DNA of 32,000 nucleotides from Actinomadura macrotermitis. GTDB taxonomy: Bacteria > Actinomycetota > Actinomycetes > Streptosporangiales > Streptosporangiaceae. The position numbers and the translations under genes were made by a program. Shown here in pieces: positions 1 to 32,000 of the stretch. The notes beneath the pieces were generated by a model. The model had not been told where the DNA came from and searched no databases. It saw only the letters and a program-made list of their open reading frames with translations. The DNA lies in assembly GCF_009604375.1 (NCBI RefSeq), contig NZ_WEGH01000002.1, positions 364,073 to 396,072 on the forward strand, given 5' to 3'. Positions within the stretch are counted from its first letter, which is position 1. Each line of letters opens with the position of its first letter.

Positions 1-60
1 CGGGCCTGGTGGGGATGGCGCATCGCCCCGCGCCGGGCCGCGTCCTGGCGCGCCGCCCGG

Positions 61-711
61 GTGACCAGCCCGCTCGCCGCGGCCCAGTGGGAGACGGCCC
101 GCGTCACCCCGGAGACGGTCGCGCGGTGGCGGGCGGCGGGGATCACGGCGGCCGAGGCGATCGGCTGGCACGAGTTCGGGCTGGACCTCGAGTCCGCGAT
201 CGCCTACCGGGCGCAGGGCCACACCCCGGCCCAGGCGTACGAGGTGAGCTGCGGCCGCGAGCCGAGGCCGGCCGGGGAGGACGAGGACCGGTCCCCTGAC
301 GCGTTCCTCGGCCTGATGGCGTTCAACGCCTCCGAGGTCCAGCAGGAGACCGACCGTTTCATCAAGCGGGCGAGCGGCGCGACCGGCGTCACCATGTACA
401 CCTACCTCCAGGCCGAGTGGGTGGACGACGAGGCGGTCGCCTGGGTGCGCTGCGACATCGATGCCGCGACCGCCCGGACCTGGAAGGACCTGGGCCTGCG
501 TCCGGCGGAGGCCCGCCGCTTCATCCAGCGCGGCCTCAGCCCGATGGCCGTCGCACGCGAGTGGTGGCAGGCGGGCATCCCGTTCGAGGAGGCGGCGTCC
601 TGGATCGGCGCCGGGCTGACCCCTCGGGAGGCGGTCGAGCAGCGCGAGCGCGGCATCACCGCCGAGCAGGCCGAGACCCTGCGCGTCCTGCGCGACGGGG
701 ACGACGCCTAA
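61..711 (+). CDS. hypothetical protein made of ~13-aa tandem W/G/EA repeats; 5' end may lie outside the window
   Basis: The same frame is open from nt 1 (no stop in 1-60), and GTG at 61 is the first start in the track. About 10 tandem units have the form xxWxxxG[IL][TS]PxEA (ARWRAAGITAAEA, IGWHEFGLDLESA, RTWKDLGLRPAEA, ASWIGAGLTPREA, VEQRERGITAEQA). TAA stop at 709-711. No family recognised. Confidence 0.5.
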   Translation: MTSPLAAAQWETARVTPETVARWRAAGITAAEAIGWHEFGLDLESAIAYRAQGHTPAQAYEVSCGREPRPAGEDEDRSPDAFLGLMAFNASEVQQETDRFIKRASGATGVTMYTYLQAEWVDDEAVAWVRCDIDAATARTWKDLGLRPAEARRFIQRGLSPMAVAREWWQAGIPFEEAASWIGAGLTPREAVEQRERGITAEQAETLRVLRDGDDA

Positions 712-735
712 CACACGCGTCGCGGCCGGGAAACC

Positions 736-779
736 CCCGGCAAATCGGGATTTCAAGGACGGCCGGCATCCGGAAAAGT
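736..779 (+). promoter_or_regulatory. copy A of shared upstream element + putative promoter (CCCGGCAAATC-N23-CCGGAAAAGT)
   Basis: Sequence CCCGGCAAATCGGGATTTCAAGGACGGCCGGCATCCGGAAAAGT ends 33 nt before the P450 ATG. AAAAGT fits a -10 (nAnnnT), and TTTCAA lies 17 nt upstream of it. Confidence 0.45.
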
Positions 780-781
780 GA

Positions 782-799
782 TTCCTGTGATCACAGGAA
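782..799. promoter_or_regulatory. 18-bp perfect palindrome TTCCTGTGATCACAGGAA, operator-like
   Basis: I verified base by base that it is its own reverse complement. It lies 3 nt after the putative -10 and 14 nt before ATG 813, and overlaps the RBS. Confidence 0.6.
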
Positions 800-812
800 G
801 AGGTGCTCCGGT

Positions 813-1988
813 ATGACCGCTCAGATCCGGCTCCCGCTCGACCTGCCGCATCCGGCGCGTCCGCAGCGCAACCTCCGCGAGCTCCAGAAGCGGGCCCCGG
901 TACACCGGGTCAGCACCGCCGTGGGCGCCCCCGCGTGGCTGGTGACCGGATACCACGAGATCAGGCGGCTGCTCGGCGACGCGCGCCTCGGCCGCAGCCA
1001 CCCCGACCCCGACAACGCTCCGCGCAGCGGTGAGTCGGTGCTGCTCGACGGACCGCGCGGTGACTACGAGACCGAGCAGGCGTGGGTCTCGCTGATGCGC
1101 TCGCGCCTCCAGCCCTTCTTCTCCCCGCGCCATGTGCAGGCCATGCGCCCGCGCGTCGAGGCGCTCACCGGCGACCTGCTGGACCTGCTGGCGAAGCAGG
1201 GCCCCCCGGCGGACCTGGCCGGGTCCCTGGCGCTGGCCCTGCCGCGCGAGGTGATCGGCGAACTGCTGGGCGTCCCGGCGGAGGACAGGGCGCTCCTGGA
1301 CGAGTGGACGACGGCGATCAGCGACGCCGGGGACCGGGAACGGTCGGCGGGCGGCCTGGCCGCCCTCAACGACTACGGCCGGGAGCTGGTGGCCCGCAAG
1401 CGCGCGCGGCCCGGCGAGGACGTCATCTCCCGGCTCGGCGCGGACGGAACGCTCTCCGACGACGAGATCGCCCAGCTCGCGATGGGCGTGCTGTTCGCCG
1501 GGTACGAGACCACGGCGGCGGCGCTCTGCGCCGGCACGACGCTGCTGCTGGACTCCCGGGAGCAGTGGCGCACGCTCCGGGCCGACCCGGACCTGGGTCC
1601 CGCGGCGGCGGAGGAGAGCCTGCGGGTCGTCAGCCGCCTGCTCCCTCCCGACATCCGCTATGCGCGCGCGGAACTGGGGATCGCGGGGGCCACCGTCGAA
1701 CACGGCGAGCTCGTGATGCTCGACATGTACGCCGCGGCCCACGACGAGACCGTCTTCGACGATCCGGACCGGTTCGACATCACCCGCGAGAACAACCCCC
1801 ATCTCTCCTTCGGGTTCGGCCTGCGGTACTGCGTCGGGGCACCGCTCGCCCGGCTGGAGCTGCAGACCGCCCTGACCCGGCTGACCCGGCGCTTCCCCGA
1901 GATGCGCCTGACGGTGCCAGCCGGGGAGCTGACCGTGCGCCGTGCCTCGTTCGCCGCCATCCCCGAGTCCATTCCCGTCACCTGGTAG
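813..1988 (+). CDS. cytochrome P450 monooxygenase
   Basis: ATG 813 is preceded by GGAAGAGG. I-helix AGYETT, ExxR (EESLR) and heme-thiolate loop FGFGLRYCVGAPLA are present; 391 aa. The 417 start in the track adds an Arg/Pro/Gly-rich non-P450 extension. Confidence 0.93.
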   Translation: MTAQIRLPLDLPHPARPQRNLRELQKRAPVHRVSTAVGAPAWLVTGYHEIRRLLGDARLGRSHPDPDNAPRSGESVLLDGPRGDYETEQAWVSLMRSRLQPFFSPRHVQAMRPRVEALTGDLLDLLAKQGPPADLAGSLALALPREVIGELLGVPAEDRALLDEWTTAISDAGDRERSAGGLAALNDYGRELVARKRARPGEDVISRLGADGTLSDDEIAQLAMGVLFAGYETTAAALCAGTTLLLDSREQWRTLRADPDLGPAAAEESLRVVSRLLPPDIRYARAELGIAGATVEHGELVMLDMYAAAHDETVFDDPDRFDITRENNPHLSFGFGLRYCVGAPLARLELQTALTRLTRRFPEMRLTVPAGELTVRRASFAAIPESIPVTW

Positions 1989-2011
1989 ACCGGAGACCGA
2001 GAGGAACCCGC

Positions 2012-3466
2012 ATGAGCCTGACGACGAGCGCGTTGCGGGAGGGCGTCGGCCGGATCGCTCCCGCCGTGCTGGAGACCACCGGCACGCCCGGCGCCCTCAT
2101 CACCGTCGGTTTCGCAGGCCGGCGCCCTCTGACGCTGCCGTTCGGCGTGGCCGACGTGGAGACCGGCGCCCCGGTGACCGCATCGCACACCATGCGGGTC
2201 GGCAGCCTCGGCAAGGTCCTGGTCGCCACCGCGATCGCCGGCCTCGCCCGCTCGGGCGAGCTCGACCTCGACGCTCCCATCGACAGGCACCTGCCGTTCC
2301 CGGTCGTCAATCCGCTCGGCGGCACGGTGACCCTGACCAAGGCCCTGGCCATGCTCACGGGCGCCGCCACGGACGGATACGACTGGGTCGAGCACCCCGA
2401 GCCGCCGATGAAGTACATCGAGCGCGAGCTGAAGCGCGGTGTGGTCCGCGAGTACGGGACGGGCGCGCCGCGTTTCGCCGGCTCGGCGGACACGAACGAG
2501 TGGCGCTCCTCCTCGTTCATGTACCAGGTGGCCGCCCTGACGGCCGAGGCCGTGACCGGAATGCCGCTGGGGCGGTACGTGAAGGCCGAGATCCTGGACC
2601 CGCTGGGCATGCGCGACACCGCCTGGCGGGACAGCCCGGGGTGGGACGAGATACGGGCCCGCTGCACCACGGGCCACATGGTGTTCGGGAACCGCGCGGT
2701 CCCCCTGCCGTGGCACGAGTGCGGGAGCTACCACTCGGTGGGGGCGGTCATGTCCCCCGCCGACCACACGGCGCTGATGCTGGAGCTCATCCGTCCCGGG
2801 GGCCGGCTGCCCGGCGAGGTCTGCGAGACGGTGCTGCGGCCCCGGACGAGCGCCCGTGCCGGTCTCCGCGTCGGGTTCGGAGTCCATCTGGCCGGGGATC
2901 CGGAGGCGGTGGACTACTGCGTTCGCGCCGTGGGCCACTACGCGTTCGGCTGGTGGGCGGTCTCGCTCGCCTATCCCAACGCCCCCGAGCCGTTCTGCGT
3001 CACGGTGTGCACGAATCTCGCGGATCAGCGGGACGTCTTCAACCCGCCCGAGCAGTACTCCTTCGGCATTCTCGCCTTCGAGATCGCGAACTGGATCCTC
3101 AGCGGGACGATCGACACGCGCAGCCTGGCCACCCAGGCCGAATGGGGGTCCTATGTCATGGGCCTCGTCGCCGCCGACAGGTTCGCCGGTCTCATGGGCG
3201 CGGTCCTGGACAAGGGCCAGATCGTCCGGATGGCCAGGGGGACGCGGGCCGTCGGGCGCTCCTCCGCCGCGCCTTTCGACGAAAGCCTGTTCGTCGAGGG
3301 CTATCTGGACATGCAGGCCGCGGCGCGCGCCGGACGCATCGACGAGTTCCTCTCCCAGGAATGCCCGGTCGGGAGCGTCTTCCGCAAACTCGCGCGCAAG
3401 GAATGGGGGGCCAAGAACTTCGAGGATCCGTCGCCGGTCCGATTCTGGGTGGACAGGCGGCCCTGA
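2012..3466 (+). CDS. serine hydrolase, beta-lactamase / DD-peptidase / esterase fold
   Basis: ATG 2012 with GAGAGGAA RBS lies 23 nt after the P450 stop. SxxK nucleophile motif (VGSLGKV) sits near the N-terminus, followed by AEAVTGMPLGRYVKAEILDPLGMRDT, which is typical of the fold. 484 aa. Confidence 0.8.
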   Translation: MSLTTSALREGVGRIAPAVLETTGTPGALITVGFAGRRPLTLPFGVADVETGAPVTASHTMRVGSLGKVLVATAIAGLARSGELDLDAPIDRHLPFPVVNPLGGTVTLTKALAMLTGAATDGYDWVEHPEPPMKYIERELKRGVVREYGTGAPRFAGSADTNEWRSSSFMYQVAALTAEAVTGMPLGRYVKAEILDPLGMRDTAWRDSPGWDEIRARCTTGHMVFGNRAVPLPWHECGSYHSVGAVMSPADHTALMLELIRPGGRLPGEVCETVLRPRTSARAGLRVGFGVHLAGDPEAVDYCVRAVGHYAFGWWAVSLAYPNAPEPFCVTVCTNLADQRDVFNPPEQYSFGILAFEIANWILSGTIDTRSLATQAEWGSYVMGLVAADRFAGLMGAVLDKGQIVRMARGTRAVGRSSAAPFDESLFVEGYLDMQAAARAGRIDEFLSQECPVGSVFRKLARKEWGAKNFEDPSPVRFWVDRRP

Positions 3467-3505
3467 CCTTTCTCTCCCTCTCCGGCCGTCCCGGCTCGGA
3501 GGTAT

Positions 3506-3542
3506 CATGGCCGGGCGCCCACCGAACGGGCGCCCGGCCATG
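3506..3542 (+). terminator. GC-rich stem-loop (15-bp perfect arms, 7-nt loop) between the serine hydrolase and tetR genes
   Basis: CATGGCCGGGCGCCC-accgaac-GGGCGCCCGGCCATG. It lies 40 nt after the 3466 stop and 41 nt before GTG 3583. No U-tract follows. Confidence 0.45.
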
Positions 3543-3582
3543 CGCAGGCCGGGCCGAGCCGGGCAAGCGAGGGGAGGCGCGG

Positions 3583-4182
3583 GTGCCCACAGGGACCGCG
3601 ATCCGCGACGCACGCGAACAGCTGTTCAGCGCGGCCGAGCGCGTACTCCTCCGGGACGGGCCGAACGCCCTGACCAGCCGGGCGCTCACCACGGAGGCGG
3701 GTGTCGCCAAAGGCGTCCTGCACCGGCACTTCGCCAACTTCGACGCCTTTCTCGCCGAGTTCGTCCTGGACCGCGTCCAGCGGATGGACGCCCAGACCGC
3801 CGCCCTGCGCGATGCGGCCGGAACCGGCACCGTCGCCGGCAACCTCAGCCAGGCGCTGACGGCGCTGTTCGGATCGGTCGCCGTCGCGGTCGTCGCCCTC
3901 GTCACCTTCCGCGACGAACTGCGGGACCGGTTGCGGGAGACCTGGCCCGCCGGCGTCCCGGTCCTCACCGAGGCGGCCACGATGTTCGCCGACTACCTCA
4001 CCGCGGAACGCGAGCTGGGACGCCTCGCCCCCGGGGCCGACGTCGACACCGTGGCCTTCACCCTGATCGGGGCCGGGCATCTGCTGTTCGCCGACCGCAA
4101 GAGCGCCCCTCCCGAACCCGCCGCCGTCCACAGGCTGGTCACGACGACGCTCGGCGACTCCGTCCGGGACGTGTCCCGCTGA
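3583..4182 (+). CDS. TetR/AcrR family transcriptional regulator
   Basis: GTG 3583 follows GAGGGGAGG. The N-terminal HTH ALTSRALTTEAGVAKGVLHRHFANFDAFL is a typical TetR_N signature; 199 aa. Confidence 0.85.
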   Translation: MPTGTAIRDAREQLFSAAERVLLRDGPNALTSRALTTEAGVAKGVLHRHFANFDAFLAEFVLDRVQRMDAQTAALRDAAGTGTVAGNLSQALTALFGSVAVAVVALVTFRDELRDRLRETWPAGVPVLTEAATMFADYLTAERELGRLAPGADVDTVAFTLIGAGHLLFADRKSAPPEPAAVHRLVTTTLGDSVRDVSR

Positions 4183-4194
4183 TCCACGCGCCGC

Positions 4195-5040
4195 TCATAC
4201 CGGCGCGGTGAGCGAACGGGCCAGGGCCCGGGCGAACTCCCGCGGCCGCTCCTGAAAACCCGTGTGACCGCCGGGGAAGCCGACCACGGCGGTGCCGAGC
4301 CGGCCGGCGAGCGCGACCGAGGCCCGATGGGCGAGCTGCCCGCGCGAGGTGCTCCCGCCCGCCACCACGATCCGGGCGGGCGAGTCCCGCAAGGCCGCGA
4401 GGTCGGGCCGGTAGGACGCGACAGGACGCAGCAGGTGCCGGAAGAAGCGGTCGAGAACGGCCCGCGCGTCGGCCGGCGGCGTGAACGCACCGGGATCGGG
4501 TGCCGCCCGGCGGGCCCGCGGCGGCTGCGAGAAGCGCTCGATGCCGGTGACGGCCGCGTACATCTTCAGCGCCGCTTCCCTGCCCTCGTTCTCGTAGGCG
4601 TCGCACACCTCGCCGATCGCCGCGCGCAGCCGTCCGGCATCGGGAAGGAGCTCCGGCAGCGGCGGTTCGTGGGCGACGAAGGTGCGCACCAGGCCGGGAT
4701 ACCGGGCGACCAGGGCGAGCCCGGTGACGGCTCCGCCGCTGTTGCCGAACACATGCGCCGGTCCGGCGCCGAGGGCCGACAGCAGCCGGCGCAGGTCGTC
4801 GGCCAGCACCTCGACCGTGGTCTCCCGCGACGGGTCCTCGACGACGCTGCGGAACGTGCCGCGCGGATCGTAGGTCACGACCGTGAACTCGCGCGCCAGC
4901 AGCGGCGCGATCTGCGCGAAGCCGCCGGTGCCCATGGGCACGCCGTTGAGCACGACCAGCGGGCCGGAGCCGCGGATCTCGTGGTACAGGCGTGCGCCGG
5001 GTACCTCCAGGTGCCGGATCCGCGGGTCGCCGATCGCCAT
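4195..5040 (-). CDS. alpha/beta-fold hydrolase (possible thioesterase/esterase of the carrier-protein operon)
   Basis: Nucleophile elbow G-N-S-G-G (HVFGNSGGAVTG). An N-terminal ...LVVLNGVPMGTGGF... oxyanion region is present. GAGAGGAG RBS lies in the 21-nt gap after the upstream P450 stop. 281 aa. Confidence 0.8.
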   Translation of the reverse strand: MAIGDPRIRHLEVPGARLYHEIRGSGPLVVLNGVPMGTGGFAQIAPLLAREFTVVTYDPRGTFRSVVEDPSRETTVEVLADDLRRLLSALGAGPAHVFGNSGGAVTGLALVARYPGLVRTFVAHEPPLPELLPDAGRLRAAIGEVCDAYENEGREAALKMYAAVTGIERFSQPPRARRAAPDPGAFTPPADARAVLDRFFRHLLRPVASYRPDLAALRDSPARIVVAGGSTSRGQLAHRASVALAGRLGTAVVGFPGGHTGFQERPREFARALARSLTAPV

Positions 5041-5061
5041 GGCGGGTCTCCTCTCTCGCGG

Positions 5062-6267
5062 TCAGGCCCAGCGCACGCGGAGCGGCAGCCGCCTGGCGCC
5101 GCAGATCCCCCGCGCGTCGTGGAACTCGGCTCCCGCTGCCACCGACATCTCGCTCCAGCGGGCGAGCATCTTCGCCACGGCGATCCGGACCTCCAGCCGG
5201 GCGAGCGGCGCCCCCAGGCAGAAGTGGATCCCGTGCCCGAAGCTCTGGTGCGCCATGCGCCCGCGGCGGGGATCGAAGCGGTCCGGATCGGGGAAGCGCC
5301 GCTCGTCCCGGTTGGCCGAGGCCAGCCACGCCAGGACGATCCTGCCCGCCGGCACGACGCGGTCGCCGAACCGGACGTCCGCGGTGGTCCGGCGCATGCT
5401 CGGCGCGAGCGGGGTGCGCAGGCGCAGCACCTCCTCGATCACGCCGGGCAGCCCGGCGGGGTCCGCGCGCAGCGCGGCGGCGTCCTCGGGATGCTCGTCC
5501 AGGGTCTGGACGACGTTGCCCAGCAGCGCCGTGGTCGTGATGTGGCCGGCGAGCAGCAGCAGCCCCACGAACCCGACGATCTCCTCGTCCTCCAGGCGCT
5601 CGCCGTCCACCTCGGCGGCCACGAGCGCGCTGGTCAGATCGTCCTCCGGCCGGGCCCGGCGGCGGCGGATGTGCTCCAGGCAGTAGGCGTTCATCTCGCG
5701 CATGACCACCGCCATGGCCTGCGTGCGCCCGGCGTTCGGGACGAAGCCCGTCTGGCTCTCCGGCGCCACCAGGGAGTCGGCCCACCGCCCGAACGTCGGG
5801 CGGTCCCCGGCCGGAATGCCCAGGAGCTCGGCGATGACGGTCACCGGCAGCGGATACGCCAGGGCCGAGACCAGCTCGATCCGCTCCGCGCCGCCCATCG
5901 CGTCCAGCAGCTCGTCGGTGATGGCGGCGATGCGCGGTTCGAGCCGGGCCACCACGCGCGGGGTGAACGCCTTGCTCACCAGCGTGCGCAGCTTGCGGTG
6001 CTGGGGCGGGTCCTTGCGGAGGACATTGCCCTTGATGAAGCGGTCGACGTCCTCCTGAGCCGGCATGAGCGGGCTGAAGTCGGACGAGAAGGTGCCCGCG
6101 TCGTCCAGCACCCGTTCCACGTCGGCATGGCGGAAGACGTGCCATACCCCCGCCTCGGCGTCATGGCTGACGGGTTCGCTCTCGCGCATCCTCCGGAACC
6201 AGGCGAGCACCGACTCGGCGTCGCCGGCCTGGTCGGCCAGCCCGGTCCCCCGCTCGGCGGTGGTCAT
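5062..6267 (-). CDS. cytochrome P450 (atypical I-helix AGHITT), translationally coupled to the carrier-protein/flavin-reductase gene
   Basis: The ATG at 6267-6265 overlaps the upstream TGA (ATGA). ExxR (EEVLR) and the heme loop FGHGIHFCLGAPLARLE are present; 401 aa. Confidence 0.92.
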   Translation of the reverse strand: MTTAERGTGLADQAGDAESVLAWFRRMRESEPVSHDAEAGVWHVFRHADVERVLDDAGTFSSDFSPLMPAQEDVDRFIKGNVLRKDPPQHRKLRTLVSKAFTPRVVARLEPRIAAITDELLDAMGGAERIELVSALAYPLPVTVIAELLGIPAGDRPTFGRWADSLVAPESQTGFVPNAGRTQAMAVVMREMNAYCLEHIRRRRARPEDDLTSALVAAEVDGERLEDEEIVGFVGLLLLAGHITTTALLGNVVQTLDEHPEDAAALRADPAGLPGVIEEVLRLRTPLAPSMRRTTADVRFGDRVVPAGRIVLAWLASANRDERRFPDPDRFDPRRGRMAHQSFGHGIHFCLGAPLARLEVRIAVAKMLARWSEMSVAAGAEFHDARGICGARRLPLRVRWA

Positions 6268-7043
6268 CGCCCTGTCCCTCCCGCCATCCATGCCGAGAAC
6301 CGGCGCCTGCCGTAGAGCAGCGGTTCCCCCGCCAGGATCTCGGCGCCGACCACCTCGCCGAGCACCACCGCATGGTCGCCGACGTCGAGCATCCCGGCCA
6401 CGGCGCACTCGGCCACGGCGAGGGCGTCGGACTCCAGCCACGGAAGCCCCTCCGCCCCGGTAGGCCGCCAGTCGACGTGGGCGAACCGGTCGGCCACGGG
6501 GGAGGCGAAGATCTCCGCGGCCCGGCGGGCCCCGGCGTTCAGCAGGTTGACCGCGAAGCTCTGCCGCGTCGTGATCGCCTCCAGGGTGGTGCTCCCGGCC
6601 TTCAGGCACACCAGCAGGGTCGGCGGTGAGAGGGTGACGCTGCACAACGAGGAACAGGTGGCCCCCCGCGGCAGCATGTCCGCGCCGATGCTCGTCACGA
6701 CCGCCACGCCGGTCGGGAACGCACTCATCAGCGACCGGTAGGCGTCCAGCCCGACATGGCGGCGCCCGGATCCGGCCGGCCCGGAGGCGGCGGGCGACGC
6801 CGCGATCGCGATGGAGCGCAGCGAACTGTAGGCATCGGGCGGGTCGTCCGGATCCCATGCGGTGTGGAACTCCGCCTCCACCCTGTCGAGCAGGGACACC
6901 AGCGTCAGCGAGTCGACGCCGAGGCTCAGGAGCGTCGCGTCGCCGTCCACCGGCAGGTCGGCGGGATGCTCGTCCCAGACCTCTTTGAGTAACGATCGAA
7001 GGCGGTCGAGGACGTGCTCGAGTTCGGCGCCTTTGGTGCTCAT
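6264..7043 (-). CDS. fusion protein: N-terminal acyl/peptidyl carrier domain + C-terminal HpaC/RebF-like flavin reductase domain
   Basis: Residues 1-85 form a carrier domain with the phosphopantetheine motif LSLGVDSLTLVSLLD (Ser45 codon at 6909-6911). An Ala/Ser/Gly/Pro linker follows. Residues ~100-259 match the flavin-reductase-like domain pattern (YRSLMSAFPTGVAVVTS...SSLCSVTLSPPTLLVCL...FAVNLL...DRF...GDHAVVLGEV). ATG at 7043 follows GGAGGAACC. Confidence 0.85.
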   Translation of the reverse strand: MSTKGAELEHVLDRLRSLLKEVWDEHPADLPVDGDATLLSLGVDSLTLVSLLDRVEAEFHTAWDPDDPPDAYSSLRSIAIAASPAASGPAGSGRRHVGLDAYRSLMSAFPTGVAVVTSIGADMLPRGATCSSLCSVTLSPPTLLVCLKAGSTTLEAITTRQSFAVNLLNAGARRAAEIFASPVADRFAHVDWRPTGAEGLPWLESDALAVAECAVAGMLDVGDHAVVLGEVVGAEILAGEPLLYGRRRFSAWMAGGTGR

Positions 7044-7054
7044 GGTTCCTCCTG

Positions 7055-8566
7055 TCACGAGCGGGGACCGGCGAGGCCGGCGGCGTGGCAGGCCGCTTCC
7101 GTGCGAAGGTGCCGCCGGGTCACCTTGCCCGCCGGGTTGCGCGGCAGCTCCCGGACGACCTTGAATCCGACCGGGCGCTTGTACAAGGCGAGCCGCTCGC
7201 GGACCAGCCCCTTGAGCGACGCGACGAACTCCGCGGCCTCGCCCGGGGCCTCGCCGGGGGCGACGACATAGGCGAACGGCAGCTCGCCCCATTCGTCGCT
7301 CGGCACGCCGACGACGCACGCGTCCCGCACTCCGGGATGCTCCAGGAGCACGCGCTCGACCTCCGCGGGGAAGATCTTCTGCCCGCCGCGGATGATCACT
7401 TCCTTCACCCGCCCGGCGAGGTGGACGTACCCGTGCTCGTCCACCGTGCCCAGGTCGCCCGTGCGGACCCAGCCGTCGCGCACGGCCTCCTCGGTGGCGG
7501 CGGAATCGTTCCAGTACCCGCGCATCCGGCCCGGCCCGCACACCCACAGCTCGCCGTCGTCGCGGCTCTCCACGACCGTGCCCATGATCGCCCGGCCGAC
7601 CGAGGCGCCCGCGCCCCGGGGGACCGCCGACGTGTAGTCGTGCTCGGACGGGGCGAGGGTCGCCACCGGCCCGCCGCCCTCGGTGATGCCGTACACCTGG
7701 CGGAATCCGCACCCGAGCGTCGCGTGCGCCTCCAGGAGCAGGGGACGCGGCATCGGCGCCGCCGCGTAGACGACCTCCCGGAGGCTCGGCAGGCTCGCGG
7801 ACGAGCGCTTTGCGGCCTGTAGGACGAACCTCAGCATCTCCGGCACCAGGAACAGGTGCGTCGCCTCCGCCCGGCGGATCGTGGCGAGGCAACCGGGCGG
7901 GCTGAACATCCGCATGAGGACGATGGTCGCGCCGGCGGCCATGTAGACGAGCGGCAGCACCATCGCCCCGTGGGACAAGGGGCCGCAGTGCAGGAACACG
8001 GTGTCGCCGCCGGGATCGACGTCGGCCAGGTAGCCCGTCGCCACCGACCGCAGCGACCGGTGGTCGACGCAGACGCCCTTCGGACGGCCCGTCGTCGCCG
8101 AGGTATGCAGGATGAACATCAGCTCGTCGTCGGGGATGTCGAGCGGCGGCGGCCGGTCCCCGCTCGCGACGGCGTCCCGGTACCGGCCGCTCTCGAACGC
8201 GAGCACGGAGCAGCCGGCCGGGCGGGAGAGCCTGCGCAAAAGCTCCTCTTCACCCGCGATCGCCGAGGTCTCGCATCCCGCGACGATCGCCGCCACCTCG
8301 TCCGGGACGGCGCCGTAGTGGACGGGGACCGCGATCGCCCCCACCTTGCCGAGCGCGAAGTAGGTCTCCAGTACCTCAAGGCGGTTGTGCGAGAGGACCG
8401 CGACCCGGTGGCCGCGTCCGACGCCCATCGCGTGGAACGCGGCGGCCAGGCCGTCGGTCCGCCGGTCCAGTTCCGCGTAGGTGACACGCCGGTCCGCGTC
8501 GATGACCGCGACGCGCTCACCGTGGCGCTGCCGGCCTCGCTCCGATAACCGCGCCATCCAGGCCAT
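7055..8566 (-). CDS. AMP-dependent synthetase/ligase (FadD / acyl-CoA synthetase / FAAL type adenylating enzyme)
   Basis: AMP-binding motifs are present: LHTSATTGRPKGV, YGITEGG, WVRTGDLGTVDEHGYVHLAGRVKEVIIRGGQKIFPAEVE and a C-terminal PRNPAGKV. RBS is GAGGAGGGG. 503 aa. The motifs look like acyl-CoA-ligase type rather than an NRPS A-domain. Confidence 0.9.
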   Translation of the reverse strand: MAWMARLSERGRQRHGERVAVIDADRRVTYAELDRRTDGLAAAFHAMGVGRGHRVAVLSHNRLEVLETYFALGKVGAIAVPVHYGAVPDEVAAIVAGCETSAIAGEEELLRRLSRPAGCSVLAFESGRYRDAVASGDRPPPLDIPDDELMFILHTSATTGRPKGVCVDHRSLRSVATGYLADVDPGGDTVFLHCGPLSHGAMVLPLVYMAAGATIVLMRMFSPPGCLATIRRAEATHLFLVPEMLRFVLQAAKRSSASLPSLREVVYAAAPMPRPLLLEAHATLGCGFRQVYGITEGGGPVATLAPSEHDYTSAVPRGAGASVGRAIMGTVVESRDDGELWVCGPGRMRGYWNDSAATEEAVRDGWVRTGDLGTVDEHGYVHLAGRVKEVIIRGGQKIFPAEVERVLLEHPGVRDACVVGVPSDEWGELPFAYVVAPGEAPGEAAEFVASLKGLVRERLALYKRPVGFKVVRELPRNPAGKVTRRHLRTEAACHAAGLAGPRS

Positions 8567-8594
8567 CGTGGTGGTCCCCTCCTCGTGCGGGCCG

Positions 8595-9419
8595 TCAGCC
8601 CGACGCCCGCACCGCGCTCATCGCGATCGTGGTGTAGCGCATGGTGAAGGTGCCGCCCACCGCGTCGATGGCCTCGCCGATGCCCGCCTGCACCTCGTGC
8701 ACCTTGGCCGCCGGGTACTGGCCGTGGTCGCCGTGGGTGGGCAGCTGGTCCACCCACTCGTCGCGGGTGTAGCTCTTCTCCCAGGCGAAGCGCCACTCCT
8801 CCGGTTCGCCGAACGCGCCGGCCTCCCGCATCCCGTCCGCGGCCTTGCCGCACAGCATCACGTAGCCGTCCATGGCCTTCGCCGTCCACTGGCGGGCGAC
8901 GAGCGAGTCGGGCAGCAGCCGCCGGTAGACCTCGCCGAAGGACCGCAGCAGTTCCGGCGGCGGCGTCTCGGCGTTCCAGAACACCGCCAGCCGCCCGCCG
9001 GGCCGCAGCACCTGCGCCGCCTTCGCCGCCCCGGCGGCCGCGTCCAGCCAGTGCCAGCTCTGCCCGGAGACGACCGCGTCGAAAGTGCGGCCGGACGGCT
9101 CCCAGGTCTCGAAGGTCGCCACTTCGGCCGCCAGCCCGCGGCGCCGGGCGAACTCGGCCATCCGCGCGTCGGGCTCGACCCCGAGCACCGTGCAGCCGGC
9201 CGCCTGGAAGAGCCGGCTGGAGATGCCGGTCCCGCAGCCGACGTCGACGACGTCGAGACCGGTCCGGTTCGCGGTGATCCGGTCCACCAGGGCCGCGGGA
9301 TAACTGGGCCGTGTGCGGTCGTAGCGCTCGGGGTCCGACCCGAACGCCTCGGCCACCTGCCGGTGCCGATGGAGTTCCTTCTCGGAGAGGGGGGTGCGGG
9401 CGGAAGGTGTAGTGGGCAT
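8595..9419 (-). CDS. class I SAM-dependent methyltransferase
   Basis: Motif I VVDVGCGTGISSRLF and post-I LGVEPD are present, with a Methyltransf_11-like layout. The start ATG sits exactly 6 nt after a TAAAAT -10 box, so the transcript looks leaderless. 274 aa. Confidence 0.85.
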   Translation of the reverse strand: MPTTPSARTPLSEKELHRHRQVAEAFGSDPERYDRTRPSYPAALVDRITANRTGLDVVDVGCGTGISSRLFQAAGCTVLGVEPDARMAEFARRRGLAAEVATFETWEPSGRTFDAVVSGQSWHWLDAAAGAAKAAQVLRPGGRLAVFWNAETPPPELLRSFGEVYRRLLPDSLVARQWTAKAMDGYVMLCGKAADGMREAGAFGEPEEWRFAWEKSYTRDEWVDQLPTHGDHGQYPAAKVHEVQAGIGEAIDAVGGTFTMRYTTIAMSAVRASG

Positions 9420-9455
9420 GTGCCCATTTTAAGTGGGCACACGCCCACTCGTCAA
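9411..9455 (-). promoter_or_regulatory. near-consensus leaderless promoter with two embedded palindromes
   Basis: The minus strand reads TTGACG-AGTGGGCGTGTGCCCACT-TAAAAT-GGGCAC-ATG. The -35 is at 9450-9455, the 18-nt spacer is a 7-bp-arm palindrome (9432-9449), and the -10 is at 9426-9431. The ATG follows 6 nt later. A second palindrome TGGGCA-nn-TGCCCA (9413-9426) spans the start codon. Confidence 0.6.
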
Positions 9456-10765
9456 TGGGGTTCGACGAGGGCGAGGGCATGGCCGCGCAGCTCCTCCTCG
9501 GCCGTCGTCTCCACCCGGGCCATCGCCAGGCGCAGGACGGGCGGCGCCATCAGCGACGTGATGATCGCGACCAGCACGACGATCGTGTAGCTCGCGGTGC
9601 TCAGCACCCCCAGGCGCAGCCCCACCGTGGCCACCACGACCTCGACCACCCCGCGGGCGTTCAGCCCCGCCCCCAGGGCCAGCGCCTCCCACCGGTTCAG
9701 GCCGCCCAGCAGCGCCCCGGCGAAGGCGCCGGCGAACTTGCCCGCGACCGCCAGCAGCAGGACGGCCAGCCCCGTCCAGAGCACCAAGGGCCGTCCGAGC
9801 GCCGTCAGGTCCATGCGCAGCCCGGCGGCGGCGAAGAAGACCGGAGCGAGGAAGCTCGTCACGAGCGAGCGCAGCGGCGCGAGCCGCTCCGCGCTCACCG
9901 CACCGGTGGAGCCGATGACGATCCCGCCCAGGAACGCGCCGAAGATCGGCTCCAGCCCGAGGGCATGGGTGCCCGCCGCCGCCAGCAGCATCAGCGCGAT
10001 CATCGTCGGAACCGAACGATCCTGCGTCCCCGGCCGGGCCGACCACCCCAGCAGCGGGCCGGCCACCGGACGGGCCGCGAACGCCAGCACCACGACCAGC
10101 AGCAGGGCGCCGGCCGAGGCCGCGACCCCCACGGCGGTCACCCCGGTCGCGGCCATCGCCGACACGACCGACAGCAGCAGCCAGCCCGCCGCGTCGTCCA
10201 CCATCCCGGCCGTCAGTGTGAGCTGGCCGATGTCACGGTGCAGCAGCCCCATGTCCGCCAGCGTCCTGGCGATGACGGGGATCGCGCTGACGCACATCGC
10301 CACACCGAGGAAGAACGCGAAGACCCGGCGATCGGCGCCGTCCGCCATCAGGGCCCCGGGCAGCAGGAAGCCCGCACCGACGCCGAGCGCCAGCGGGACG
10401 GCCAGGCCGGACAGGCTGACCCTGACCGCCACCGCCCCTTGCCTGCGCATCAGCGCGAAGTCGAGCTGGGCACCGGTGACACCGACGAGGAGCAGCACAC
10501 CGATCTGCCCGAAGGCGTCGAGAAGGTGGAACTGCGCCGGATCCTTCGGCAGCAGCCATCCGGAAAGGGCGGGCGCGACGTGGTCGAGCAGCGACGGCCC
10601 GAGCAGCACACCGGCCAGCAGCTCCCCCGCGACGGTGGGCATCGCGAGCCGCGCCGCCAGGCGGCCGAGCACCACGGCGGACGCGAGCAGCAGCCCGACC
10701 TGGAGGAGGAACACCAGCATCGGGTGCGCGGCCAGCGGTGCGACAGGGGCGGCGGAGAGCACCAC
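9452..10765 (-). CDS. cation:proton antiporter (CPA2 / Na+/H+-exchanger family membrane protein)
   Basis: The protein is hydrophobic throughout, with multiple predicted TM spans. The N-terminal LGRLAARLAMPTVAGELLAGVLLGPSLL is characteristic of KefB/NapA-type exchangers. The GTG start follows AGGAGA, which overlaps the stop of the upstream small ORF. Confidence 0.8.
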   Translation of the reverse strand: MVLSAAPVAPLAAHPMLVFLLQVGLLLASAVVLGRLAARLAMPTVAGELLAGVLLGPSLLDHVAPALSGWLLPKDPAQFHLLDAFGQIGVLLLVGVTGAQLDFALMRRQGAVAVRVSLSGLAVPLALGVGAGFLLPGALMADGADRRVFAFFLGVAMCVSAIPVIARTLADMGLLHRDIGQLTLTAGMVDDAAGWLLLSVVSAMAATGVTAVGVAASAGALLLVVVLAFAARPVAGPLLGWSARPGTQDRSVPTMIALMLLAAAGTHALGLEPIFGAFLGGIVIGSTGAVSAERLAPLRSLVTSFLAPVFFAAAGLRMDLTALGRPLVLWTGLAVLLLAVAGKFAGAFAGALLGGLNRWEALALGAGLNARGVVEVVVATVGLRLGVLSTASYTIVVLVAIITSLMAPPVLRLAMARVETTAEEELRGHALALVEPH

Positions 10766-10774
10766 GGGCGTCTC

Positions 10775-11035
10775 CTATGCCTGACGGTCCAGCCGGGACC
10801 AGAACTCGCGTTCCCGCGGGCTCAGCGCGGCATAGGGAACGAGCCGCTCGGGGTGGCCGTCCGGAGGCGGCTCGGCCGGGATCGGCTCCTCCTGCGCCCC
10901 CTCACCGGCGAAGCCGTCCCGCTCCTGGCGCAGATAGAGCACCATGTCATAGGGAAAGCCCATCATCATGCAGTTCATGGCCATCGCCAAACCGAACTCA
11001 TGCAGCAGCCGGCGGGCCATCCTGCGTAAGTCCAT
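10775..11035 (-). CDS. small hypothetical protein (86 aa), Met-rich N-terminus, translationally linked to the antiporter
   Basis: ATG 11035 is preceded by AAAGGGGAG-N5. The TAG stop lies inside the antiporter RBS. The sequence MDLRRMARRLLHEFGLAMAMNCMMMGFPYDM... matches no recognised family. Confidence 0.5.
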   Translation of the reverse strand: MDLRRMARRLLHEFGLAMAMNCMMMGFPYDMVLYLRQERDGFAGEGAQEEPIPAEPPPDGHPERLVPYAALSPREREFWSRLDRQA

Positions 11036-11151
11036 CACGGCTCCCCTTTCTTCATGCGATTCCACCAATGAGTCACAGTGCCGGAGGGAGCCGGTCGCAA
11101 TGAACCCCCAATAGTGGGGGCTGCCCAAATTCGAGTTCACGCGCTAGGGGT

Positions 11152-11185
11152 TTTACGCGCACACGGCGGGCCGTACTGTTGGCCG
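11152..11185 (+). promoter_or_regulatory. putative leaderless promoter of kynU (TTTACG-N16-TACTGT-N6-ATG)
   Basis: Hexamers lie at 11152-11157 and 11174-11179. No Shine-Dalgarno sequence precedes ATG 11186. Confidence 0.4.
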
Positions 11186-12436
11186 ATGACCGATCCGTAT
11201 ATGGAAGAAGCCAGGCGATTGGACGCGGCCGATTCTCTTTCGGGTTTCCGGGACAGGTTCGTGATCACCGATCCCGGCATCGCCTATCTGGACGGGAACT
11301 CACTGGGCCGGCTGCCGCGGTCCACCCGCGACCGGCTGCGCGCGCTCGTCGACGAATGGGGCGCGGACCTGATCGACGGCTGGCGGCGGTGGCTGCCGGC
11401 CGGCCGCGAGGCGGGCGACCTCGTCGCACGGATCGTCGGCGCCGAGCCGGGCGAGGTCGTGCTGTCCGACTCGACCGGCGTCAACCTGTACAAGCTGGCC
11501 GTCGCAGCGCTGGACGCCCGGCCGGGACGCGATGTGATCGTCGCCGCCGCCGACGACTTCCCCACCGACCGGTACATCCTGGACGGCATCGCCGCGGCGC
11601 GCGGGCTCAAGGTGCGGTGGCTCGGCTCCGGCCTCGACGACGCCGTGCGACCGGCCGACGTGGAGGCCGCGCTGGACGCCCGGGTCGCGCTGGTGTGCCT
11701 GTCCCACGTGGCGTACCGGTCCGGCGCGGTGGCCGACCTCGCCGGGGTGACGAAAGCGGCGCACCGGCACGGCGCGCTGGTGCTGTGGGACCTGTGCCAC
11801 TCCGCCGGCGCCGTCCAGGTCGGGCTGTCCGCCGCCAACGCGGACCTCGCGGTCGGCTGCACCTACAAGTATCTGAACGGCGGGCCGGGCGCACCCGCCT
11901 TCCTGTACGTGCGGCGGAAGCTCCAGCCCCTGCTGCGGCAGCCGATCTGGGGCTGGTTCGGGCAGACCGACCAGTTCGCCATGGGGCCGGACTACCGGCC
12001 GGTGCCGGCGATCGAACGCTTCCTCGTCGGCACTCCCCCGGTGCTGGCCGGCCATGCGGCGCTGGAAGGGGCGCGCCTGACGGCCGAGGCCGGGATCGAG
12101 GCCATCGCGGCCAAGGCGCGGAGCCTGACCGGGTACGCGCTGCGGCTGGCCGACGCCTGGCTGGCACCGCTCGGGTTCCGGGTCGCCTCGCCTCGCGACG
12201 GGCGGCGGCGCGGCGCCCACCTGACCTTGCACCATCCCTCCGCCTGGCCCGTGTGCCAGGCGGCGAAATCGGCCGGGGTGATCCCGGACTACCGTGCACC
12301 CCAGCGGCTCCGGCTCGGCTTTCCGCCGCTGTACACCCGCCACATCGACGTGCACAGCGGATTGTCGCGGCTGCGCGACGTCGCGGCGACCGGCCGGTAC
12401 AGGGACTTCCCTGACGACCCGAAGGGACTGACATGA
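11186..12436 (+). CDS. kynU: kynureninase (PLP-dependent, aminotransferase class V fold)
   Basis: The N-terminus has FRDRFVI...IYLDGNSLG. The PLP-lysine motif GCTYKYLNGGPGAPAF is the kynureninase signature. 416 aa. There is no RBS, and the ATG lies 6 nt after a TACTGT -10 box. Confidence 0.9.
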   Translation: MTDPYMEEARRLDAADSLSGFRDRFVITDPGIAYLDGNSLGRLPRSTRDRLRALVDEWGADLIDGWRRWLPAGREAGDLVARIVGAEPGEVVLSDSTGVNLYKLAVAALDARPGRDVIVAAADDFPTDRYILDGIAAARGLKVRWLGSGLDDAVRPADVEAALDARVALVCLSHVAYRSGAVADLAGVTKAAHRHGALVLWDLCHSAGAVQVGLSAANADLAVGCTYKYLNGGPGAPAFLYVRRKLQPLLRQPIWGWFGQTDQFAMGPDYRPVPAIERFLVGTPPVLAGHAALEGARLTAEAGIEAIAAKARSLTGYALRLADAWLAPLGFRVASPRDGRRRGAHLTLHHPSAWPVCQAAKSAGVIPDYRAPQRLRLGFPPLYTRHIDVHSGLSRLRDVAATGRYRDFPDDPKGLT

Positions 12437-13245
12437 CGACCACGGGCGACGGCGTCCAGCCGGAGGGCTACCCCGCCCGGCTGGCCCGGCTGACCGACGT
12501 GCCCGACGGCGCGTACCGGACCGTCCGGTACGGACCCGCGCCGGAGCAGTTCGGCGAGTACTGGCCGGGGGGCGACGGGGCGGCCGTGGTCCTGGTCCAC
12601 GGCGGCTACTGGCGCAAGCGCTACCGGCTGGACCTGATGCGCCTGCTCGCCGCCGATCTCAACGCCCGCGGGTTCGCGGTGTGGAACATCGAGTACCGGC
12701 GGATGGACATGGCGGGCGGCGGCTGGCCCGGCACCTTCGACGACGTCTCCGCCGCGCTGGACGCGGTGACCGGCCTCGACGGCGGGGCGGTCGATCCCGC
12801 CCGTGTGGGCCTGGTCGGCCACTCGGCCGGAGGACATCTCGCGCTGTGGGCGGCCCACCGGGCGGCCGGGCCAGGGCGGGTCTCCCCCGCCGCGGTGGTG
12901 TCGCTCGCGGGGGTGTGCGACCTGGTGACGGCCGCGCGGCTGGGGCTGAGCAACGGCGCGGTGGCGGAGCTGCTCGGGGGCGGGCCGGACGACCTGCCGG
13001 AGGTGTACCGGCGAGCCGACCCGATGGCGCTGGTCCCGCTCGGTGTGCCGCAACTGGTGGTGCACGGCACCGCCGACGAGGACGTGCCCATCGAGCTGAG
13101 CCGGCGCTACGCCGAGGCGGCGGGCCGCGAGGCGGTGCTGCTCACCCTGCCGGACGCCGACCATATGGACGTGATCACTCCGGGCACGGCGGCCTGGGCG
13201 CGGATCGCGGAGGAACTGGGCCGGCTCCTGCCGCCCGGCCGGTAA
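12433..13245 (+). CDS. alpha/beta hydrolase, arylformamidase (AFMID/Bna7-type kynurenine formamidase) candidate
   Basis: ATGA overlap with the kynU stop. Motifs present are HGGYW, nucleophile elbow GHSAGGH, and Asp (GTADEDV) and His (DADHMDV) triad positions. 270 aa. Confidence 0.7.
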   Translation: MTTTGDGVQPEGYPARLARLTDVPDGAYRTVRYGPAPEQFGEYWPGGDGAAVVLVHGGYWRKRYRLDLMRLLAADLNARGFAVWNIEYRRMDMAGGGWPGTFDDVSAALDAVTGLDGGAVDPARVGLVGHSAGGHLALWAAHRAAGPGRVSPAAVVSLAGVCDLVTAARLGLSNGAVAELLGGGPDDLPEVYRRADPMALVPLGVPQLVVHGTADEDVPIELSRRYAEAAGREAVLLTLPDADHMDVITPGTAAWARIAEELGRLLPPGR

Positions 13246-13276
13246 GGCGCCCGGGCCGGCCGGGCCGGCGGACGTC

Positions 13277-13310
13277 CGCCTCGGACGGGTTCGCGAACCC
13301 GTCCGAGGCG
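13277..13310. terminator. perfect 34-nt palindrome, likely bidirectional terminator between convergent operons
   Basis: CGCCTCGGACGGGTTCG|CGAACCCGTCCGAGGCG has 17-bp arms. It lies between the formamidase stop (13245) and the halogenase stop (13322). Confidence 0.65.
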
Positions 13311-13321
13311 CCGCCGCCGCG

Positions 13322-14920
13322 TCAGCGGCCGTGAATGGCCCGCAGCAGCTCGTAGTTGCTGGGCAGCGTCTCGGCATACTCCCGCTGGCGGCGCTTGACC
13401 TCATCGAACAGCGGTTCCGCCGCGCGCACCGACTCCGGCTTGTAGGCCAGTGCCGGAAGCGGCCGGTCGGGCAGGAATCCCATCCCGGTGAAGATGCAGT
13501 AATAGCTGCCGTTGGTCCAGAAGTTACGGAACTCCGTTTCGAAGTTGCCGTAGTAGTCGCTCTCGCCCGTGATCGGCTGGTTGATCGCGAGCCCGGCCTT
13601 GTACATCGCCATCTTCTCCTGGATGGCGTCGGACAGCTTGAGTTCTTTGTTGGCCTTCCAGAACTCGGTGTCGATGCGCGGCGAGCAGTAGAAGTGGGCC
13701 TGCAGGAAGTCCCGCGTGTCGTCGAACATCACCTGGATCTCGCGGTTGAAGCGGTCCACGAGGGCCGGGTCGAAGTCGCCGTCCGGGATGAGCTTCGCCA
13801 GCCAGTACAGCGCGGCGTAGGTGAAGTAGATGCCGGTGGACTCCAGCGGCTCGACGAAGCACGAGGCGAGTCCGACGCTGACGCAGTTCTTCACCCAGGC
13901 CCGGCGGTTGCGGCCGACGCGGAACCTGACGTGGTTGAACGTCTCCTTCTCAGGGTCCAGGCCCCACATCCGGCTGAACTCCTCGGTCGCCTCGTCCTGG
14001 GAGGCGAACCGGCTGGAGTACACGTAGCCGGTCCCGAACCGGTCCAGCATCGGGATCTTCCAGGTCCAGCCGGACTTCATCGCGATGGACGAGGTGTACG
14101 GCTCGACCCCGAGGCGCTCGTCGTCGTTGGGGATCGCCGTGGCCACCGCGCGGTCGCACAGCAGGTGGTCGCTCATGTCCACGAAGGGCTCGCCCATGGC
14201 CTTGTTGATGAGCAGGCCGCGGAACCCCGAGCAGTCCACGAACAGGTCGCCTTCCAGCACCCTGCCACTGGCGGTGCGCAGGCCGGTGATGTGGCCGCGC
14301 TCGTCCAGCAGCGCCTCCTGCATCGTGTCCTGGACATGCTCGACGCCCTGGCGCCCGGTGGCGAAGCGGCAGAGGAAGTCGGCGACGAGCTGGGCGTCGA
14401 AGTGCCACGCGTACCGGGTGGCACGGCGGCCGTCCAGCCACCGGGGCCCCCGCTTGGCGTCCATCATGGCCGGTTCCGCCATGCAGGCGTAGTCGAAGGG
14501 CTCGTCGGTCTTCCCGGCGTGGTGGCGCTGGAACCAGTAGTGCGACAGCGGGATCTGGTCCTCGTCCGGCAGCAGGCCGAACGGGTGGTGGAACTGGTCG
14601 GGGCGTCCGTCAAGGTCGCGCGGGGTGCTCTGGGACTCACCGGGGCTGCGCCAGTTGATGAACTTGACCGCCAGCTTGAAGGCGGCGTTGCATTCGCGCA
14701 TCCACTCGTCCTCGGGGATGCCGAGGTAGTCGAAGAACGCCCGCTGCAGGTTCGGCACGGTCGCCTCGCCGACGCCGATGCGCGGGATCGAAGGGGCCTC
14801 CAGCACCGTGATGTCCACGGTGCCCTGTAAGGCCTTGCCCAGATAGGACGCGGCCATCCAGCCGGCCGTCCCCCCGCCGAGAATGACGATCTTCTTGATG
14901 CGGTTGCCGAAGGCGTCCAT
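13322..14920 (-). CDS. flavin-dependent tryptophan halogenase, RebH/PrnA-like (Trp 7-halogenase clade)
   Basis: [19 protein letters not shown] (GxGxxG), catalytic Lys context [21 protein letters not shown] (WxWxIP) and [11 protein letters not shown] (catalytic Glu) are present. Near-colinear similarity along the whole length to my recollection of RebH and PrnA. 532 aa. Confidence 0.93.
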
Positions 14921-14978
14921 GGTTTCCCTGCCCTTCTCCGTGTTTCACGTTCGCGGTGCGGATCGCTGGACCGCGGGC

Positions 14979-15728
14979 TCACACCCTCGCCCGCAGATCC
15001 CAGAGTTCGGGGTAGAAGCGCTTGGCCGTGGTGGCGTGCAGATAGGCCACCCCGGCGGAACCGCCGGTGCCGCGCCGCCGCCCGATGAGGCGCTCCACCA
15101 TGGGGACGTGCCGGGCCCGCCAGAGCCCGAAGCCCTCGTCGTGCTCGATCATCGCCTCGGCCAGCCGGACCAGCCCGTCGCCGGGCACCTCCGCCCGGTA
15201 CAGCTCCACCAGGTCGGGATCGCCCTGCCGCGTGCGCAGCCGCCGGAACTCGTCCCACAGGGACGGTTCGGCCATCCGGCGCTCCAGCCGGGTCCGCTCG
15301 GGCTCCGACATGCGCGTCGTGGTCAGGTAGTCCGGATCCTTCAGCCCGGACAGGAACTCGATCTCGCGGAACTGGACCGACTGCAGGCCGCTGGAGCCCG
15401 CCAGCGTCCCGCGCAGCGCGGCGAAGCCCCCCGGGCTGATCGTCTCCAGCGTGGCGACCTGCGCGACCAGGATCTCCTCCACCGCGCGGACGCGCCGCAG
15501 GCAGTACACCGCGCGCGGGATGTCGTCGGCCGCCACCGCCGCGACGGCCGCGTCCAGCTCATAAAGGACGATCTTGAATTGCAGCTCGTACACCTGGTGC
15601 ACGGTGAAGAAGAAATGCGCGTCGTGCGCCTCCGCCGACTCCCGCTGCAAGGACAGCAGCGTGTCCAGCCGCAGGAAGTCCCCGTAGCGCGGTTCCCACG
15701 ACGCCGGCTCCGCCGGCGCCCGCGACAT
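14979..15728 (-). CDS. kynA: tryptophan 2,3-dioxygenase (heme-dependent)
   Basis: Distal His region FFTVHQVYELQFK. Proximal His and the GTGGS motif are in WRARHVPMVERLIGRRRGTGGSAGVAYL. The ATG shares 1 nt with the TauD stop (TGATG). 249 aa. Confidence 0.88.
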   Translation of the reverse strand: MSRAPAEPASWEPRYGDFLRLDTLLSLQRESAEAHDAHFFFTVHQVYELQFKIVLYELDAAVAAVAADDIPRAVYCLRRVRAVEEILVAQVATLETISPGGFAALRGTLAGSSGLQSVQFREIEFLSGLKDPDYLTTTRMSEPERTRLERRMAEPSLWDEFRRLRTRQGDPDLVELYRAEVPGDGLVRLAEAMIEHDEGFGLWRARHVPMVERLIGRRRGTGGSAGVAYLHATTAKRFYPELWDLRARV

Positions 15729-16594
15729 CAGTAGGACTCCTTCGCGTTCACGCGGGCCGGCGCGTAACGCTCGCCCGGCCTGGGCCGGAAGTGCTCCCAC
15801 CGGGGCCGGTCGCCGTCGGGGCTGTCGCCGAGGACGACGACGCGCAGTCCCGTCCGGCGCTCGGCGTAGTCGTCGACGGCATAGTGCTGCGTGGCCCTGT
15901 TGTCCCAGATCGCCACGTCGCCGTCCCGCCACCGGTGGCGGCAGGTGAACTCCGGGGACGTGGAGAACTCGCAGAGGAACTGCAGGAGCGCGTCGCTCTC
16001 GTTGCGGCTGAGCTGCGCGATGTGCGAGGTGTGGGCCCGGTTGACGAACAGGGACCGCCGCCCGGTCTCCGGATGCACCCGGACGACGGGGTGCTCCGCC
16101 CTGCTGTCCAGCCCCGGAATGTGGATGGCGTGGATCGCGGTGAGGCCGTCGAGCAGCTCGCGCAGAGGCGCCGACAGGGCCTCGTACGCCAGGTACTGGT
16201 TCGACCACATGGTGTCGCCGCCCGTGCCGGGACTGCGCACGATCTGCAGGATGGAGCCGATGGGCGGGTTCGGCGAGTAGGTCATGTCGGTGTGCCAGAT
16301 CGGGATCTTGCCGTCCTGCTCCGAGTCGATGATCTGAATCTCCGGATGCCCCTCCAGATGCGGCAGGTAGGGGTGGACCTCCAGTTCCCCGAAGCGCCGG
16401 CCGAACGCCACGCGCGACCCGGGCGGCCAGTCGTGCTGGCCCCGGATGAAGATCACCAGGTATCTCAGCAGCAGCCGGCGCAGCTCCGCGAACTCCTCAT
16501 CGGTGATCTCCGCGAGCCGCACGCCGCGGACCTCGGCGCCCAGCGCGCCCGACAGCGGCCGGACATCGAACGCCGTCGTCATTGACTCCGCCAT
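15728..16594 (-). CDS. TauD/TfdA-family Fe(II)/2-oxoglutarate-dependent dioxygenase
   Basis: HxD facial triad in [10 protein letters not shown] and the distal His in [11 protein letters not shown]. The N-terminus [19 protein letters not shown] is typical of the family. An alternative ATG exists at 16582. 288 aa. Confidence 0.88.
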
Positions 16595-16641
16595 CTCTCA
16601 CACTTCCGTTCTCATCGGTCAGCGGTACATCCGGGTCCGGC

Positions 16642-17931
16642 TCACTCCGGCGCGAGCGAGGGCATCGCCCTGCGATCGGGCAGCACGCCCAGCTGGAAGA
16701 GCCTGTCCAGCGGCCCGAGGCGGCGCATGCCGAGGCCCGACATGTTGTAGGTCGTCAGATAGCTGAGCCGCGCGCTCCTGGCCGTGCCGGACAGCAGCCG
16801 CCGGCCCAGCAGCCGGCCGCCGCGCGACGTGGAGGTCATCATGCGCGCGGCGTTGTGGCTCATCGCGTGGACGTCGCCGATCCTGCCCATCCGCTGGTCC
16901 TCGTAGCCGCGCAGCGCCCCGTCCACCGCCGCGCCGTCACCAAAGTCGATGCCGGAGAGCCGGGCGGCGAGCGCGTGCGCGTCGCCGATGGCCGTGTTCA
17001 TCCCCTGGGCGGCCAGGGGATGCACGCTGTGCGCGGCCTCACCGATCAGGGCGATGCCGGGCCGCGCCAGCGACGCGGCCACGTACCGCCAGACCTTCAG
17101 CAGCTGGCGGCGGTCCAGGCCGCCGGGGATCGCGGACGCGAGCGGGCCGAGCGCGGGCACCTGACCGACGAGTTCCGCGGTCCACCGCCGCAGCCGGTCC
17201 GCCCCACCTCCCCTCATCTCGTCCGCCGTCACCTGGACATAGACGCGTGTCGCCCCCTCCGGCAGCGGATAGACCATGACCAGCCCGCGGTCGGTGACAT
17301 AGGCGGACACCTCGCCGGCGACCGGCGGCGGGCACGGCAGCTCGAAGGTCAGGAGCCGGTGACCGTAGGCGACGGGCTCCGCCGCGATCCCCGCCGACCT
17401 GCGCAGCCGCGAGGACATGCCGTCCGCCGCCACGACGAGCCGCGCGCCGATGTCGCGCGTGGCGCCGCCCTCGGTGACCCGCACTCCGGCGACACGGCCG
17501 CCGGGGTCCCTGATGACGTCGTCCACCAGGACACCGCGCCGCCACCGCACCGTCGGGCCCAGCGACTCCCCGAGGCACTCCAGGATCGTCGTGTAGTGGT
17601 GGGACAGCATCCAGGACCGCTCGCCGCCGAGCGCCCCGAAGTCCATGGCCAGCAGTTCGGCGCCGTCCGCCCTCCTGGCGACGAGCCGGTCGATGCGGAC
17701 CGCCCGCCTGGCCTCCAGCGTGCGGAGCACGTCCCACCCCTGCAGGATGTCCAGCGAGCCGGGCTGGAGGACCTCGCCCTTCGCGATCGGGGGCTGCCGG
17801 CGCTTCTTGTCCAGCAGGACCACGTCCAGCCCGAGCCTGCCGAGGGCGTTGGCCGCCGCCAGGCCCGCGACGCCTGATCCGCAGATCACGACGTCGGCGT
17901 CCAGGGGTTGCGGCGCGTATCCCGTTGTCAT
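16642..17931 (-). CDS. FAD-dependent monooxygenase (group A), squalene-epoxidase-like signature; candidate terminal-olefin epoxidase
   Basis: Motifs: GxGxxG (VVICGSGVAGLAAA), AKGEVLQPGS (compare squalene epoxidase GELLQPGG), DG motif AADGMSSRLRR, and GD motif GEAAHSVHPLAAQGMNTAIGDA. ATGA overlap with the cyclase stop. 429 aa. Confidence 0.8.
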   Translation of the reverse strand: MTTGYAPQPLDADVVICGSGVAGLAAANALGRLGLDVVLLDKKRRQPPIAKGEVLQPGSLDILQGWDVLRTLEARRAVRIDRLVARRADGAELLAMDFGALGGERSWMLSHHYTTILECLGESLGPTVRWRRGVLVDDVIRDPGGRVAGVRVTEGGATRDIGARLVVAADGMSSRLRRSAGIAAEPVAYGHRLLTFELPCPPPVAGEVSAYVTDRGLVMVYPLPEGATRVYVQVTADEMRGGGADRLRRWTAELVGQVPALGPLASAIPGGLDRRQLLKVWRYVAASLARPGIALIGEAAHSVHPLAAQGMNTAIGDAHALAARLSGIDFGDGAAVDGALRGYEDQRMGRIGDVHAMSHNAARMMTSTSRGGRLLGRRLLSGTARSARLSYLTTYNMSGLGMRRLGPLDRLFQLGVLPDRRAMPSLAPE

Positions 17932-19655
17932 GACGCCCTCTGTTTCTCGAACGGGCCGTCCGCCGCCGCGGCCCGGTAGCTCCCGAGCGCCTTGAGGGCG
18001 AGCCCGTTGACGATCAGACCGTCCACGTAGTAGGCGAGATCGCGGATGTGCATGCAGACCGGGCTCGCCTTCCACAGGCCGTCGCTCTGCTGGGCGGAGA
18101 CGATCCATCCGGCCGCGCGCCGCAGGCGCGGGTCGTCCGCCGGTACGCCGCAGGCGAGCAGGCCCCGCAGGGCCCACGCGGTCTCCTCCACCGTCCCCGC
18201 CGAGGCGTCGTCGCCGGGCGTGCCGGTCTCACCCGGCCCCCACGACCCGTCCGCGAGCTGGGCGTCCAGCAGGGCCTCGCGGGCGCGCACGGCGACCGGG
18301 TGGCCGGCGAGCCCGGTACGGCCGAAGGCCACGAGCGCCATGGACGTCCCCGGAGTGAGCCCGCGGTACCAGAGGGCCTCATAGGTGCCGTCGGCACGCT
18401 GGTGGGCGAGCAGCCAGTCCAGCGCCTTGCCGATTCCCGGGTCCTGCCGGGAGGCGCCGCCGTCGAGCAGGACTTCGACGGACTGCGCGGTCACGTAGGG
18501 GCACGGGCCGTCGTTCGCGAGCGTGGTGTCGGGCACGAAGGTCCCCCACGAGCCCGTGCGGTCCTGCCGCGACTCCAGCCAGCGCAGCCCGCGCCGCAGG
18601 CTCTCCGCCCCGTCCTCCCCGCCGCCTTCCCGGCCGGCCGCCACGAGGGCGGACAGCACATTGGCGCTGTCGAGGATGTTCGGCCACCCCCGGGGCCCTT
18701 CCCAGCCCCAGCCGCCGGGGGGCGCGTCGAAGATCGCGAACGCCTCGTCCTGCTGGCAGCCGCGCAGCCACCGCCTCGCGCGCGCCAGCCGGGGGTCGGC
18801 GGCGAACCCGGCATCCGCCAGGCCGCGCGCGATGTAGGAACCGCCGATCAGATCGAGTCCCTGCATGATGTGCCAGGAGCCGTCCGCGTGCACGTTCGAC
18901 CGGAGGTAGCCGACGGCCTCGGAGATCAGGGCGTCCGGCGCGCCGGCGCAGCACAGGCCGATGCACACCACCGCGACCAGCCAGTTGTCCCCGCCGTAGC
19001 CGCCGCGATCGTTCTCGCCGCGTTCCACCTCCGCGAGCGCGCGGAGCCCGGCCGATCTGGCCGGCCGGCTCAGCAGGCGCTGGAAGCCCTTCGGCGGGCT
19101 GTGCCGCGCCTGGACGAACGCCATGGCGACGAAAGGCGCCACCCGGAAGGACAGCCGGGCACGCCAGAACCGCCGGGGGAGCATGAGCAGCTCCAGCGGG
19201 ATGCGCCGTGCCCCCCGGATGTCCCCGAGGCCCGCCAGCATGAGGAAGGTCGCGGCCATGTGGGCCATACCGGGATCGGTGAACGCCCGCATCCCACCCT
19301 GCCGGTCCAGCAGGTCCGTCGCGCGCCGCACCGGTTCCCGCGACGCCTGCGGATCCAGCAGGTGCAGGGCCGACGCCGCGACCACGGTCGGCACCGGCTG
19401 CGTGGGGGCTCCGGCGACCCCGCCCCACCCGCCGTCGGCGTTCTGGGCGCCCGCCAGCCACCGGACGCCCCGCTCGACCAGGTCGCGCGAGCGCTCGGGA
19501 TCGGCCAGGTGCAGGGCGACGACCGCGCCGGCCGTGCCCAGTACGGCGGTGGGCCGCCGGTTCGGCCAGGATCCGTCCGGGCGCTGCAGCGCGAACAGGG
19601 CCTCGGCGGCCCGCACGACCGAACCCTCGATCCGACTGTTCATGGTCGCGCACAT
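17928..19655 (-). CDS. squalene-hopene-cyclase-fold (alpha/alpha toroid) class II terpene cyclase-like protein, DxDD motif absent
   Basis: At least 5 QW-type repeats: ALQRPDGSW, WLAGAQNADGGWG, WLESRQDRTGSWG, WLLAHQRADGTY, WIVSAQQSDGLW. The C-terminal half is colinear with SHC. The position aligned to SHC YPDVDDTA reads WPNILDSA. Start 19655 was chosen for GAGGG at -9; the 19760 alternative would overlap ubiA by 70 nt. Confidence 0.8.
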   Translation of the reverse strand: MCATMNSRIEGSVVRAAEALFALQRPDGSWPNRRPTAVLGTAGAVVALHLADPERSRDLVERGVRWLAGAQNADGGWGGVAGAPTQPVPTVVAASALHLLDPQASREPVRRATDLLDRQGGMRAFTDPGMAHMAATFLMLAGLGDIRGARRIPLELLMLPRRFWRARLSFRVAPFVAMAFVQARHSPPKGFQRLLSRPARSAGLRALAEVERGENDRGGYGGDNWLVAVVCIGLCCAGAPDALISEAVGYLRSNVHADGSWHIMQGLDLIGGSYIARGLADAGFAADPRLARARRWLRGCQQDEAFAIFDAPPGGWGWEGPRGWPNILDSANVLSALVAAGREGGGEDGAESLRRGLRWLESRQDRTGSWGTFVPDTTLANDGPCPYVTAQSVEVLLDGGASRQDPGIGKALDWLLAHQRADGTYEALWYRGLTPGTSMALVAFGRTGLAGHPVAVRAREALLDAQLADGSWGPGETGTPGDDASAGTVEETAWALRGLLACGVPADDPRLRRAAGWIVSAQQSDGLWKASPVCMHIRDLAYYVDGLIVNGLALKALGSYRAAAADGPFEKQRAS

Positions 19656-19689
19656 GGGACCACCCTCGTCTTCCCTCGCTTCGTATCGG

Positions 19690-20754
19690 TCAACGCAGAC
19701 GCTCCGCCCGTGCCGGCGTGAACGACAGGACCGCCCCCGCGCCGTCCGGCCCGGCGGCACCGGGCGTGTGCGCGCGGTCGCCCGGCGGGAACTCGTGCGC
19801 GGAACGCATCGCCCGCTGGGTGCCGAGGGTGACCGCGAGCATCGGCAGGAGGAGCGCGATCGCCACCGGCAAGCCGAGGCCCGGCACGAGCAGAGCGTCC
19901 GCGAGCACGAGCCGTTCGGCGACGAGCACCTCGTGCGACCGCAGGGCGGCGCGCCACGGCGGGACGCGCCCGGGGACGAAGAGCACCCTGAACGCGTGGC
20001 AGCCGAGCGCCGCGGCGACCAGGGTCACGGCGAGCGACGTCCACCGGCCGCCCGGCACCACCAGGAGTCCCGCCACCGCCGCCGCGACGGCCACGCCGTA
20101 GAGCGCGACGGCGGCCCACGCCCCCGCCCGGACGCCGTGACGCACGGCGAAGGTGGCATAGCCGCCCTCGCGGTCCCCGGCGACGTCGCGCAGCGTCCCG
20201 ACCAGGTTCGAGGCGGCGTCGTGCGCCGAGAACACCAGCACGAACGGAAGCAGCCCGATCGGCGGCGCGGACGTGGCCATCATCGCGCCGAACAGGAGCG
20301 CGCCACCGGTGAGGGCGCCGCGCACGAGGTTGCCCCACAGTCCCCGCGCCTTGAAGAAGCCGTTGTAGGCGACCGCGCCTCCGATGCCGCCCGCCAAGAT
20401 CAGGAGCGTGCGCCAGTTGACGATCAGCGCGACCGCGCAGGCCCCCGCCGCGAGGATCACCCCGCAGGCGAGCGCGGTCGAGGGCCGCAACTGCCCCGAC
20501 GGGATGGGCCGCTGCGGTTTCCCGATCGCGTCGAGGTCGCGGTCGAGGTAGTCGCCCAGGTAGTGCGCCGCGATCCAGACCAGGGTCGGGACCAGCCACG
20601 CGACGAGCGGGCCCGCCGCCTGCCGCCCGCCGCCGGCGATCTCGCGGGTCAGGCTCTCGCCGGCCAGCCCCACCAGGCCGACGTACCAGAGGGTGTAGGG
20701 CCGCCATGTCCGCAGGTGGGCGGTGAGCGTCCTTCGGAACCGGTGGCCGCTCAT
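19690..20754 (-). CDS. UbiA-superfamily membrane prenyltransferase (ChlG/BchG/DGGGP-synthase-like Asp-rich motifs)
   Basis: First Asp-rich motif is HYLGDYLDRDLDAIGKPQRPIPSGQL and the second is LRDVAGDREGG. The protein has multiple hydrophobic TM segments. The ATG abuts the upstream TGA (TGAATG). 354 aa. Confidence 0.88.
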   Translation of the reverse strand: MSGHRFRRTLTAHLRTWRPYTLWYVGLVGLAGESLTREIAGGGRQAAGPLVAWLVPTLVWIAAHYLGDYLDRDLDAIGKPQRPIPSGQLRPSTALACGVILAAGACAVALIVNWRTLLILAGGIGGAVAYNGFFKARGLWGNLVRGALTGGALLFGAMMATSAPPIGLLPFVLVFSAHDAASNLVGTLRDVAGDREGGYATFAVRHGVRAGAWAAVALYGVAVAAAVAGLLVVPGGRWTSLAVTLVAAALGCHAFRVLFVPGRVPPWRAALRSHEVLVAERLVLADALLVPGLGLPVAIALLLPMLAVTLGTQRAMRSAHEFPPGDRAHTPGAAGPDGAGAVLSFTPARAERLR

Positions 20755-21789
20755 TCAGAACCGCCTCCGGGCCGCGTAGTCCGCGATCCCCGCCAGCGTG
20801 ACGACGCTCTCGCAGGCCGGAAGAGCCGTGAGGCGGTCCTTGGCCTGGCGGATCAGCCCGGCGGCGACCTCCCCGGCCGCCTCCCGGGCGCCCGTCGCCT
20901 CCAGGACCTCGCTCACCACGGCGTAGGACCTGTCCGCCGGCTGGTCTTCGTGGAAGGCACGCGCCAGCCTCTTGCGCTCGTCGGCGGAGGCGCGCTGGTA
21001 TCCCAGCAGGATCGGCAGGGTGGGGCGATGGTTGTGCAGATCGCTTTCCTGGGGCTTGCCGATGAGCGCGGACGTGCCGTCGAACGCCAGCAGGTCGTCA
21101 CGGATCTGGAAGGCGACGCCCAGGCGGCTCCCGAAGACGCCCAGCGCCTCGACCCACTCCTGCGGAGCGTCGCCGAGGATCGCACCCGCCCGGCAGGACG
21201 CCTCGAACAGCGCCCCCGTCTTCAGCCCGGCCATCGTCAGATACCGGTCGACCCCGCACTCCAGGTCGCCGACGAGCTCGGTCTCCATGAGCTGCCCGCG
21301 GCACACGCTCAGCCCGGCCTCGGCCGTGACGTTCACGAGCGCCACGACGGCGTCCGCCGGGACGTCCCCGGGCAGCGGGCCCGTCAGGGCCGCGAAGGTC
21401 TCCAGCAGCAGCCCGTCTCCGGCGACGATGGCGGACGCGAGGCCGAAGGCCGCCTGGACCGAGGGGCGGCCCCGGCGCATGTCGTCCTCGTCGATGATGT
21501 CGTCGTGGACCAGCGTCGCGACGTGCAGGTACTCCAGGGCGAGGGCCGGCCGGGCCAGGTCCTCGGGACGGCCGCCGACGCACCGTGCCGACTCGAGCAC
21601 CAGCAGCGGCCGGAGCAGCTTGCCCGCCGGCACCAGGGCGTACTCCGAGATGCGGTCCAGCAGGTTGTCGTGGCGGCCCTGCCAGAGCCCGAGCAGGTCG
21701 CGTTCCAGAAGGTCGCGGCCCTCCAGGAACGCGGCCGGGTCCGGCCGCCCGGCCGCTCGTAAGTGTGCGTCTTCGTCGATCGTGCTCAT
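20755..21789 (-). CDS. trans-polyprenyl diphosphate synthase (IspB/GGPPS-like)
   Basis: FARM LVHDDIIDEDDMRRG and SARM FQIRDDLLAFDG are present. ATGA overlap with the FAH-gene stop. 344 aa. Confidence 0.92.
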   Translation of the reverse strand: MSTIDEDAHLRAAGRPDPAAFLEGRDLLERDLLGLWQGRHDNLLDRISEYALVPAGKLLRPLLVLESARCVGGRPEDLARPALALEYLHVATLVHDDIIDEDDMRRGRPSVQAAFGLASAIVAGDGLLLETFAALTGPLPGDVPADAVVALVNVTAEAGLSVCRGQLMETELVGDLECGVDRYLTMAGLKTGALFEASCRAGAILGDAPQEWVEALGVFGSRLGVAFQIRDDLLAFDGTSALIGKPQESDLHNHRPTLPILLGYQRASADERKRLARAFHEDQPADRSYAVVSEVLEATGAREAAGEVAAGLIRQAKDRLTALPACESVVTLAGIADYAARRRF

Positions 21790-22610
21790 GGCGTGAACGA
21801 CCTTTCTCGTTCGCTTCCGGCGGCGTCCGGCTCCCGGGCCGCGCCGGACGGCTCGTCGATGGTGTTGCACAAGGCGCCGATGCCCTCGATCGCCACCTCG
21901 ACCCGGCTGCCCGGCGGCAGCGGACCGGAGCCCGCGGGGGTACCGGTGAGGATCACGTCCCCGGGCAGCAGCGTCATGTGCTCGCTGACCAGGGCGATGA
22001 CGTCGTGGACCGGGGTGCGCAGTTCCCGGGTGCTGCCGCGCTGCCGGATCGCGCCGTCCACGCTGCACGTGATCTCGGCGTCCGCCACGTCCAGGTCCGT
22101 CGCCAGCCAGGGCCCCAGGGGCGTGCAGCCGTCGAAGTGCTTGGCCCACACCAGGTCCCCGGCCGGAGCGCCGCCGTCCTGCGGGTGCGCGTACGCCGTG
22201 ATGTCGTTCGCGCACGTGTAGCCCGCCACGACCTCCTCCGCATGCGCCGGGAGGACCTTCTTGCAGCGCGTTCCGATCACGATGGCCAGTTCCGCCTCGT
22301 GCTTCAGCAGCCAGGGGCGCCCCGGATGGCCGATGGAGGTCCAGGGGCCGGTGAGCGATGACGGCGGCTTCAGGACGACGGCGGTGGAGGCGGGGTCCGC
22401 CGGGCGCCCGGTCCCGTGGTTGAGGGCGATGCAAACGACCTTGGTCGGCTCGGCGGGGGCCAGGACCGTGACCTCGCTGATCGGCCGCGCGGGACCGGAG
22501 CGCCGCACCCAGCGCCTGGTGTCCCGGTCGTAGTCGGCCGGGACGACGTGGTCGTCGTCGACGCGCCCGTATCCGCGCCGGCCACCGTCGGAATACCTGC
22601 AGACGAGCAT
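21786..22610 (-). CDS. fumarylacetoacetate hydrolase (FAH) family protein
   Basis: HEAELAIVIG metal-binding region, NDITA, and C-terminal LLPGDVILTGTPAG. ATG 22610 is preceded by GGAAGGAG-N5 and is preferred over 22625. 274 aa. Confidence 0.85.
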   Translation of the reverse strand: MLVCRYSDGGRRGYGRVDDDHVVPADYDRDTRRWVRRSGPARPISEVTVLAPAEPTKVVCIALNHGTGRPADPASTAVVLKPPSSLTGPWTSIGHPGRPWLLKHEAELAIVIGTRCKKVLPAHAEEVVAGYTCANDITAYAHPQDGGAPAGDLVWAKHFDGCTPLGPWLATDLDVADAEITCSVDGAIRQRGSTRELRTPVHDVIALVSEHMTLLPGDVILTGTPAGSGPLPPGSRVEVAIEGIGALCNTIDEPSGAAREPDAAGSERERSFTP

Positions 22611-22647
22611 GTGTGCTCCTTCCATGCGGACCGGGCAAGAGGCGGTC

Positions 22648-23829
22648 TCACCAGGTCACGGGCAGCTCCTCCAGGCGGAGCGTCACATGGCCGCCCCGCC
22701 AGCGCAGGCTCTCCGGCGGCACCGCCAGATCCAGGCGCGGGAAGCGGCGCAAAAGCGCCGAGAACGCGGTCTTCAACTCGGCCCGCGCCAGGGCGGCGCC
22801 GAGGCAGTGGTGCGCTCCGTGGCCGAACGCCAGGTGCGGGTTCGGCTCCCGGGCGATCTCGAAGCGGTCGCCGCCGGGGAAGACCTCGTCGTCACGGTTG
22901 GCGGAGTTGATCGATATCTGGACCAGGTCGCCCGCGCGCACGAGCCGCTCGCCCAGCCACACGTCCTCGGTGGCCTTCTGGACCCGGTTGAGGTCGATGA
23001 CCGGCTGGAAGCGGAGGAGCTCCTCGATCGCCGAGTCGATGAGGCCGGGGTCGGCGCGCAGCCTGCCCAGCTGGTCCGGGTTCCGCAGGAGCCTGGCCAG
23101 CCCGGCGCTGATCGCGGTCTGGGTCGTCTCGAGCCCGCCCGCCAGGAGGACGATCACGAGCAGGACGAGTTCCTCGTGGGTGAGCCGCTCCTCGTCGTCG
23201 TGGGCCTGGACCAGGGTGCTCAGCAGGTCGGTGCCCGGCCCCGTGCCCGCGCGTCTCGCCCGGACCGCCCGGTCGATGTAGGCGCCGAGTTCCAGGCCCG
23301 CCTGCCGGCCGGGTCCTTGCCCGTCCACCGTGGTGATGCGATCGCACCAGTCGCTGAGCATCTCGTGGTCGGCATGGGGGAAACCGAGCAGTTCGCAGAT
23401 GACGATGGACGGCAGCGGGGCGGCGAAATGCCGGACCAGGTCCGCGGGCGGCCCCTGCTCCTCCATGGAGTCGAGCAGCCGGCCGGCCACCCGCTGGATG
23501 CGCGGGCGCATGGCCTCGACCCGCCGGACGGTGAACGCCTTCGACACCAGGCCGCGCAGTTGCGCGTGCGGGCGGCCGTCCATGTTCACCGTCCGCACCG
23601 GGCTCGCCCCGTCCCCGCCATCGCGCGGTTCCGTGAGATCGCGGGTGAACCGGCCGCCCACCAGCACCGTCCGGACGTCCTCGTGGCGGGTCACCAGCCA
23701 GGCGGTCCGGCCGTCGGGCAGGCGGACCCGGGATGCGGGGCCCTGCCCGCGCAGCGCGTCGAACTCCGGGGGGAGCTCGCCCGCATAATCGGCGGAACTC
23801 GGATAATCGATGATGTAATCCCTAGGCAT
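22648..23829 (-). CDS. cytochrome P450 monooxygenase (first gene of the nine-gene operon)
   Basis: I-helix AGGLETT, ExxR (EELLR) and heme loop FGHGAHHCLGAALARAE. There is no RBS, and an AT-rich codon run follows the start. 393 aa. Confidence 0.92.
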   Translation of the reverse strand: MPRDYIIDYPSSADYAGELPPEFDALRGQGPASRVRLPDGRTAWLVTRHEDVRTVLVGGRFTRDLTEPRDGGDGASPVRTVNMDGRPHAQLRGLVSKAFTVRRVEAMRPRIQRVAGRLLDSMEEQGPPADLVRHFAAPLPSIVICELLGFPHADHEMLSDWCDRITTVDGQGPGRQAGLELGAYIDRAVRARRAGTGPGTDLLSTLVQAHDDEERLTHEELVLLVIVLLAGGLETTQTAISAGLARLLRNPDQLGRLRADPGLIDSAIEELLRFQPVIDLNRVQKATEDVWLGERLVRAGDLVQISINSANRDDEVFPGGDRFEIAREPNPHLAFGHGAHHCLGAALARAELKTAFSALLRRFPRLDLAVPPESLRWRGGHVTLRLEELPVTW

Positions 23830-23838
23830 GATTCCGCA

Positions 23839-23880
23839 ACATTGCCTGAGACCGGCGAGTTCCGACCACCCCGATAAAGA
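23839..23880 (-). promoter_or_regulatory. degenerate copy D of the shared element, facing the nine-gene operon
   Basis: The minus strand reads TCTTTATCGGGGTGGTCGGAACTCGCCGGTCTCAGGCAATGT, followed by 9 nt and then ATG 23829. TTATCGGGGTGGTCG resembles TAATCAGGAATGGTCC of copy B, and CAATGT resembles CAAAGT. Confidence 0.35.
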
Positions 23881-23965
23881 GGGGTGGCGCTCGGGAGAAC
23901 ACGCGCTTTTCAGCCAGGGGCCGGGGCGGTGCGGGAGCGTAGCACGCGCCCTGGTGAACGAACAC

Positions 23966-24010
23966 CCCGGCTAATCAGGAATGGTCCGCACAAGCGGAGC
24001 CCGGCAAAGT
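23966..24010 (+). promoter_or_regulatory. copy B of shared upstream element (CCCGGCTAATC-N24-CCGGCAAAGT)
   Basis: Sequence CCCGGCTAATCAGGAATGGTCCGCACAAGCGGAGCCCGGCAAAGT ends 47 nt before ATG 24058. Confidence 0.5.
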
Positions 24011-24057
24011 CGATTTCACGCCGAGCGCCAGAATCAACCCTTCCTGGAGATCTTCCG

Positions 24058-26640
24058 ATGCTATATGACCCACCGGCGGCGGTCATCGCCCCGGCCGGCA
24101 GAATCGACCGCTCCCTCCGGGCAGAGGCACGCCGCACCGCATTTCTCTTCCAGGACGGGGTGATGCTGGCCTCCGCGGTCCGGGCGCTGGATGCGTTCGG
24201 GCTGCTCGACGGCGCACCGTACGGCAAGGGCGACCTCCCCGACAGCGGATATCTGCGCGCTCTCTGGCGCGGCCTGGCCGCCGCCGGCTGGATCGACCCC
24301 GCCCCCTCCCCCGCCTGGACCGAACGCGGCCGGAACGCGCTTCGGAACCGCTCGCGCTATGTCGCCGGCGGCCGGTTCCTCGCCCGCTTCGACGACAACG
24401 CGCCCGACTCCTGGGCCAGGCCCTGGGACGGCCCGGCCGAAGCCGCCTTCGCCGAAGCGCTCGACACGCACGAGACGTGGCGCCGCACCGCCGACCCGGA
24501 CGCGCCGGGCACCGTCCACCTCGACGCGCCCCTCGCCCTTCCCGCGATCCTGACGCTGCACGGGACGGGACGCCTCCACCGCCCCGGCGGGGACTTCGCC
24601 CGCCTCTTCCGGCTCCTCGGCTGGCTCGGCCCCGACGGCGCGTGGACCCCGCGGGGACGGGCGGGTCTCGACTTCGCCGGCCACTGCGGCCTCATCGGCT
24701 CCTACCTTCCGATGCTGAGCCGGCTGGAACCGCTGTTACGCGGCGAGCTGCTCGTCGTCCCGGGGGACGGCGAGTGGCACTGCCAGCGCCGGATCAACGT
24801 CGAGGCGAGCTCGGCGGCCCACCGGCGGTATTTCACCGACGCCGACCCCGTCATCAGGGAGATCTTCCGGCGCAGGCCGCGGCCCGCGTTCATCGCCGAC
24901 ACGGGGTGCGGCGACGGGAGCTGGCTGGCCCACCTGCACGGCATGCTCGGCGACGGCATCCGCTACGTCGGCATCGACGTCAGCCCGGTCGCGCTCGACC
25001 GCGCCCGTGCCGTCCTGGAGGCGGCCGGCGTGCCCGACCCGCTGCTGCTGCCGGGGGACGTCACCGACCCCGACGCGCTGGCGAGGCTGCTCACCCGGCA
25101 CGGGCTCGCCATCGAGGACGGGCTGCACATCCGGTCGTTCATCGACCATGACCGCACCTATGCCGGCGGGGACCCCGCCAGCGGCGCACCCGGCCGGTCC
25201 TCAGGCGCCTATGTCTCCCCGGACGGCGCCCCGCTGAGCCCCGCGCAGATCGAGTCGGACCTCGTCCGGCATCTCCGGCGCTGGGCGCCCCACGTCCGCG
25301 AGCACGGCCTCGTCGTCCTGGAGGCGCACAGCGTGGCCCCGCGCCTGGCCCGGCGCCACCCCGGCGCACTGCACTCGGTGGCCCTGGACACCTATCACGC
25401 CCTGTCCCACCAGTACCTCGTGGAGCACTCCGCGTTCCTGCACTGCTGCCGCCTGGCGGGGCTGGAACCCGTGGGCCACCTGGAGCGCCGCTACCCGAGC
25501 GGCCGCCCCTTCGTTGCGGTCTCCCTCAACCATCTGGTGCCCGCCAGGCCGTTCCCCCGCCACGAGCCGGCCGAGCGCCGCGACACCTGGCAGCCGGAGC
25601 CGGGCACGGACCTGGCCGACGGCCGGAAACTCCACGATCTGCTGTTCACCGGCGGTGACCTGACCCGGCCCCGGGGGTGGTGCGCCGGAGCGACCGGGAT
25701 CGTCGTGCGGCATGTGCTGGAGGCCGTGGAGTCCCGCATCGGGCAGGTGCGCCCGGGCGACGCCGTCCGGGTGCTGGACTACGGCGCGGGAACCGGCCTG
25801 GCGTCCATCGAACTGATCAAGGCGTGCGCCGAGCGGGACGTCCCGGGCCGGCTGGCCGAGCGCGGCGCCTCCCTCGAACTGCATCTGGTGGACATCCCAG
25901 GCAGTTGGTTCGCGCAGGGGTTCGCGCTGCTGCGCGACCTGTCATGGACGCGCTTCCACGCGTTACGCGGCGCCGATGGCCGGTTCCGCCCGCTCCTCGA
26001 CGTCACCGCGGGCCGGCAGGTGGACGCGGTGCTGGCGAACATGGTCTTCCACCTGCTCGACGACAAGGCGATGCGCAAGGCCGTGCCCTCCATCGCCGGG
26101 GTGCTGCGGCCGGGAGGCGTCCTCGCGTTCAGCGCGCCCGACCTCGCCGCGCCGGCCGCGGATTCCCTGCTGTTCCACGACGCCAACCGCCTGATGCGCA
26201 GGTACTGGCTCGCCGCCCTTGACGACGAGCGCCCCGAAGCCCTCTCCCCCGTCCTGAGGGAGGCGGCGGCGAGCGTTCGCGGCGTGTCGCGCTCCAGCGC
26301 CCAGCGGCGCGCGGACCGCCGGATCCTGCCGAGACCGCGGCACGGCGACGCGGTCGCCGCGGAGCTGGCACCGTACTTCGCCGGGGCCGTCGAACGCCGT
26401 ACCTACGAGATCCTGGCCGAGGAATGCCTGATGGCCGCGCTCGTTCCGGCCAACCAGCGGGAGTATCTCGCGGAGATCTCCGACCCGGTTCTACGCGAGG
26501 AGGTGATTCGCCATCTCCTCCTCGACCGGGTGCTGCCCGAACTGATGGACGGCCCCGCCGGAACGGCGCACGGGCTCAACCTGGAATGGAAGATCGGCCG
26601 GTTCACCCGAACGGCCCCTAGCACACATGCGGTCGAGTGA
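24058..26640 (+). CDS. 860-aa protein with two class I SAM-methyltransferase domains in tandem plus an N-terminal ~250-aa domain
   Basis: ATG 24058 is preceded by GGAGA-N8. MT motif I number 1 is FIADTGCGDGSW (24889-24924); number 2 is VLDYGAGTG (25771-25797), followed by VLRPGGVLAFSAPD. The 23884 start in the track lies within promoter-like sequence. Confidence 0.75.
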   Translation: MLYDPPAAVIAPAGRIDRSLRAEARRTAFLFQDGVMLASAVRALDAFGLLDGAPYGKGDLPDSGYLRALWRGLAAAGWIDPAPSPAWTERGRNALRNRSRYVAGGRFLARFDDNAPDSWARPWDGPAEAAFAEALDTHETWRRTADPDAPGTVHLDAPLALPAILTLHGTGRLHRPGGDFARLFRLLGWLGPDGAWTPRGRAGLDFAGHCGLIGSYLPMLSRLEPLLRGELLVVPGDGEWHCQRRINVEASSAAHRRYFTDADPVIREIFRRRPRPAFIADTGCGDGSWLAHLHGMLGDGIRYVGIDVSPVALDRARAVLEAAGVPDPLLLPGDVTDPDALARLLTRHGLAIEDGLHIRSFIDHDRTYAGGDPASGAPGRSSGAYVSPDGAPLSPAQIESDLVRHLRRWAPHVREHGLVVLEAHSVAPRLARRHPGALHSVALDTYHALSHQYLVEHSAFLHCCRLAGLEPVGHLERRYPSGRPFVAVSLNHLVPARPFPRHEPAERRDTWQPEPGTDLADGRKLHDLLFTGGDLTRPRGWCAGATGIVVRHVLEAVESRIGQVRPGDAVRVLDYGAGTGLASIELIKACAERDVPGRLAERGASLELHLVDIPGSWFAQGFALLRDLSWTRFHALRGADGRFRPLLDVTAGRQVDAVLANMVFHLLDDKAMRKAVPSIAGVLRPGGVLAFSAPDLAAPAADSLLFHDANRLMRRYWLAALDDERPEALSPVLREAAASVRGVSRSSAQRRADRRILPRPRHGDAVAAELAPYFAGAVERRTYEILAEECLMAALVPANQREYLAEISDPVLREEVIRHLLLDRVLPELMDGPAGTAHGLNLEWKIGRFTRTAPSTHAVE

Positions 26641-26644
26641 CCAT

Positions 26645-26689
26645 CCCGGCTAATCGCGGATTGTTGCCGAAAGCGGCGTCCGGCAAAGT
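26645..26689 (+). promoter_or_regulatory. copy C of shared upstream element (CCCGGCTAATC-N24-CCGGCAAAGT)
   Basis: Sequence CCCGGCTAATCGCGGATTGTTGCCGAAAGCGGCGTCCGGCAAAGT ends 48 nt before ATG 26738. TTGTTG lies 17 nt upstream of CAAAGT. Confidence 0.5.
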
Positions 26690-26737
26690 GGCTCTTGCGG
26701 CGGAAACGCTTATGAGGAGCCTCGGCGAGGAGATTCC

Positions 26738-27943
26738 ATGACCATGAATTCCGAGGTGCGCGAATATCCGTTCATCGGCGAGCCGGCCGGGGTCGAGGTG
26801 GATCCGCTCTACGCCAGGCTGCGCCGCGAGGAGCCGGTCTCCCGCGTCCGGCTGCCCTACGGCGGCGAGGGCTGGCTGGTCACCCGCTACGAGGACACCA
26901 AGAAGGTGTTCGCGGATCCGAGGTTCAGCCGCGCCGCGACGGTGGGCCGCGAGGACGTTCCGCGGACCACGCCGGAACCGGCGAGCGGCGGTTTCCTGCT
27001 GAGCATGGACCCGCCGGAGCACAGCAGGCTGCGCCGGCTGGTCGCCAAGGCGTTCACCAACCGCAGGGTCGAGCGGCTCCGGCCGCGCGTCCAGGAGATC
27101 GTGGACGCGCGGCTGGAGGAGATCGAGCGGTCCGGGCCGCCCGCCGACCTGGTGCGCGGCCTCGCGCTGCCGCTGCCGATCACCGTGCTCTGCGAGATGC
27201 TCGGCGTCCCCCCGCAGGACCAGGACCGGTTCCGCGACTTCTCCGACGCGATCCTGTCCACCACCGCCTACACGCGCGAGGAGATCTTCGCCGTGCGCGA
27301 CGCCCTGCTGGCCTACCTCGCCGGCATGGTGCGGCAGCGCAGGGAGCACCCGGCCGACGACCTGCTCGGCGCGCTGGTGGCCGCCCGCGACGAGGGGGAC
27401 CGGCTGAGCGAGGAGGAACTGGTCAACCTGGGCGTCGGGCTGCTGATCGCGGGCCACGGGACGACGGCCAACCAGATCTCCAACTTCACCTATGTGCTCC
27501 TCACCCGCCCGGACCGCTGGGACCTGCTGCGCGACCGGCCCGACCTGGTGCCCGGCGCGGTCGAGGAACTGCTGCGCTACGTCGAGTTCGGCACGGGCGG
27601 CTCGTTCGCCAGGGTGGCCACGGAGGACGTGGAGGTGGGCGGTGTCCTGGTACGCGCCGGAGAGGCGGTGTTCGTCAACGCCCAAGCCGCCAACCGGGAC
27701 GAGTCGGTCTTCGACCATCCCGACGACGTGGACCTCACCCGCCGGCCCAACCCGCATCTGACGTTCGGGCACGGCCTGCACCACTGCCTGGGCGCGCAGC
27801 TGGCCCGGCTGATCCTGCAGGTCGCGATCGGCTCGCTGCTGCAGCGCTTCCCGGCGCTGCGCCTGGCGGTGCCGGCCGACGAGGTGCCGTGGAAGACCGG
27901 CCTGCTGGTGCGCGGGCCGAACGCCCTGCCGGTGAGCTGGTGA
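26738..27943 (+). CDS. cytochrome P450 monooxygenase (I-helix AGHGTT)
   Basis: RBS GAGGAGA. ExxR (EELLR) and heme loop FGHGLHHCLGAQLARL are present. 401 aa, followed directly by a ferredoxin gene. Confidence 0.92.
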   Translation: MTMNSEVREYPFIGEPAGVEVDPLYARLRREEPVSRVRLPYGGEGWLVTRYEDTKKVFADPRFSRAATVGREDVPRTTPEPASGGFLLSMDPPEHSRLRRLVAKAFTNRRVERLRPRVQEIVDARLEEIERSGPPADLVRGLALPLPITVLCEMLGVPPQDQDRFRDFSDAILSTTAYTREEIFAVRDALLAYLAGMVRQRREHPADDLLGALVAARDEGDRLSEEELVNLGVGLLIAGHGTTANQISNFTYVLLTRPDRWDLLRDRPDLVPGAVEELLRYVEFGTGGSFARVATEDVEVGGVLVRAGEAVFVNAQAANRDESVFDHPDDVDLTRRPNPHLTFGHGLHHCLGAQLARLILQVAIGSLLQRFPALRLAVPADEVPWKTGLLVRGPNALPVSW

Positions 27944-27951
27944 GGGGCGCC

Positions 27952-28182
27952 ATGGACGGGCGACGGTGGCGGGTCCAGGTCGATCGGCGCACCTGCATCG
28001 GCTCCGGGCTGTGCACCGCGATCGCCGAGGAGCACTTCGCGCTGGTCGAGGGGCGCTCCCGGCCGGCGGCCGAGGTCATCGAACCGGACGACGCCGTCAT
28101 CGACGCCGCCGACTTCTGCCCGGTCGAGGCGATCCTCGTCCGCACGACGGACACCAGGACCGTCCTCGCCCCCCAGCCGTGA
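27952..28182 (+). CDS. small [3Fe-4S]-type ferredoxin (P450 redox partner)
   Basis: The pattern CIGSGLC...(~40 aa)...CPVEAI matches the actinomycete P450-linked ferredoxin pattern. GAGGGG lies upstream. An in-frame GTG at 27940 is an alternative start. 76 aa. Confidence 0.8.
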   Translation: MDGRRWRVQVDRRTCIGSGLCTAIAEEHFALVEGRSRPAAEVIEPDDAVIDAADFCPVEAILVRTTDTRTVLAPQP

Positions 28183-28225
28183 CCAGCGCGCCCGGTCGTC
28201 GCGCCCGGCCCGGAAAGGATTCCCG

Positions 28226-29464
28226 TTGCCCTTTGACGAACGCGTCCTCACCCCCCGCGAGTCGATGATCGTGGCGTCCGGAGCCAGTCCGGCGTTCATC
28301 ACCGTCACGGCCGAGGGCGGCCTCGACGTCAACGCGCTGGACCGCGCGATGCGACTGCTCGCCGACGCCCATCCGATCCTGCGGACACAGATCGCCCGGA
28401 CGGACGGCGGGAGGTTCGTGCTCCGGGTCATCGCGGGCCGGCCACCGCTCGTGCTCCACGAGGACGGCACGACGTTCAGCGACGTGGTCGGCACGCCCTG
28501 GCGGGTCGGCGAGCGGGCGTCGCGCCTGGTCGTCCTCCGCGAGGGGCGGCGCTGCACGATCGTCCTGGCGATCCACCACGCGGTCGCGGACGGGCGGCTG
28601 ATCACCGCGCTCCTGCAGCGGCTCGTCGAGTACTACGACGCCCTGACCCGCGGTGTCCCGGTGCCCGTCGTCCACCGCGACGACCTGGACCCACCGCTCG
28701 AAGAGGTGCTGCGCCGGGCGGGGCCCCCGCGGGCCGCCCCGCCGCCGCAGACCGCCCCGCCCCCGGAGATCGCCACGCTGGCGCCGCAGTCCGCGCCGGC
28801 GAACGGACCGGTGGGCTTCGGCTTCCGCAACCTCCCGTTCGACCGGGAGACCACGGCCCGGTTCATCGCAGCGGCCAAACGGCACGGGCTGTCGGTCGGC
28901 AGCCTGGTCGCGGGGGTCATGGCGGCATCGCTGCGGGCCCTGCACGAGTCCGGGGAGCCGCTGGTGCTGGCGCTCTGCCTCCAGGTGGACCTGCGCGGCC
29001 GGCTGACGCCGCCGATCCCGCCGGAGGCGGCCATGAGCGCGGTCGGCAGCGTGATCATCAACCTGCCGGTGCCGCCGGGCGCGTCCCCGGCCGAGGTGGG
29101 CGTCCAGGTGGACGGCGAGATGGAGGTCGCCGCGGAGCGCGCGCTCCACCAGGCGCGGCTGCTCGCGGCCGGAAGGCTGGACCTGCCGCGGACCCAGGAG
29201 ATCTCGGTGAGCATCTCCAACCTCGGCCGGCTGGCCTTTCCGTCCACCGCCGGCGACCTCCGGTTCGGGACGATCCGCTCCGTGGCCACCATGCCCTTCA
29301 TGCGCGTCCCCGCCCTGGTCTCCAACACCACGAACGGCTCGCTGAACCTGGACCTCATCTACAACCGCGCGTTTTTGACCGACGAGCTGGTGCGGCGCCT
29401 GACACGGGAAATCGAGAACCGCATGGCAGCGCCGGCCGCGACGGGTGCGAGTTCCCCCGTCTGA
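28226..29464 (+). CDS. stand-alone condensation-domain-like acyltransferase (PapA5 / HHxxxDG family)
   Basis: TTG start at 28226, 6 nt after GGAAAGGA. Catalytic motif IHHAVADGRL (HHxxxDG) at ~residue 118. The N-terminal layout resembles PapA5-type transferases. 412 aa. Confidence 0.72.
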   Translation: MPFDERVLTPRESMIVASGASPAFITVTAEGGLDVNALDRAMRLLADAHPILRTQIARTDGGRFVLRVIAGRPPLVLHEDGTTFSDVVGTPWRVGERASRLVVLREGRRCTIVLAIHHAVADGRLITALLQRLVEYYDALTRGVPVPVVHRDDLDPPLEEVLRRAGPPRAAPPPQTAPPPEIATLAPQSAPANGPVGFGFRNLPFDRETTARFIAAAKRHGLSVGSLVAGVMAASLRALHESGEPLVLALCLQVDLRGRLTPPIPPEAAMSAVGSVIINLPVPPGASPAEVGVQVDGEMEVAAERALHQARLLAAGRLDLPRTQEISVSISNLGRLAFPSTAGDLRFGTIRSVATMPFMRVPALVSNTTNGSLNLDLIYNRAFLTDELVRRLTREIENRMAAPAATGASSPV

Positions 29465-29496
29465 GGCGTTCCCTTCCCTACAGCTGGGAGACAACT

Positions 29497-30666
29497 ATGC
29501 AAGTCACAATGGAACAGGCCGAGCTTCTCATTCTCGCCGCGGGCGGGCGCGAAACCGAACTCGCCGCCGCCATCGAGGAGGTCGGGGCGAAGGCCGTCTG
29601 CTCCCTCGCCGTGGAAGAGCTGGTGTTCCGCTGCCGGCTGCCGTCCAACAAGACCCACGTCCACGTCCGGCTCGACCTGCTCCACGGCGGGGAGAGGTTC
29701 ACCCACACGATCGGCGTGCAGGCCGGCCGGCCGGTCACTCTGGTCGAGGGCGAGCCGGACACGGCCATCTTCCTGCTGGAGTTCGAGCTCGCCGAGCTCG
29801 TCCGGAGCCTCTACGGCCCGCTGCGGGAACGCCGCCCCGGCACGCACCGCAGCAGGCTGCTCGTGGAGCGGCCCACGGCGAAGGCGTTGTACGACGGGCC
29901 GCTGCGCGGGGACTGGTACTCGGTCGGACGCGCGGTCGACACGGTGCTCAGCGGCTGCTCCGCCGGGCCGTCCGACCTCGGCGAGCTGTCGGTCCGGCAC
30001 GGCACCGACAAGTGGGGCACCTGGCACTGGTACACCCCGCACTACGAGCGGCACCTGCGCGCCCTGCGCGGCGAACCGGTGCGGCTGCTGGAGATCGGGA
30101 TCGGCGGGTACGACGACCCCGGCCTCGGCGGCTGGTCGCTGAAGATGTGGAAGGCCTACTTCCCGCGCGGCCTCATGACCGGGCTGGACGTCTTCGCCAA
30201 GCACGGGCTGGACGAGCCCCGGCTGCGCACCGTGCGGGGCGACCAGAACGATCCCGGTTTCCTCCGGGCGTTCGGCGAGGAACACGGGCCGTTCGACGTC
30301 ATCGTGGACGACGGGAGCCACGTCAACGAACACATCCTCACCTCGTTCGAGGCGCTGTTCCGGTACGTCCGGCCGGGCGGCTTCTACATCATCGAGGACA
30401 TCTGGACCGCCTACTGCACCAAGTTCGGCGGGGACGAGAGCCCCGTCTCCCCGCCGACCACGTCGATCGGGATGCTCCAGGCGCTGCTCGACAAGCTGCA
30501 CTACCAGGAGCGGCCGGGCGAGGCGGGCGACGACATCGCCCAGAGCGTGGTGGGCGTGCACGTCTACCACAACATCGCGTTCATCGAGAAGGGCCACAAC
30601 GCCGAGGGCGGGATCGCGCCCGCGGTCTCGCAGCTCTTCGAGTCCTCGCCCTCCACACCGCGATGA
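29497..30666 (+). CDS. SAM-dependent O-methyltransferase, MycE/TylE/OleY-like deoxysugar O-MT with N-terminal auxiliary domain (tentative)
   Basis: HGTDKWGTWHWYTPHYERHL, LLEIGIGGYDDPGLGGWSLKMWKAYFP and DVIVDDGSH match my recollection of that family. RBS GGGAGA. 389 aa. Confidence 0.65.
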   Translation: MQVTMEQAELLILAAGGRETELAAAIEEVGAKAVCSLAVEELVFRCRLPSNKTHVHVRLDLLHGGERFTHTIGVQAGRPVTLVEGEPDTAIFLLEFELAELVRSLYGPLRERRPGTHRSRLLVERPTAKALYDGPLRGDWYSVGRAVDTVLSGCSAGPSDLGELSVRHGTDKWGTWHWYTPHYERHLRALRGEPVRLLEIGIGGYDDPGLGGWSLKMWKAYFPRGLMTGLDVFAKHGLDEPRLRTVRGDQNDPGFLRAFGEEHGPFDVIVDDGSHVNEHILTSFEALFRYVRPGGFYIIEDIWTAYCTKFGGDESPVSPPTTSIGMLQALLDKLHYQERPGEAGDDIAQSVVGVHVYHNIAFIEKGHNAEGGIAPAVSQLFESSPSTPR

Positions 30667-31313
30667 TGAAGATCGAGCCGATGTCCGTCCTGGACGCCTA
30701 CCGCATCACCCCGACGCATCTGGAGGACCGGCGCGGCAGCTTCTACGAGTCGTGGCGGTTCGAGGAGCTGGCCTCCCATCTCGGCCGCCCGTTCGTGGTG
30801 CGCCAGGCCAACTTCTCGGCGTCCAGGCGCAACACGCTGCGCGGCATTCACGGGACCACCAGCCCGCCGGGCCAGGCCAAGCTGGTGACCTGTGTCAGGG
30901 GGGCCGCGCTCGACGTCGTGGTGGACCTGCGCGTGGGCTCGCCGACCTTCGGACGGTTCGACATCACGCCGCAGGAGGCGGAGTCCGGCATCGGCGTCTA
31001 CCTGGCGGACGGGCTCGGCCACGGCTTCCTGGCGCTGACGGACGACACGTGCATGAACTACCTGTGCGACACCGAGTACGTCCACGGAACGATGCTCGAC
31101 ATCCAGGCGCTGGATCCGCAGCTGGGCATTCCGTGGAATCTGGACGGTGAGCCGATCAGGTCGGACAAGGACGCGGCGGCGCCGACGCTGGCCGAAGCGG
31201 CGGCGGCGGGCCTGCTGCCCCGCTACCGGCCGGGCGGCACCCTACCTGGGGAAGAGGAGGCTCATGACGGACGGACGCGTCCCGGTCCGGTTAGGGGTGA
31301 TCGGTTGCGCTGA
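30663..31313 (+). CDS. dTDP-4-dehydrorhamnose 3,5-epimerase family (RmlC-like NDP-hexose epimerase)
   Basis: RGSFYESW, LRGIHG (catalytic His) and GLGHGFLALTDD cupin motifs are present. ATGA overlap with the preceding stop. The 3' end overlaps the next gene by 50 nt. 216 aa. Confidence 0.85.
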   Translation: MMKIEPMSVLDAYRITPTHLEDRRGSFYESWRFEELASHLGRPFVVRQANFSASRRNTLRGIHGTTSPPGQAKLVTCVRGAALDVVVDLRVGSPTFGRFDITPQEAESGIGVYLADGLGHGFLALTDDTCMNYLCDTEYVHGTMLDIQALDPQLGIPWNLDGEPIRSDKDAAAPTLAEAAAAGLLPRYRPGGTLPGEEEAHDGRTRPGPVRGDRLR

Positions 31314-32000
31314 CATCGCCCTGCGGCGGACCCTGCCCGCGATGCGGGCGGACGGCGGTATCGAGGTGCGCGCCATCGCGAGCCGCGACGTCGCGAAAGC
31401 GGAGAGGTTCGCCGGCGCCTTCGGCGCCGGGACGGCGTTGGGCGACTACGCGGAGCTGCTCGAACGCGACGACGTCGACGCCGTCTACATCCCGCTTCCG
31501 GCCGCGCTGCACGCCGAATGGGTCGAGCGGGCGCTGCTGGCGGGCAAACACGTCCTCGTCGAGAAACCGTTCACCACCGAGCGGCGGGAGACCGAGCGGC
31601 TCATCGCCCTGGCGCGCGAACGAGGGCGCCTGCTGCTGGAGAACATGATGTTCCTGCACCATACGCAGCACGCCCGCGTTGACGATCTGGTCTCGGGCGG
31701 GGCCATCGGCGAGGTCCGGGCGCTGGCGGCCGGCTTCACCATCCCCCCGAAGCCGCGTGACGACATCCGGTACCGGCCCGACGTCGGCGGCGGCGCCCTG
31801 GTGGACATAGGCGTCTATCCGGTCGCCGCCGCGCTCCGGTTCCTCGGGCCGCACCTCAGGCTCGTCGGCGCGGTGCTCCGCGCCGAAAGGGAGGGCGGGG
31901 CCGTGGTGGGCGGCGGCGTCCTGCTGTCCGATCCGCAGGGGGTCACCGCCCAGCTCACCTTCGGCATGGAGCACTCCTACCACTCCGGTTACGAACTGCG
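31264..32000 (+). CDS. Gfo/Idh/MocA-family oxidoreductase, NDP-hexose ketoreductase candidate (3' partial, runs off window)
   Basis: Strong RBS GAGGAGG-N3-ATG. N-terminal Rossmann RLGVIGCADIA and the EKP motif (HVLVEKPF) are present. The ORF is open to nt 32000. The track shows only the antisense shadow at 31291..31983. Confidence 0.8.
   Translation, partial: MTDGRVPVRLGVIGCADIALRRTLPAMRADGGIEVRAIASRDVAKAERFAGAFGAGTALGDYAELLERDDVDAVYIPLPAALHAEWVERALLAGKHVLVEKPFTTERRETERLIALARERGRLLLENMMFLHHTQHARVDDLVSGGAIGEVRALAAGFTIPPKPRDDIRYRPDVGGGALVDIGVYPVAAALRFLGPHLRLVGAVLRAEREGGAVVGGGVLLSDPQGVTAQLTFGMEHSYHSGYEL

Follow-up and report, generated by a model that had tools for sequence, protein, structure and literature searches.

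The carrier-reductase gene and its neighbours

The 32,000-nt stretch of Actinomadura macrotermitis DNA analysed here (the window) carries an ORF in which a carrier protein and a flavin reductase are read as a single polypeptide (Table 1). The ORF comprises 259 unbroken codons plus a stop, is preceded by an AGGAGG Shine-Dalgarno sequence 5' of its ATG at 7043, and ends in a TGA that overlaps the ATG of the downstream P450 gene (ATGA at 6264-6267). In a protein comparison its product was 100% identical to an A. macrotermitis protein. Both halves have the codon-position GC of a coding frame, with a GC3 of 0.87 for the carrier and 0.93 for the reductase, and the sole in-frame start near the junction, the ATG at codon 106, has no Shine-Dalgarno sequence before it. 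Pfam assigned PP-binding to residues 14-79 with 29.5 bits (E 8.8e-7; cut-off 20.8) and Flavin_Reduct to residues 106-252 with 125.6 bits (E 2.4e-36; cut-off 27). Both scores exceed the curated thresholds, and chance matches are therefore excluded. In the AlphaFold2 model (pTM 0.62), two well-folded units are separated by a low-confidence linker. The carrier-reductase ORF is thus confirmed as real, and the initial annotation, which had read a carrier and a full flavin reductase from one ORF with a FadD-type adenylating enzyme upstream and an ATGA-coupled P450 downstream, was correct on all of these points.

Table 1. Features of the window discussed in the text
Feature	Coordinates	Strand	Basis
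CloN7/CouN7-type alpha/beta-fold acyltransferase (predicted)	4195..5040	-	Abhydrolase_1/6 (Pfam)
Cytochrome P450	5062..6267	-	p450 (Pfam); ATG overlaps fusion stop (ATGA)
Fusion ORF, carrier protein + flavin reductase	6264..7043	-	Translation, Shine-Dalgarno, Pfam
ThdF-like NADH:FAD reductase domain, aa 99-259 (predicted)	6267..6749	-	Flavin_Reduct, ThdF/CtcQ homology
Linker, aa 86-98, AASGPAGSGRRHV	6750..6788	-	Low-complexity, predicted disordered
Carrier domain, aa 1-85	6789..7043	-	PP-binding hit, AlphaFold2, stand-alone ACP homologues
FadD/aryl-acid type adenylating ligase	7055..8566	-	AMP-binding + AMP-binding_C (Pfam)
SAM-dependent methyltransferase, head of ligase operon	8595..9419	-	Methyltransf_11/23/25 (Pfam)
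Kynureninase	11078..12436	+	KYNU_C + Aminotran_5 (Pfam)
Putative kynurenine formamidase, alpha/beta-fold	12433..13245	+	BD-FAE/Abhydrolase_3; between kynureninase and halogenase
Thal-like flavin-dependent tryptophan 6-halogenase (predicted)	13322..14920	-	Trp_halogenase, E 2e-165
Tryptophan 2,3-dioxygenase (TDO)	14979..15752	-	Trp_dioxygenase, E 2e-43
Diterpenoid core genes	15728..22625	-	Pfam; colinear with tiancilactone clusters

The carrier domain was modelled with a pLDDT of 87-97 and with helices at residues 3-22, 45-59 and 75-82. Its predicted phosphopantetheine attachment site, Ser45 (codon 6909-6911), lies in the motif LGVDSLT (GVDSL) and is the first residue of the second of these helices, i.e. 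the start of helix II. In an alignment, every orthologue, whether fused or split, has a GxDS-type motif with this serine. Profile score and serine motif together mark the domain as a probable PF00550 carrier. It is 55-77% identical to stand-alone ACPs of 85-97 aa, and a phmmer search with it returned 42 relatives, nearly all of them stand-alone carriers or PKS/NRPS domains. Two orthologues (70-77% identical) bear JGI's automatic name CloN1, and through this naming the domain appears to resemble CloN1-type carriers. One candidate, P0255, in which a carrier reads through into a truncated P450, was a remnant near a contig end and was discarded as evidence. The 13-residue linker has a pLDDT below 70 (below 50 at residues 89-93) and, in an alignment with split orthologues, matches their C-terminal ACP tail plus their N-terminal reductase tail; the linker in A. 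litoris is 20 aa longer.

The Flavin_Reduct match spans positions 1-152 of the 153 in the profile. The closest solved homologues of the reductase domain are ThdF (9fd4, 58% identity) and CtcQ (8ct0, 47%), both encoded, as is the reductase of the window, in clusters with flavin-dependent halogenases, and ThdF was also the top Foldseek match (target-normalised TM-score 0.82). ThdF is an NADH-specific, FAD-reducing homodimer that contacts FAD and NADH through R16, S48, R61 and the backbone of A65 (PMC11795597). In the fusion, R16 and S48 are kept as R103 and S135, R61 is conservatively replaced by K148, and A65 corresponds to T152. Profile, fold and contact residues point to a PF01613 reductase of the HpaC/ThdF type.

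The adjoining ligase, whose best solved homologues are feruloyl-CoA synthetase, FadD13 and MenE, is 63-86% identical to the ligase of every related cassette and is presumed to load (chloro)anthranilate onto the carrier. No cassette protein, the ligase included, reached an equivalog-level assignment or cut-off in NCBIfam. Orthologues of the methyltransferase at the head of the operon adjoin the ligase at three related loci (L001, L002 and L009). The coupled P450 occurs in all related cassettes, the reductase-free one (see below) included, and its best solved homologues are 5vws and EryK. Among its best 60 solved relatives, which include 5vws, EryK, PikC and EryF, the recognised names are those of macrolide, steroid or vitamin-D hydroxylases, and no aminoacyl-PCP hydroxylase was recognised. 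Beyond the P450 the initial annotation had placed an alpha/beta hydrolase. The alpha/beta fold stands; the function is more probably that of a CloN7/CouN7-type acyltransferase than of a thioesterase, as suggested by a GxSxG-type nucleophile motif (GNSGG, read from the translation), by 55% identity over 97% of the length to a Streptomyces rishiriensis protein with the UniRef name clorobiocin biosynthesis protein, and by the many homologues named CloN7/CouN7 by JGI.

Halogenase and diterpenoid genes of the window

The halogenase is 72.5% identical to Thal, conserves K79 and E358, and is Thal-like at four of the five Thal/RebH switch positions. Since Thal is a free-tryptophan enzyme, the halogenase is predicted to be of the free-Trp type. 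It is the sole enzyme of the window that belongs to a family known to require externally supplied FADH2; among the genes scanned, Pfam detected no other two-component flavin monooxygenase, and neither a PltA/SgcC3-type halogenase nor an HpaB-type monooxygenase. The initial annotation had tied the reductase to flavin-dependent halogenases, and this tie is borne out by ThdF, the best solved homologue, which is encoded beside Thal, and by the location of the Thal-like gene 6 kb from the reductase gene. With TDO, the putative formamidase (84% identical to its A. litoris orthologue), kynureninase, ligase, carrier and the CloN7-like acyltransferase, the halogenase makes up a complete set for the supply and attachment of chloroanthranilate.

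The diterpenoid core genes encode a TauD dioxygenase, a PlaT1/TnlT1-like FAD epoxidase, an atypical class II cyclase, a UbiA prenyltransferase, a polyprenyl synthase and an FAA-hydrolase-family protein. They are 60-87% identical to, and colinear with, those of the tiancilactone (tnl) clusters of Streptomyces sp. CB03234 and CB03238. All four PlaT1-T4/TnlT1-T4 homologues are present, at 65-76% identity to Streptomyces tnl-type loci including that of CB03234. By this gene content, the window is a predicted tiancilactone-like (phenalinolactone-family) diterpenoid cluster. It contains four P450 genes, only one of which (5062..6267) has the reductase gene next to it. Neither a ferredoxin nor a ferredoxin reductase was picked up there by Pfam.

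Fused, split and reductase-free relatives

Two assemblies of A. litoris carry the same in-frame fusion (80% identity), as do four contigs that encode a metagenomic protein (66% identity). A sequencing frameshift, which the initial annotation had named as a possible source of the ORF, is therefore excluded. Among relatives in a collection of 5.8 billion proteins, the fusion was found in only three protein clusters, and a search of genome contigs with the whole fusion returned only A. litoris and three distant stand-alone reductases. A literature search found no paper describing a fusion of PP-binding with a flavin reductase. The architecture thus appears uncharacterised, as the initial annotation had supposed, and very rare.

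In Streptomyces, Kitasatospora, Polymorphospora and metagenomic relatives, carrier and reductase are encoded by separate adjacent genes. These overlap by 4 nt at L009 and are separated by 1 nt at L002, by 5 nt at L014 and by about 94-140 nt at L007 and L008. In Streptomyces sp. CB03234 the cassette is colinear and lacks the reductase gene, and a reductase query of the 20-kb locus was also empty; the product of this cluster has been described as a chloroanthranilate-bearing tiancilactone (PMC11069151). In a neighbour-joining analysis of the reductase domain, 74 of 200 bootstrap replicates grouped the three fused proteins as a clade, a result that favours neither one fusion event nor two.

Where a cassette has a reductase gene, it always lies between those of the ACP and the P450, and it is orthologous (67-81% identity) even between cassettes with a non-orthologous halogenase (38%). 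Orthology in spite of unlike halogenases, together with this fixed position, indicates that the reductase travels with the carrier/P450 cassette and not with the halogenase. In Polymorphospora the cassette lies beside an unrelated PKS region. This pattern of inheritance counts against the explanation of the fusion that we favour below.

Proposed roles of the two domains

Which steps do the two domains serve? With a probability of about 0.68, we consider the protein to be the product of two neighbouring genes of a chloroanthranilate branch, translationally coupled and here fused in frame, whose domains would act at opposite ends of the branch and not on a common intermediate. The C-terminal ThdF-like domain would reduce FAD with NADH and release FADH2 into solution, and with this FADH2 the Thal-like halogenase would chlorinate free L-Trp at C6. 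The 6-Cl-Trp would then be converted to 4-chloroanthranilate by TDO, formamidase and kynureninase. The FadD-like ligase would adenylate the acid and load it on the phosphopantetheine arm of carrier Ser45, from which the CloN7/CouN7-like acyltransferase would pass the acyl group to a diterpenoid hydroxyl. Substrate identities, regiochemistry and the direction of acyl transfer in this scheme, as well as the absence of a channelling role, are inferred, whereas domain identities, homologies, gene order and the split or missing genes of relatives were observed. Release of FADH2 into solution is consistent with the conclusion drawn for ThdF that any supply of reduced flavin to Thal is by free diffusion, an FAD-bridged ThdF-Thal complex appearing unlikely (PMC11795597). 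The fusion probably arose by loss of the stop/start boundary between the coupled genes, and its outcome would be 1:1 co-expression, without demonstrated channelling. The evidence hence favours the fallback of the initial annotation, namely that the fusion could simply ensure co-expression; rare as it is, the fusion is probably a chance product of how the genes are arranged and not a novel catalytic device.

An alternative is that the reductase domain supplies electrons to the ATGA-coupled P450, directly or by way of reduced free flavin, and that fusion to the carrier joins the acyl-S-carrier substrate with the reductant. The reductase gene is always directly upstream of that P450 gene and here translationally coupled to it, it is orthologous across cassettes with non-orthologous halogenases, the cassette also occurs beside the unrelated PKS region of Polymorphospora, and the window offers no ferredoxin or ferredoxin reductase that Pfam can detect. 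However, CB03234 retains the P450 in the absence of the reductase gene, the P450 is nearest to 5vws/EryK-type enzymes and not to the known carrier-dependent P450s, and the reductase gene adjoins just one of four P450 genes. In addition, HpaC/ThdF-type reductases are two-electron flavin reducers and are not known to be established P450 partners. Supply of the P450 therefore seems unlikely. It is likewise improbable that the tether is functional in a more general sense, with a dimeric FADH2 generator on the carrier that would provide reduced flavin locally, or a platform for docking, to the P450 or another carrier-visiting enzyme. If this were true, split genes would have given rise, once or possibly twice at the least, to a natural 'carrier protein with built-in reductant'.

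The reductase domain might instead, or in addition, serve the FAD epoxidase of the terpenoid branch, which is squalene-epoxidase-like. Eukaryotic squalene epoxidases require an external reductase, and the epoxidase of the window, in which Pfam detects an SE-family domain, could in principle also require an external electron donor; reductase gene and epoxidase co-occur at L007, L008 and L014. Against this, the functions of PlaT1-T3, of which PlaT1 is the epoxidase homologue, were assigned by heterologous expression in a paper that mentions no flavin reductase (PMC11317874). CB03234 again lacks the reductase gene, and the closest characterised reductases are encoded alongside halogenases. We regard this alternative as decidedly unlikely.

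The initial annotation had proposed that the fusion brings FADH2 to a carrier-tethered substrate for halogenation or oxygenation on the carrier, and a precedent could be seen in SgcC2/SgcC3/SgcC/SgcE6 of C-1027: the reductase domain is ~40% identical to SgcE6, and fused domains often share a pathway. The results speak against it. The sole flavin-dependent halogenase is close to the free-Trp enzyme Thal, its Streptomyces counterpart is SttH-like and likewise of the free-Trp type, and TDO, formamidase and kynureninase must act after chlorination and before loading. Neither a PltA/SgcC3-type halogenase nor an HpaB-type monooxygenase was found among the genes scanned, and, given that orthologues are split or reductase-free, the physical link is hardly obligate. 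On-carrier chemistry is thus very unlikely. Finally, a single indel would suffice to fuse carrier and reductase where the split genes of relatives lie -4 to +5 nt apart, as at several loci, but an artefact of assembly or sequencing, or a non-functional read-through with one inactive domain, is extremely improbable, because the fusion recurs in A. macrotermitis, two A. litoris assemblies and four metagenomic contigs with differing linkers, all in frame, and because coding GC3 is kept along the whole ORF, Ser45 and the ThdF contact residues are conserved, and both domains are confidently folded in the model.

Taken together, the comparative evidence describes a neighbour-gene fusion in a known type of pathway, and the fusion alone is therefore no pointer to new chemistry. 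It does link two pathway steps and confirms that the chloroanthranilate branch includes the reductase. Cassettes in fused, split and reductase-free form make up a natural series that offers a ready test of whether cluster-encoded flavin reductases matter in halogenase pathways.

Comparison with known systems

NovH/NovI cassettes have, like the window, an adenylating enzyme, a carrier, a P450 and an alpha/beta-fold protein in this order, and the initial annotation had drawn an analogy with the A/PCP + P450 + TE systems that beta-hydroxylate tethered amino acids. The analogy is not supported beyond gene order. The ligase is of the FadD/aryl-acid type, matching FadD, feruloyl-CoA and MenE-type ligases rather than an amino-acid A domain; the P450 is nearest to 5vws/EryK, with no recognised aminoacyl-PCP hydroxylase among its best 60 relatives; the supposed hydrolase is predicted to be an acyltransferase of the CloN7/CouN7 type, not a thioesterase; and anthranilate, the likely substrate, has no beta-carbon.

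In C-1027, SgcE6 is an HpaC-family NADH:FAD reductase whose cluster also encodes a carrier protein, and in the SgcC2/SgcC3/SgcC chemistry it serves enzymes with PCP-tethered beta-tyrosine as their substrate. There is no fusion of SgcE6 with its carrier, however, and neither a carrier-dependent halogenase nor an HpaB-type hydroxylase was detected in the window. The carrier-dependent halogenase systems PltA/PltL and SgcC3/SgcC2 differ from the window in the same respect, its only halogenase being Thal-like. The reductase and halogenase of the window are 58% and 72.5% identical to ThdF and Thal of the thienodolin cluster of Streptomyces albogriseolus, and the reductase is also related to CtcQ of the CtcQ/CtcP pair. 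ThdF, like CtcQ, is a stand-alone protein of ~190 aa, whereas the reductase of the window bears an N-terminal carrier domain and is encoded 6 kb from the halogenase gene.

On the way to clorobiocin, a hydroxyl receives its aromatic acyl group through the carrier CloN1 and the acyltransferase CloN7 (PMC11218499). Like the genes of the window, CloN1/CloN7 and CouN1/CouN7 (clorobiocin and coumermycin) combine a small carrier with an alpha/beta-fold acyltransferase, which in those systems esterifies a hydroxyl with the aromatic acid held by the carrier (PMC11218499, PMC8748450). In those systems the acyl group is a pyrrole that is made on a PCP and shuttled across, and the acceptor is noviose; in the window a chloroanthranilate would presumably be loaded directly by the FadD-type ligase and passed to a diterpenoid. 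CloN1-type carriers are also of the stand-alone type, in contrast to the fused carrier described here.

Among the closest known systems are also the tnl clusters of CB03234 and CB03238 (Dong, Rudolf, Deng, Yan and Shen, ChemBioChem 2018, as relayed in PMC10301674 and PMC11069151), the product class of which is a diterpenoid with chloroanthranilate. Colinear genes shared with the window encode the polyprenyl synthase, UbiA prenyltransferase, class II cyclase, SE-like epoxidase, TauD, FAA-hydrolase-family protein, P450, ligase, ACP, second P450, CloN7-like acyltransferase, TDO and Trp halogenase. The ACP and reductase that form one ORF in the window are separate in CB03238, and the reductase is absent in CB03234. 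Halogenase and TDO of the window are non-orthologous to the Streptomyces ones (38% and 31% identity; Thal-like versus SttH-like halogenases). Beyond the tnl clusters, the window has an in-cluster kynureninase and formamidase, a dual methyltransferase, a PapA5-like acyltransferase and deoxysugar genes. Judging by the additional genes for sugar, methyl and acyl tailoring, the product would be an analogue of tiancilactone and not the same compound, and the window thereby flags an Actinomadura tiancilactone-like cluster from which new analogues are possible.

The fusion gene and its operon

The whole window was annotated by frame-plot gene calling and Pfam, and the positions are collected in the table below. 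The fusion protein, in which a carrier domain and a flavin-reductase (FR) domain are joined by a linker, is 100% identical to an A. macrotermitis protein. An AGGAGG Shine-Dalgarno sequence stands ahead of its ATG at 7043, and its stop and the start codon of the following gene share the sequence ATGA. PP-binding scored 29.5 bits at residues 14–79 (cut-off 20.8), and Flavin_Reduct matched over its full length at residues 106–252 with 125.6 bits (cut-off 27). GC3 is 0.87 and 0.93 in the two halves, with codon-position GC of the coding-frame type in both. No in-frame start with a ribosome-binding site was found within the ORF ahead of the reductase part; therefore, the A. macrotermitis reductase can be produced only as a fusion. 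The neighbours named in the initial annotation (FadD-type ligase, P450 and alpha/beta-fold protein) agree with Pfam, and the distances among these genes and the fusion, −4 to +28 nt, indicate one operon with the methyltransferase first. The A. litoris locus, syntenic in other respects, lacks the Na+/H+ exchanger family gene of this operon, which may be an exporter gene or an unrelated insertion.

Positions of features in the window and in related loci
Locus	Feature	Position	Strand	Remark
Window	Fourth P450	within 417–1988	+	adjoins TetR region, as in A. litoris
Window	Beta-lactamase-family gene	about 1982–3466	+	arrangement as in A. litoris
Window	TetR regulator	3532–4182		adjoins fourth P450 and beta-lactamase-family gene
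Window	Alpha/beta-fold protein	4195–5040		neighbour of fusion (Pfam)
Window	P450	5062–6267		start overlaps fusion stop (Pfam)
Window	Fusion ORF	6264–7043	−	259 aa, uninterrupted translation
Window	FadD-type ligase	7055–8566		neighbour of fusion (Pfam)
Window	Methyltransferase	8595–9419		operon head
Window	Na+/H+ exchanger family	9452–10765	−	between DUF6059 ORF and methyltransferase
Window	DUF6059 ORF	10775–11140		
Window	Kynureninase, putative kynurenine formamidase	11078–13245		
Window	Thal-like halogenase	13322–14920		72.5% identity to Thal
Window	Halogenase + TDO	13322–15752		
Window	Extra genes	23884–31998		918-aa double methyltransferase (AprA MT2-like), third P450, PapA5-like acyltransferase, MycE-like O-methyltransferase, dTDP-sugar 3,5-epimerase, GFO/IDH/MocA oxidoreductase
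L001 (A. litoris)	Fused protein P0002	10001–10840		
L012 (CB03234)	ACP–P450 region	10001–10388		112-nt gap only
L012 (CB03234)	Halogenase + TDO	12404–14754		
L014 (CB03238)	ACP–P450 region	7776–8757		stand-alone reductase gene
L014 (CB03238)	Halogenase + TDO	10773–13123		
L013 (metagenomic)	P0255	6001–6711		

A tiancilactone-like cluster

The window holds a meroterpenoid cluster of three gene groups: a terpenoid core (polyprenyl synthase, UbiA prenyltransferase, SHC-like class II cyclase, SE-like FAD epoxidase, TauD dioxygenase and FAA-hydrolase-family protein), a tryptophan-to-anthranilate route (Trp halogenase, TDO, formamidase and kynureninase) and tailoring genes (four P450s, methyltransferases, a PapA5-like acyltransferase and deoxysugar genes). 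Among the closest stand-alone reductase homologues is P0008 of Streptomyces sp. CB03238 (74% identical), and among the stand-alone carriers whose source is named the closest belongs to Streptomyces sp. CB03234. [quoted passage not shown] Both loci share the gene order of the window. Their ligase/carrier/P450/alpha-beta-fold cassette and terpenoid genes are 60–87% identical to those of the window, which by this colinearity and identity is a tiancilactone-like cluster. Six kinds of Actinomadura genes (extra genes in the table) are not in the fetched Streptomyces tiancilactone loci, which suggests a glycosylated or further acylated analogue. Kynureninase and the putative formamidase are encoded in both Actinomadura clusters; in the loci of Streptomyces and Kitasatospora neither turned up at a distance of up to 10 kb from the cassette.

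The carrier domain has a GVDS(45)L motif, and its homologues are stand-alone proteins of 85–97 aa, two of which JGI calls CloN1. The alpha/beta-fold protein of the window shares 55% identity with a protein of Streptomyces rishiriensis that has the UniRef name clorobiocin biosynthesis protein, and dozens of homologues of the window protein bear the name CloN7/CouN7. The clorobiocin and coumermycin pathways use CloN1/CouN1 as carrier and CloN7/CouN7 as the acyltransferase that moves an aromatic acyl group to a sugar hydroxyl (PMC11218499, PMC8748450). By this homology, the supposed hydrolase is best read as an acyltransferase, which would move chloroanthranilate from the carrier to the diterpenoid.

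The reductase domain and the halogenase

ThdF (9fd4) is the best solved homologue of the FR domain (58% identity across 154 aligned residues), and CtcQ (8ct0) is the second. The ThdF gene lies in the thienodolin cluster beside that of the tryptophan 6-halogenase Thal, while CtcQ is the reductase for the chlortetracycline halogenase CtcP. Of the contact residues of ThdF, R16 and S48 have identical counterparts in the fusion (R103 and S135), and K148 is a conservative replacement for R61. The window halogenase keeps the catalytic K79 and E358 of Thal and is Thal-like at four of the five positions reported to form the Thal/RebH regioselectivity switch (Moritzer et al. 2019); in Thal the numbering of these positions coincides without offset with V, V, S, G, S, in support of the five-residue list. 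From the identity to Thal and these catalytic and switch residues, we infer that the enzyme would chlorinate free tryptophan at C6, hence giving 4-chloroanthranilate. The initial annotation had drawn a comparison with RebF/PrnF-type reductases, which feed flavin halogenases, and the ThdF/CtcQ homology together with the Thal-like halogenase supports such a role. ThdF is an NADH-dependent, intertwined homodimer that reduces FAD; an FAD-bridged ThdF–Thal complex was judged unlikely, and any supply of Thal by ThdF would be by free diffusion (PMC11795597).

The halogenase and TDO are non-orthologous across lineages. The Actinomadura halogenase is Thal-like and that of Streptomyces SttH-like, with 38% identity between them; between the TDOs identity is 31%. 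The cassette and terpenoid genes around them are 60–87% identical. Judged by these genes, the same pathway has recruited two distinct Trp halogenase lineages.

The most informative comparison is with the CB03234 cluster, whose product is described in PMC11069151 as a tiancilactone with chloroanthranilate, and which carries a colinear cassette of ligase, ACP, P450, acyltransferase, TDO and halogenase. No reductase gene lies between its ACP and P450, and the FR query matched nothing in the 20 kb retrieved. This indicates that the reductase is dispensable for the carrier, the P450 and, apparently, chlorination, as expected of a freely diffusing FADH2 supplier that housekeeping reductases can replace.

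Split and fused relatives

Carrier and reductase are separate in Polymorphospora (1-nt gap), in the metagenomic contig L009 (4-nt overlap), in CB03238 (5-nt gap), and in Kitasatospora and Streptomyces sp. NPDC051776 (gaps of about 94–140 nt). The fusion is colinear in alignment with ACP plus reductase, its linker matching the tail of the ACP followed by the N-terminal tail of the reductase. Only three protein clusters with the fusion were found, those of A. macrotermitis, A. litoris (80% identity) and a single metagenomic protein (66% identity). With the carrier domain as query, phmmer was run exhaustively over 1.84 billion representative proteins and gave 42 relatives, and no further carrier–reductase fusion was found among those inspected. 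The three fusions formed one clade in 74 of 200 bootstraps, compatible with either one or two origins. Their linkers vary in length and sequence, that of A. litoris being 20 residues longer with a Pro/Ala-rich repeat (AAPPAAPPAMPPTMPPTGPP), and the linker is apparently evolving freely. AlphaFold2 predicted two confident domains and a low-confidence linker (pLDDT <50 at residues 89–93; pTM 0.62); no solved structure spanning both domains was found.

P0255 reads in one frame from the C-terminal remnant of a ligase through the carrier into the cassette P450, of which it has the first ~98 residues. The ORF stops 80 nt short of a contig end, neither an intact ligase nor a full P450 was found in the 6.8-kb stretch fetched, and P0255 appears to be a copy that has decayed or been rearranged. 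The cassette of Polymorphospora sp. NPDC051019 (methyltransferase, ligase, ACP, reductase, P450, acyltransferase, TetR) stands at the contig start, adjoining a type I PKS region that includes SRPBCC cyclases; if no terpenoid and halogenase genes lie upstream, this cassette would serve a different scaffold.

Discussion

The observed domain identities, homologies and comparative gene states, taken with the substrates, regiochemistry and lack of channelling that we infer, allow a branch pathway to be proposed. The FR domain would reduce FAD with NADH and release FADH2, with which the Thal-like halogenase would form 6-Cl-Trp; TDO, formamidase and kynureninase would convert this to 4-chloroanthranilate, the ligase would attach the acid to the Ser45-phosphopantetheine of the carrier domain, and the CloN7-like acyltransferase would esterify the diterpenoid. 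Thus, one domain of the fusion would serve the first step of this branch and the other its last. The coupled P450 may oxidise the diterpenoid or have the acid on the carrier as its substrate. We regard the proposed pathway as probable, and with it the reading of the fusion as a Rosetta-stone-type trace of common pathway membership, left by a lost stop/start junction between coupled genes.

It is unlikely that the reductase domain is the reductant source for the coupled P450: its gene is always directly upstream of this P450 and is orthologous across cassettes with non-orthologous halogenases, but CB03234 keeps the P450 without it. A tether that is itself functional, for example as a local reductant or docking platform for the P450, also seems improbable, and service to the SE-like epoxidase is rather doubtful. 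On-carrier halogenation or hydroxylation, the original proposal, has a precedent in SgcE6/SgcC2/SgcC3 of C-1027, SgcE6 being about 40% identical to the FR domain; however, no carrier-dependent halogenase or HpaB-type oxygenase was found in the window, and Trp-degrading enzymes must intervene between chlorination and loading, which makes this reading very improbable. An artefact or dead domain is scarcely credible given the independent occurrences and conserved motifs.

The suggested analogy to the NovH/NovI beta-hydroxylation cassette is not supported, for the ligase is of the FadD/aryl-acid type, the nearest solved relatives of the P450 are 5vws, EryK and PikC, the alpha/beta-fold protein reads as an acyltransferase, and anthranilate, the likely substrate, has no beta-carbon. 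The carrier–reductase architecture appears uncharacterised and rare, and the fusion is a variant within a known cluster type, probably without mechanistic consequence.

Follow-up and report, generated by a model that had tools for sequence, protein, structure and literature searches.

Eight in-frame TTA (Leu) codons lie in a biosynthetic gene cluster of Actinomadura macrotermitis, and the question is whether they take part in controlling the pathway. They were listed in a sequence-only reading of a 32,000-nt stretch of DNA (the window), which placed six of them within the first 31 codons of structural genes. It proposed that they tie translation of the pathway to a bldA-like tRNA or, alternatively, reflect start-proximal AT enrichment or relaxed TTA avoidance in the host.

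Host, gene cluster and TTA sites

The earlier reading was framed on Streptomyces. RpoB of this strain was 91% identical to that of Actinomadura litoris and 83% to that of a Streptomyces, indicating that the host is an Actinomadura-like member of the Thermomonosporaceae and not a Streptomyces. Pfam matches and synteny delimited a tiancilactone/phenalinolactone-like meroterpenoid cluster at 4195–32000, continuing to ~34462 past the window end. It contained a chloro-anthranilate branch (halogenase, TDO, formamidase and kynureninase, by Pfam), together with genes for a ligase, a carrier protein, a GGPP synthase, a UbiA prenyltransferase, an epoxidase, a type II cyclase, P450s, methyltransferases and deoxysugar formation. 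The UbiA, FAD_binding_3/SE epoxidase and SQHop_cyclase genes (Pfam) were adjacent at 16642–20754, and this block was syntenic with a locus of Streptomyces sp. CB03234 at 70–74% identity. Besides A. litoris and Streptomyces sp. CB03234, 17 further loci showed synteny with the cluster. A TetR-family gene (3583–4182), which many relatives also have next to the cluster, was the only regulator nearby; no SARP, LAL or StrR-type activator was detected in the syntenic block. A tRNA-Arg(GCG) called by ARAGORN inside the cyclase gene had no Rfam match and was treated as a false positive.

The cluster shares with those of tiancilactone (CB03234) and phenalinolactone the UbiA prenyltransferase, epoxidase, type II cyclase, TauD, FAH-family gene and P450s, and its proteins were 63–87% identical to those of the CB03234 locus. 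Tiancilactones contain a chloroanthranilate unit, with which the halogenase and kynurenine genes found here would agree. Unlike those clusters, this one also encodes a tandem methyltransferase, a PapA-type acyltransferase and deoxysugar enzymes, extra tailoring functions which suggest that its end product differs from tiancilactone.

All eight TTA codons were present and in frame, in seven of the 29 genes of the window, and no in-frame TTA was found in the remaining called genes. Six of the eight were indeed at codons 3–31 of structural genes. Five of these were on the minus strand. Codon 18 (6990–6992) of a carrier protein (PCP)-flavin reductase gene (6264–7043), which starts with ATG after AGGAGG, fell inside the PP-binding domain (Pfam, residues 14–79), and codon 7 (8546–8548) belonged to an AMP-dependent ligase gene (7055–8566). 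Codon 3 (11027–11029) was in an 86-aa ORF (10775–11035; Pfam DUF6059), the first gene of the ligase operon; an in-frame ATG at its codon 6 could bypass the TTA, and a GGGGAG site favoured the first ATG. Codon 31 (14828–14830) of the Trp halogenase gene (13322–14920) encoded the Leu of the motif GKA-L-QG, directly after the GGGTAG FAD motif. Codon 10 (21760–21762) lay in the polyprenyl (GGPP) synthase gene (20755–21789), whose start overlaps the stop of the FAH-family gene upstream. On the plus strand, codon 10 (31291–31293) of a GFO/IDH/MocA sugar ketoreductase gene (31264 to past the window end) was in the first strand of the Rossmann fold, the Pfam domain running from residue 9. The two internal TTAs, also on the plus strand, were codons 227 (24736–24738) and 636 (25963–25965) of the tandem methyltransferase gene (24058–26640); the former is codon 193 if numbered from GTG 24160.

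An annotation artefact, with the 5′ TTAs lying untranslated upstream of the real starts, had to be considered. Genes were called throughout the 8.5-Mb genome (7616 genes) with a simple gene caller written for the analysis, and some of the 5′ TTAs that it yielded genome-wide had weak starts. It also misplaced two starts in the window, those of kynureninase (ATG 11186, where protein conservation begins when the N-terminus is aligned with those from A. litoris and Polymorphospora) and methyltransferase (ATG 24058, from the A. litoris alignment); the DUF6059 ORF, moreover, offers an alternative ATG. However, all six genes with a 5′ TTA had an ATG and a GGAGG-like Shine-Dalgarno site at the proper spacing, both kept in A. 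litoris, where the N-terminal protein sequences were also conserved. The stretches from ATG to TTA showed conserved amino acids with synonymous changes, and in the halogenase, carrier protein and ketoreductase genes the Pfam domain began 5′ of the TTA. Mis-called starts were ruled out for the six 5′ TTAs by the conserved ATGs, Shine-Dalgarno sites and N-termini, and an artefact is hardly credible.

A further TTA triplet (11153–11155, plus strand), 11 triplets 5′ of the kynureninase ATG, was not a codon according to the N-terminal alignment. It sat in a −35-like element (TTTACG, 16-nt spacer, TACTGT) of a putative promoter that is probably leaderless; its A. litoris counterpart was TTG. This promoter-like site, and the context CTTAC common to three sites, would fit TTA/TAA triplets that act at the DNA or RNA level (internal promoters, protein-binding or RNase sites) and not by decoding. 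No extended motif was common to the eight sites, however; all eight were in frame as Leu, the relatives also having Leu there (Phe once), and the replacements in other lineages (CTG, TTG and TTC) were those expected of codon turnover. A role below the level of decoding is thus very unlikely.

Rarity of TTA in the genome and its excess in the cluster

About 130 in-frame TTAs were counted in 2.48 million codons (0.052 per 1000), distributed over 121 of the 7616 called genes (1.6%), and UUA was the rarest sense codon in the A. macrotermitis genome. Relaxed avoidance of TTA in the host was contradicted by these counts. Elsewhere in the genome TTA occurred in LAL/LuxR regulators, a response regulator and NRPS/PKS genes (functions read from sequence). 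Ten high-GC3 genes among the 121 were read; they included a sugar dehydrogenase, regulators, transporters and glycosyltransferases, and look accessory.

In the cluster the TTA density was 0.83 per 1000 codons, 17 times the genome rate, which in this comparison was 0.049. Eight TTAs were observed where 0.49 were expected per 32 kb (Poisson P 5 × 10⁻⁸; ~1 × 10⁻⁵ corrected for all windows), and no other part of the genome was as dense in TTA as the window (8 codons; 5 in the runner-up). Among Leu codons within the first 31 codons, TTA made up 6 of 84 in the cluster versus 37 of 24,913 genome-wide (odds ratio 52, P 7 × 10⁻⁹). The excess was specific to TTA: the other Leu codons CTA, TTG and CTT were at only 1.0, 1.4 and 2.2 times their genome rates (first-31-codon counts in the cluster: TTA 6, CTT 5, TTG 2 and CTA 0), and A/T3 codons overall were enriched 1.4–1.9-fold.

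The TTAs might nevertheless have arisen and persisted at 5′ ends by drift, with no regulatory role, given a genome-wide preference for A/T-ending codons near starts and a looser bias in a weakly expressed, possibly mobile cluster. The A/T3 fraction genome-wide was 11.8% at codons 2–11 versus 2.9% past codon 100, TTA itself fell from 0.28 per 1000 in start-proximal to 0.03 in distal positions, and GC3 was lower in the cluster (0.938) than in the genome (0.964). Yet when codon position and gene GC3 were controlled, only 0.82 TTAs were expected against the 8 observed (P 2.4 × 10⁻⁶), and a 17-fold excess overall, or 52-fold among 5′ Leu codons, stands against A/T3 enrichment of less than twofold. 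Start-proximal AT enrichment, the first alternative of the earlier reading, thus explained the position of the codons and part of their conservation, but not the cluster-specific excess of TTA. A looser codon bias as such, or a donor of lower GC content, was rejected, since CTA, CTT, TTG, ATA and AGA were not comparably enriched and the A. litoris copy of the cluster, with a GC3 of 0.96–0.99 (~97%), still keeps TTAs.

Nor did structure of the mRNA account for the choice of codon. In silico exchange of TTA for CTG left the ribosome-binding region at least as accessible, and the use of TTA is therefore not explained by an unfolding of the mRNA 5′ end. The lack of a predicted gain in accessibility at the start site, TTA over CTG, also counts against drift.

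TTA codons in A. litoris and other related clusters

In the nearest cluster, that of A. litoris, four of the eight TTAs (four of the six 5′-proximal ones) were at the identical codon: ligase 7, DUF6059 3, halogenase 31 and GGPP synthase 10. Codon 18 of the carrier protein-flavin reductase was CTG, codon 10 of the ketoreductase was TTC (Phe), and the two internal methyltransferase TTAs (227 and 636) were not conserved, both being CTG. Two 5′ TTAs were specific to A. litoris, at kynureninase codon 12 (TTG in the window, 11219–11221, plus strand) and methyltransferase codon 15 (AGA (Arg) in the window, 24100–24102, plus strand). A 5′ TTA was thus present in six genes of each species, and four of these genes were common to both. 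Neither a genome-like TTA density lacking a 5′ bias in the cluster nor an absence of conserved positions, the two outcomes that the sequence-only reading had named as contrary to it, was found.

This comparison bears on drift in both directions. Of the non-TTA A/T-ending codons within the first 31 codons, 41–49% were kept in A. litoris, and the 4/6 retention of 5′ TTAs was not significantly above that of other 5′ A/T-ending codons (binomial P ~0.2). General retention of 5′ A/T-ending codons explains part of the TTA conservation. The number of A/T-ending codons in the window copy was also 2.3 times that in A. litoris, as expected under drift. Against it, the A. litoris copy has near-maximal GC3, and yet six 5′ TTAs were kept or gained.

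More distant relatives gave a mixed picture. No TTA at all was present in nine of 19 related clusters, including that of the characterised producer of tiancilactone, CB03234 (no in-frame TTA in the 21.8 kb of the locus examined); a gate by this codon is therefore dispensable for the pathway, and the absence of TTA from many related clusters fits drift. At halogenase codon 31, both A. litoris and one halogenase from a metagenome (L103) had TTA, and Polymorphospora had CTA. Among 79 homologues representing other species, only A. litoris had TTA there, and an ancient, widespread TTA in Trp halogenases was rejected accordingly. Ligase codon 7 was not TTA in the Streptomyces orthologues. TTA was seen at other positions: two Streptomyces orthologues of the GGPP synthase had it at about codon 26 instead, and a TTA at P450 codon 24 was common to seven Streptomyces/Kitasatospora versions, in which nearby synonymous sites varied. 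On the evidence for and against, we regard drift as possible but doubtful.

tRNA(UAA) genes and a possible translational throttle

Two tRNA genes with a UAA anticodon were found in the host, at C9:159196–159271 and C1:2174847–2174923, so a tRNA able to read the codon, as the proposed gate supposes, is present. Both were short type I tRNAs, and no long-arm type II tRNA with this anticodon was detected by ARAGORN, Rfam RF00005 or a pattern scan. A bldA orthologue was therefore rejected: of the bldA-like gate, the UAA-reading tRNA stood, but by its architecture and its two copies it is not bldA. A. litoris likewise lacked a bldA-type gene and uses a short type I tRNA(UAA), while Streptomyces genomes do carry a type II tRNA-Leu(UAA) gene. 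Type I tRNA-Leu(UAA) was widespread in the class. In some lineages the anticodon loop had an unusual C33; the host has a second copy with U33. That the short Leu tRNAs are mistranslating tRNAs charged with another amino acid was set aside, since type I tRNA-Leu is known to be charged with leucine in Streptomyces coelicolor (PMC6614811) and the UAA form occurs widely.

The reading we favour, though at no better than an even chance, is that the eight TTAs are a selected feature acting as a translation throttle on each of the three large operons, which run from DUF6059 to hydrolase, from P450 to halogenase and from methyltransferase to the sugar genes. Production of the cluster enzymes is probably tied to a scarce tRNA-Leu. 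Translation of at least seven enzymes would depend on the supply of UUA-reading tRNA, which would have to be limiting or regulated. Because UUA is the rarest sense codon in the genome, a ribosome meeting it soon after initiation would wait for the scarce tRNA. A pause at codons 3–31 would hold back the next ribosomes and could end in drop-off, lowering protein output; little protein would be made, and little wasted, until the tRNA became plentiful. Where genes overlap (FAH/GGPP synthase and carrier protein/P450), those downstream may be held back too.

Counted in support of the throttle were the rarity of TTA, its excess and specificity, the real gene starts, retention in A. litoris along with TTAs of its own, recurrence in Streptomyces/Kitasatospora, the null result on mRNA structure, the occurrence of TTA in regulators and NRPS/PKS genes, and the moenomycin precedent. 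Counted against it were the non-significant retention of 5′ TTAs, the loss of the internal TTAs and the TTA-free relatives; the two tRNA(UAA) genes argue against a single scarce switch, and the genome-wide counts come from the simple gene caller.

The bldA tRNA of Streptomyces is dispensable for growth and accumulates late, and genes with TTA are expressed late. There TTA occurs in ~2% of genes, is absent from essential growth genes, and is found in adpA and pathway regulators such as actII-ORF4 and redZ. The genome studied here resembles this regulon in being very GC-rich, with TTA the rarest codon, start-biased and located in secondary-metabolism and regulatory genes. It differs in that host and A. 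litoris use short type I tRNA(UAA) genes, bldA being a single long-arm type II tRNA (PMC6614811). Chandra and Chater found neither a 5′ TTA bias nor a bldA-adpA link outside the Streptomycineae, and this comparative work doubts bldA-type control beyond that group (PMC4255298).

A closer precedent is moenomycin in Streptomyces ghanaensis, where production depends on bldA through UUA codons in two structural genes, moeO5 and moeE5; translation and not transcription is blocked without the tRNA (PMC3814723). As in that pathway, TTA is found here in key biosynthetic enzymes (GGPP synthase, halogenase, ligase, carrier protein, methyltransferase and ketoreductase) rather than in an activator of the pathway. 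Unlike it, seven genes in three operons are concerned instead of two genes, six of the eight TTAs fall within the first 31 codons, and a TetR gene is present at the edge of the cluster, whereas the moenomycin paradigm is regulator-free. The host, too, is Actinomadura-like and has two tRNA(UAA) genes of type I, and the present case is one predicted from sequence.

Control of secondary metabolism by UUA has been regarded as confined to Streptomyces and its nearest relatives. Rare-codon control is known there; what appears, at the level of sequence, to be its signature (an extremely rare codon, biased to 5′ ends, concentrated in genes for biosynthesis and regulation, and conserved with turnover) was seen here in another actinomycete order with a different tRNA. 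An independently evolved rare-codon lock, in which the type I tRNA-Leu(UAA) would limit a whole pathway in Thermomonosporaceae and selection would keep about six 5′ TTAs per cluster, lost ones being replaced in other genes, is a tentative extension that we think rather unlikely. If such a lock exists, UUA control would not be specific to the bldA/adpA circuit of Streptomyces.

If the throttle operates, the cluster would be silent or weak when tRNA(UAA) is scarce, including in common heterologous hosts and bldA mutants. A cheap means of activating this predicted chlorinated, glycosylated meroterpenoid pathway would, in that case, be to recode the eight TTAs or to express the tRNA alongside the cluster. 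Rare AGA/AGG codons near E. coli gene starts limit expression, most strongly close to the initiation codon. The case here resembles these and the AGA codon in pyoluteorin regulation of Pseudomonas protegens (PMC4836200) in that a rare codon would limit expression; those cases involve another codon, tRNA and phylum, and single genes or regulators rather than a whole pathway.

Gene content of the cluster and reading frames of its TTA codons

The window (contig C5, 364073-396072, of the 8.54-Mb, 73% GC source genome in 12 contigs) contained, by Pfam, a tryptophan branch (tryptophan halogenase, tryptophan 2,3-dioxygenase, kynurenine formamidase-like hydrolase and kynureninase), coupling genes (an AMP-ligase and a carrier protein fused to a flavin reductase), terpenoid genes (polyprenyl synthase, UbiA prenyltransferase, FAD epoxidase and squalene-hopene-type cyclase), oxidative genes (TauD and FAH-family enzymes, four P450s and one ferredoxin) and tailoring genes (tandem methyltransferase, PapA-type acyltransferase and deoxysugar genes). 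The cluster core was syntenic with 19 loci of other actinomycetes, including Streptomyces sp. CB03234, which the literature ties to tiancilactones. As judged from sequence, the cluster is of the tiancilactone/phenalinolactone-like meroterpenoid type. The nearest syntenic locus, in Actinomadura litoris, had 76-94% protein identity, and synteny spanned about -2459 to 34462 in window coordinates. RpoB was 91% identical to that of A. litoris, 90-92% to those of other Actinomadura/Spirillospora and 83% to that of a Streptomyces; by this marker the host is assigned as Actinomadura-like, not Streptomyces.

A Na+/H+ antiporter gene inside the cluster (9452-10765) had no equivalent in the stretch of A. 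litoris used for comparison; in Polymorphospora sp. (locus L102) such a gene lay at another place, between TauD and the dioxygenase. The same locus encoded a UbiA prenyltransferase and a type II cyclase as one fused 926-aa protein (2756-5536). Directly 5′ of the terpenoid operon's first P450, a motif CAGATCGGAAT was kept, with few exceptions, among the Streptomyces, Kitasatospora and Micromonosporaceae relatives (loci L002-L019), in the place where the window (23830-23860) and A. litoris had GTTGCGGAATC; this motif could act as an operator or as an atypical ribosome-binding region.

Genes were called with our own simple codon-model caller, TTA being scored neutral (7616 genes, together spanning 87% of the genome). 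All eight TTA codons listed in the sequence-only reading were in frame within called genes (carrier protein-flavin reductase codon 18, ligase 7, DUF6059 3, halogenase 31, GGPP synthase 10, ketoreductase 10, methyltransferase 227 and 636), and no further in-frame TTA was found in other called genes of the window. Two starts wrongly set by the caller were corrected to ATG 11186 (kynureninase) and ATG 24058 (methyltransferase); the latter start places the methyltransferase TTAs at codons 227 and 636. A TTA at 11153 was a promoter or 5′-UTR triplet and no codon. Each of the six genes with a 5′ TTA had an ATG start with a GGAGG-like site upstream of it at the usual distance, and these sites, the ATGs and the N-terminal residues were kept in A. 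litoris with synonymous differences between them. The Pfam domain began before the TTA in the halogenase, carrier protein and ketoreductase, and bypass of the 5′ TTA was possible only in the DUF6059 ORF, by an ATG at codon 6.

The kynureninase start was preceded by a promoter-like pair (TTTACG, 16-nt spacer, TACTGT; within 11150-11186), ending 6 nt before ATG 11186 and kept in A. litoris. No Shine-Dalgarno site was found before this ATG, and the kynureninase mRNA seems to be leaderless.

Number and position of TTA codons

In our gene calls the genome contained ~130 in-frame TTA codons among its 2.48 million codons (0.052 per 1000), distributed over 121 genes. In the cluster (27 genes, 4195-34462) the density was 0.83 per 1000, 17 times the genome rate and far above it; other leucine codons occurred at 1.0 (CTA), 1.4 (TTG) and 2.2 (CTT) times their genome rates. 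Among TTA hot spots of the genome the window ranked first, its 8 codons falling within 24.3 kb; the next best 32-kb stretch had 5 (Poisson P = 5 × 10⁻⁸ per window, about 1 × 10⁻⁵ genome-wide). Third-position GC (GC3) was 0.938 in the cluster vs 0.964 in the genome; controlling for gene GC3, 0.86 TTA codons were expected vs 8 observed, and 0.82 after control for both GC3 and codon position (P = 2.4 × 10⁻⁶). The excess was concentrated at gene starts: within the first 31 codons, TTA made up 6 of 84 leucine codons in the cluster vs 37 of 24,913 elsewhere (odds ratio 52, P = 7 × 10⁻⁹), and beyond them 2 of 992 vs 85 of 240,262 (P = 0.05).

Genome-wide, TTA density was 0.28 per 1000 in codons 1-10 and fell to about 0.03 past codon 150; the first 31 codons made up 9.5% of all codons in these gene calls but contained 33% of the TTAs. 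A/T-ending codons overall showed a similar but shallower gradient (11.8% to 2.9%). Thus the position of TTA in the cluster followed a general rule of the genome, but its number did not. Chandra and Chater reported no 5′ TTA bias in genomes outside Streptomycineae (PMC4255298); unlike that statement, this genome appears to have one, as read from our own gene calls, in which some starts are uncertain.

Three more TTA genes lay 17-25 kb upstream of the window (C5:337109-347987). One encodes an NB-ARC/TPR protein, another a glucose-1-phosphate thymidylyltransferase, with its TTA at codon 15, and the third a LAL/LuxR regulator, with its TTA at codon 377. These genes may be part of a neighbouring cluster, or supply sugar and regulation for the window cluster.

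Conservation of TTA codons among related clusters

In a codon alignment with A. litoris (10,928 positions), 87% of amino acids were identical, and where the residue was unchanged the codon was also identical in 85% of cases. Four TTAs were the same in both species (ligase 7, DUF6059 3, halogenase 31 and GGPP synthase 10). Four were found in the window only, A. litoris having CTG at carrier protein 18 and methyltransferase 227 and 636, and TTC (Phe) at ketoreductase 10; two were found in A. litoris only, the window having TTG at kynureninase 12 and AGA at methyltransferase 15. Each species thus had six genes with a 5′-proximal TTA, four of them in common. The A. litoris cluster genes had a GC3 of 0.96-0.99, an argument for the TTAs being kept on purpose. 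Other A/T-ending codons in the first 31 were kept at 41-49% (16-19% elsewhere), so retention of four of six TTAs was not significant alone (P about 0.2), and the conservation in orthologous clusters looked for in the sequence-only reading held in part. These data bear on the main alternative, that a weakly biased cluster simply retained A/T-ending codons at its 5′ gene ends, with the TTAs as a non-adaptive by-product: such start-proximal AT enrichment accounts for TTA position and part of the conservation, but leaves the 17- to 52-fold TTA-specific excess unexplained. Overall, the cluster TTA pattern was confirmed and statistically strong, and it looks to be under selection.

At unchanged residues the window copy had 575 A/T-ending codons vs 251 in the A. 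litoris copy (GC3 0.938 vs about 0.97). To judge by codon usage, the two copies have been under clearly different codon pressure, or under it for different lengths of time.

Among more distant relatives, seven Streptomyces/Kitasatospora clusters had a TTA in common at P450 codon 24, with adjacent synonymous sites varying, and two had one at GGPP synthase codon 26; TTA was absent from 9 of the 19 related loci, including that of CB03234. Beyond A. litoris the pattern is, on these comparisons, one of flux. The halogenase codon was TTA in A. litoris and one metagenome contig and CTA in Polymorphospora, and no TTA was found at this codon in the other 78 species representatives, placing this TTA as confined to the nearest clade.

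The UUA-reading tRNAs and a possible translational throttle

A tRNA with a UAA anticodon, which the gate model calls for, was present as two genes (C9:159196-159271, + strand, and C1:2174847-2174923, - strand; ARAGORN and Rfam). Both were 76-77 nt with a short variable region (type I) and had ordinary chromosomal surroundings, and the assembly (99.3% complete) yielded no long-arm tRNA for either anticodon, UAA or CAA. By architecture, the UUA reader is therefore no bldA orthologue. A full-length match to the short tRNA occurred in 61 of 121 sampled Actinomycetes genomes (the window's own included), and among matches in other genomes the five best each had a UAA anticodon. Streptomyces genomes had the long-arm bldA gene, and there the short form served CAA, in agreement with the charging of both type I tRNA-Leu(CAA) and type II tRNA-Leu(UAA) by S. 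coelicolor LeuRS (PMC6614811). C33 replaced the near-universal U33 in the C1 copy, the single A. litoris copy found and copies of two other family genomes. The C9 copy had U33 and 77% identity to the C1 copy, and its closest matches in the sample were in other families.

Other short tRNAs (74-77 nt) with leucine anticodons GAG and CAG (two adjacent genes) and CAA lay at C1:1271205-1271356 and C1:329972-330046. Long-arm tRNA-Leu genes coexisted with the short ones for GAG and CAG, and a long-arm UAG was also present; for CAA, as for UAA, reading in this genome seems to fall to type I tRNA alone. A tRNA-Arg(GCG) called by ARAGORN within the cyclase gene (18084-18157, - strand) was missing from the genome's Rfam tRNA matches and is almost certainly spurious.

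In E. coli, rare AGA/AGG codons have the strongest effect and cause the least waste when placed early. UUA codons in seven or more enzymes, with each of three large operons (DUF6059 to hydrolase, P450 to halogenase and methyltransferase to sugar genes) having two or more, would make output dependent on tRNA(UAA) supply, and their placement just after initiation should maximise the effect and minimise waste. The TTAs might instead merely loosen mRNA structure at the gene start, but the ribosome-binding region was predicted to be no less accessible after in silico TTA-to-CTG changes, and codons 18 and 31 fall outside the initiation region. A rare-codon throttle is the best-supported account suggested for the cluster TTAs. 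The proposed TTA gate on the whole pathway found support in part: the excess at the 5′ ends of cluster genes stood, but the host is not Streptomyces and the tRNA is not bldA by architecture. Moenomycin is a direct precedent for UUA in structural genes limiting output: the UUA-containing moeO5 and moeE5 need bldA, and in a bldA mutant MoeE5 protein was undetected while moe transcripts were not reduced (PMC3814723). Whereas known TTA/bldA control is that of Streptomyces, the cluster TTAs would work like such control of structural genes in another, Actinomadura-like host with a different, duplicated tRNA.

What the first reader, a model, noticed from the sequence alone, without database searches (positions are those of the whole stretch)
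11186..15728. A Trp 7-halogenase sits where kynurenine 3-monooxygenase would act: predicted 3-chlorokynurenine / 3-chloroanthranilate route
Seen: TDO, an AFMID-type formamidase and kynureninase are all present, together with a RebH/PrnA-clade halogenase. No KMO-like gene is evident in the window. Established: C7 of Trp becomes C3 of kynurenine and of anthranilate, which is exactly the carbon KMO hydroxylates. Also established: 3-hydroxyanthranilate from the kynurenine pathway is the UbiA-family (COQ-2) prenyl acceptor in animal rhodoquinone biosynthesis. Inference: the cluster may make the chloro isostere (2-amino-3-chlorobenzoate) and feed it either to the adjacent UbiA enzyme or to the adenylating enzyme/carrier protein. 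Regiochemistry is inferred only from family resemblance.
Basis: partly seen in the sequence, partly recalled or inferred. Interest (0 to 1): 0.75.

Follow-up and report, generated by a model that had tools for sequence, protein, structure and literature searches.

The report
Chloroanthranilate supply genes, tiancilactone-type cluster
Four adjacent genes in a termite-gut Actinomadura most likely turn tryptophan into 4-chloroanthranilate, the acyl decoration of a tiancilactone-type terpenoid antibiotic; this is a variant of a known pathway, not a chlorine stand-in for kynurenine 3-monooxygenase.

Summary
Window 11186-15728 encodes a kynureninase, an alpha/beta-hydrolase (formamidase candidate), a flavin-dependent Trp halogenase and a TDO, and there is no KMO. 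The window comes from Actinomadura macrotermitis RB68.

1. The halogenase is a 6-halogenase by every available test. Its best solved relatives are Thal and BorH. It carries all three experimentally validated 6-type markers ([19 protein letters not shown]) and none of the 7-type markers. It groups with Thal in a distance tree. The predicted route is therefore 6-Cl-Trp to 4-Cl-kynurenine to 4-chloroanthranilate, so the KMO-carbon idea does not hold.
2. The adjacent UbiA, epoxidase, cyclase and polyprenyl synthase are 66-74% identical to the core genes of the tiancilactone (tnl) cluster of Streptomyces sp. CB03234/CB03238. In the related phenalinolactone pathway the UbiA enzyme (PlaT3) joins GGPP to a C3 keto acid, not to an aromatic. 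Tiancilactones are already known to carry chloroanthranilate.
3. The adenylating enzyme and carrier protein are tnl orthologues (69%), so they are the likely acceptor.

What is new is modest. The halogenase (38%) and TDO (31-33%) are not orthologous to those of tnl, whose halogenase is 5-type. The cluster also adds its own formamidase candidate, kynureninase and deoxysugar genes.

Halogenase plus kynurenine-pathway routes to 3-, 4- and 5-chloroanthranilate are all published. Nothing here has been tested experimentally.

The parts
11186..12436 (+). Kynureninase (416 aa); predicted to cleave 4-Cl-kynurenine to 4-chloroanthranilate and Ala
   Evidence: Pfam KYNU_C and Aminotran_5. TIGR01814 equivalog 248 vs cut-off 246.4. 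1QZ9 296 bits with the PLP Lys aligned. 90% identical in A. litoris. No counterpart in the 20 kb of tnl examined.
12433..13245 (+). Alpha/beta-hydrolase (270 aa); candidate N-formylkynurenine formamidase, translationally coupled to the kynureninase
   Evidence: Pfam BD-FAE and Abhydrolase_3. HGGYW and GHSAG motifs are visible in the sequence. TDO, hydrolase and kynureninase are contiguous in Nonomuraea L030 and L046. The function is assigned by context only; no solved formamidase was hit.
13322..14920 (-). Flavin-dependent Trp halogenase (532 aa); predicted 6-halogenase of the Thal/BorH group
   Evidence: Thal 916, BorH 890, RebH 854, PrnA 697 bits. Markers [19 protein letters not shown] are 3/3 six-type. 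V52, V82, G469, S470 are Thal-like. Groups with Thal in the NJ tree.
14979..15728 (-). Tryptophan 2,3-dioxygenase (249 aa); its start overlaps the TauD stop by 1 nt
   Evidence: Pfam Trp_dioxygenase. Bacterial TDOs 2nox and 2nw7, with both His residues aligned. Only 31-33% identical to the tnl TDO.
6264..7043 (-). Carrier protein fused to a flavin reductase (supplies FADH2 to the halogenase; the PCP carries the aryl acid)
   Evidence: Pfam PP-binding and Flavin_Reduct in one ORF. These are separate adjacent genes in CB03238. 69-73% identical to the tnl proteins.
7055..8566 (-). ANL-family adenylating enzyme (503 aa); predicted chloroanthranilate activation
   Evidence: Pfam AMP-binding. 69% identical to the tnl ligase. 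Aryl/acyl-CoA-ligase-like in the PDB.
8595..9419 (-). SAM methyltransferase (orthologue in tnl, 57%)
4195..5040 (-). Second alpha/beta-hydrolase, conserved with tnl (62%), where it lies next to the TDO; role open (acyl transfer or formamidase)
15728..16594 (-). Fe(II)/2OG dioxygenase (TauD family); tnl orthologue, 85%
16642..17931 (-). FAD epoxidase (PlaT1/TnlT1 type); not a KMO
   Evidence: Pfam FAD_binding_3 and SE. 72% identical to the tnl protein. No KMO among PDB hits.
17928..19655 (-). Non-canonical class II meroterpenoid cyclase (TnlT2 orthologue)
   Evidence: 74% identical to the CB03238 protein P0129, and 100% to the A. macrotermitis protein P0121. No DxDD; NILDSAN vs NFLDSAN in TnlT2.
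19690..20754 (-). UbiA prenyltransferase (PlaT3/TnlT3 type)
   Evidence: Pfam UbiA. 70% identical to the tnl protein. NCBIfam best matches are not UbiA/COQ2.
20755..21789 (-). Polyprenyl diphosphate synthase (PlaT4/TnlT4 type)
21786..22610 (-). FAA-hydrolase-family protein; tnl orthologue, 66-67%
22648..23829 (-). Cytochrome P450; tnl orthologue, 70%
28226..29464 (+). PapA5-type condensation/acyltransferase; candidate for transfer of the aryl group from the PCP. Absent from the tnl regions examined
29497..32000 (+). Deoxysugar genes (MycE-like O-methyltransferase, dTDP-sugar 3,5-epimerase, GFO oxidoreductase) running off the window; absent from the tnl regions examined

Best explanation
The four genes are the aryl-acid supply module of a tiancilactone-family meroterpenoid gene cluster in Actinomadura macrotermitis RB68.

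Proposed steps (all inferred from sequence, none assayed):
1. The flavin reductase domain, fused here to the carrier protein, provides FADH2. The halogenase chlorinates free L-Trp at C6.
2. The TDO opens the indole ring to give N-formyl-4-chlorokynurenine.
3. The alpha/beta-hydrolase removes the formyl group.
4. The kynureninase releases 4-chloroanthranilate.
5. The ANL ligase activates the acid and loads it on the carrier protein.
6. The acid is esterified to a perhydrophenanthrene diterpenoid. That core is built by the polyprenyl synthase, UbiA, FAD epoxidase and non-canonical cyclase cassette, then tailored by TauD, P450s and methyltransferases. Here it is probably also glycosylated.

Relative to the published Streptomyces tnl cluster, the halogenase and TDO have been replaced by non-orthologous enzymes. 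A dedicated formamidase candidate and a kynureninase have been added.
For: - Gene identities.
- Source organism: the cyclase is 100% identical to an A. macrotermitis protein. The exact halogenase is found in SRR11566452, the RB68 read set.
- Orthology to tnl of the tiancilactone producers CB03238 and CB03234: P450 70%, FAH 67%, PPS 66-68%, UbiA 70%, cyclase 74%, epoxidase 72%, TauD 85%, ligase 69%, PCP/FR 69-73%, P450 68%, hydrolase 62%, TetR 65%, MT 57%, in the same order.
- Tiancilactones carry chloroanthranilate and a gamma-butyrolactone (PMC10301674).
- In the phenalinolactone pathway, PlaT3 acts on GGPP with a C3 acid before epoxidation and cyclisation (PMC11317874).
- The cyclase lacks DxDD and has the TnlT2-type motif.
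- C6 selectivity: PDB ranking, five switch positions, three validated markers (PMC8269204), NJ tree.
- Non-orthology: halogenase 38%, TDO 31-33%. The tnl halogenase is in the SttH/AbeH/PyrH clade with 5-type markers.
- The slot between the hydrolase and TetR that holds TDO and halogenase in tnl is a 12-bp gap here (4182-4195).
Against: - There is no experimental datum for this cluster or its product.
- Regioselectivity is predicted from markers and phylogeny, not assayed. One validated 6-halogenase (ThnH) deviates at one marker, so the markers are not absolute.
- The TDO scores below NCBIfam's equivalog cut-off (203 vs 391).
- The formamidase role rests on context only. No solved kynurenine formamidase was hit, and the structure model was unusable.
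- The ligase's substrate cannot be read from its sequence.
- I could not read the primary tiancilactone paper. The chlorine position in tiancilactones and the authors' own gene assignments are therefore unverified here.
- The acyltransferase is not identified.
Confidence: 0.72

Rival explanations
1. The enzyme is a Trp 7-halogenase, so the module makes 3-chlorokynurenine and 3-chloroanthranilate, chlorinating the carbon that KMO would hydroxylate.
For: The enzyme belongs to the broad clade that includes RebH and PrnA. One of the five Thal/RebH switch positions is RebH-like (T360). A 7-halogenase route to 3-chloroanthranilate exists in aglomycin biosynthesis.
Against: T360 is the majority residue among sequences carrying 6-type markers. 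All three validated markers are 6-type and none is 7-type. Thal and BorH outrank RebH and PrnA. No natural sequence with two or more 7-type markers exceeds about 71% identity, while 6-type relatives reach 92%.
Confidence: 0.1
2. The chloroanthranilate is the prenyl acceptor of the adjacent UbiA enzyme, as in COQ-2 and rhodoquinone or in aurachin and benzastatin. The product would be a prenylated chloro-aminobenzoate that is then epoxidised and cyclised.
For: UbiA-family enzymes commonly prenylate small aromatic acids (PMC11317874 discussion). The genes are neighbours.
Against: The UbiA gene is 70% identical to TnlT3 and sits in the conserved T4-T3-T2-T1 cassette. Reconstitution of the four pla genes alone gave C23 products with a C3 amino/keto-acid tail, so no aromatic acceptor is needed. 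NCBIfam matches are to DGGGP and chlorophyll-synthase-like models, not UbiA/COQ2. A ligase and PCP orthologous to tnl are present to handle the aryl acid.
Confidence: 0.04
3. Chlorination happens late, on kynurenine, anthranilate or the carrier-bound aryl group rather than on free Trp. The TDO, hydrolase and kynureninase would then process unchlorinated substrates.
For: BorH and related enzymes halogenate kynurenine and anthranilamide in vitro (PMC11840605). The carrier protein is fused to the flavin reductase. In mycemycin one RebH-like halogenase acts late.
Against: All Trp-binding motifs of bona fide Trp halogenases are intact. The cluster keeps its own TDO, divergent from housekeeping-type equivalogs. 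This fits adaptation to a chlorinated substrate, as reported for AglC. PCP and reductase are separate genes in CB03238.
Confidence: 0.1
4. The pathway stops at, or branches from, 4-chlorokynurenine, for example to a chloro-quinoline as in the agelolines. The kynureninase homologue would have another role.
For: 4-Cl-kynurenine is an end product in taromycin and gausemycin. The tnl regions examined encode no kynureninase.
Against: The protein passes the kynureninase equivalog threshold and aligns over its whole length with 1QZ9. It is translationally coupled to the hydrolase and conserved in A. litoris. The ligase is of the aryl/acyl-CoA type, not an amino-acid A domain. The family's known products carry chloroanthranilate.
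Confidence: 0.05

Closest known systems
Tiancilactone (tnl) biosynthetic gene cluster, Streptomyces sp. CB03234 / CB03238 (Dong, Rudolf, Shen et al., ChemBioChem 2018)
   Same: The core cassette (polyprenyl synthase, UbiA, non-canonical cyclase, FAD epoxidase) is in the same order. So are TauD, the FAA-hydrolase, P450s, the ANL ligase, PCP, flavin reductase, an alpha/beta-hydrolase, TetR and a methyltransferase. Identities are 57-85%. Both clusters carry a Trp halogenase and a TDO, consistent with a chloroanthranilate decoration.
   Different: The halogenase (38%) and TDO (31-33%) are non-orthologous and sit elsewhere in the cluster. The tnl halogenase has 5-type markers and this one has 6-type, so a different chloro-regioisomer is predicted. 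This cluster adds a kynureninase, a BD-FAE hydrolase, a PapA-type acyltransferase, a dual methyltransferase, a ferredoxin and deoxysugar genes. PCP and reductase are fused.
Phenalinolactone (pla), brasilicardin (bra) and atolypene (ato) clusters: the PlaT1-T4 family of bacterial perhydrophenanthrene meroterpenoids
   Same: The same four-gene logic of prenylation, then epoxidation, then cyclisation. The cyclase lacks DxDD. Phenalinolactone and brasilicardin also carry a peripheral acyl group and a sugar.
   Different: Those acyl groups are 5-methylpyrrole-2-carboxylate or 3-hydroxybenzoate, not a Trp-derived chloroanthranilate. I made no direct sequence comparison with pla, bra or ato.
Aglomycin AglE/C/D/F; mycemycin MymM/C/D/Q; taromycin Tar13-16; ageloline D
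   Same: All use a Trp halogenase followed by TDO, a formamidase and, except in taromycin, a kynureninase. The products are 3-Cl-anthranilate, 5-Cl-anthranilate, 4-Cl-kynurenine and 4-Cl-anthranilate respectively.
   Different: Those are NRPS, dibenzoxazepinone or shunt contexts. Here the module serves a meroterpenoid. The 4-chloro route would use a Thal/BorH-group (A2) halogenase, whereas taromycin uses Tar14 of group B2.
Thal (ThdH) and BorH, Trp 6-halogenases of group A2
   Same: About 72% identity to Thal. Identical Trp1, Trp2 and Trp4 marker motifs. GxGxxG, WxWxIP and the catalytic Lys and Glu are present.
   Different: T rather than S at Thal position 360, which is the majority state in the clade. 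The pathway context also differs: thienodolin and borregomycin versus the kynurenine pathway.

Membership tests
Tiancilactone/phenalinolactone-type (PlaT1-T4) meroterpenoid cluster | Polyprenyl synthase, UbiA prenyltransferase, class II cyclase and flavin epoxidase together in one operon | tested here: met
   Genes 21789 to 16642 on the minus strand in the order T4-T3-T2-T1. The order is the same in L082 and L083.
Tiancilactone/phenalinolactone-type (PlaT1-T4) meroterpenoid cluster | Cyclase lacks DxDD and has the xxx(E/D)(T/S)xE-type motif | tested here: met
   No DxDD in the protein. The aligned motif is NILDSAN, as in TnlT2 (NFLDSAN). The last position is N rather than E in the tnl subgroup; distant relatives read TLESAE.
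Tiancilactone/phenalinolactone-type (PlaT1-T4) meroterpenoid cluster | Orthology to the genes of a proven producer | tested here: met
   66-85% identity to CB03238 and CB03234 proteins across 13 genes.
Tiancilactone/phenalinolactone-type (PlaT1-T4) meroterpenoid cluster | Product is a perhydrophenanthrene diterpenoid bearing chloroanthranilate and a gamma-butyrolactone | not testable with these tools
   Needs isolation and NMR from A. macrotermitis RB68 or a heterologous host.
Trp 6-halogenase, group A2 (Thal, BorH, FmoD, AORI_5336) | Marker motifs Trp1 ATVPNL, Trp2 HPFGL, Trp4 ...FWTNGSYY | tested here: met
   All three are present exactly, against Table 1 of PMC8269204.
Trp 6-halogenase, group A2 (Thal, BorH, FmoD, AORI_5336) | Closest to characterised 6-halogenases of this group | tested here: met
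   Thal 916 and BorH 890 bits, above RebH 854, LooH 791 and PrnA 697. In the NJ tree the enclosing clade of 26 contains Thal.
Trp 6-halogenase, group A2 (Thal, BorH, FmoD, AORI_5336) | Chlorinates free L-Trp at C6 | not testable with these tools
   Needs an enzyme assay with NMR or standards.
   0 of 3. At the five Thal-to-RebH switch positions the protein reads V, V, T, G, S against I, I, T, S, N.
Kynurenine pathway enzymes | TDO: family match and heme-site histidines | tested here: met
   Pfam 149.5 vs cut-off 34.9. Distal and proximal His align with 2nox. Below the NCBIfam equivalog cut-off (203 vs 391), so it is divergent.
Kynurenine pathway enzymes | Kynureninase: equivalog model and PLP lysine | tested here: met
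   TIGR01814 248 vs 246.4. 1QZ9 alignment over residues 10-397 with the KYLNGGPG lysine.
Kynurenine pathway enzymes | AFMID-type (alpha/beta-hydrolase) kynurenine formamidase | tested here: inconclusive
   It is an alpha/beta-hydrolase with HGG-type and GxSxG motifs, the fold class of animal formamidases and not of zinc KynB. No solved formamidase was hit at E <= 1e-3. The AF2 model had pLDDT 48.8.
Kynurenine 3-monooxygenase (KMO) | A class-A flavin monooxygenase that resembles KMO more than other subfamilies | tested here: not met
   The only FAD_binding_3 protein is the TnlT1 orthologue. Its PDB hits are 2x3n, squalene monooxygenase and PHBH, with no KMO.
UbiA/COQ2 aromatic-acid polyprenyltransferase | Matches 4-hydroxybenzoate polyprenyltransferase models, or is orthologous to an aromatic prenyltransferase | tested here: not met
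   Best NCBIfam matches are DGGGP-synthase and chlorophyll-synthase-like, all below their cut-offs. The protein is 70% identical to TnlT3.

The most novel reading that the evidence does not exclude
The tiancilactone family changes its aryl decoration by swapping whole supply modules. In Actinomadura (and, judging by shared contigs, Polymorphospora), the Streptomyces-type 5-halogenase and TDO pair has been replaced. In its place is an unrelated, self-sufficient cassette of a 6-halogenase, TDO, formamidase and kynureninase, which also occurs without terpene genes in Nonomuraea. The product would be a new, probably glycosylated, 4-chloroanthraniloyl tiancilactone analogue. Its TDO and kynureninase would be naturally tuned to 6-Cl-Trp and 4-Cl-kynurenine.
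Probability: 0.55. Interest if true: 0.4.

Novelty: new variant of a known kind. Interest (0 to 1): 0.3.

Why it matters
If correct, this is a concrete genome-mining lead. A termite-symbiont Actinomadura should make an undescribed, probably glycosylated, relative of the tiancilactone antibiotics carrying a different chloro-regioisomer.

It would also be a natural example of regiodivergent halogenation achieved by module replacement within one cluster family. It would supply a matched enzyme set (Thal-type 6-halogenase, TDO, formamidase, kynureninase) for making 4-chlorokynurenine, an antidepressant prodrug, or 4-chloroanthranilate.

It does not open a new biochemical principle. Halogenated-Trp kynurenine routes to all three chloroanthranilate isomers are already described, and the KMO and rhodoquinone analogy does not apply.

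Tried and rejected
- The + strand ORF 14883-15734 as a gene: rejected. It has no Pfam hit, and codon-position GC favours the minus-strand TDO.
- The FAD monooxygenase as a hidden KMO: rejected.
- A parsimony argument that both clusters must chlorinate the same carbon: dropped once the tnl halogenase showed 5-type markers.
- Reading the primary tiancilactone paper (PMC6258353, PMID and DOI), Moritzer 2019 (PMC6378962) and the taromycin paper (PMC6555645): none is held. The chlorine position in tiancilactones therefore remains unverified. My prediction of 5-chloro for tnl rests on the halogenase markers only.
- AlphaFold2 of the formamidase candidate without an alignment: mean pLDDT 48.8, so no fold search was run.
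- Extending past the right edge of the window: only a 19.6-kb Logan contig is indexed for those proteins, so no glycosyltransferase could be looked for.
- Residue-level alignments to RebH, BorH and PrnA could not be printed, because the five alignment slots were taken by Thal variants. Published motif tables were used instead.
- P0087 turned out to be the engineered Thal-RebH5 sequence, not wild-type Thal. This was allowed for in the signature and tree counts.
- The substrate of the ANL ligase could not be inferred from PDB or NCBIfam matches.
- A literature search for the HGGYW motif found nothing.

Full report
**Gene map.** The window is about 72% G+C, so I called genes by codon-position GC and Pfam. 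The flagged interval holds four genes.
- A kynureninase at 11186-12436 (+).
- An alpha/beta-hydrolase at 12433-13245 (+), overlapping the kynureninase stop by 4 nt.
- A Trp halogenase at 13322-14920 (-).
- A TDO at 14979-15728 (-). The TDO is on the minus strand. The overlapping + strand ORF has no family hit.

The rest of the window is one large biosynthetic cluster:
- P450s, a beta-lactamase-fold protein, TetR and a second alpha/beta-hydrolase;
- a carrier protein fused to a flavin reductase, an ANL adenylating enzyme and a methyltransferase;
- a Na+/H+ exchanger and a DUF6059 protein;
- downstream of the TDO on the same strand: TauD, an FAD monooxygenase, a squalene-hopene-cyclase-like protein, UbiA, a polyprenyl synthase, an FAA-hydrolase-family protein and a P450;
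- then a dual methyltransferase, a P450, a ferredoxin, a PapA-type condensation enzyme and deoxysugar genes running off the right edge.

**Enzyme assignments.**
- The kynureninase passes the NCBIfam equivalog threshold (248 vs 246.4). It aligns end to end with P. fluorescens kynureninase, including the PLP lysine.
- The TDO aligns with bacterial TDOs, with both heme-site histidines in place. It is divergent, scoring below the NCBIfam cut-off.
- The hydrolase has HGG-type and GxSxG motifs. It belongs to the alpha/beta-hydrolase class used by animal kynurenine formamidases, not the zinc KynB class. It hit no solved formamidase, and the structure model was too poor to use. Its role therefore rests on context.
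- The only flavin monooxygenase of the KMO superfamily resembles squalene monooxygenase and an uncharacterised monooxygenase (2x3n), not KMO. It proved to be the cluster's epoxidase.

**Regiochemistry.**
- Against solved structures, the halogenase scores highest with the 6-halogenases Thal (916 bits) and BorH (890). RebH (854), LooH (791) and PrnA (697) score lower.
- Comparing wild-type Thal with the engineered Thal-RebH5 in the printed alignments exposes five switch positions. The window protein reads V, V, T, G, S, against Thal V, V, S, G, S and RebH-type I, I, T, S, N. T at the third position is the majority state in the clade.
- PMC8269204 gives three markers, validated by swapping them, that separate 6- from 7-halogenases in this group. 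The 6-type forms are ATVPNL, HPFGL and FWTNGSYY. The 7-type forms are ATIP(S/N)L, H(L/S)FG and ...NYY. The window protein has all three 6-type forms.
- In a neighbour-joining tree of 201 homologues, it lies in a 13-member clade that is uniformly 6-type. The next enclosing clade contains Thal.

Because Trp C6 becomes C4 of kynurenine and anthranilate (established atom mapping, as in taromycin), the predicted product is 4-chloroanthranilate, not the 3-chloro isomer.

**What the cluster is.**
- The cyclase is 100% identical to a protein of Actinomadura macrotermitis. It is 74% identical to the cyclase of Streptomyces sp. CB03238, a tiancilactone producer.
- The exact halogenase occurs in read set SRR11566452. 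The species description lists that accession as the raw data of strain RB68.
- I fetched the tnl loci of CB03238 and CB03234. Thirteen genes are orthologous at 57-85% identity and in the same order.
- Tiancilactones are phenalinolactone analogues decorated with chloroanthranilate and a gamma-butyrolactone.
- In the related phenalinolactone pathway, the UbiA enzyme acts first, joining GGPP to a C3 alpha-keto acid, before epoxidation and cyclisation.
- The window's cyclase lacks DxDD and carries the TnlT2-type motif.
- The UbiA neighbour is therefore not a COQ-2-like acceptor for the aryl acid. The ligase and carrier protein, both orthologous to tnl, are the likely destination.

**What differs from tnl.**
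- The window's halogenase is only 38% identical to the tnl halogenase. The tnl enzyme belongs to the SttH/Tar14/AbeH/PyrH clade and carries 5-type markers: ATFSTV, HPFER and YFHGFEPYS.
- The TDOs share 31-33% identity.
- In tnl the TDO and halogenase sit between the alpha/beta-hydrolase and TetR. In the window that slot is a 12-bp gap, and a different TDO and halogenase pair follows TauD.
- The tnl regions I examined (about 20 kb around each anchor gene) encode no kynureninase and no BD-FAE hydrolase. The window has both.
- The closest relatives of the window's TDO, hydrolase and kynureninase (52-59% identity), together with a 6-type halogenase, lie in two Nonomuraea loci that have a ligase but no terpene genes. 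This suggests a portable cassette.
- The same variant cluster is present in A. litoris (76-94% identity). It is probably also in Polymorphospora, where a halogenase and a cyclase homologue share one contig.

**Prior art.** Halogenase plus kynurenine-pathway routes to chloroanthranilates are published for:
- mycemycin, 5-chloro;
- tiancilactone;
- ageloline D, which is 4-chloroanthranilic acid itself.

**Verdict.** The finding is a new variant of a known kind: a useful genome-mining lead and a tidy case of module replacement, but not a new principle. Everything mechanistic is inferred from sequence and nothing was assayed. I could not read the primary tiancilactone paper, so the chlorine position in the published compounds is unverified.

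Noticed in passing
window 6264-7043 (-): The carrier protein and the flavin reductase are fused in one ORF here and in A. litoris. In Streptomyces sp. CB03238 they are separate adjacent genes, and in CB03234 only the PCP was called. The reason for the fusion is unknown.
   Followed up: partly
window 9452-10765 (-); loci L003-L081: A Na+/H+-exchanger-family gene lies within 3 kb of the halogenase in 34 of 80 Thal/RebH-clade halogenase loci, at a median of about 0.9 kb. It is also present in the mycemycin and tnl clusters. A. litoris lacks it at this position. The recurrent pairing suggests a role linked to halogenation, such as ion supply or export.
   Followed up: partly
L030 1473-11587 and L046 (Nonomuraea sp. 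NPDC048826 and NPDC050786): A compact locus with an ANL ligase, TDO, hydrolase, kynureninase, a beta-lactamase-fold protein and a 6-type halogenase, with no terpene or NRPS genes nearby. It may make a small 4-chloroanthranilate-derived product.
   Followed up: partly
L067 and L070 (Embleya); L056 and L057 (Sorangium): Halogenases with partly 7-type signatures (V-I-T-T-N; I-I/V-T-G-N) sit next to kynureninase-like genes (32-41% identity). In Embleya there are also large ORFs nearby.
   Followed up: no
P0132 (Polymorphospora sp. NPDC051019): A 926-aa protein fuses a UbiA domain to the cyclase. It lies on the same 75.9-kb contig as a halogenase that is 87% identical to the window's (P0005).
   Followed up: no
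window 24058-26640 (+): An 860-aa protein with two methyltransferase regions, one of the AprA MT2-like family. It is conserved in A. litoris (80%) but absent from the tnl regions examined. Its role is unknown.
   Followed up: no
window 21786-22610 (-): An FAA-hydrolase-family protein is conserved at the head of the terpene operon in both this cluster and tnl (66-67%). It may generate the C3 keto-acid acceptor of the UbiA enzyme, whose origin the phenalinolactone paper calls unknown.
   Followed up: no
L082 16311-17741 (Streptomyces sp. CB03238): A PAP2/vanadium-chloroperoxidase-like gene lies a few kb from the tnl core. It has no counterpart in the window.
   Followed up: no
window 1982-3466 (+): A beta-lactamase-fold protein is conserved in A. 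litoris (85%) but absent from the tnl regions examined. Some members of this fold act as acyltransferases (from memory, for example LovD), so it is a further candidate for aryl transfer.
   Followed up: no
window 10775-11140 (-): A small DUF6059 ORF lies divergent from the kynureninase and is conserved in A. litoris (65%). Codon-position GC support is weaker than for its neighbours (third-position GC 0.81).
   Followed up: no

Follow-up and report, generated by a model that had tools for sequence, protein, structure and literature searches.

The closest described systems belong to the phenalinolactone/tiancilactone family of perhydrophenanthrene diterpenoids. Tiancilactones are antibiotic diterpenoids bearing both a chloroanthranilate and a gamma-butyrolactone, and their tnl cluster has been described from the published producer, Streptomyces sp. 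CB03234; phenalinolactones are glycosides with acyl decoration. The function of the prenyltransferase PlaT3 has been reported, together with an order of prenylation, epoxidation and cyclisation that starts from a C3 keto-acid acceptor, and PlaT1-4 alone give C23 products with a three-carbon tail (PMC11317874). PlaO1 is the lactone-forming enzyme of phenalinolactone (PMC12006828). An xxxD/Exxx motif has been reported for the PlaT2/TnlT2 clade of cyclases.

The window analysed here, the whole 32-kb stretch of Actinomadura macrotermitis DNA, quite probably carries a further cluster of this family, one in which a tricyclic diterpene lactone would be joined to chloroanthranilate by acylation and in which the genes for chloroanthranilate supply appear to have been replaced. 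Its features are collected in Table 1.

Table 1. Features of the 32-kb window, with percent identity to the tnl and Actinomadura litoris counterparts ("missing", missing from tnl-type loci)
Feature	Position	Strand	Assignment	Family match or remark	tnl	A. litoris
w02	3583-4182	+	TetR-family regulator	Pfam TetR_N	65	
w03	4195-5040	-	alpha/beta hydrolase	Pfam Abhydrolase_1; aryl-acid cassette	63	
w04	5062-6267	-	P450	Pfam p450; aryl-acid cassette	69	
w05	6264-7043	-	carrier protein fused to flavin reductase	C-terminus Pfam Flavin_Reduct	71 (N-terminus)	
w06	7055-8566	-	AMP-dependent ligase	Pfam AMP-binding + AMP-binding_C	69	
w07	8595-9419	-	class I SAM methyltransferase	Pfam Methyltransf_11/23/25	56	88
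w09	11186-12436	+	kynureninase	NCBIfam TIGR01814; Pfam KYNU_C + Aminotran_5		90
w10	12433-13245	+	alpha/beta hydrolase, BD-FAE family	Pfam BD-FAE; ATGA overlap with kynureninase gene		
hairpin	13278-13309		perfect 14-bp hairpin	between convergent G1 and w10, 3' of the operon's last gene		
G1	13322-14920	-	flavin-dependent tryptophan halogenase, Thal/BorH/RebH clade	Pfam Trp_halogenase, 551 bits	38	
G2	14979-15728	-	tryptophan 2,3-dioxygenase (TDO)	Pfam Trp_dioxygenase; TGATG overlap with G3	31	91
G3	15728-16594	-	Fe(II)/2-oxoglutarate oxygenase	Pfam TauD; PlaO1 orthologue	86	
G4	16642-17931	-	FAD-dependent epoxidase (PlaT1-like)	Pfam FAD_binding_3 + squalene epoxidase SE	70	
G5	17928-19655	-	non-canonical class II terpene cyclase (PlaT2/TnlT2-like)	Pfam SQHop_cyclase N+C	74	87
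G6	19690-20754	-	UbiA-family prenyltransferase (PlaT3-like)	Pfam UbiA	70	
G7	20755-21789	-	polyprenyl diphosphate synthase (PlaT4/TnlT4-like)	Pfam polyprenyl_synt	65	
G8	21786-22625	-	FAH-family protein	Pfam FAA_hydrolase + Rv2993c-like_N		
G9	22648-23829	-	cytochrome P450	Pfam p450; first gene of conserved seven-gene terpenoid operon	71	85
w20	24058-26640	+	860-aa double methyltransferase (AprA MT-like)	Pfam Methyltransf_36 (223 bits) + Methyltransf_12; divergent from operon	missing	86
w21, w22	26738-28182	+	P450 and its ferredoxin	Pfam p450, Fer4_13		90, 82
w23	28226-29464	+	PapA5-like (condensation-fold) acyltransferase	Pfam PapA_C + Condensation	missing	81
w24-w26	29497-32000	+	MycE-like methyltransferase, dTDP-4-dehydrorhamnose 3,5-epimerase, GFO/IDH/MocA oxidoreductase	Pfam MycE_N, dTDP_sugar_isom, GFO_IDH_MocA		

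The core of the locus, 13322-23829, is unbroken minus-strand coding with a third-position GC of 0.85-0.99 in a GC3 frame plot, and all nine of its products match Pfam families above gathering cut-offs. An earlier note on this DNA had described nine tightly packed same-strand ORFs and assigned families to them; the frame plot, the Pfam matches and a direct reading of the junctions bear out both the packing and the family calls, including all four of the overlaps or abutments that had been listed. These are ATGA stop/start overlaps at 21786-21789 (G8/G7) and 17928-17931 (G5/G4), a TGAATG abutment at 20752-20757 (G7/G6), and a TGATG junction between G3 and G2 in which the A at 15728 is shared. 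The other gaps measure 34 nt (UbiA/cyclase), 47 nt (epoxidase/TauD), 58 nt (TDO/halogenase) and 22 nt (P450/FAH), or 37 nt for the last if the FAH gene begins at the ATG at 22610; this is its probable true start, being preceded by GGAAGGAG and chosen also in an independent gene call. Actinomadura litoris has the same nine genes in identical order, TGATG junction included, and because the arrangement is conserved it is not a product of chance. A simple scan found no terminator-like sites within the operon, and we infer that the nine genes are transcribed as one unit.

A genome scan with the G5 cyclase recovered 19 actinomycete loci at 64-87% identity, with CB03234 at 74%. In most of the 19, seven genes (P450, FAH, synthase, UbiA, cyclase, epoxidase and TauD) form a conserved operon, and the same order is found at 65-86% amino acid identity in CB03234, whose locus (L005/L080) is equated here with the published tnl cluster on the strength of strain name and gene content rather than accession. 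The G5 protein is devoid of DxDD throughout its length, and its residues 326-332 read NILDSAN (NFLDSAN in TnlT2, the CB03234 cyclase), which fits the xxxD/Exxx motif of the PlaT2/TnlT2 clade. The synthase G7 has the motifs DDIID and DDLLAFD, with the small residues A and T at -5/-4 before the first, and is presumably a GGPP synthase of C20 chain length; in the UbiA protein the Asp-rich motifs are DYLDRDLD (at 71) and DVAGD (at 190). The best solved relatives of G8, a homologue of which occurs in all 19 loci, are HpaG/HpcE isomerase-decarboxylases (154 bits, versus 78 for FAHD1). The TauD-family gene G3 had been grouped with the tryptophan genes in the earlier note. Its product, however, aligns with PlaO1 (PDB 7qtd) over residues 1-288 of both without gaps, at 78% identity (E 1.6e-159, 533 bits, versus 222 bits for true TauD), and since it is orthologous to the lactone-forming enzyme it belongs to the terpene half; homologues occur in 18 of the 19 loci, with or without a nearby TDO or halogenase.

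The genes predicted to supply chloroanthranilate lie at the 3' end of this operon and just beyond it. The halogenase G1 scores 916 bits against Thal, 890 against BorH and 854 against RebH in the PDB, contains GGGTAG and WTWKIP, and at the five Thal-to-RebH switch positions resembles Thal four times and RebH once (T at the S360 position); it is probably a 6-specific, Thal-type enzyme. The TDO reaches 203 bits with NCBIfam trp_2_3_diox, under the equivalog cut-off, and the kynureninase w09 reaches 248 bits with TIGR01814, where the cut-off is 246.4. No named formamidase appeared among the solved-structure matches of w10. Homologues of this hydrolase again adjoin a TDO/halogenase pair in loci L002, L081 and L082, a context that makes it a candidate N-formylkynurenine formamidase.

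It is in these supply genes that the locus departs from tnl. There, the tryptophan halogenase and TDO are within about 10 kb of the terpene operon, in a divergent set with an AMP-ligase, ACP, P450 and hydrolase, as they are in Streptomyces sp. NBC_00191; here they are appended to the operon's 3' end and joined by a hydrolase and a dedicated kynureninase, the latter not found in the CB03234 cluster region examined. The same layout recurs in A. litoris (89.5% nucleotide identity) and in a Polymorphospora. The AMP-ligase, carrier protein, P450 and hydrolase resemble their tnl counterparts (Table 1), whereas the halogenase and TDO are only 38% and 31% identical to those of tnl, against 65-86% for the terpene genes, and the tnl halogenase sits in the SttH/Tar14/PyrH clade. 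The same combination of TDO, halogenase and BD-FAE genes is also found on a metagenome contig, next to an NRPS and a transposase. From the low identity, the difference in clade and this second occurrence, it appears that a cassette not orthologous to the tnl supply genes has taken their place.

The earlier note knew of no described pathway with both halves in one operon; the tiancilactone pathway is described and has both. A cluster of known product agrees with this one in gene families, in synteny and, for the terpene genes, at high identity; the agreement stops at the halogenase and TDO, which are neither orthologous nor in the same operon. Judged by gene content, the locus is related to the published pathway, in rearranged form, and does not represent a new kind of pathway. 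Its additional genes, namely the PapA5-like acyltransferase, the AprA-MT1-like methyltransferase and the deoxysugar genes, suggest a new and possibly glycosylated congener. The acyltransferase has an HHAVADG motif in its translation and scores 161 bits with the NCBIfam PapA5 subfamily, under the cut-off; the double methyltransferase scores about 148 bits against both AprA MT1 and 7uci in the PDB; and the last of the deoxysugar genes, that for the GFO/IDH/MocA oxidoreductase, is cut by the end of the window.

A route to such a product can be proposed, the terpenoid steps from G7 to G5 by analogy with experiments on homologues, the later terpenoid steps by extrapolation and the aryl steps from enzyme families. 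GGPP would be made by G7, a C3 keto acid prenylated by G6, the terminal alkene epoxidised by the flavoenzyme G4, and the epoxide opened by the DxDD-less cyclase to give a tricyclic core with a C-3 hydroxyl; G3 would then turn the keto-acid tail into the gamma-butyrolactone, and the P450 G9 and the FAH-fold protein would tailor the product. In the aryl branch, the reductase half of w05 would provide the FADH2 with which the halogenase chlorinates free L-Trp, C-6 being the probable site. The TDO would open the indole ring to N-formyl-chlorokynurenine, w10 would remove the formyl group, and the kynureninase would release chloroanthranilate, the 4-chloro isomer in the case of a 6-specific halogenase. 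The AMP-ligase w06, which presumably activates this acid, would load it onto the carrier half of w05. The two halves of that fusion are distinct: the N-terminus corresponds to a 91-aa PP-binding protein of tnl and the C-terminus matches HsaB/StyB reductases, and in NBC_00191 they are two separate genes. Finally, an acyltransferase would link the acid as an ester to a hydroxyl group on the terpenoid or on its sugar. Candidates for this step are w23, which has no counterpart in tnl-type loci, and the conserved hydrolase w03. Because the ligase and carrier would load the acid for an acyltransferase, the two halves are expected to meet by acylation, not by aryl prenylation. The evidence thus favours what had been the second alternative of the earlier note, a chlorinated aryl unit on a separately made cyclic terpenoid.

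The same building blocks might be joined in another way, with the chloroanthraniloyl group on a deoxysugar or amide-linked to an amino group instead of forming the core ester presumed for tiancilactones. Deoxysugar genes are present here and beside the Polymorphospora homologue, where they include a DegT aminotransferase; the PapA5-like acyltransferase sets this locus apart from tnl-type loci, and phenalinolactones offer a glycosidic, acyl-decorated precedent. We nevertheless consider such a linkage unlikely, as the window, which ends at 32000, has no glycosyltransferase, and the orthology of the AMP-ligase/carrier/hydrolase set to tnl suggests the same type of acceptor.

Much less probable still is the PaxG/C/M/B-like product that had earlier been preferred, in which UbiA would prenylate a chlorinated tryptophan, kynurenine or anthranilate before the epoxidase and cyclase act on the chain, in the manner of fungal indole diterpenes or of quinolines of the aurachin type. 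Aromatic acceptors are common for UbiA enzymes, the acceptor of PlaT3 has not been chemically proven, and an amino acid acceptor is not excluded by that study (PMC11317874); moreover, there is translational coupling between the aryl-supply genes and the terpene operon. Yet G6 is closely related to the tnl UbiA and lies within the conserved operon, which also occurs in loci without TDO or halogenase within 10 kb, and PlaT1-4 form their three-carbon-tailed products unaided. Chloroanthranilate is a separate moiety in the known family product, the ligase/carrier pair shared with tnl and the acyltransferase candidates point to acyl transfer, and the window has no KS genes for quinoline formation.

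Marginally weaker again is the idea that the halogenase/TDO cassette is merely adjacent to an unchlorinated terpenoid pathway and serves another product, such as a peptide that contains 4-chlorokynurenine, of which taromycin is an example: the closely related TDO, halogenase (87%) and BD-FAE set on the metagenome contig does adjoin an NRPS module, and another close G1 homologue adjoins KS/CLF genes, so that the cassette has uses elsewhere, but the 32-kb window has no NRPS or PKS genes, A. litoris keeps the TGATG junction by which the TDO gene is coupled to that of the PlaO1 orthologue, the dedicated kynureninase takes the pathway past kynurenine to anthranilate, and the aryl-acid activation genes are common to the chloroanthranilate-bearing tiancilactone cluster.

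Beyond the last gene of the operon, the 91 nt from 13240 to 13330 fold at -64.8 kcal/mol (z = -3.72), and none of 200 shuffles was as stable. The hairpin within this segment lacks a U tract; from its position it is a candidate bidirectional terminator.

The interval from 13322 to 23829 is a single unbroken coding block on the minus strand in a third-position GC plot, and it is filled by nine open reading frames, each with a Pfam family above its gathering score (see table). The earlier note had described a tightly packed nine-gene operon in this region, and that description holds: the coding block, the gene families and every junction it named are present in the sequence, namely ATGA overlaps at 21786-21789 and 17928-17931, a TGAATG abutment at 20752-20757 and a TGATG overlap at 15728. 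The other intergenic gaps in the operon measure 34, 47 and 58 nt, and the gap between the P450 and FAH-family genes is 22 nt, or 37 nt with the FAH-family start placed at the ATG at 22610, which is preceded by GGAAGGAG and was the start chosen in an independent gene call. We infer that the nine genes are carried on a single transcript. The 76-nt gap separating the halogenase gene from a convergent hydrolase gene holds a perfect GC-rich hairpin (13278-13309; 14-bp stem, 4-nt loop, no U tract), which may act as a bidirectional terminator of a type common in actinomycetes. A scan for sigma-70 and terminator consensus sequences yielded nothing useful in the high-GC DNA of the window (about 73% G+C). 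The lower GC content at 13-15 kb (0.68 versus 0.72-0.76 elsewhere) suggested recent acquisition, a notion that was rejected; GC3 stays at 0.95 there, so the dip reflects amino-acid composition.

Genes of the minus-strand operon in order of transcription (window positions)
Gene	Position	Strand	Basis	Remark
P450 (G9)	22648-23829	minus	Pfam	first in transcription order
FAH-family protein (G8)	21786-22625	minus	Pfam	
Polyprenyl synthase (G7)	20755-21789	minus	Pfam	
UbiA (G6)	19690-20754	minus	Pfam	
Squalene-hopene-cyclase-fold protein (G5)	17928-19655	minus	Pfam	
FAD monooxygenase with squalene-epoxidase signature (G4)	16642-17931	minus	Pfam	
TauD-family oxygenase (G3)	15728-16594	minus	Pfam	
Tryptophan 2,3-dioxygenase, TDO (G2)	14979-15728	minus	Pfam	
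Tryptophan halogenase (G1)	13322-14920	minus	Pfam	last in transcription order

At the centre of the operon, the genes for a polyprenyl synthase, a UbiA prenyltransferase, a flavin epoxidase and a class II cyclase, all assigned by Pfam, follow one another from 16642 to 21789, and their junctions overlap or abut. These four core genes, known as the PlaT4/T3/T2/T1 set, define the family of perhydrophenanthrene meroterpenoids made by the phenalinolactone (pla), brasilicardin (bra), tiancilactone (tnl) and atolypene (ato) clusters (PMC11317874, PMC11600129), and the four central genes of the operon are this set. A regular-expression search found no DxDD motif anywhere in the window cyclase. Residues 326-332 read NILDSAN, near the position of the AtoE E314 motif, and the counterpart in the cyclase of Streptomyces sp. 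CB03234 is NFLDSAN. The register of the cyclase against squalene-hopene cyclases was judged by eye, phmmer and a local aligner having matched internal repeats and not the DxDD region; the motif itself was settled by the regular expression and the comparison with the CB03234 cyclase. The PlaT2/TnlT2 clade is reported to protonate an epoxide through a single-acid xxx(D/E)xxx motif, and the motif of the window cyclase fits this pattern.

The TauD-family oxygenase also belongs with the terpenoid genes. It matches the solved structure of PlaO1 over 288/288 residues without gaps (78% identity, 533 bits, E 1.6e-159), whereas genuine TauD gives it only 222 bits; a role as taurine dioxygenase was rejected on this end-to-end match and the difference in score. 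The homologue in CB03234 is 86% identical. PlaO1 uses Fe/2OG chemistry to build the gamma-butyrolactone of phenalinolactone (PMC12006828). The "Trp-halogenase/TDO/TauD module" of the earlier note was therefore mis-drawn, because its TauD member is a PlaO1 orthologue and part of the terpenoid half.

That UbiA joins the prenyl diphosphate to a C3 alpha-keto acid, with epoxidation and cyclisation coming later, is known only from heterologous expression of PlaT1-4 (PMC11317874). The window UbiA carries the Asp-rich motifs and is 70% identical to the tnl enzyme. In Polymorphospora sp. NPDC051019 the operon is without a polyprenyl synthase gene, and UbiA and the class II cyclase form one 926-aa open reading frame with a single, checked terminal stop (2756-5536 of that locus). 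A fusion of this kind fits with prenylation before cyclisation. Direct prenylation of an aryl unit, including the logic of fungal indole diterpenes (PaxG/C/M/B) with an indole or aryl group as prenyl acceptor, is given low weight: PlaT3 takes a C3 acceptor (PMC11317874), and the terpene operon also occurs without tryptophan genes nearby. The indole-diterpene-like model in the earlier note is thus unlikely, and its second alternative, in which a chlorinated aryl unit is joined to a cyclic terpenoid made separately, is the one proposed here.

Genes for every step that leads from tryptophan to chloroanthranilate are present in the window, with the formamidase step assigned by context. The halogenase scores 916 bits against Thal (a tryptophan 6-halogenase), 890 against BorH and 854 against RebH (a 7-halogenase), and both the FAD and the WxWxIP motifs are present. 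Five changes, V52I, V82I, S360T, G469S and S470N, convert Thal to 7-selectivity; the window enzyme has V, V, T, G and S at these positions, four of five Thal-like and one RebH-like. On the strength of these scores and switch residues, chlorination of tryptophan at C-6 is predicted with moderate confidence. Two genes on the opposite strand converge on the operon, one for a kynureninase that passes the NCBIfam equivalog cut-off (248 versus 246.4 bits) and one, translationally coupled, for a BD-FAE alpha/beta hydrolase (w10). There is no named formamidase among the solved-structure relatives of this hydrolase, and its assignment as N-formylkynurenine formamidase is taken from context only. Farther downstream, on the minus strand, lie genes for a methyltransferase, an AMP-ligase, a carrier protein-flavin reductase fusion, a P450 and an alpha/beta hydrolase. 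The fusion is one 259-aa open reading frame (6264-7043, minus); in Streptomyces sp. NBC_00191 each part has a gene of its own, and the CB03234 cluster has no such reductase.

When the cyclase was used to scan one genome per prokaryotic species, 19 actinomycete loci were recovered at 64-87% identity, followed by a sharp drop to below 31%. Actinomadura litoris NEAU-AAG5 ranks first (87%), and Streptomyces sp. CB03234 stands at 74%. When every window protein was compared with these loci by tblastn, the P450-FAH-synthase-UbiA-cyclase-epoxidase-TauD operon appeared, in the same order, in 11 of the 19. The operons of the other eight (L008, L010-L012, L014, L017, L018 and L020) are without the synthase only, except that L017, the most distant, has no TauD either. 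Apart from L017, members of this synthase-less subgroup have no orthologous AMP-ligase (28% or no hit), and a P450 (P450a), a methyltransferase and an alpha/beta hydrolase directly flank the terpene operon; the subgroup probably represents a different decoration pattern. The A. litoris locus is collinear with the window over 21.6 kb at 89.5% nucleotide identity, save for one extra antiporter gene in the window, which points to a related Actinomadura species as the probable source; an exact match to the sequence came only from a Logan assembly contig. This Na+/H+ exchanger gene (9452-10765; break at 9467-10786) is the sole interruption and is absent from that point in A. litoris; a homologous exchanger lies between TauD and TDO in Polymorphospora (7765-9201 of that locus) and adjoins TauD in CB03234, so the gene moves around within the cluster family.

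Tiancilactones were found in CB03234 by mining for atypical type II diterpene synthases, and they carry a chloroanthranilate and a gamma-butyrolactone. Their cluster, tnl, was reportedly described from Streptomyces sp. CB03234/CB03238 by Dong et al. in ChemBioChem in 2018. The CB03234 aryl-side locus was recovered here by a protein search, through the TDO-family protein of the strain and then its surroundings. The window and tnl share a seven-gene terpenoid operon in the same order at 65-86% amino-acid identity (cyclase, 74%), along with an AMP-ligase, carrier protein, P450, alpha/beta hydrolase, TetR regulator and one methyltransferase at 56-71%. Diverging from the terpene operon in tnl are genes for the AMP-ligase, a 91-aa carrier protein, a P450, an alpha/beta hydrolase, a TDO and a 504-aa tryptophan halogenase, and next come TetR, a P450, methyltransferases and an NAD-epimerase. 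NBC_00191 has the tnl layout plus a separate flavin reductase and MEP-pathway genes, and tnl-type TDOs (72-75%) were found at another four of the 19 loci, as well as in three further genomes from the set. The set of tryptophan halogenase, TDO, aryl-acid AMP-ligase and carrier protein is thus present in the window, CB03234 and NBC_00191.

These comparisons bear on the suggestion of the earlier note that a pathway with both halves in one operon is undescribed. Clusters of the tnl type, which are published and widespread, do combine a tryptophan halogenase and TDO with the synthase, UbiA, epoxidase and cyclase, and the joining of a tryptophan-derived chloro-aryl acid to a PlaT-type diterpenoid has reportedly been in print since 2018; the observation was correct, and its interpretation over-stated. 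A full-text literature search found no paper uniting tryptophan halogenase, kynureninase, terpene cyclase, UbiA and anthranilate. The earlier note had named a high-identity cluster of known product with the same gene set as refutation, and tnl comes close to this: the families and the operon agree, but identity to the window proteins is only 38% for the halogenase and 31% for the TDO, and neither is orthologous. By their solved relatives the two halogenases also fall in different clades, that of tnl with SttH, Tar14 and PyrH (6nsd, one such relative, we take to be Tar14) and that of the window with Thal and RebH. Given these identities and clades, the chloroanthranilate supply genes appear to have been replaced, not inherited, and since the halogenase and TDO are not orthologous to those of tnl, the cluster belongs to the tiancilactone/phenalinolactone kind as a variant and is not the tnl cluster itself.

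The site of the halogenase and TDO genes differs as well: in tnl they come last in the divergent aryl-acid operon, and in the window they follow the terpene genes at the 3' end of that operon, with TGATG coupling to the PlaO1 orthologue. A. litoris has them at the same 3' end with an identical TGATG junction, and Polymorphospora has a window-like layout with an intervening antiporter gene and the same convergent hydrolase-kynureninase pair. Judged from gene content, this would be a clear case in which a precursor-supply cassette underwent non-orthologous replacement and fusion with an operon: the cluster family retained the supply of chloroanthranilate while the genes were exchanged for an unrelated cassette fused to the core operon. 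Compared with tnl, the window has in addition the kynureninase, the BD-FAE hydrolase, the flavin reductase fused to the carrier protein, an AprA-MT-like double methyltransferase, a P450 with ferredoxin, a PapA5-like acyltransferase and deoxysugar genes, and it is without two tnl methyltransferases and the NAD-epimerase.

Relatives of the cassette occur in other settings. On a metagenome contig (L082, 6640-16897) an aminotransferase, a TDO, a Thal-type halogenase (87% identical to that of the window) and a convergent BD-FAE hydrolase, without a kynureninase, adjoin a DDE transposase and an NRPS C-A-T-TE module. At another locus (L083, 1106-9983) a halogenase with 81% identity to that of the window has a KS/CLF pair, an AMP-ligase and a carrier protein as neighbours, possibly for a halogenated aryl-primed type II polyketide. 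The TDO/halogenase/hydrolase cassette thus behaves as a portable module. In Actinoplanes flavus (L016) a window-type TDO (71%; 4659-5372) is divergent from the terpene operon, and the AMP-ligase is 61% identical. No tryptophan halogenase lies within 10 kb, and for this reason the locus may be an unchlorinated anthranilate variant.

By analogy with the PlaT1-4 experiments (PMC11317874), the terpenoid branch would begin with the synthesis of GGPP and, after coupling by UbiA, continue with epoxidation of the terminal alkene and opening of the epoxide to a tricyclic 3-hydroxy core. The lactone would then be built by Fe/2OG chemistry, as by PlaO1 (PMC12006828), and P450s and the FAH-fold protein would contribute tailoring. 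From the enzyme families of the aryl branch, tryptophan would be converted to 6-chlorotryptophan, then to N-formyl-4-chlorokynurenine, deformylated to 4-chlorokynurenine and taken by kynureninase to 4-chloroanthranilate, which would be adenylated and held as a thioester on the carrier protein. Acylation would join the two branches, by transfer to a hydroxyl carried either by the terpenoid or by its sugar, with both acyltransferase and acceptor putative. Attachment of the chloroanthraniloyl group to a sugar or through an amide is given low weight, as is the idea that the halogenase/TDO cassette serves another product altogether.

The FAH-fold gene is found in 19 of the 19 related loci, and in the window it overlaps the start of the polyprenyl synthase gene by ATGA. 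According to the literature it is not known where the C3 alpha-keto acid tail comes from, nor which enzyme carries out the C-15/C-16 desaturation (PMC11317874, PMC12006828). The FAH fold is found in acylpyruvases/oxaloacetate decarboxylases and in 2-oxo-enoate isomerases/hydratases, and the ato cluster, whose product retains an amino-acid tail, is listed without an FAH-fold gene (PMC11600129). Universal conservation, the known activities of the fold and these unexplained steps make the FAH-fold protein, perhaps with the P450 that precedes it in the operon, a candidate for the missing tail-origin or desaturation step. A further possibility is that it could explain how the C3 keto-acid tail arises or is processed.

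Among the related loci, only the window and A. litoris have the 860-aa AprA-MT-like double methyltransferase, the P450 with ferredoxin and the PapA5-like condensation-fold acyltransferase. The 860-aa protein (24058-26640, plus) has a Methyltransf_36 (AprA MT2-like) domain and a second methyltransferase domain, and among solved structures it comes closest to AprA MT1 and the "polyketide synthase-related protein" 7uci, at about 148 bits. The deoxysugar genes lie at the right edge of the window, where the stretch 29497-32000 holds genes for a MycE-like methyltransferase, a dTDP-4-dehydrorhamnose 3,5-epimerase and a GFO/IDH/MocA oxidoreductase that runs off the window end. Glycosylation of the product is putative, because no glycosyltransferase is visible within the 32-kb window. 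In a judgement that could go either way, the window, A. litoris and Polymorphospora clusters would make an undescribed congener class blending phenalinolactone and tiancilactone features: a glycosylated, extra-methylated gamma-butyrolactone perhydrophenanthrene diterpenoid with a 4-chloroanthraniloyl group from an independently recruited, self-sufficient cassette (Thal-type halogenase, TDO, formamidase and kynureninase), and hence a non-orthologous module replacement within one cluster family.

Several known systems share parts of this arrangement. The phenalinolactone cluster of Streptomyces sp. Tu6071 has the PlaT1-T4 logic (epoxidase, DxDD-less cyclase, UbiA and GGPP synthase), to which the four core genes of the window are likened by logic, and the lactone-forming oxygenase PlaO1 at 78% identity. 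Its product bears an acyl decoration and a deoxysugar, but the acyl unit is 5-methylpyrrole-2-carboxylate, against the tryptophan-derived chloroanthranilate predicted here. The brasilicardin and atolypene clusters have the same four-gene core, with prenylation and epoxidation before cyclisation; unlike the window they have an aminotransferase, keep an amino-acid tail and are without a PlaO1-type oxygenase, halogenase or TDO, and their cyclases fall in clades III and IV, versus VI. In taromycin biosynthesis the TDO Tar13 and the halogenase Tar14 supply 4-chlorokynurenine. The window likewise pairs a tryptophan halogenase with a TDO for a chlorinated kynurenine-pathway intermediate, but its route is predicted to go on through kynureninase to anthranilate, for a terpenoid and not an NRPS, and its halogenase is of the Thal/RebH clade, not the Tar14/SttH clade. 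Platensimycin and platencin join an aminobenzoate-type aryl acid to a separately cyclised diterpenoid, a logic like the one proposed for the window; they differ in having an amide bond to a terpenoid acid and an aryl unit that is neither tryptophan-derived nor chlorinated, and their cyclases are of the ent-CPP type with DxDD.

The locus opens no new biosynthetic principle. It is a reasonable target for new antibiotics of the tiancilactone/phenalinolactone type: its tailoring gene set is unlike that of every characterised member, new congeners are likely, and the culturable A. litoris NEAU-AAG5 has the same cluster. At the left edge of the window there is a partial open reading frame (1-711) without a Pfam match, and before the TetR gene lie a P450 in a plus-strand open reading frame at 417-1988 and a beta-lactamase-fold protein at 2012-3466. 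A minus-strand open reading frame at 753-1802 was dropped in favour of the plus-strand P450 on GC3 phase.

Follow-up and report, generated by a model that had tools for sequence, protein, structure and literature searches.

Replacement of the DxDD acid motif of squalene-hopene cyclase (SHC) defines an enzyme family known from the clusters for phenalinolactone (2006), brasilicardin (2008) and tiancilactone (2018), the mechanism of which was explained in 2024. Dong et al. reportedly described the tiancilactone (tnl) cluster of Streptomyces sp. CB03234/CB03238 in 2018, with TnlT2 as its type II cyclase. The family of noncanonical class II meroterpenoid cyclases includes AtoE, Bra4, PlaT2, TnlT2 and Lon15 and displays the motif xxx(D/E)(S/T)xx, also xxx(E/D)(T/S)xE, and the motif of clade VI, to which PlaT2 and TnlT2 belong, is xxxD/Exxx (PMC11600129). 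The tiancilactones bear chloroanthranilate and gamma-butyrolactone moieties (PMC10301674).

AtoE, the cyclase of the atolypene sesterterpenoids in Amycolatopsis tolypomycina, turns over a synthetic epoxide in vitro, an activity that is abolished in the E314A mutant and not in E317A. Mutagenesis and the in vitro assay identified Glu314 as the residue that protonates the epoxide, a role proven on the Glu of this clade III enzyme and not on an Asp, and five further AtoE homologs also accepted the epoxide in vitro. AtoF together with the synthase produced terminal diols from epoxide hydrolysis, and the combination of atoC, atoE and atoF gave no cyclised product, while AtoE accepted the post-prenylation epoxide without a diphosphate (PMC11600129). 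In the phenalinolactone pathway, PlaT3 prenylates, PlaT1 epoxidises and PlaT2 cyclises. The combination PlaT4321 yielded the tricyclic 3-hydroxy core, cyclisation was lost and no tricyclic products were obtained without PlaT2, diterpenoids were absent when plaT421 was used without plaT3, and the products of plaT431 were prenylated and oxidised but acyclic (PMC11317874). All products of the family carry an oxygen at C-3, and the two 2024 studies disagree on the order of prenylation and epoxidation (PMC11317874, PMC11600129). In the characterised pathways, cyclisation acts on an epoxidised prenyl chain that the UbiA enzyme has linked beforehand to a C3 keto- or amino-acid unit.

The cyclase and its acid motif

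The window analysed here comprises 32,000 nucleotides from Actinomadura macrotermitis. It encodes a class II meroterpenoid cyclase of noncanonical type, 575 residues long, on the minus strand (17928-19655), counted from the ATG at 19655; the NCBI annotation uses the ATG at 19643 and gives 571 residues. Residue numbers below refer to the 575-residue protein. Both Pfam domains, SQHop_cyclase_N and SQHop_cyclase_C, were matched. The first-pass annotation had described at least five QW repeats and colinearity with SHC, which agrees with our count of five strict repeats (Q.{2,5}G.W, at residues 24, 71, 364, 466 and 522) and with an hhalign alignment to SHC of 503 columns at a probability of 99.8%. 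The AF2 model had a pLDDT of 92.4, and its top Foldseek match was SHC (2sqc) with a TM score of 0.80. The beta-gamma double alpha-barrel, the QW repeats and the colinear alignment are shared with SHC from A. acidocaldarius (PDB 1gsz/2sqc) and with oxidosqualene cyclase (OSC, PDB 1w6k), and the size and didomain fold fit the noncanonical class II meroterpenoid cyclases (about 534-604 residues).

The acid motif W324-P325-N326-I327-L328-D329-S330-A331-N332 is encoded at positions 18660-18686 of the minus strand, in place of Y-P-D374-V-D376-D377-T-A-V in SHC. The reverse complement of positions 18669-18680 reads AACATCCTCGAC and codes for N-I-L-D, and the earlier reading of WPNILDSAN where SHC has YPDVDDTAVV was correct. 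A phmmer search of the PDB with the single sequence produced only off-diagonal alignments of QW repeats, from which the register of the motif could not be fixed, and it was therefore taken from a MAFFT alignment of 120 homologs plus SHC and from hhalign. Both methods placed N-I-L-D329-S-A-N in the columns of SHC D374-V380, with N326, I327, L328 and D329 opposite D374, V375, D376 and D377, and Q391 in the column of H451. This answers, at the level of alignment, which residue occupies the acid position, a point that had been set out for checking. Compared to SHC, D374, D376 and H451 are thus replaced by N, L and Q, and the acid has moved to the position of D377.

The D376 column contained Leu in all 120 homologs, and the D377 column was acidic in every one of them (38 Asp and 82 Glu). 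Distant homologs from Planctomycetota and other phyla (25-31% identity), aligned by the same method, have kept PDADDT at the same column. Taken together, the conserved column and the distant PDADDT motifs show that the substitution is due neither to chance nor to decay. An intact acid motif elsewhere would count against the replacement, and none was found: a search of the whole protein for the strings D.D[DT] and [DE].[DE][DE] revealed no DxDD, DxDTT or other acidic cluster. A search of genome contigs with the cyclase as the single query recovered the close clade and, beyond it, only very distant homologs bearing DxDD, and missed the ESAE clade, which is approximately 45% identical to the window cyclase. 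That search still served as a control, in that the distant homologs carry DxDD.

The position of D329 and SHC D377 presumably corresponds to C456 of OSC by motif register, and the central acid D376 of SHC to D455. With D329 at the D377 position and an invariant Leu at D376/OSC D455, the likeness to the VxDCTAE motif of OSC that was drawn in the first-pass annotation holds for the use of one acid, but not for the position of that acid. The cyclase remained far below the NCBIfam cutoffs for TIGR01507 (115.4 versus 431.1 bits), TIGR01787 (134.6 versus 322.7 bits) and TIGR03463 (84.9 versus 851 bits). In central acid, His partner and NCBIfam scores alike, it falls outside the canonical squalene-hopene and oxidosqualene cyclases.

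The sequence NILDSAN fits the clade VI motif xxxD/Exxx as described in PMC11600129. AtoE (PMC11600129) and the window cyclase have in common the family, the fold, the gene cassette and the motif register W-x-x-x-x-acid-S/T-A, with W309, M311, E314 and E317 of AtoE spaced identically to W324, N326, D329 and N332. AtoE belongs to the xxxETAE clades, with Glu and a C25 substrate, whereas the window cyclase has Asp and Asn at these positions. AtoE uses a single acid to protonate an epoxide, and the window cyclase is likened to it in this on sequence grounds; D329, the one acidic residue remaining of the former DxDD motif, is the predicted Brønsted acid based on the work on homologs. Instead of squalene, the substrate would be a prenyl chain of head-to-tail type that bears a polar tail, a further difference from SHC and OSC.

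The conserved cassette and its neighbours

Four core genes are contiguous on the minus strand (20755-21789, 19690-20754, 17928-19655 and 16642-17931). Upstream of the cyclase are a polyprenyl, probably geranylgeranyl, diphosphate synthase homologous to PlaT4 (20755-21789; Pfam polyprenyl_synt, 66% identical to its tnl-locus counterpart) and a UbiA-family prenyltransferase homologous to PlaT3/AtoD (19690-20754; Pfam UbiA, Asp-rich motifs DYLDRDLD (residue 68) and DVAGD (residue 190), 70% identical to its tnl-locus counterpart). The cassette of polyprenyl synthase, UbiA enzyme, cyclase and FAD monooxygenase was found in both clades (loci L001, L002 and L003).

The last core gene (16642-17931, minus strand) encodes a predicted flavin-dependent epoxidase homologous to PlaT1/AtoF. 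The stop codon of the cyclase overlaps its start codon in ATGA, which indicates translational coupling, and the earlier description of a coupled, squalene-epoxidase-like gene with GEVLQPG is borne out by this overlap and by the Pfam match to SE (42.3 bits, cutoff 20.1). The protein also matched FAD_binding_3 (124 bits) and carries GSGVAG at residue 18, a GxGxxG signature of the FAD fold, and GEVLQPG at residue 52, in line with a squalene-epoxidase-like enzyme of the PlaT1/AtoF type. Its identity to the homologs is 72% in the tnl locus, 69% in the pla-like locus and 51% in the bra/ato-like locus.

The tiancilactone producers Streptomyces sp. CB03238 (P0009, locus L003) and CB03234 (L007) have a single homolog, to which the cyclase is 74% identical over its full length and with which it shares WPN[IF]LDSAN. 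The label TnlT2 is given to this homolog based on strain identity and cluster content. Seven neighbouring genes are 66-85% identical to their counterparts in the tnl locus, with which the window shares the P450, the FAH protein, the polyprenyl synthase, the UbiA enzyme, the cyclase, the FAD monooxygenase and the TauD protein. Three of these genes, all on the minus strand, are conserved in both tnl and pla-like clusters: the Fe(II)/2-oxoglutarate dioxygenase of the TauD family beside the core (15728-16594; Pfam TauD 227 bits, 85% and 78% identity, respectively), the fumarylacetoacetate-hydrolase-family (FAH) protein (21786-22625; Pfam FAA_hydrolase, 66% and 62%) and the cytochrome P450 (22648-23829; Pfam p450, 70% and 62%).

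Like the tnl locus of CB03238, the window also contains, close to the core, a flavin-dependent tryptophan halogenase (13322-14920, minus strand; Pfam Trp_halogenase 551 bits), a tryptophan 2,3-dioxygenase (TDO)-like protein (14979-15728, minus strand; Pfam Trp_dioxygenase, TIGR03036 below its cutoff), an AMP-dependent ligase (7055-8617, minus strand; Pfam AMP-binding, 69% identity to the tnl-locus gene) and a region with a carrier protein and a flavin reductase (6264-7054, minus strand; Pfam PP-binding and Flavin_Reduct). The halogenase, whose closest relative of solved structure is the Trp 6-halogenase Thal (E 4e-275), would start the route to chloroanthranilate. With a kynureninase (11072-12436, plus strand; Pfam KYNU_C and Aminotran_5) and an alpha/beta-hydrolase as the formamidase candidate (12415-13245, plus strand; Pfam BD-FAE/Abhydrolase), the gene content of a tiancilactone-type cluster is complete by Pfam, from core cassette, Trp halogenase, TDO, formamidase and kynureninase to the acyl-activating ligase with its PCP. 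Compared to tnl, the window is from another genus, the gene order differs and the TDO is only 31% identical. Within 10 kb around the tnl core there is no counterpart of the kynureninase/formamidase pair adjoining the core, the 918-residue AprA-MT2-like double methyltransferase, the PapA-like acyltransferase or the deoxysugar genes of the window.

As for the phenalinolactone system, with PlaT2 from Streptomyces sp. Tu6071 (PMC11317874), the cyclase is approximately 73% identical to the homolog in the pla-like locus L002. This locus contains pyrrole-carboxylate and deoxysugar genes and has no polyprenyl synthase within the operon. Like PlaT1/2/3/4, the window has the xxxDxxx motif of clade VI, and its four genes follow the same logic of prenylation, epoxidation and cyclisation, whereas the acyl unit in pla clusters is a methylpyrrole-carboxylate rather than a chloroanthranilate. 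A role of the UbiA-cyclase pair in cyclic menaquinones or carotenoids, and a xiamycin-like indole terpenoid cluster, were also considered and dropped; gene contexts and literature point to the PlaT1-4 cassette.

Proposed pathway and alternative readings

The gene product is very probably a PlaT2/TnlT2-type enzyme among the noncanonical class II meroterpenoid cyclases, opening epoxidised prenyl chains by a single acid. This assignment is based on the fold, the motif, its conservation in the family, the operon structure and the orthologs in the tnl and pla-like loci; the likely epoxide substrate, acid role of D329 and product skeleton are drawn from published work on homologs. PlaT2- and Bra-type enzymes had rightly been named as comparators in the first-pass annotation, and its proposal of an epoxide-initiated cyclisation with one acid gains support from the AtoE epoxide assay and the E314A mutant, from the epoxidases AtoF and PlaT1 and from the need for PlaT2. 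The proposed epoxy-prenyl substrate stands as far as epoxidation is concerned; in the characterised pathways it is not a plain epoxy-prenyl diphosphate, but a chain already joined to the C3 unit.

Judged from the homologous phenalinolactone and atolypene systems, the polyprenyl synthase would supply GGPP, and a C3 alpha-keto-acid unit would be attached to the prenyl chain by the UbiA enzyme. The terminal double bond would then be epoxidised by the ATGA-coupled flavoenzyme, and protonation of the epoxide by D329 would allow the cyclase to open the ring and start a cation cascade, closing a tricyclic 3-hydroxy-perhydrophenanthrene core. Decoration by the TauD and FAH proteins, the P450s, the chloroanthranilate supply, the AMP ligase/PCP, the methyltransferases and the sugar genes could lead to a tiancilactone/phenalinolactone-like antibiotic.

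The first-pass annotation had also raised a non-catalytic or binding role. On such a reading, the SHC-fold protein would have lost the DxDD acid and would bind or chaperone the prenyl chain as a partner of the UbiA enzyme. We regard this as extremely improbable. The loss of the central acid D376 to Leu and of the partner H451 to Gln would be compatible with such a role, and a natural UbiA-cyclase fusion among the homologs (P0012, 926 residues) shows close physical cooperation, but strict retention of the acid at the adjacent position, the in vitro activity of AtoE and five homologs with E314A being dead (PMC11600129), and the disappearance of all tricyclic products without plaT2 (PMC11317874) argue against it. 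A protein that protonates an olefin by another acid, similar to SHC or ent-CPP synthase, next to an aromatic or late-stage hydroxylase, is very improbable. The best NCBIfam models of the flavoenzyme are indeed of the UbiH/aromatic-hydroxylase type, although all below cutoff, and the anthranilate moiety could undergo hydroxylation. However, DxDD is absent from the whole protein, the translationally coupled flavoenzyme scores above the SE cutoff and accompanies the cyclase even in clusters without an aromatic unit (L001 and the ato cluster), and both the diols formed with AtoF and the C-3 oxygen of the family products speak for an epoxide.

Epoxide opening could also follow the order proposed in 2006, where the cyclase acts first on 14,15-epoxy-GGPP and its product, a cyclised diterpenyl diphosphate, is then transferred by the UbiA enzyme onto the C3 unit. 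The lack of diterpenoids from plaT421 and the acyclic products of plaT431 (PMC11317874), as well as the lack of cyclised product from atoC, atoE and atoF and the acceptance by AtoE of an epoxide without a diphosphate (PMC11600129), make this order unlikely, even though it has long been the order proposed for pla, bra and tnl (PMC11317874).

Novelty and the wider cluster

The motif replacement is real and the epoxide-opening interpretation is supported, but neither is new, since the family of actinomycete enzymes has been published. What is new is limited to an uncharacterised member of the family, encoded in a cluster that has additional tailoring genes. No structure of an AtoE/Bra4/PlaT2/TnlT2/Lon15-type enzyme was found in the PDB, which makes an Asp-type clade VI cyclase a target for structural work. 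If the assignment is true, such a structure could reveal how a carboxylate is held in place one residue past the classical acid and how it is activated with no His partner.

The additional genes for a methyltransferase, an acyltransferase and sugars point to a congener other than tiancilactone. Phenalinolactone and tiancilactone differ in stereochemistry at C-3, which limits how exactly the substrate and product can be predicted here. In the Actinomadura cluster, chloroanthranilate genes of the tiancilactone type occur together with deoxysugar genes of the phenalinolactone type, the double methyltransferase and the acyltransferase, and we give an even chance to a new glycosylated, chloroanthranilate-bearing perhydrophenanthrene meroterpenoid as its product. 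The species description of A. macrotermitis does not mention the cluster. The window draws attention to an uncharacterised cluster of the tiancilactone/phenalinolactone kind in an Actinomadura from the termite gut, and new antibacterial meroterpenoids may come from its additional tailoring genes. The same cluster is present as an ortholog in A. litoris.

The acid motif of the cyclase

The cyclase gene is located on the minus strand at positions 17928–19655 of the window, a stretch of high-GC actinomycete DNA (72.7% GC), and encodes 575 amino acids if translation starts at the ATG at 19655 or 571 amino acids from the ATG at 19643, as annotated by NCBI. The product is 100% identical to P0001, an Actinomadura macrotermitis protein named 'prenyltransferase/squalene oxidase repeat-containing protein'. 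The reverse complement of positions 18669–18680, AACATCCTCGAC, translates to N-I-L-D, part of W324-P-N-I-L-D329-S-A-N332, and five strict QW repeats were counted. The stop codon overlaps the start codon (ATGA) of a flavoenzyme gene at 16642–17931, which displays the motifs GSGVAG and GEVLQPG, a Pfam FAD_binding_3 match and a squalene epoxidase (SE) domain match above the SE cutoff. Alignment of the family to squalene-hopene cyclase (SHC) with hhalign gave 503 colinear columns at a probability of 99.8%. The sequence observation in the first-pass annotation (NILD, at least five QW repeats, colinearity with SHC, ATGA coupling and a squalene-epoxidase-like signature) was thus confirmed in every detail.

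A single-sequence search against the PDB yielded only off-diagonal repeat alignments, and profiles were therefore used for the motif register. The SHC reference was PDB 1gsz (identical at 631/631 residues), aligned with 120 homologs by MAFFT and with a 44-sequence family alignment by hhalign. Both routes agreed on a gap-free register, anchored by GGW...W/Y-P upstream and S/T-A downstream, in which N326, I327, L328, D329, S330, A331 and N332 correspond to SHC D374, V375, D376, D377, T378, A379 and V380, respectively. The alignment check proposed earlier to fix the acid position hence places D329 in the D377 column. The surviving Asp is indeed the only acid left in the motif, but it occupies the fourth motif position and not that of the central acid of SHC; by the VSDCTAE register, it is not at the acid position used by oxidosqualene cyclase (OSC) either. 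H451 is the partner of D376 in SHC, and its column contains Q391 in the window protein and Gln in 116 of the 120 homologs. A search of the rest of the cyclase for D.D[DT] or any further acidic cluster was negative, and this covers the intact DxDD that the first-pass annotation had named as evidence against its reading.

The SHC-D376 column is Leu in all 120 homologs. At the D377 column, the 38 closest homologs have Asp (WPN[IF]LD[ST]AN) and the remaining 82 have Glu (WPVTLESAE). As an internal control, the same alignment procedure was applied to 55 very distant homologs (25–31% identity) from Planctomycetota, Verrucomicrobiota and Acidobacteriota, all of which retained PD[ACV]DDT at exactly the motif column, opposite PNILDS of the window protein. 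Because of the invariant Leu, the Asp/Glu split and these controls, the replacement is, at the sequence level, a conserved and clade-defining feature. Decay or misalignment as its cause was ruled out by the conservation in 120 homologs and the distant DDT control. The control sequences derive from a large set of SHC-fold homologs in metagenome-assembled genomes of the three phyla (L023–L081).

The AlphaFold2 model, with the family alignment as input, was confident (pLDDT 92.4, pTM 0.92) and placed the acid motif at the N-terminus of helix 327–338. Foldseek against the PDB ranked SHC first (TM 0.80), followed by a bacterial drimenyl diphosphate synthase, human OSC and ent-CPP synthase. A profile search for a solved structure closer than SHC found none.

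Proposed cyclization mechanism

The replacement of the motif is already described and mechanistically explained in the literature. The name 'noncanonical class II meroterpenoid cyclases' has been given to Bra4, PlaT2, TnlT2, Lon15 and AtoE, in which xxx(E/D)(T/S)xE takes the place of DxDDTxx (PMC11600129, Chem Sci 2024). In that study, purified AtoE, the atolypene cyclase, converted a synthetic epoxide to a tricyclic product, activity was lost in E314A but not in E317A, and five further homologs accepted the same epoxide. Among 103 homologs surveyed there, every clade had one conserved acid, with xxxD/Exxx in clade VI (PlaT2/TnlT2), and the epoxidase AtoF with the synthase gave terminal diols, which are hydrolyzed epoxides. 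The spacing of AtoE W309, M311, E314 and E317 equals that of W324, N326, D329 and N332. For phenalinolactone, PlaT1–4 were sufficient for the 3-hydroxy tricyclic C23 core, no cyclization occurred without PlaT2, and the UbiA enzyme PlaT3 works ahead of cyclization (PMC11317874, RSC Chem Biol 2024). In a published phylogeny, these enzymes fall into a clade termed 'epoxy-polyprenyl cyclase' (PMC12324236). Judged by its sequence, the window cyclase is a new member of clade VI in a tiancilactone/phenalinolactone-like cluster; its interest is small with respect to mechanism and modest with respect to finding new natural products.

The analysis itself demonstrated the fold, the register of the motif, its conservation, the coupling within the operon and the orthology; beyond these, the homologs suggest a pathway in which the UbiA enzyme would link GGPP to a C3 keto-acid unit and the flavoenzyme would epoxidize the terminal olefin. 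Protonation of the epoxide by D329 would start the cascade to a 3-hydroxy-perhydrophenanthrene, after which lactone formation and oxidation of the core would fall to TauD, FAH and P450s, and chloroanthranilate would be attached via the AMP ligase and PCP. Epoxide-initiated cyclization with one acid, the main interpretation of the first-pass annotation, is supported by the experiments on AtoE and PlaT1–4.

The alternative offered there, a non-catalytic or binding role, conflicts with both the invariant acid and the active homologs. Protonation of an olefin, with the neighboring flavoenzyme an unrelated hydroxylase, is contradicted as well, since the flavoenzyme has an SE domain and is translationally coupled to the cyclase, both genes co-occur in clusters without any aromatic unit, and all family products carry the C-3 oxygen. 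The older order, in which epoxy-GGPP is cyclized first, appears disfavored by analogy, as both reconstitutions of related pathways speak against it (PMC11600129, PMC11317874). On the order of prenylation and epoxidation, the two studies disagree.

Gene neighborhood and related clusters

The minus-strand operon contains, from 5' to 3', genes for a P450 (22648–23829), a FAH-family protein (21786–22625), a polyprenyl synthase (20755–21789), a UbiA prenyltransferase (19690–20754), the cyclase, the FAD monooxygenase, a TauD dioxygenase (15728–16594), a TDO-like protein (14979–15728) and a Trp halogenase (13322–14920). Also present in the window are genes for a kynureninase, a hydrolase resembling formamidases and an AMP ligase, as well as a PCP/flavin-reductase region; together with the halogenase and TDO genes, the kynureninase, formamidase-like, AMP ligase and PCP genes cover the complete path that leads from tryptophan to activated chloroanthranilate. 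For the halogenase, the nearest relative is the Trp 6-halogenase Thal (E 4e-275), and the 7-halogenase RebH comes just behind. A 6-halogenase would yield 4-chloroanthranilate via the kynurenine pathway, which is one possible regiochemistry here.

Genes for polyprenyl synthase, UbiA, cyclase and FAD monooxygenase form a cassette that was found around homologs of both the Asp and Glu clades. It occurs in Micromonospora (L001) alongside genes for an aminotransferase, glycosyltransferases and an NRPS, in Streptomyces (L002) alongside genes for pyrrole-carboxylate and deoxysugars, as is typical of phenalinolactone clusters, and in Streptomyces sp. CB03238 (L003). CB03238 and CB03234 produce tiancilactones, phenalinolactone analogues with chloroanthranilate and gamma-butyrolactone moieties (PMC10301674). 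Identities between the window and the CB03238 locus were 85% for TauD, 74% for the cyclase, 72% for the FAD monooxygenase, 70% for both UbiA and the P450, 69% for the AMP ligase and 66% for both the polyprenyl synthase and FAH, and in both a Trp halogenase and TDO adjoin the core. In Actinomadura litoris, the whole cluster is syntenic (76–94% identity). A 926-residue Polymorphospora sp. protein (P0012), 77% identical to the window cyclase, is a natural UbiA-cyclase fusion, which suggests that both enzymes operate at the membrane as one physical unit.

The TDO-like protein (249 residues) scores under the TIGR03036 cutoff and is 31% identical to the TDO of the CB03238 locus, 70% to an Actinoplanes flavus protein and 90% to its ortholog in A. 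litoris. Recruitment of the chloroanthranilate branch may have been an independent event.

Compared with the tiancilactone and phenalinolactone-like loci examined, the window additionally contains a double methyltransferase, a PapA-like acyltransferase and deoxysugar genes. The first (23884–26640, plus strand) has 918 residues and two methyltransferase domains, one, the first, of the AprA MT2-like family (PF23525, 223 bits); it is kept in A. litoris (84%), and no counterpart was seen up to 10 kb from the core of the tiancilactone or phenalinolactone-like loci. Further along the plus strand lie the PapA/condensation-like acyltransferase (27944–29464), a MycE-like methyltransferase (about 29470–30666), a dTDP-4-dehydrorhamnose 3,5-epimerase (about 30600–31313) and, from 31057 to the end of the window at 32000, a GFO/IDH/MocA oxidoreductase. 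The deoxysugar and acylation genes at 27944–32000 point to a glycosylated product, unlike the content of the tiancilactone locus.

At the left window edge, the plus strand carries an unassigned ORF (1–711), a P450 (about 750–1988), a beta-lactamase-family protein (about 1990–3466) and a TetR regulator (about 3470–4182). A Na+/H+-exchanger-family membrane protein (9452–10774, minus strand) has a counterpart in the CB03238 locus (14314–15609; 37% identity, partial match) and may function in export or self-resistance.
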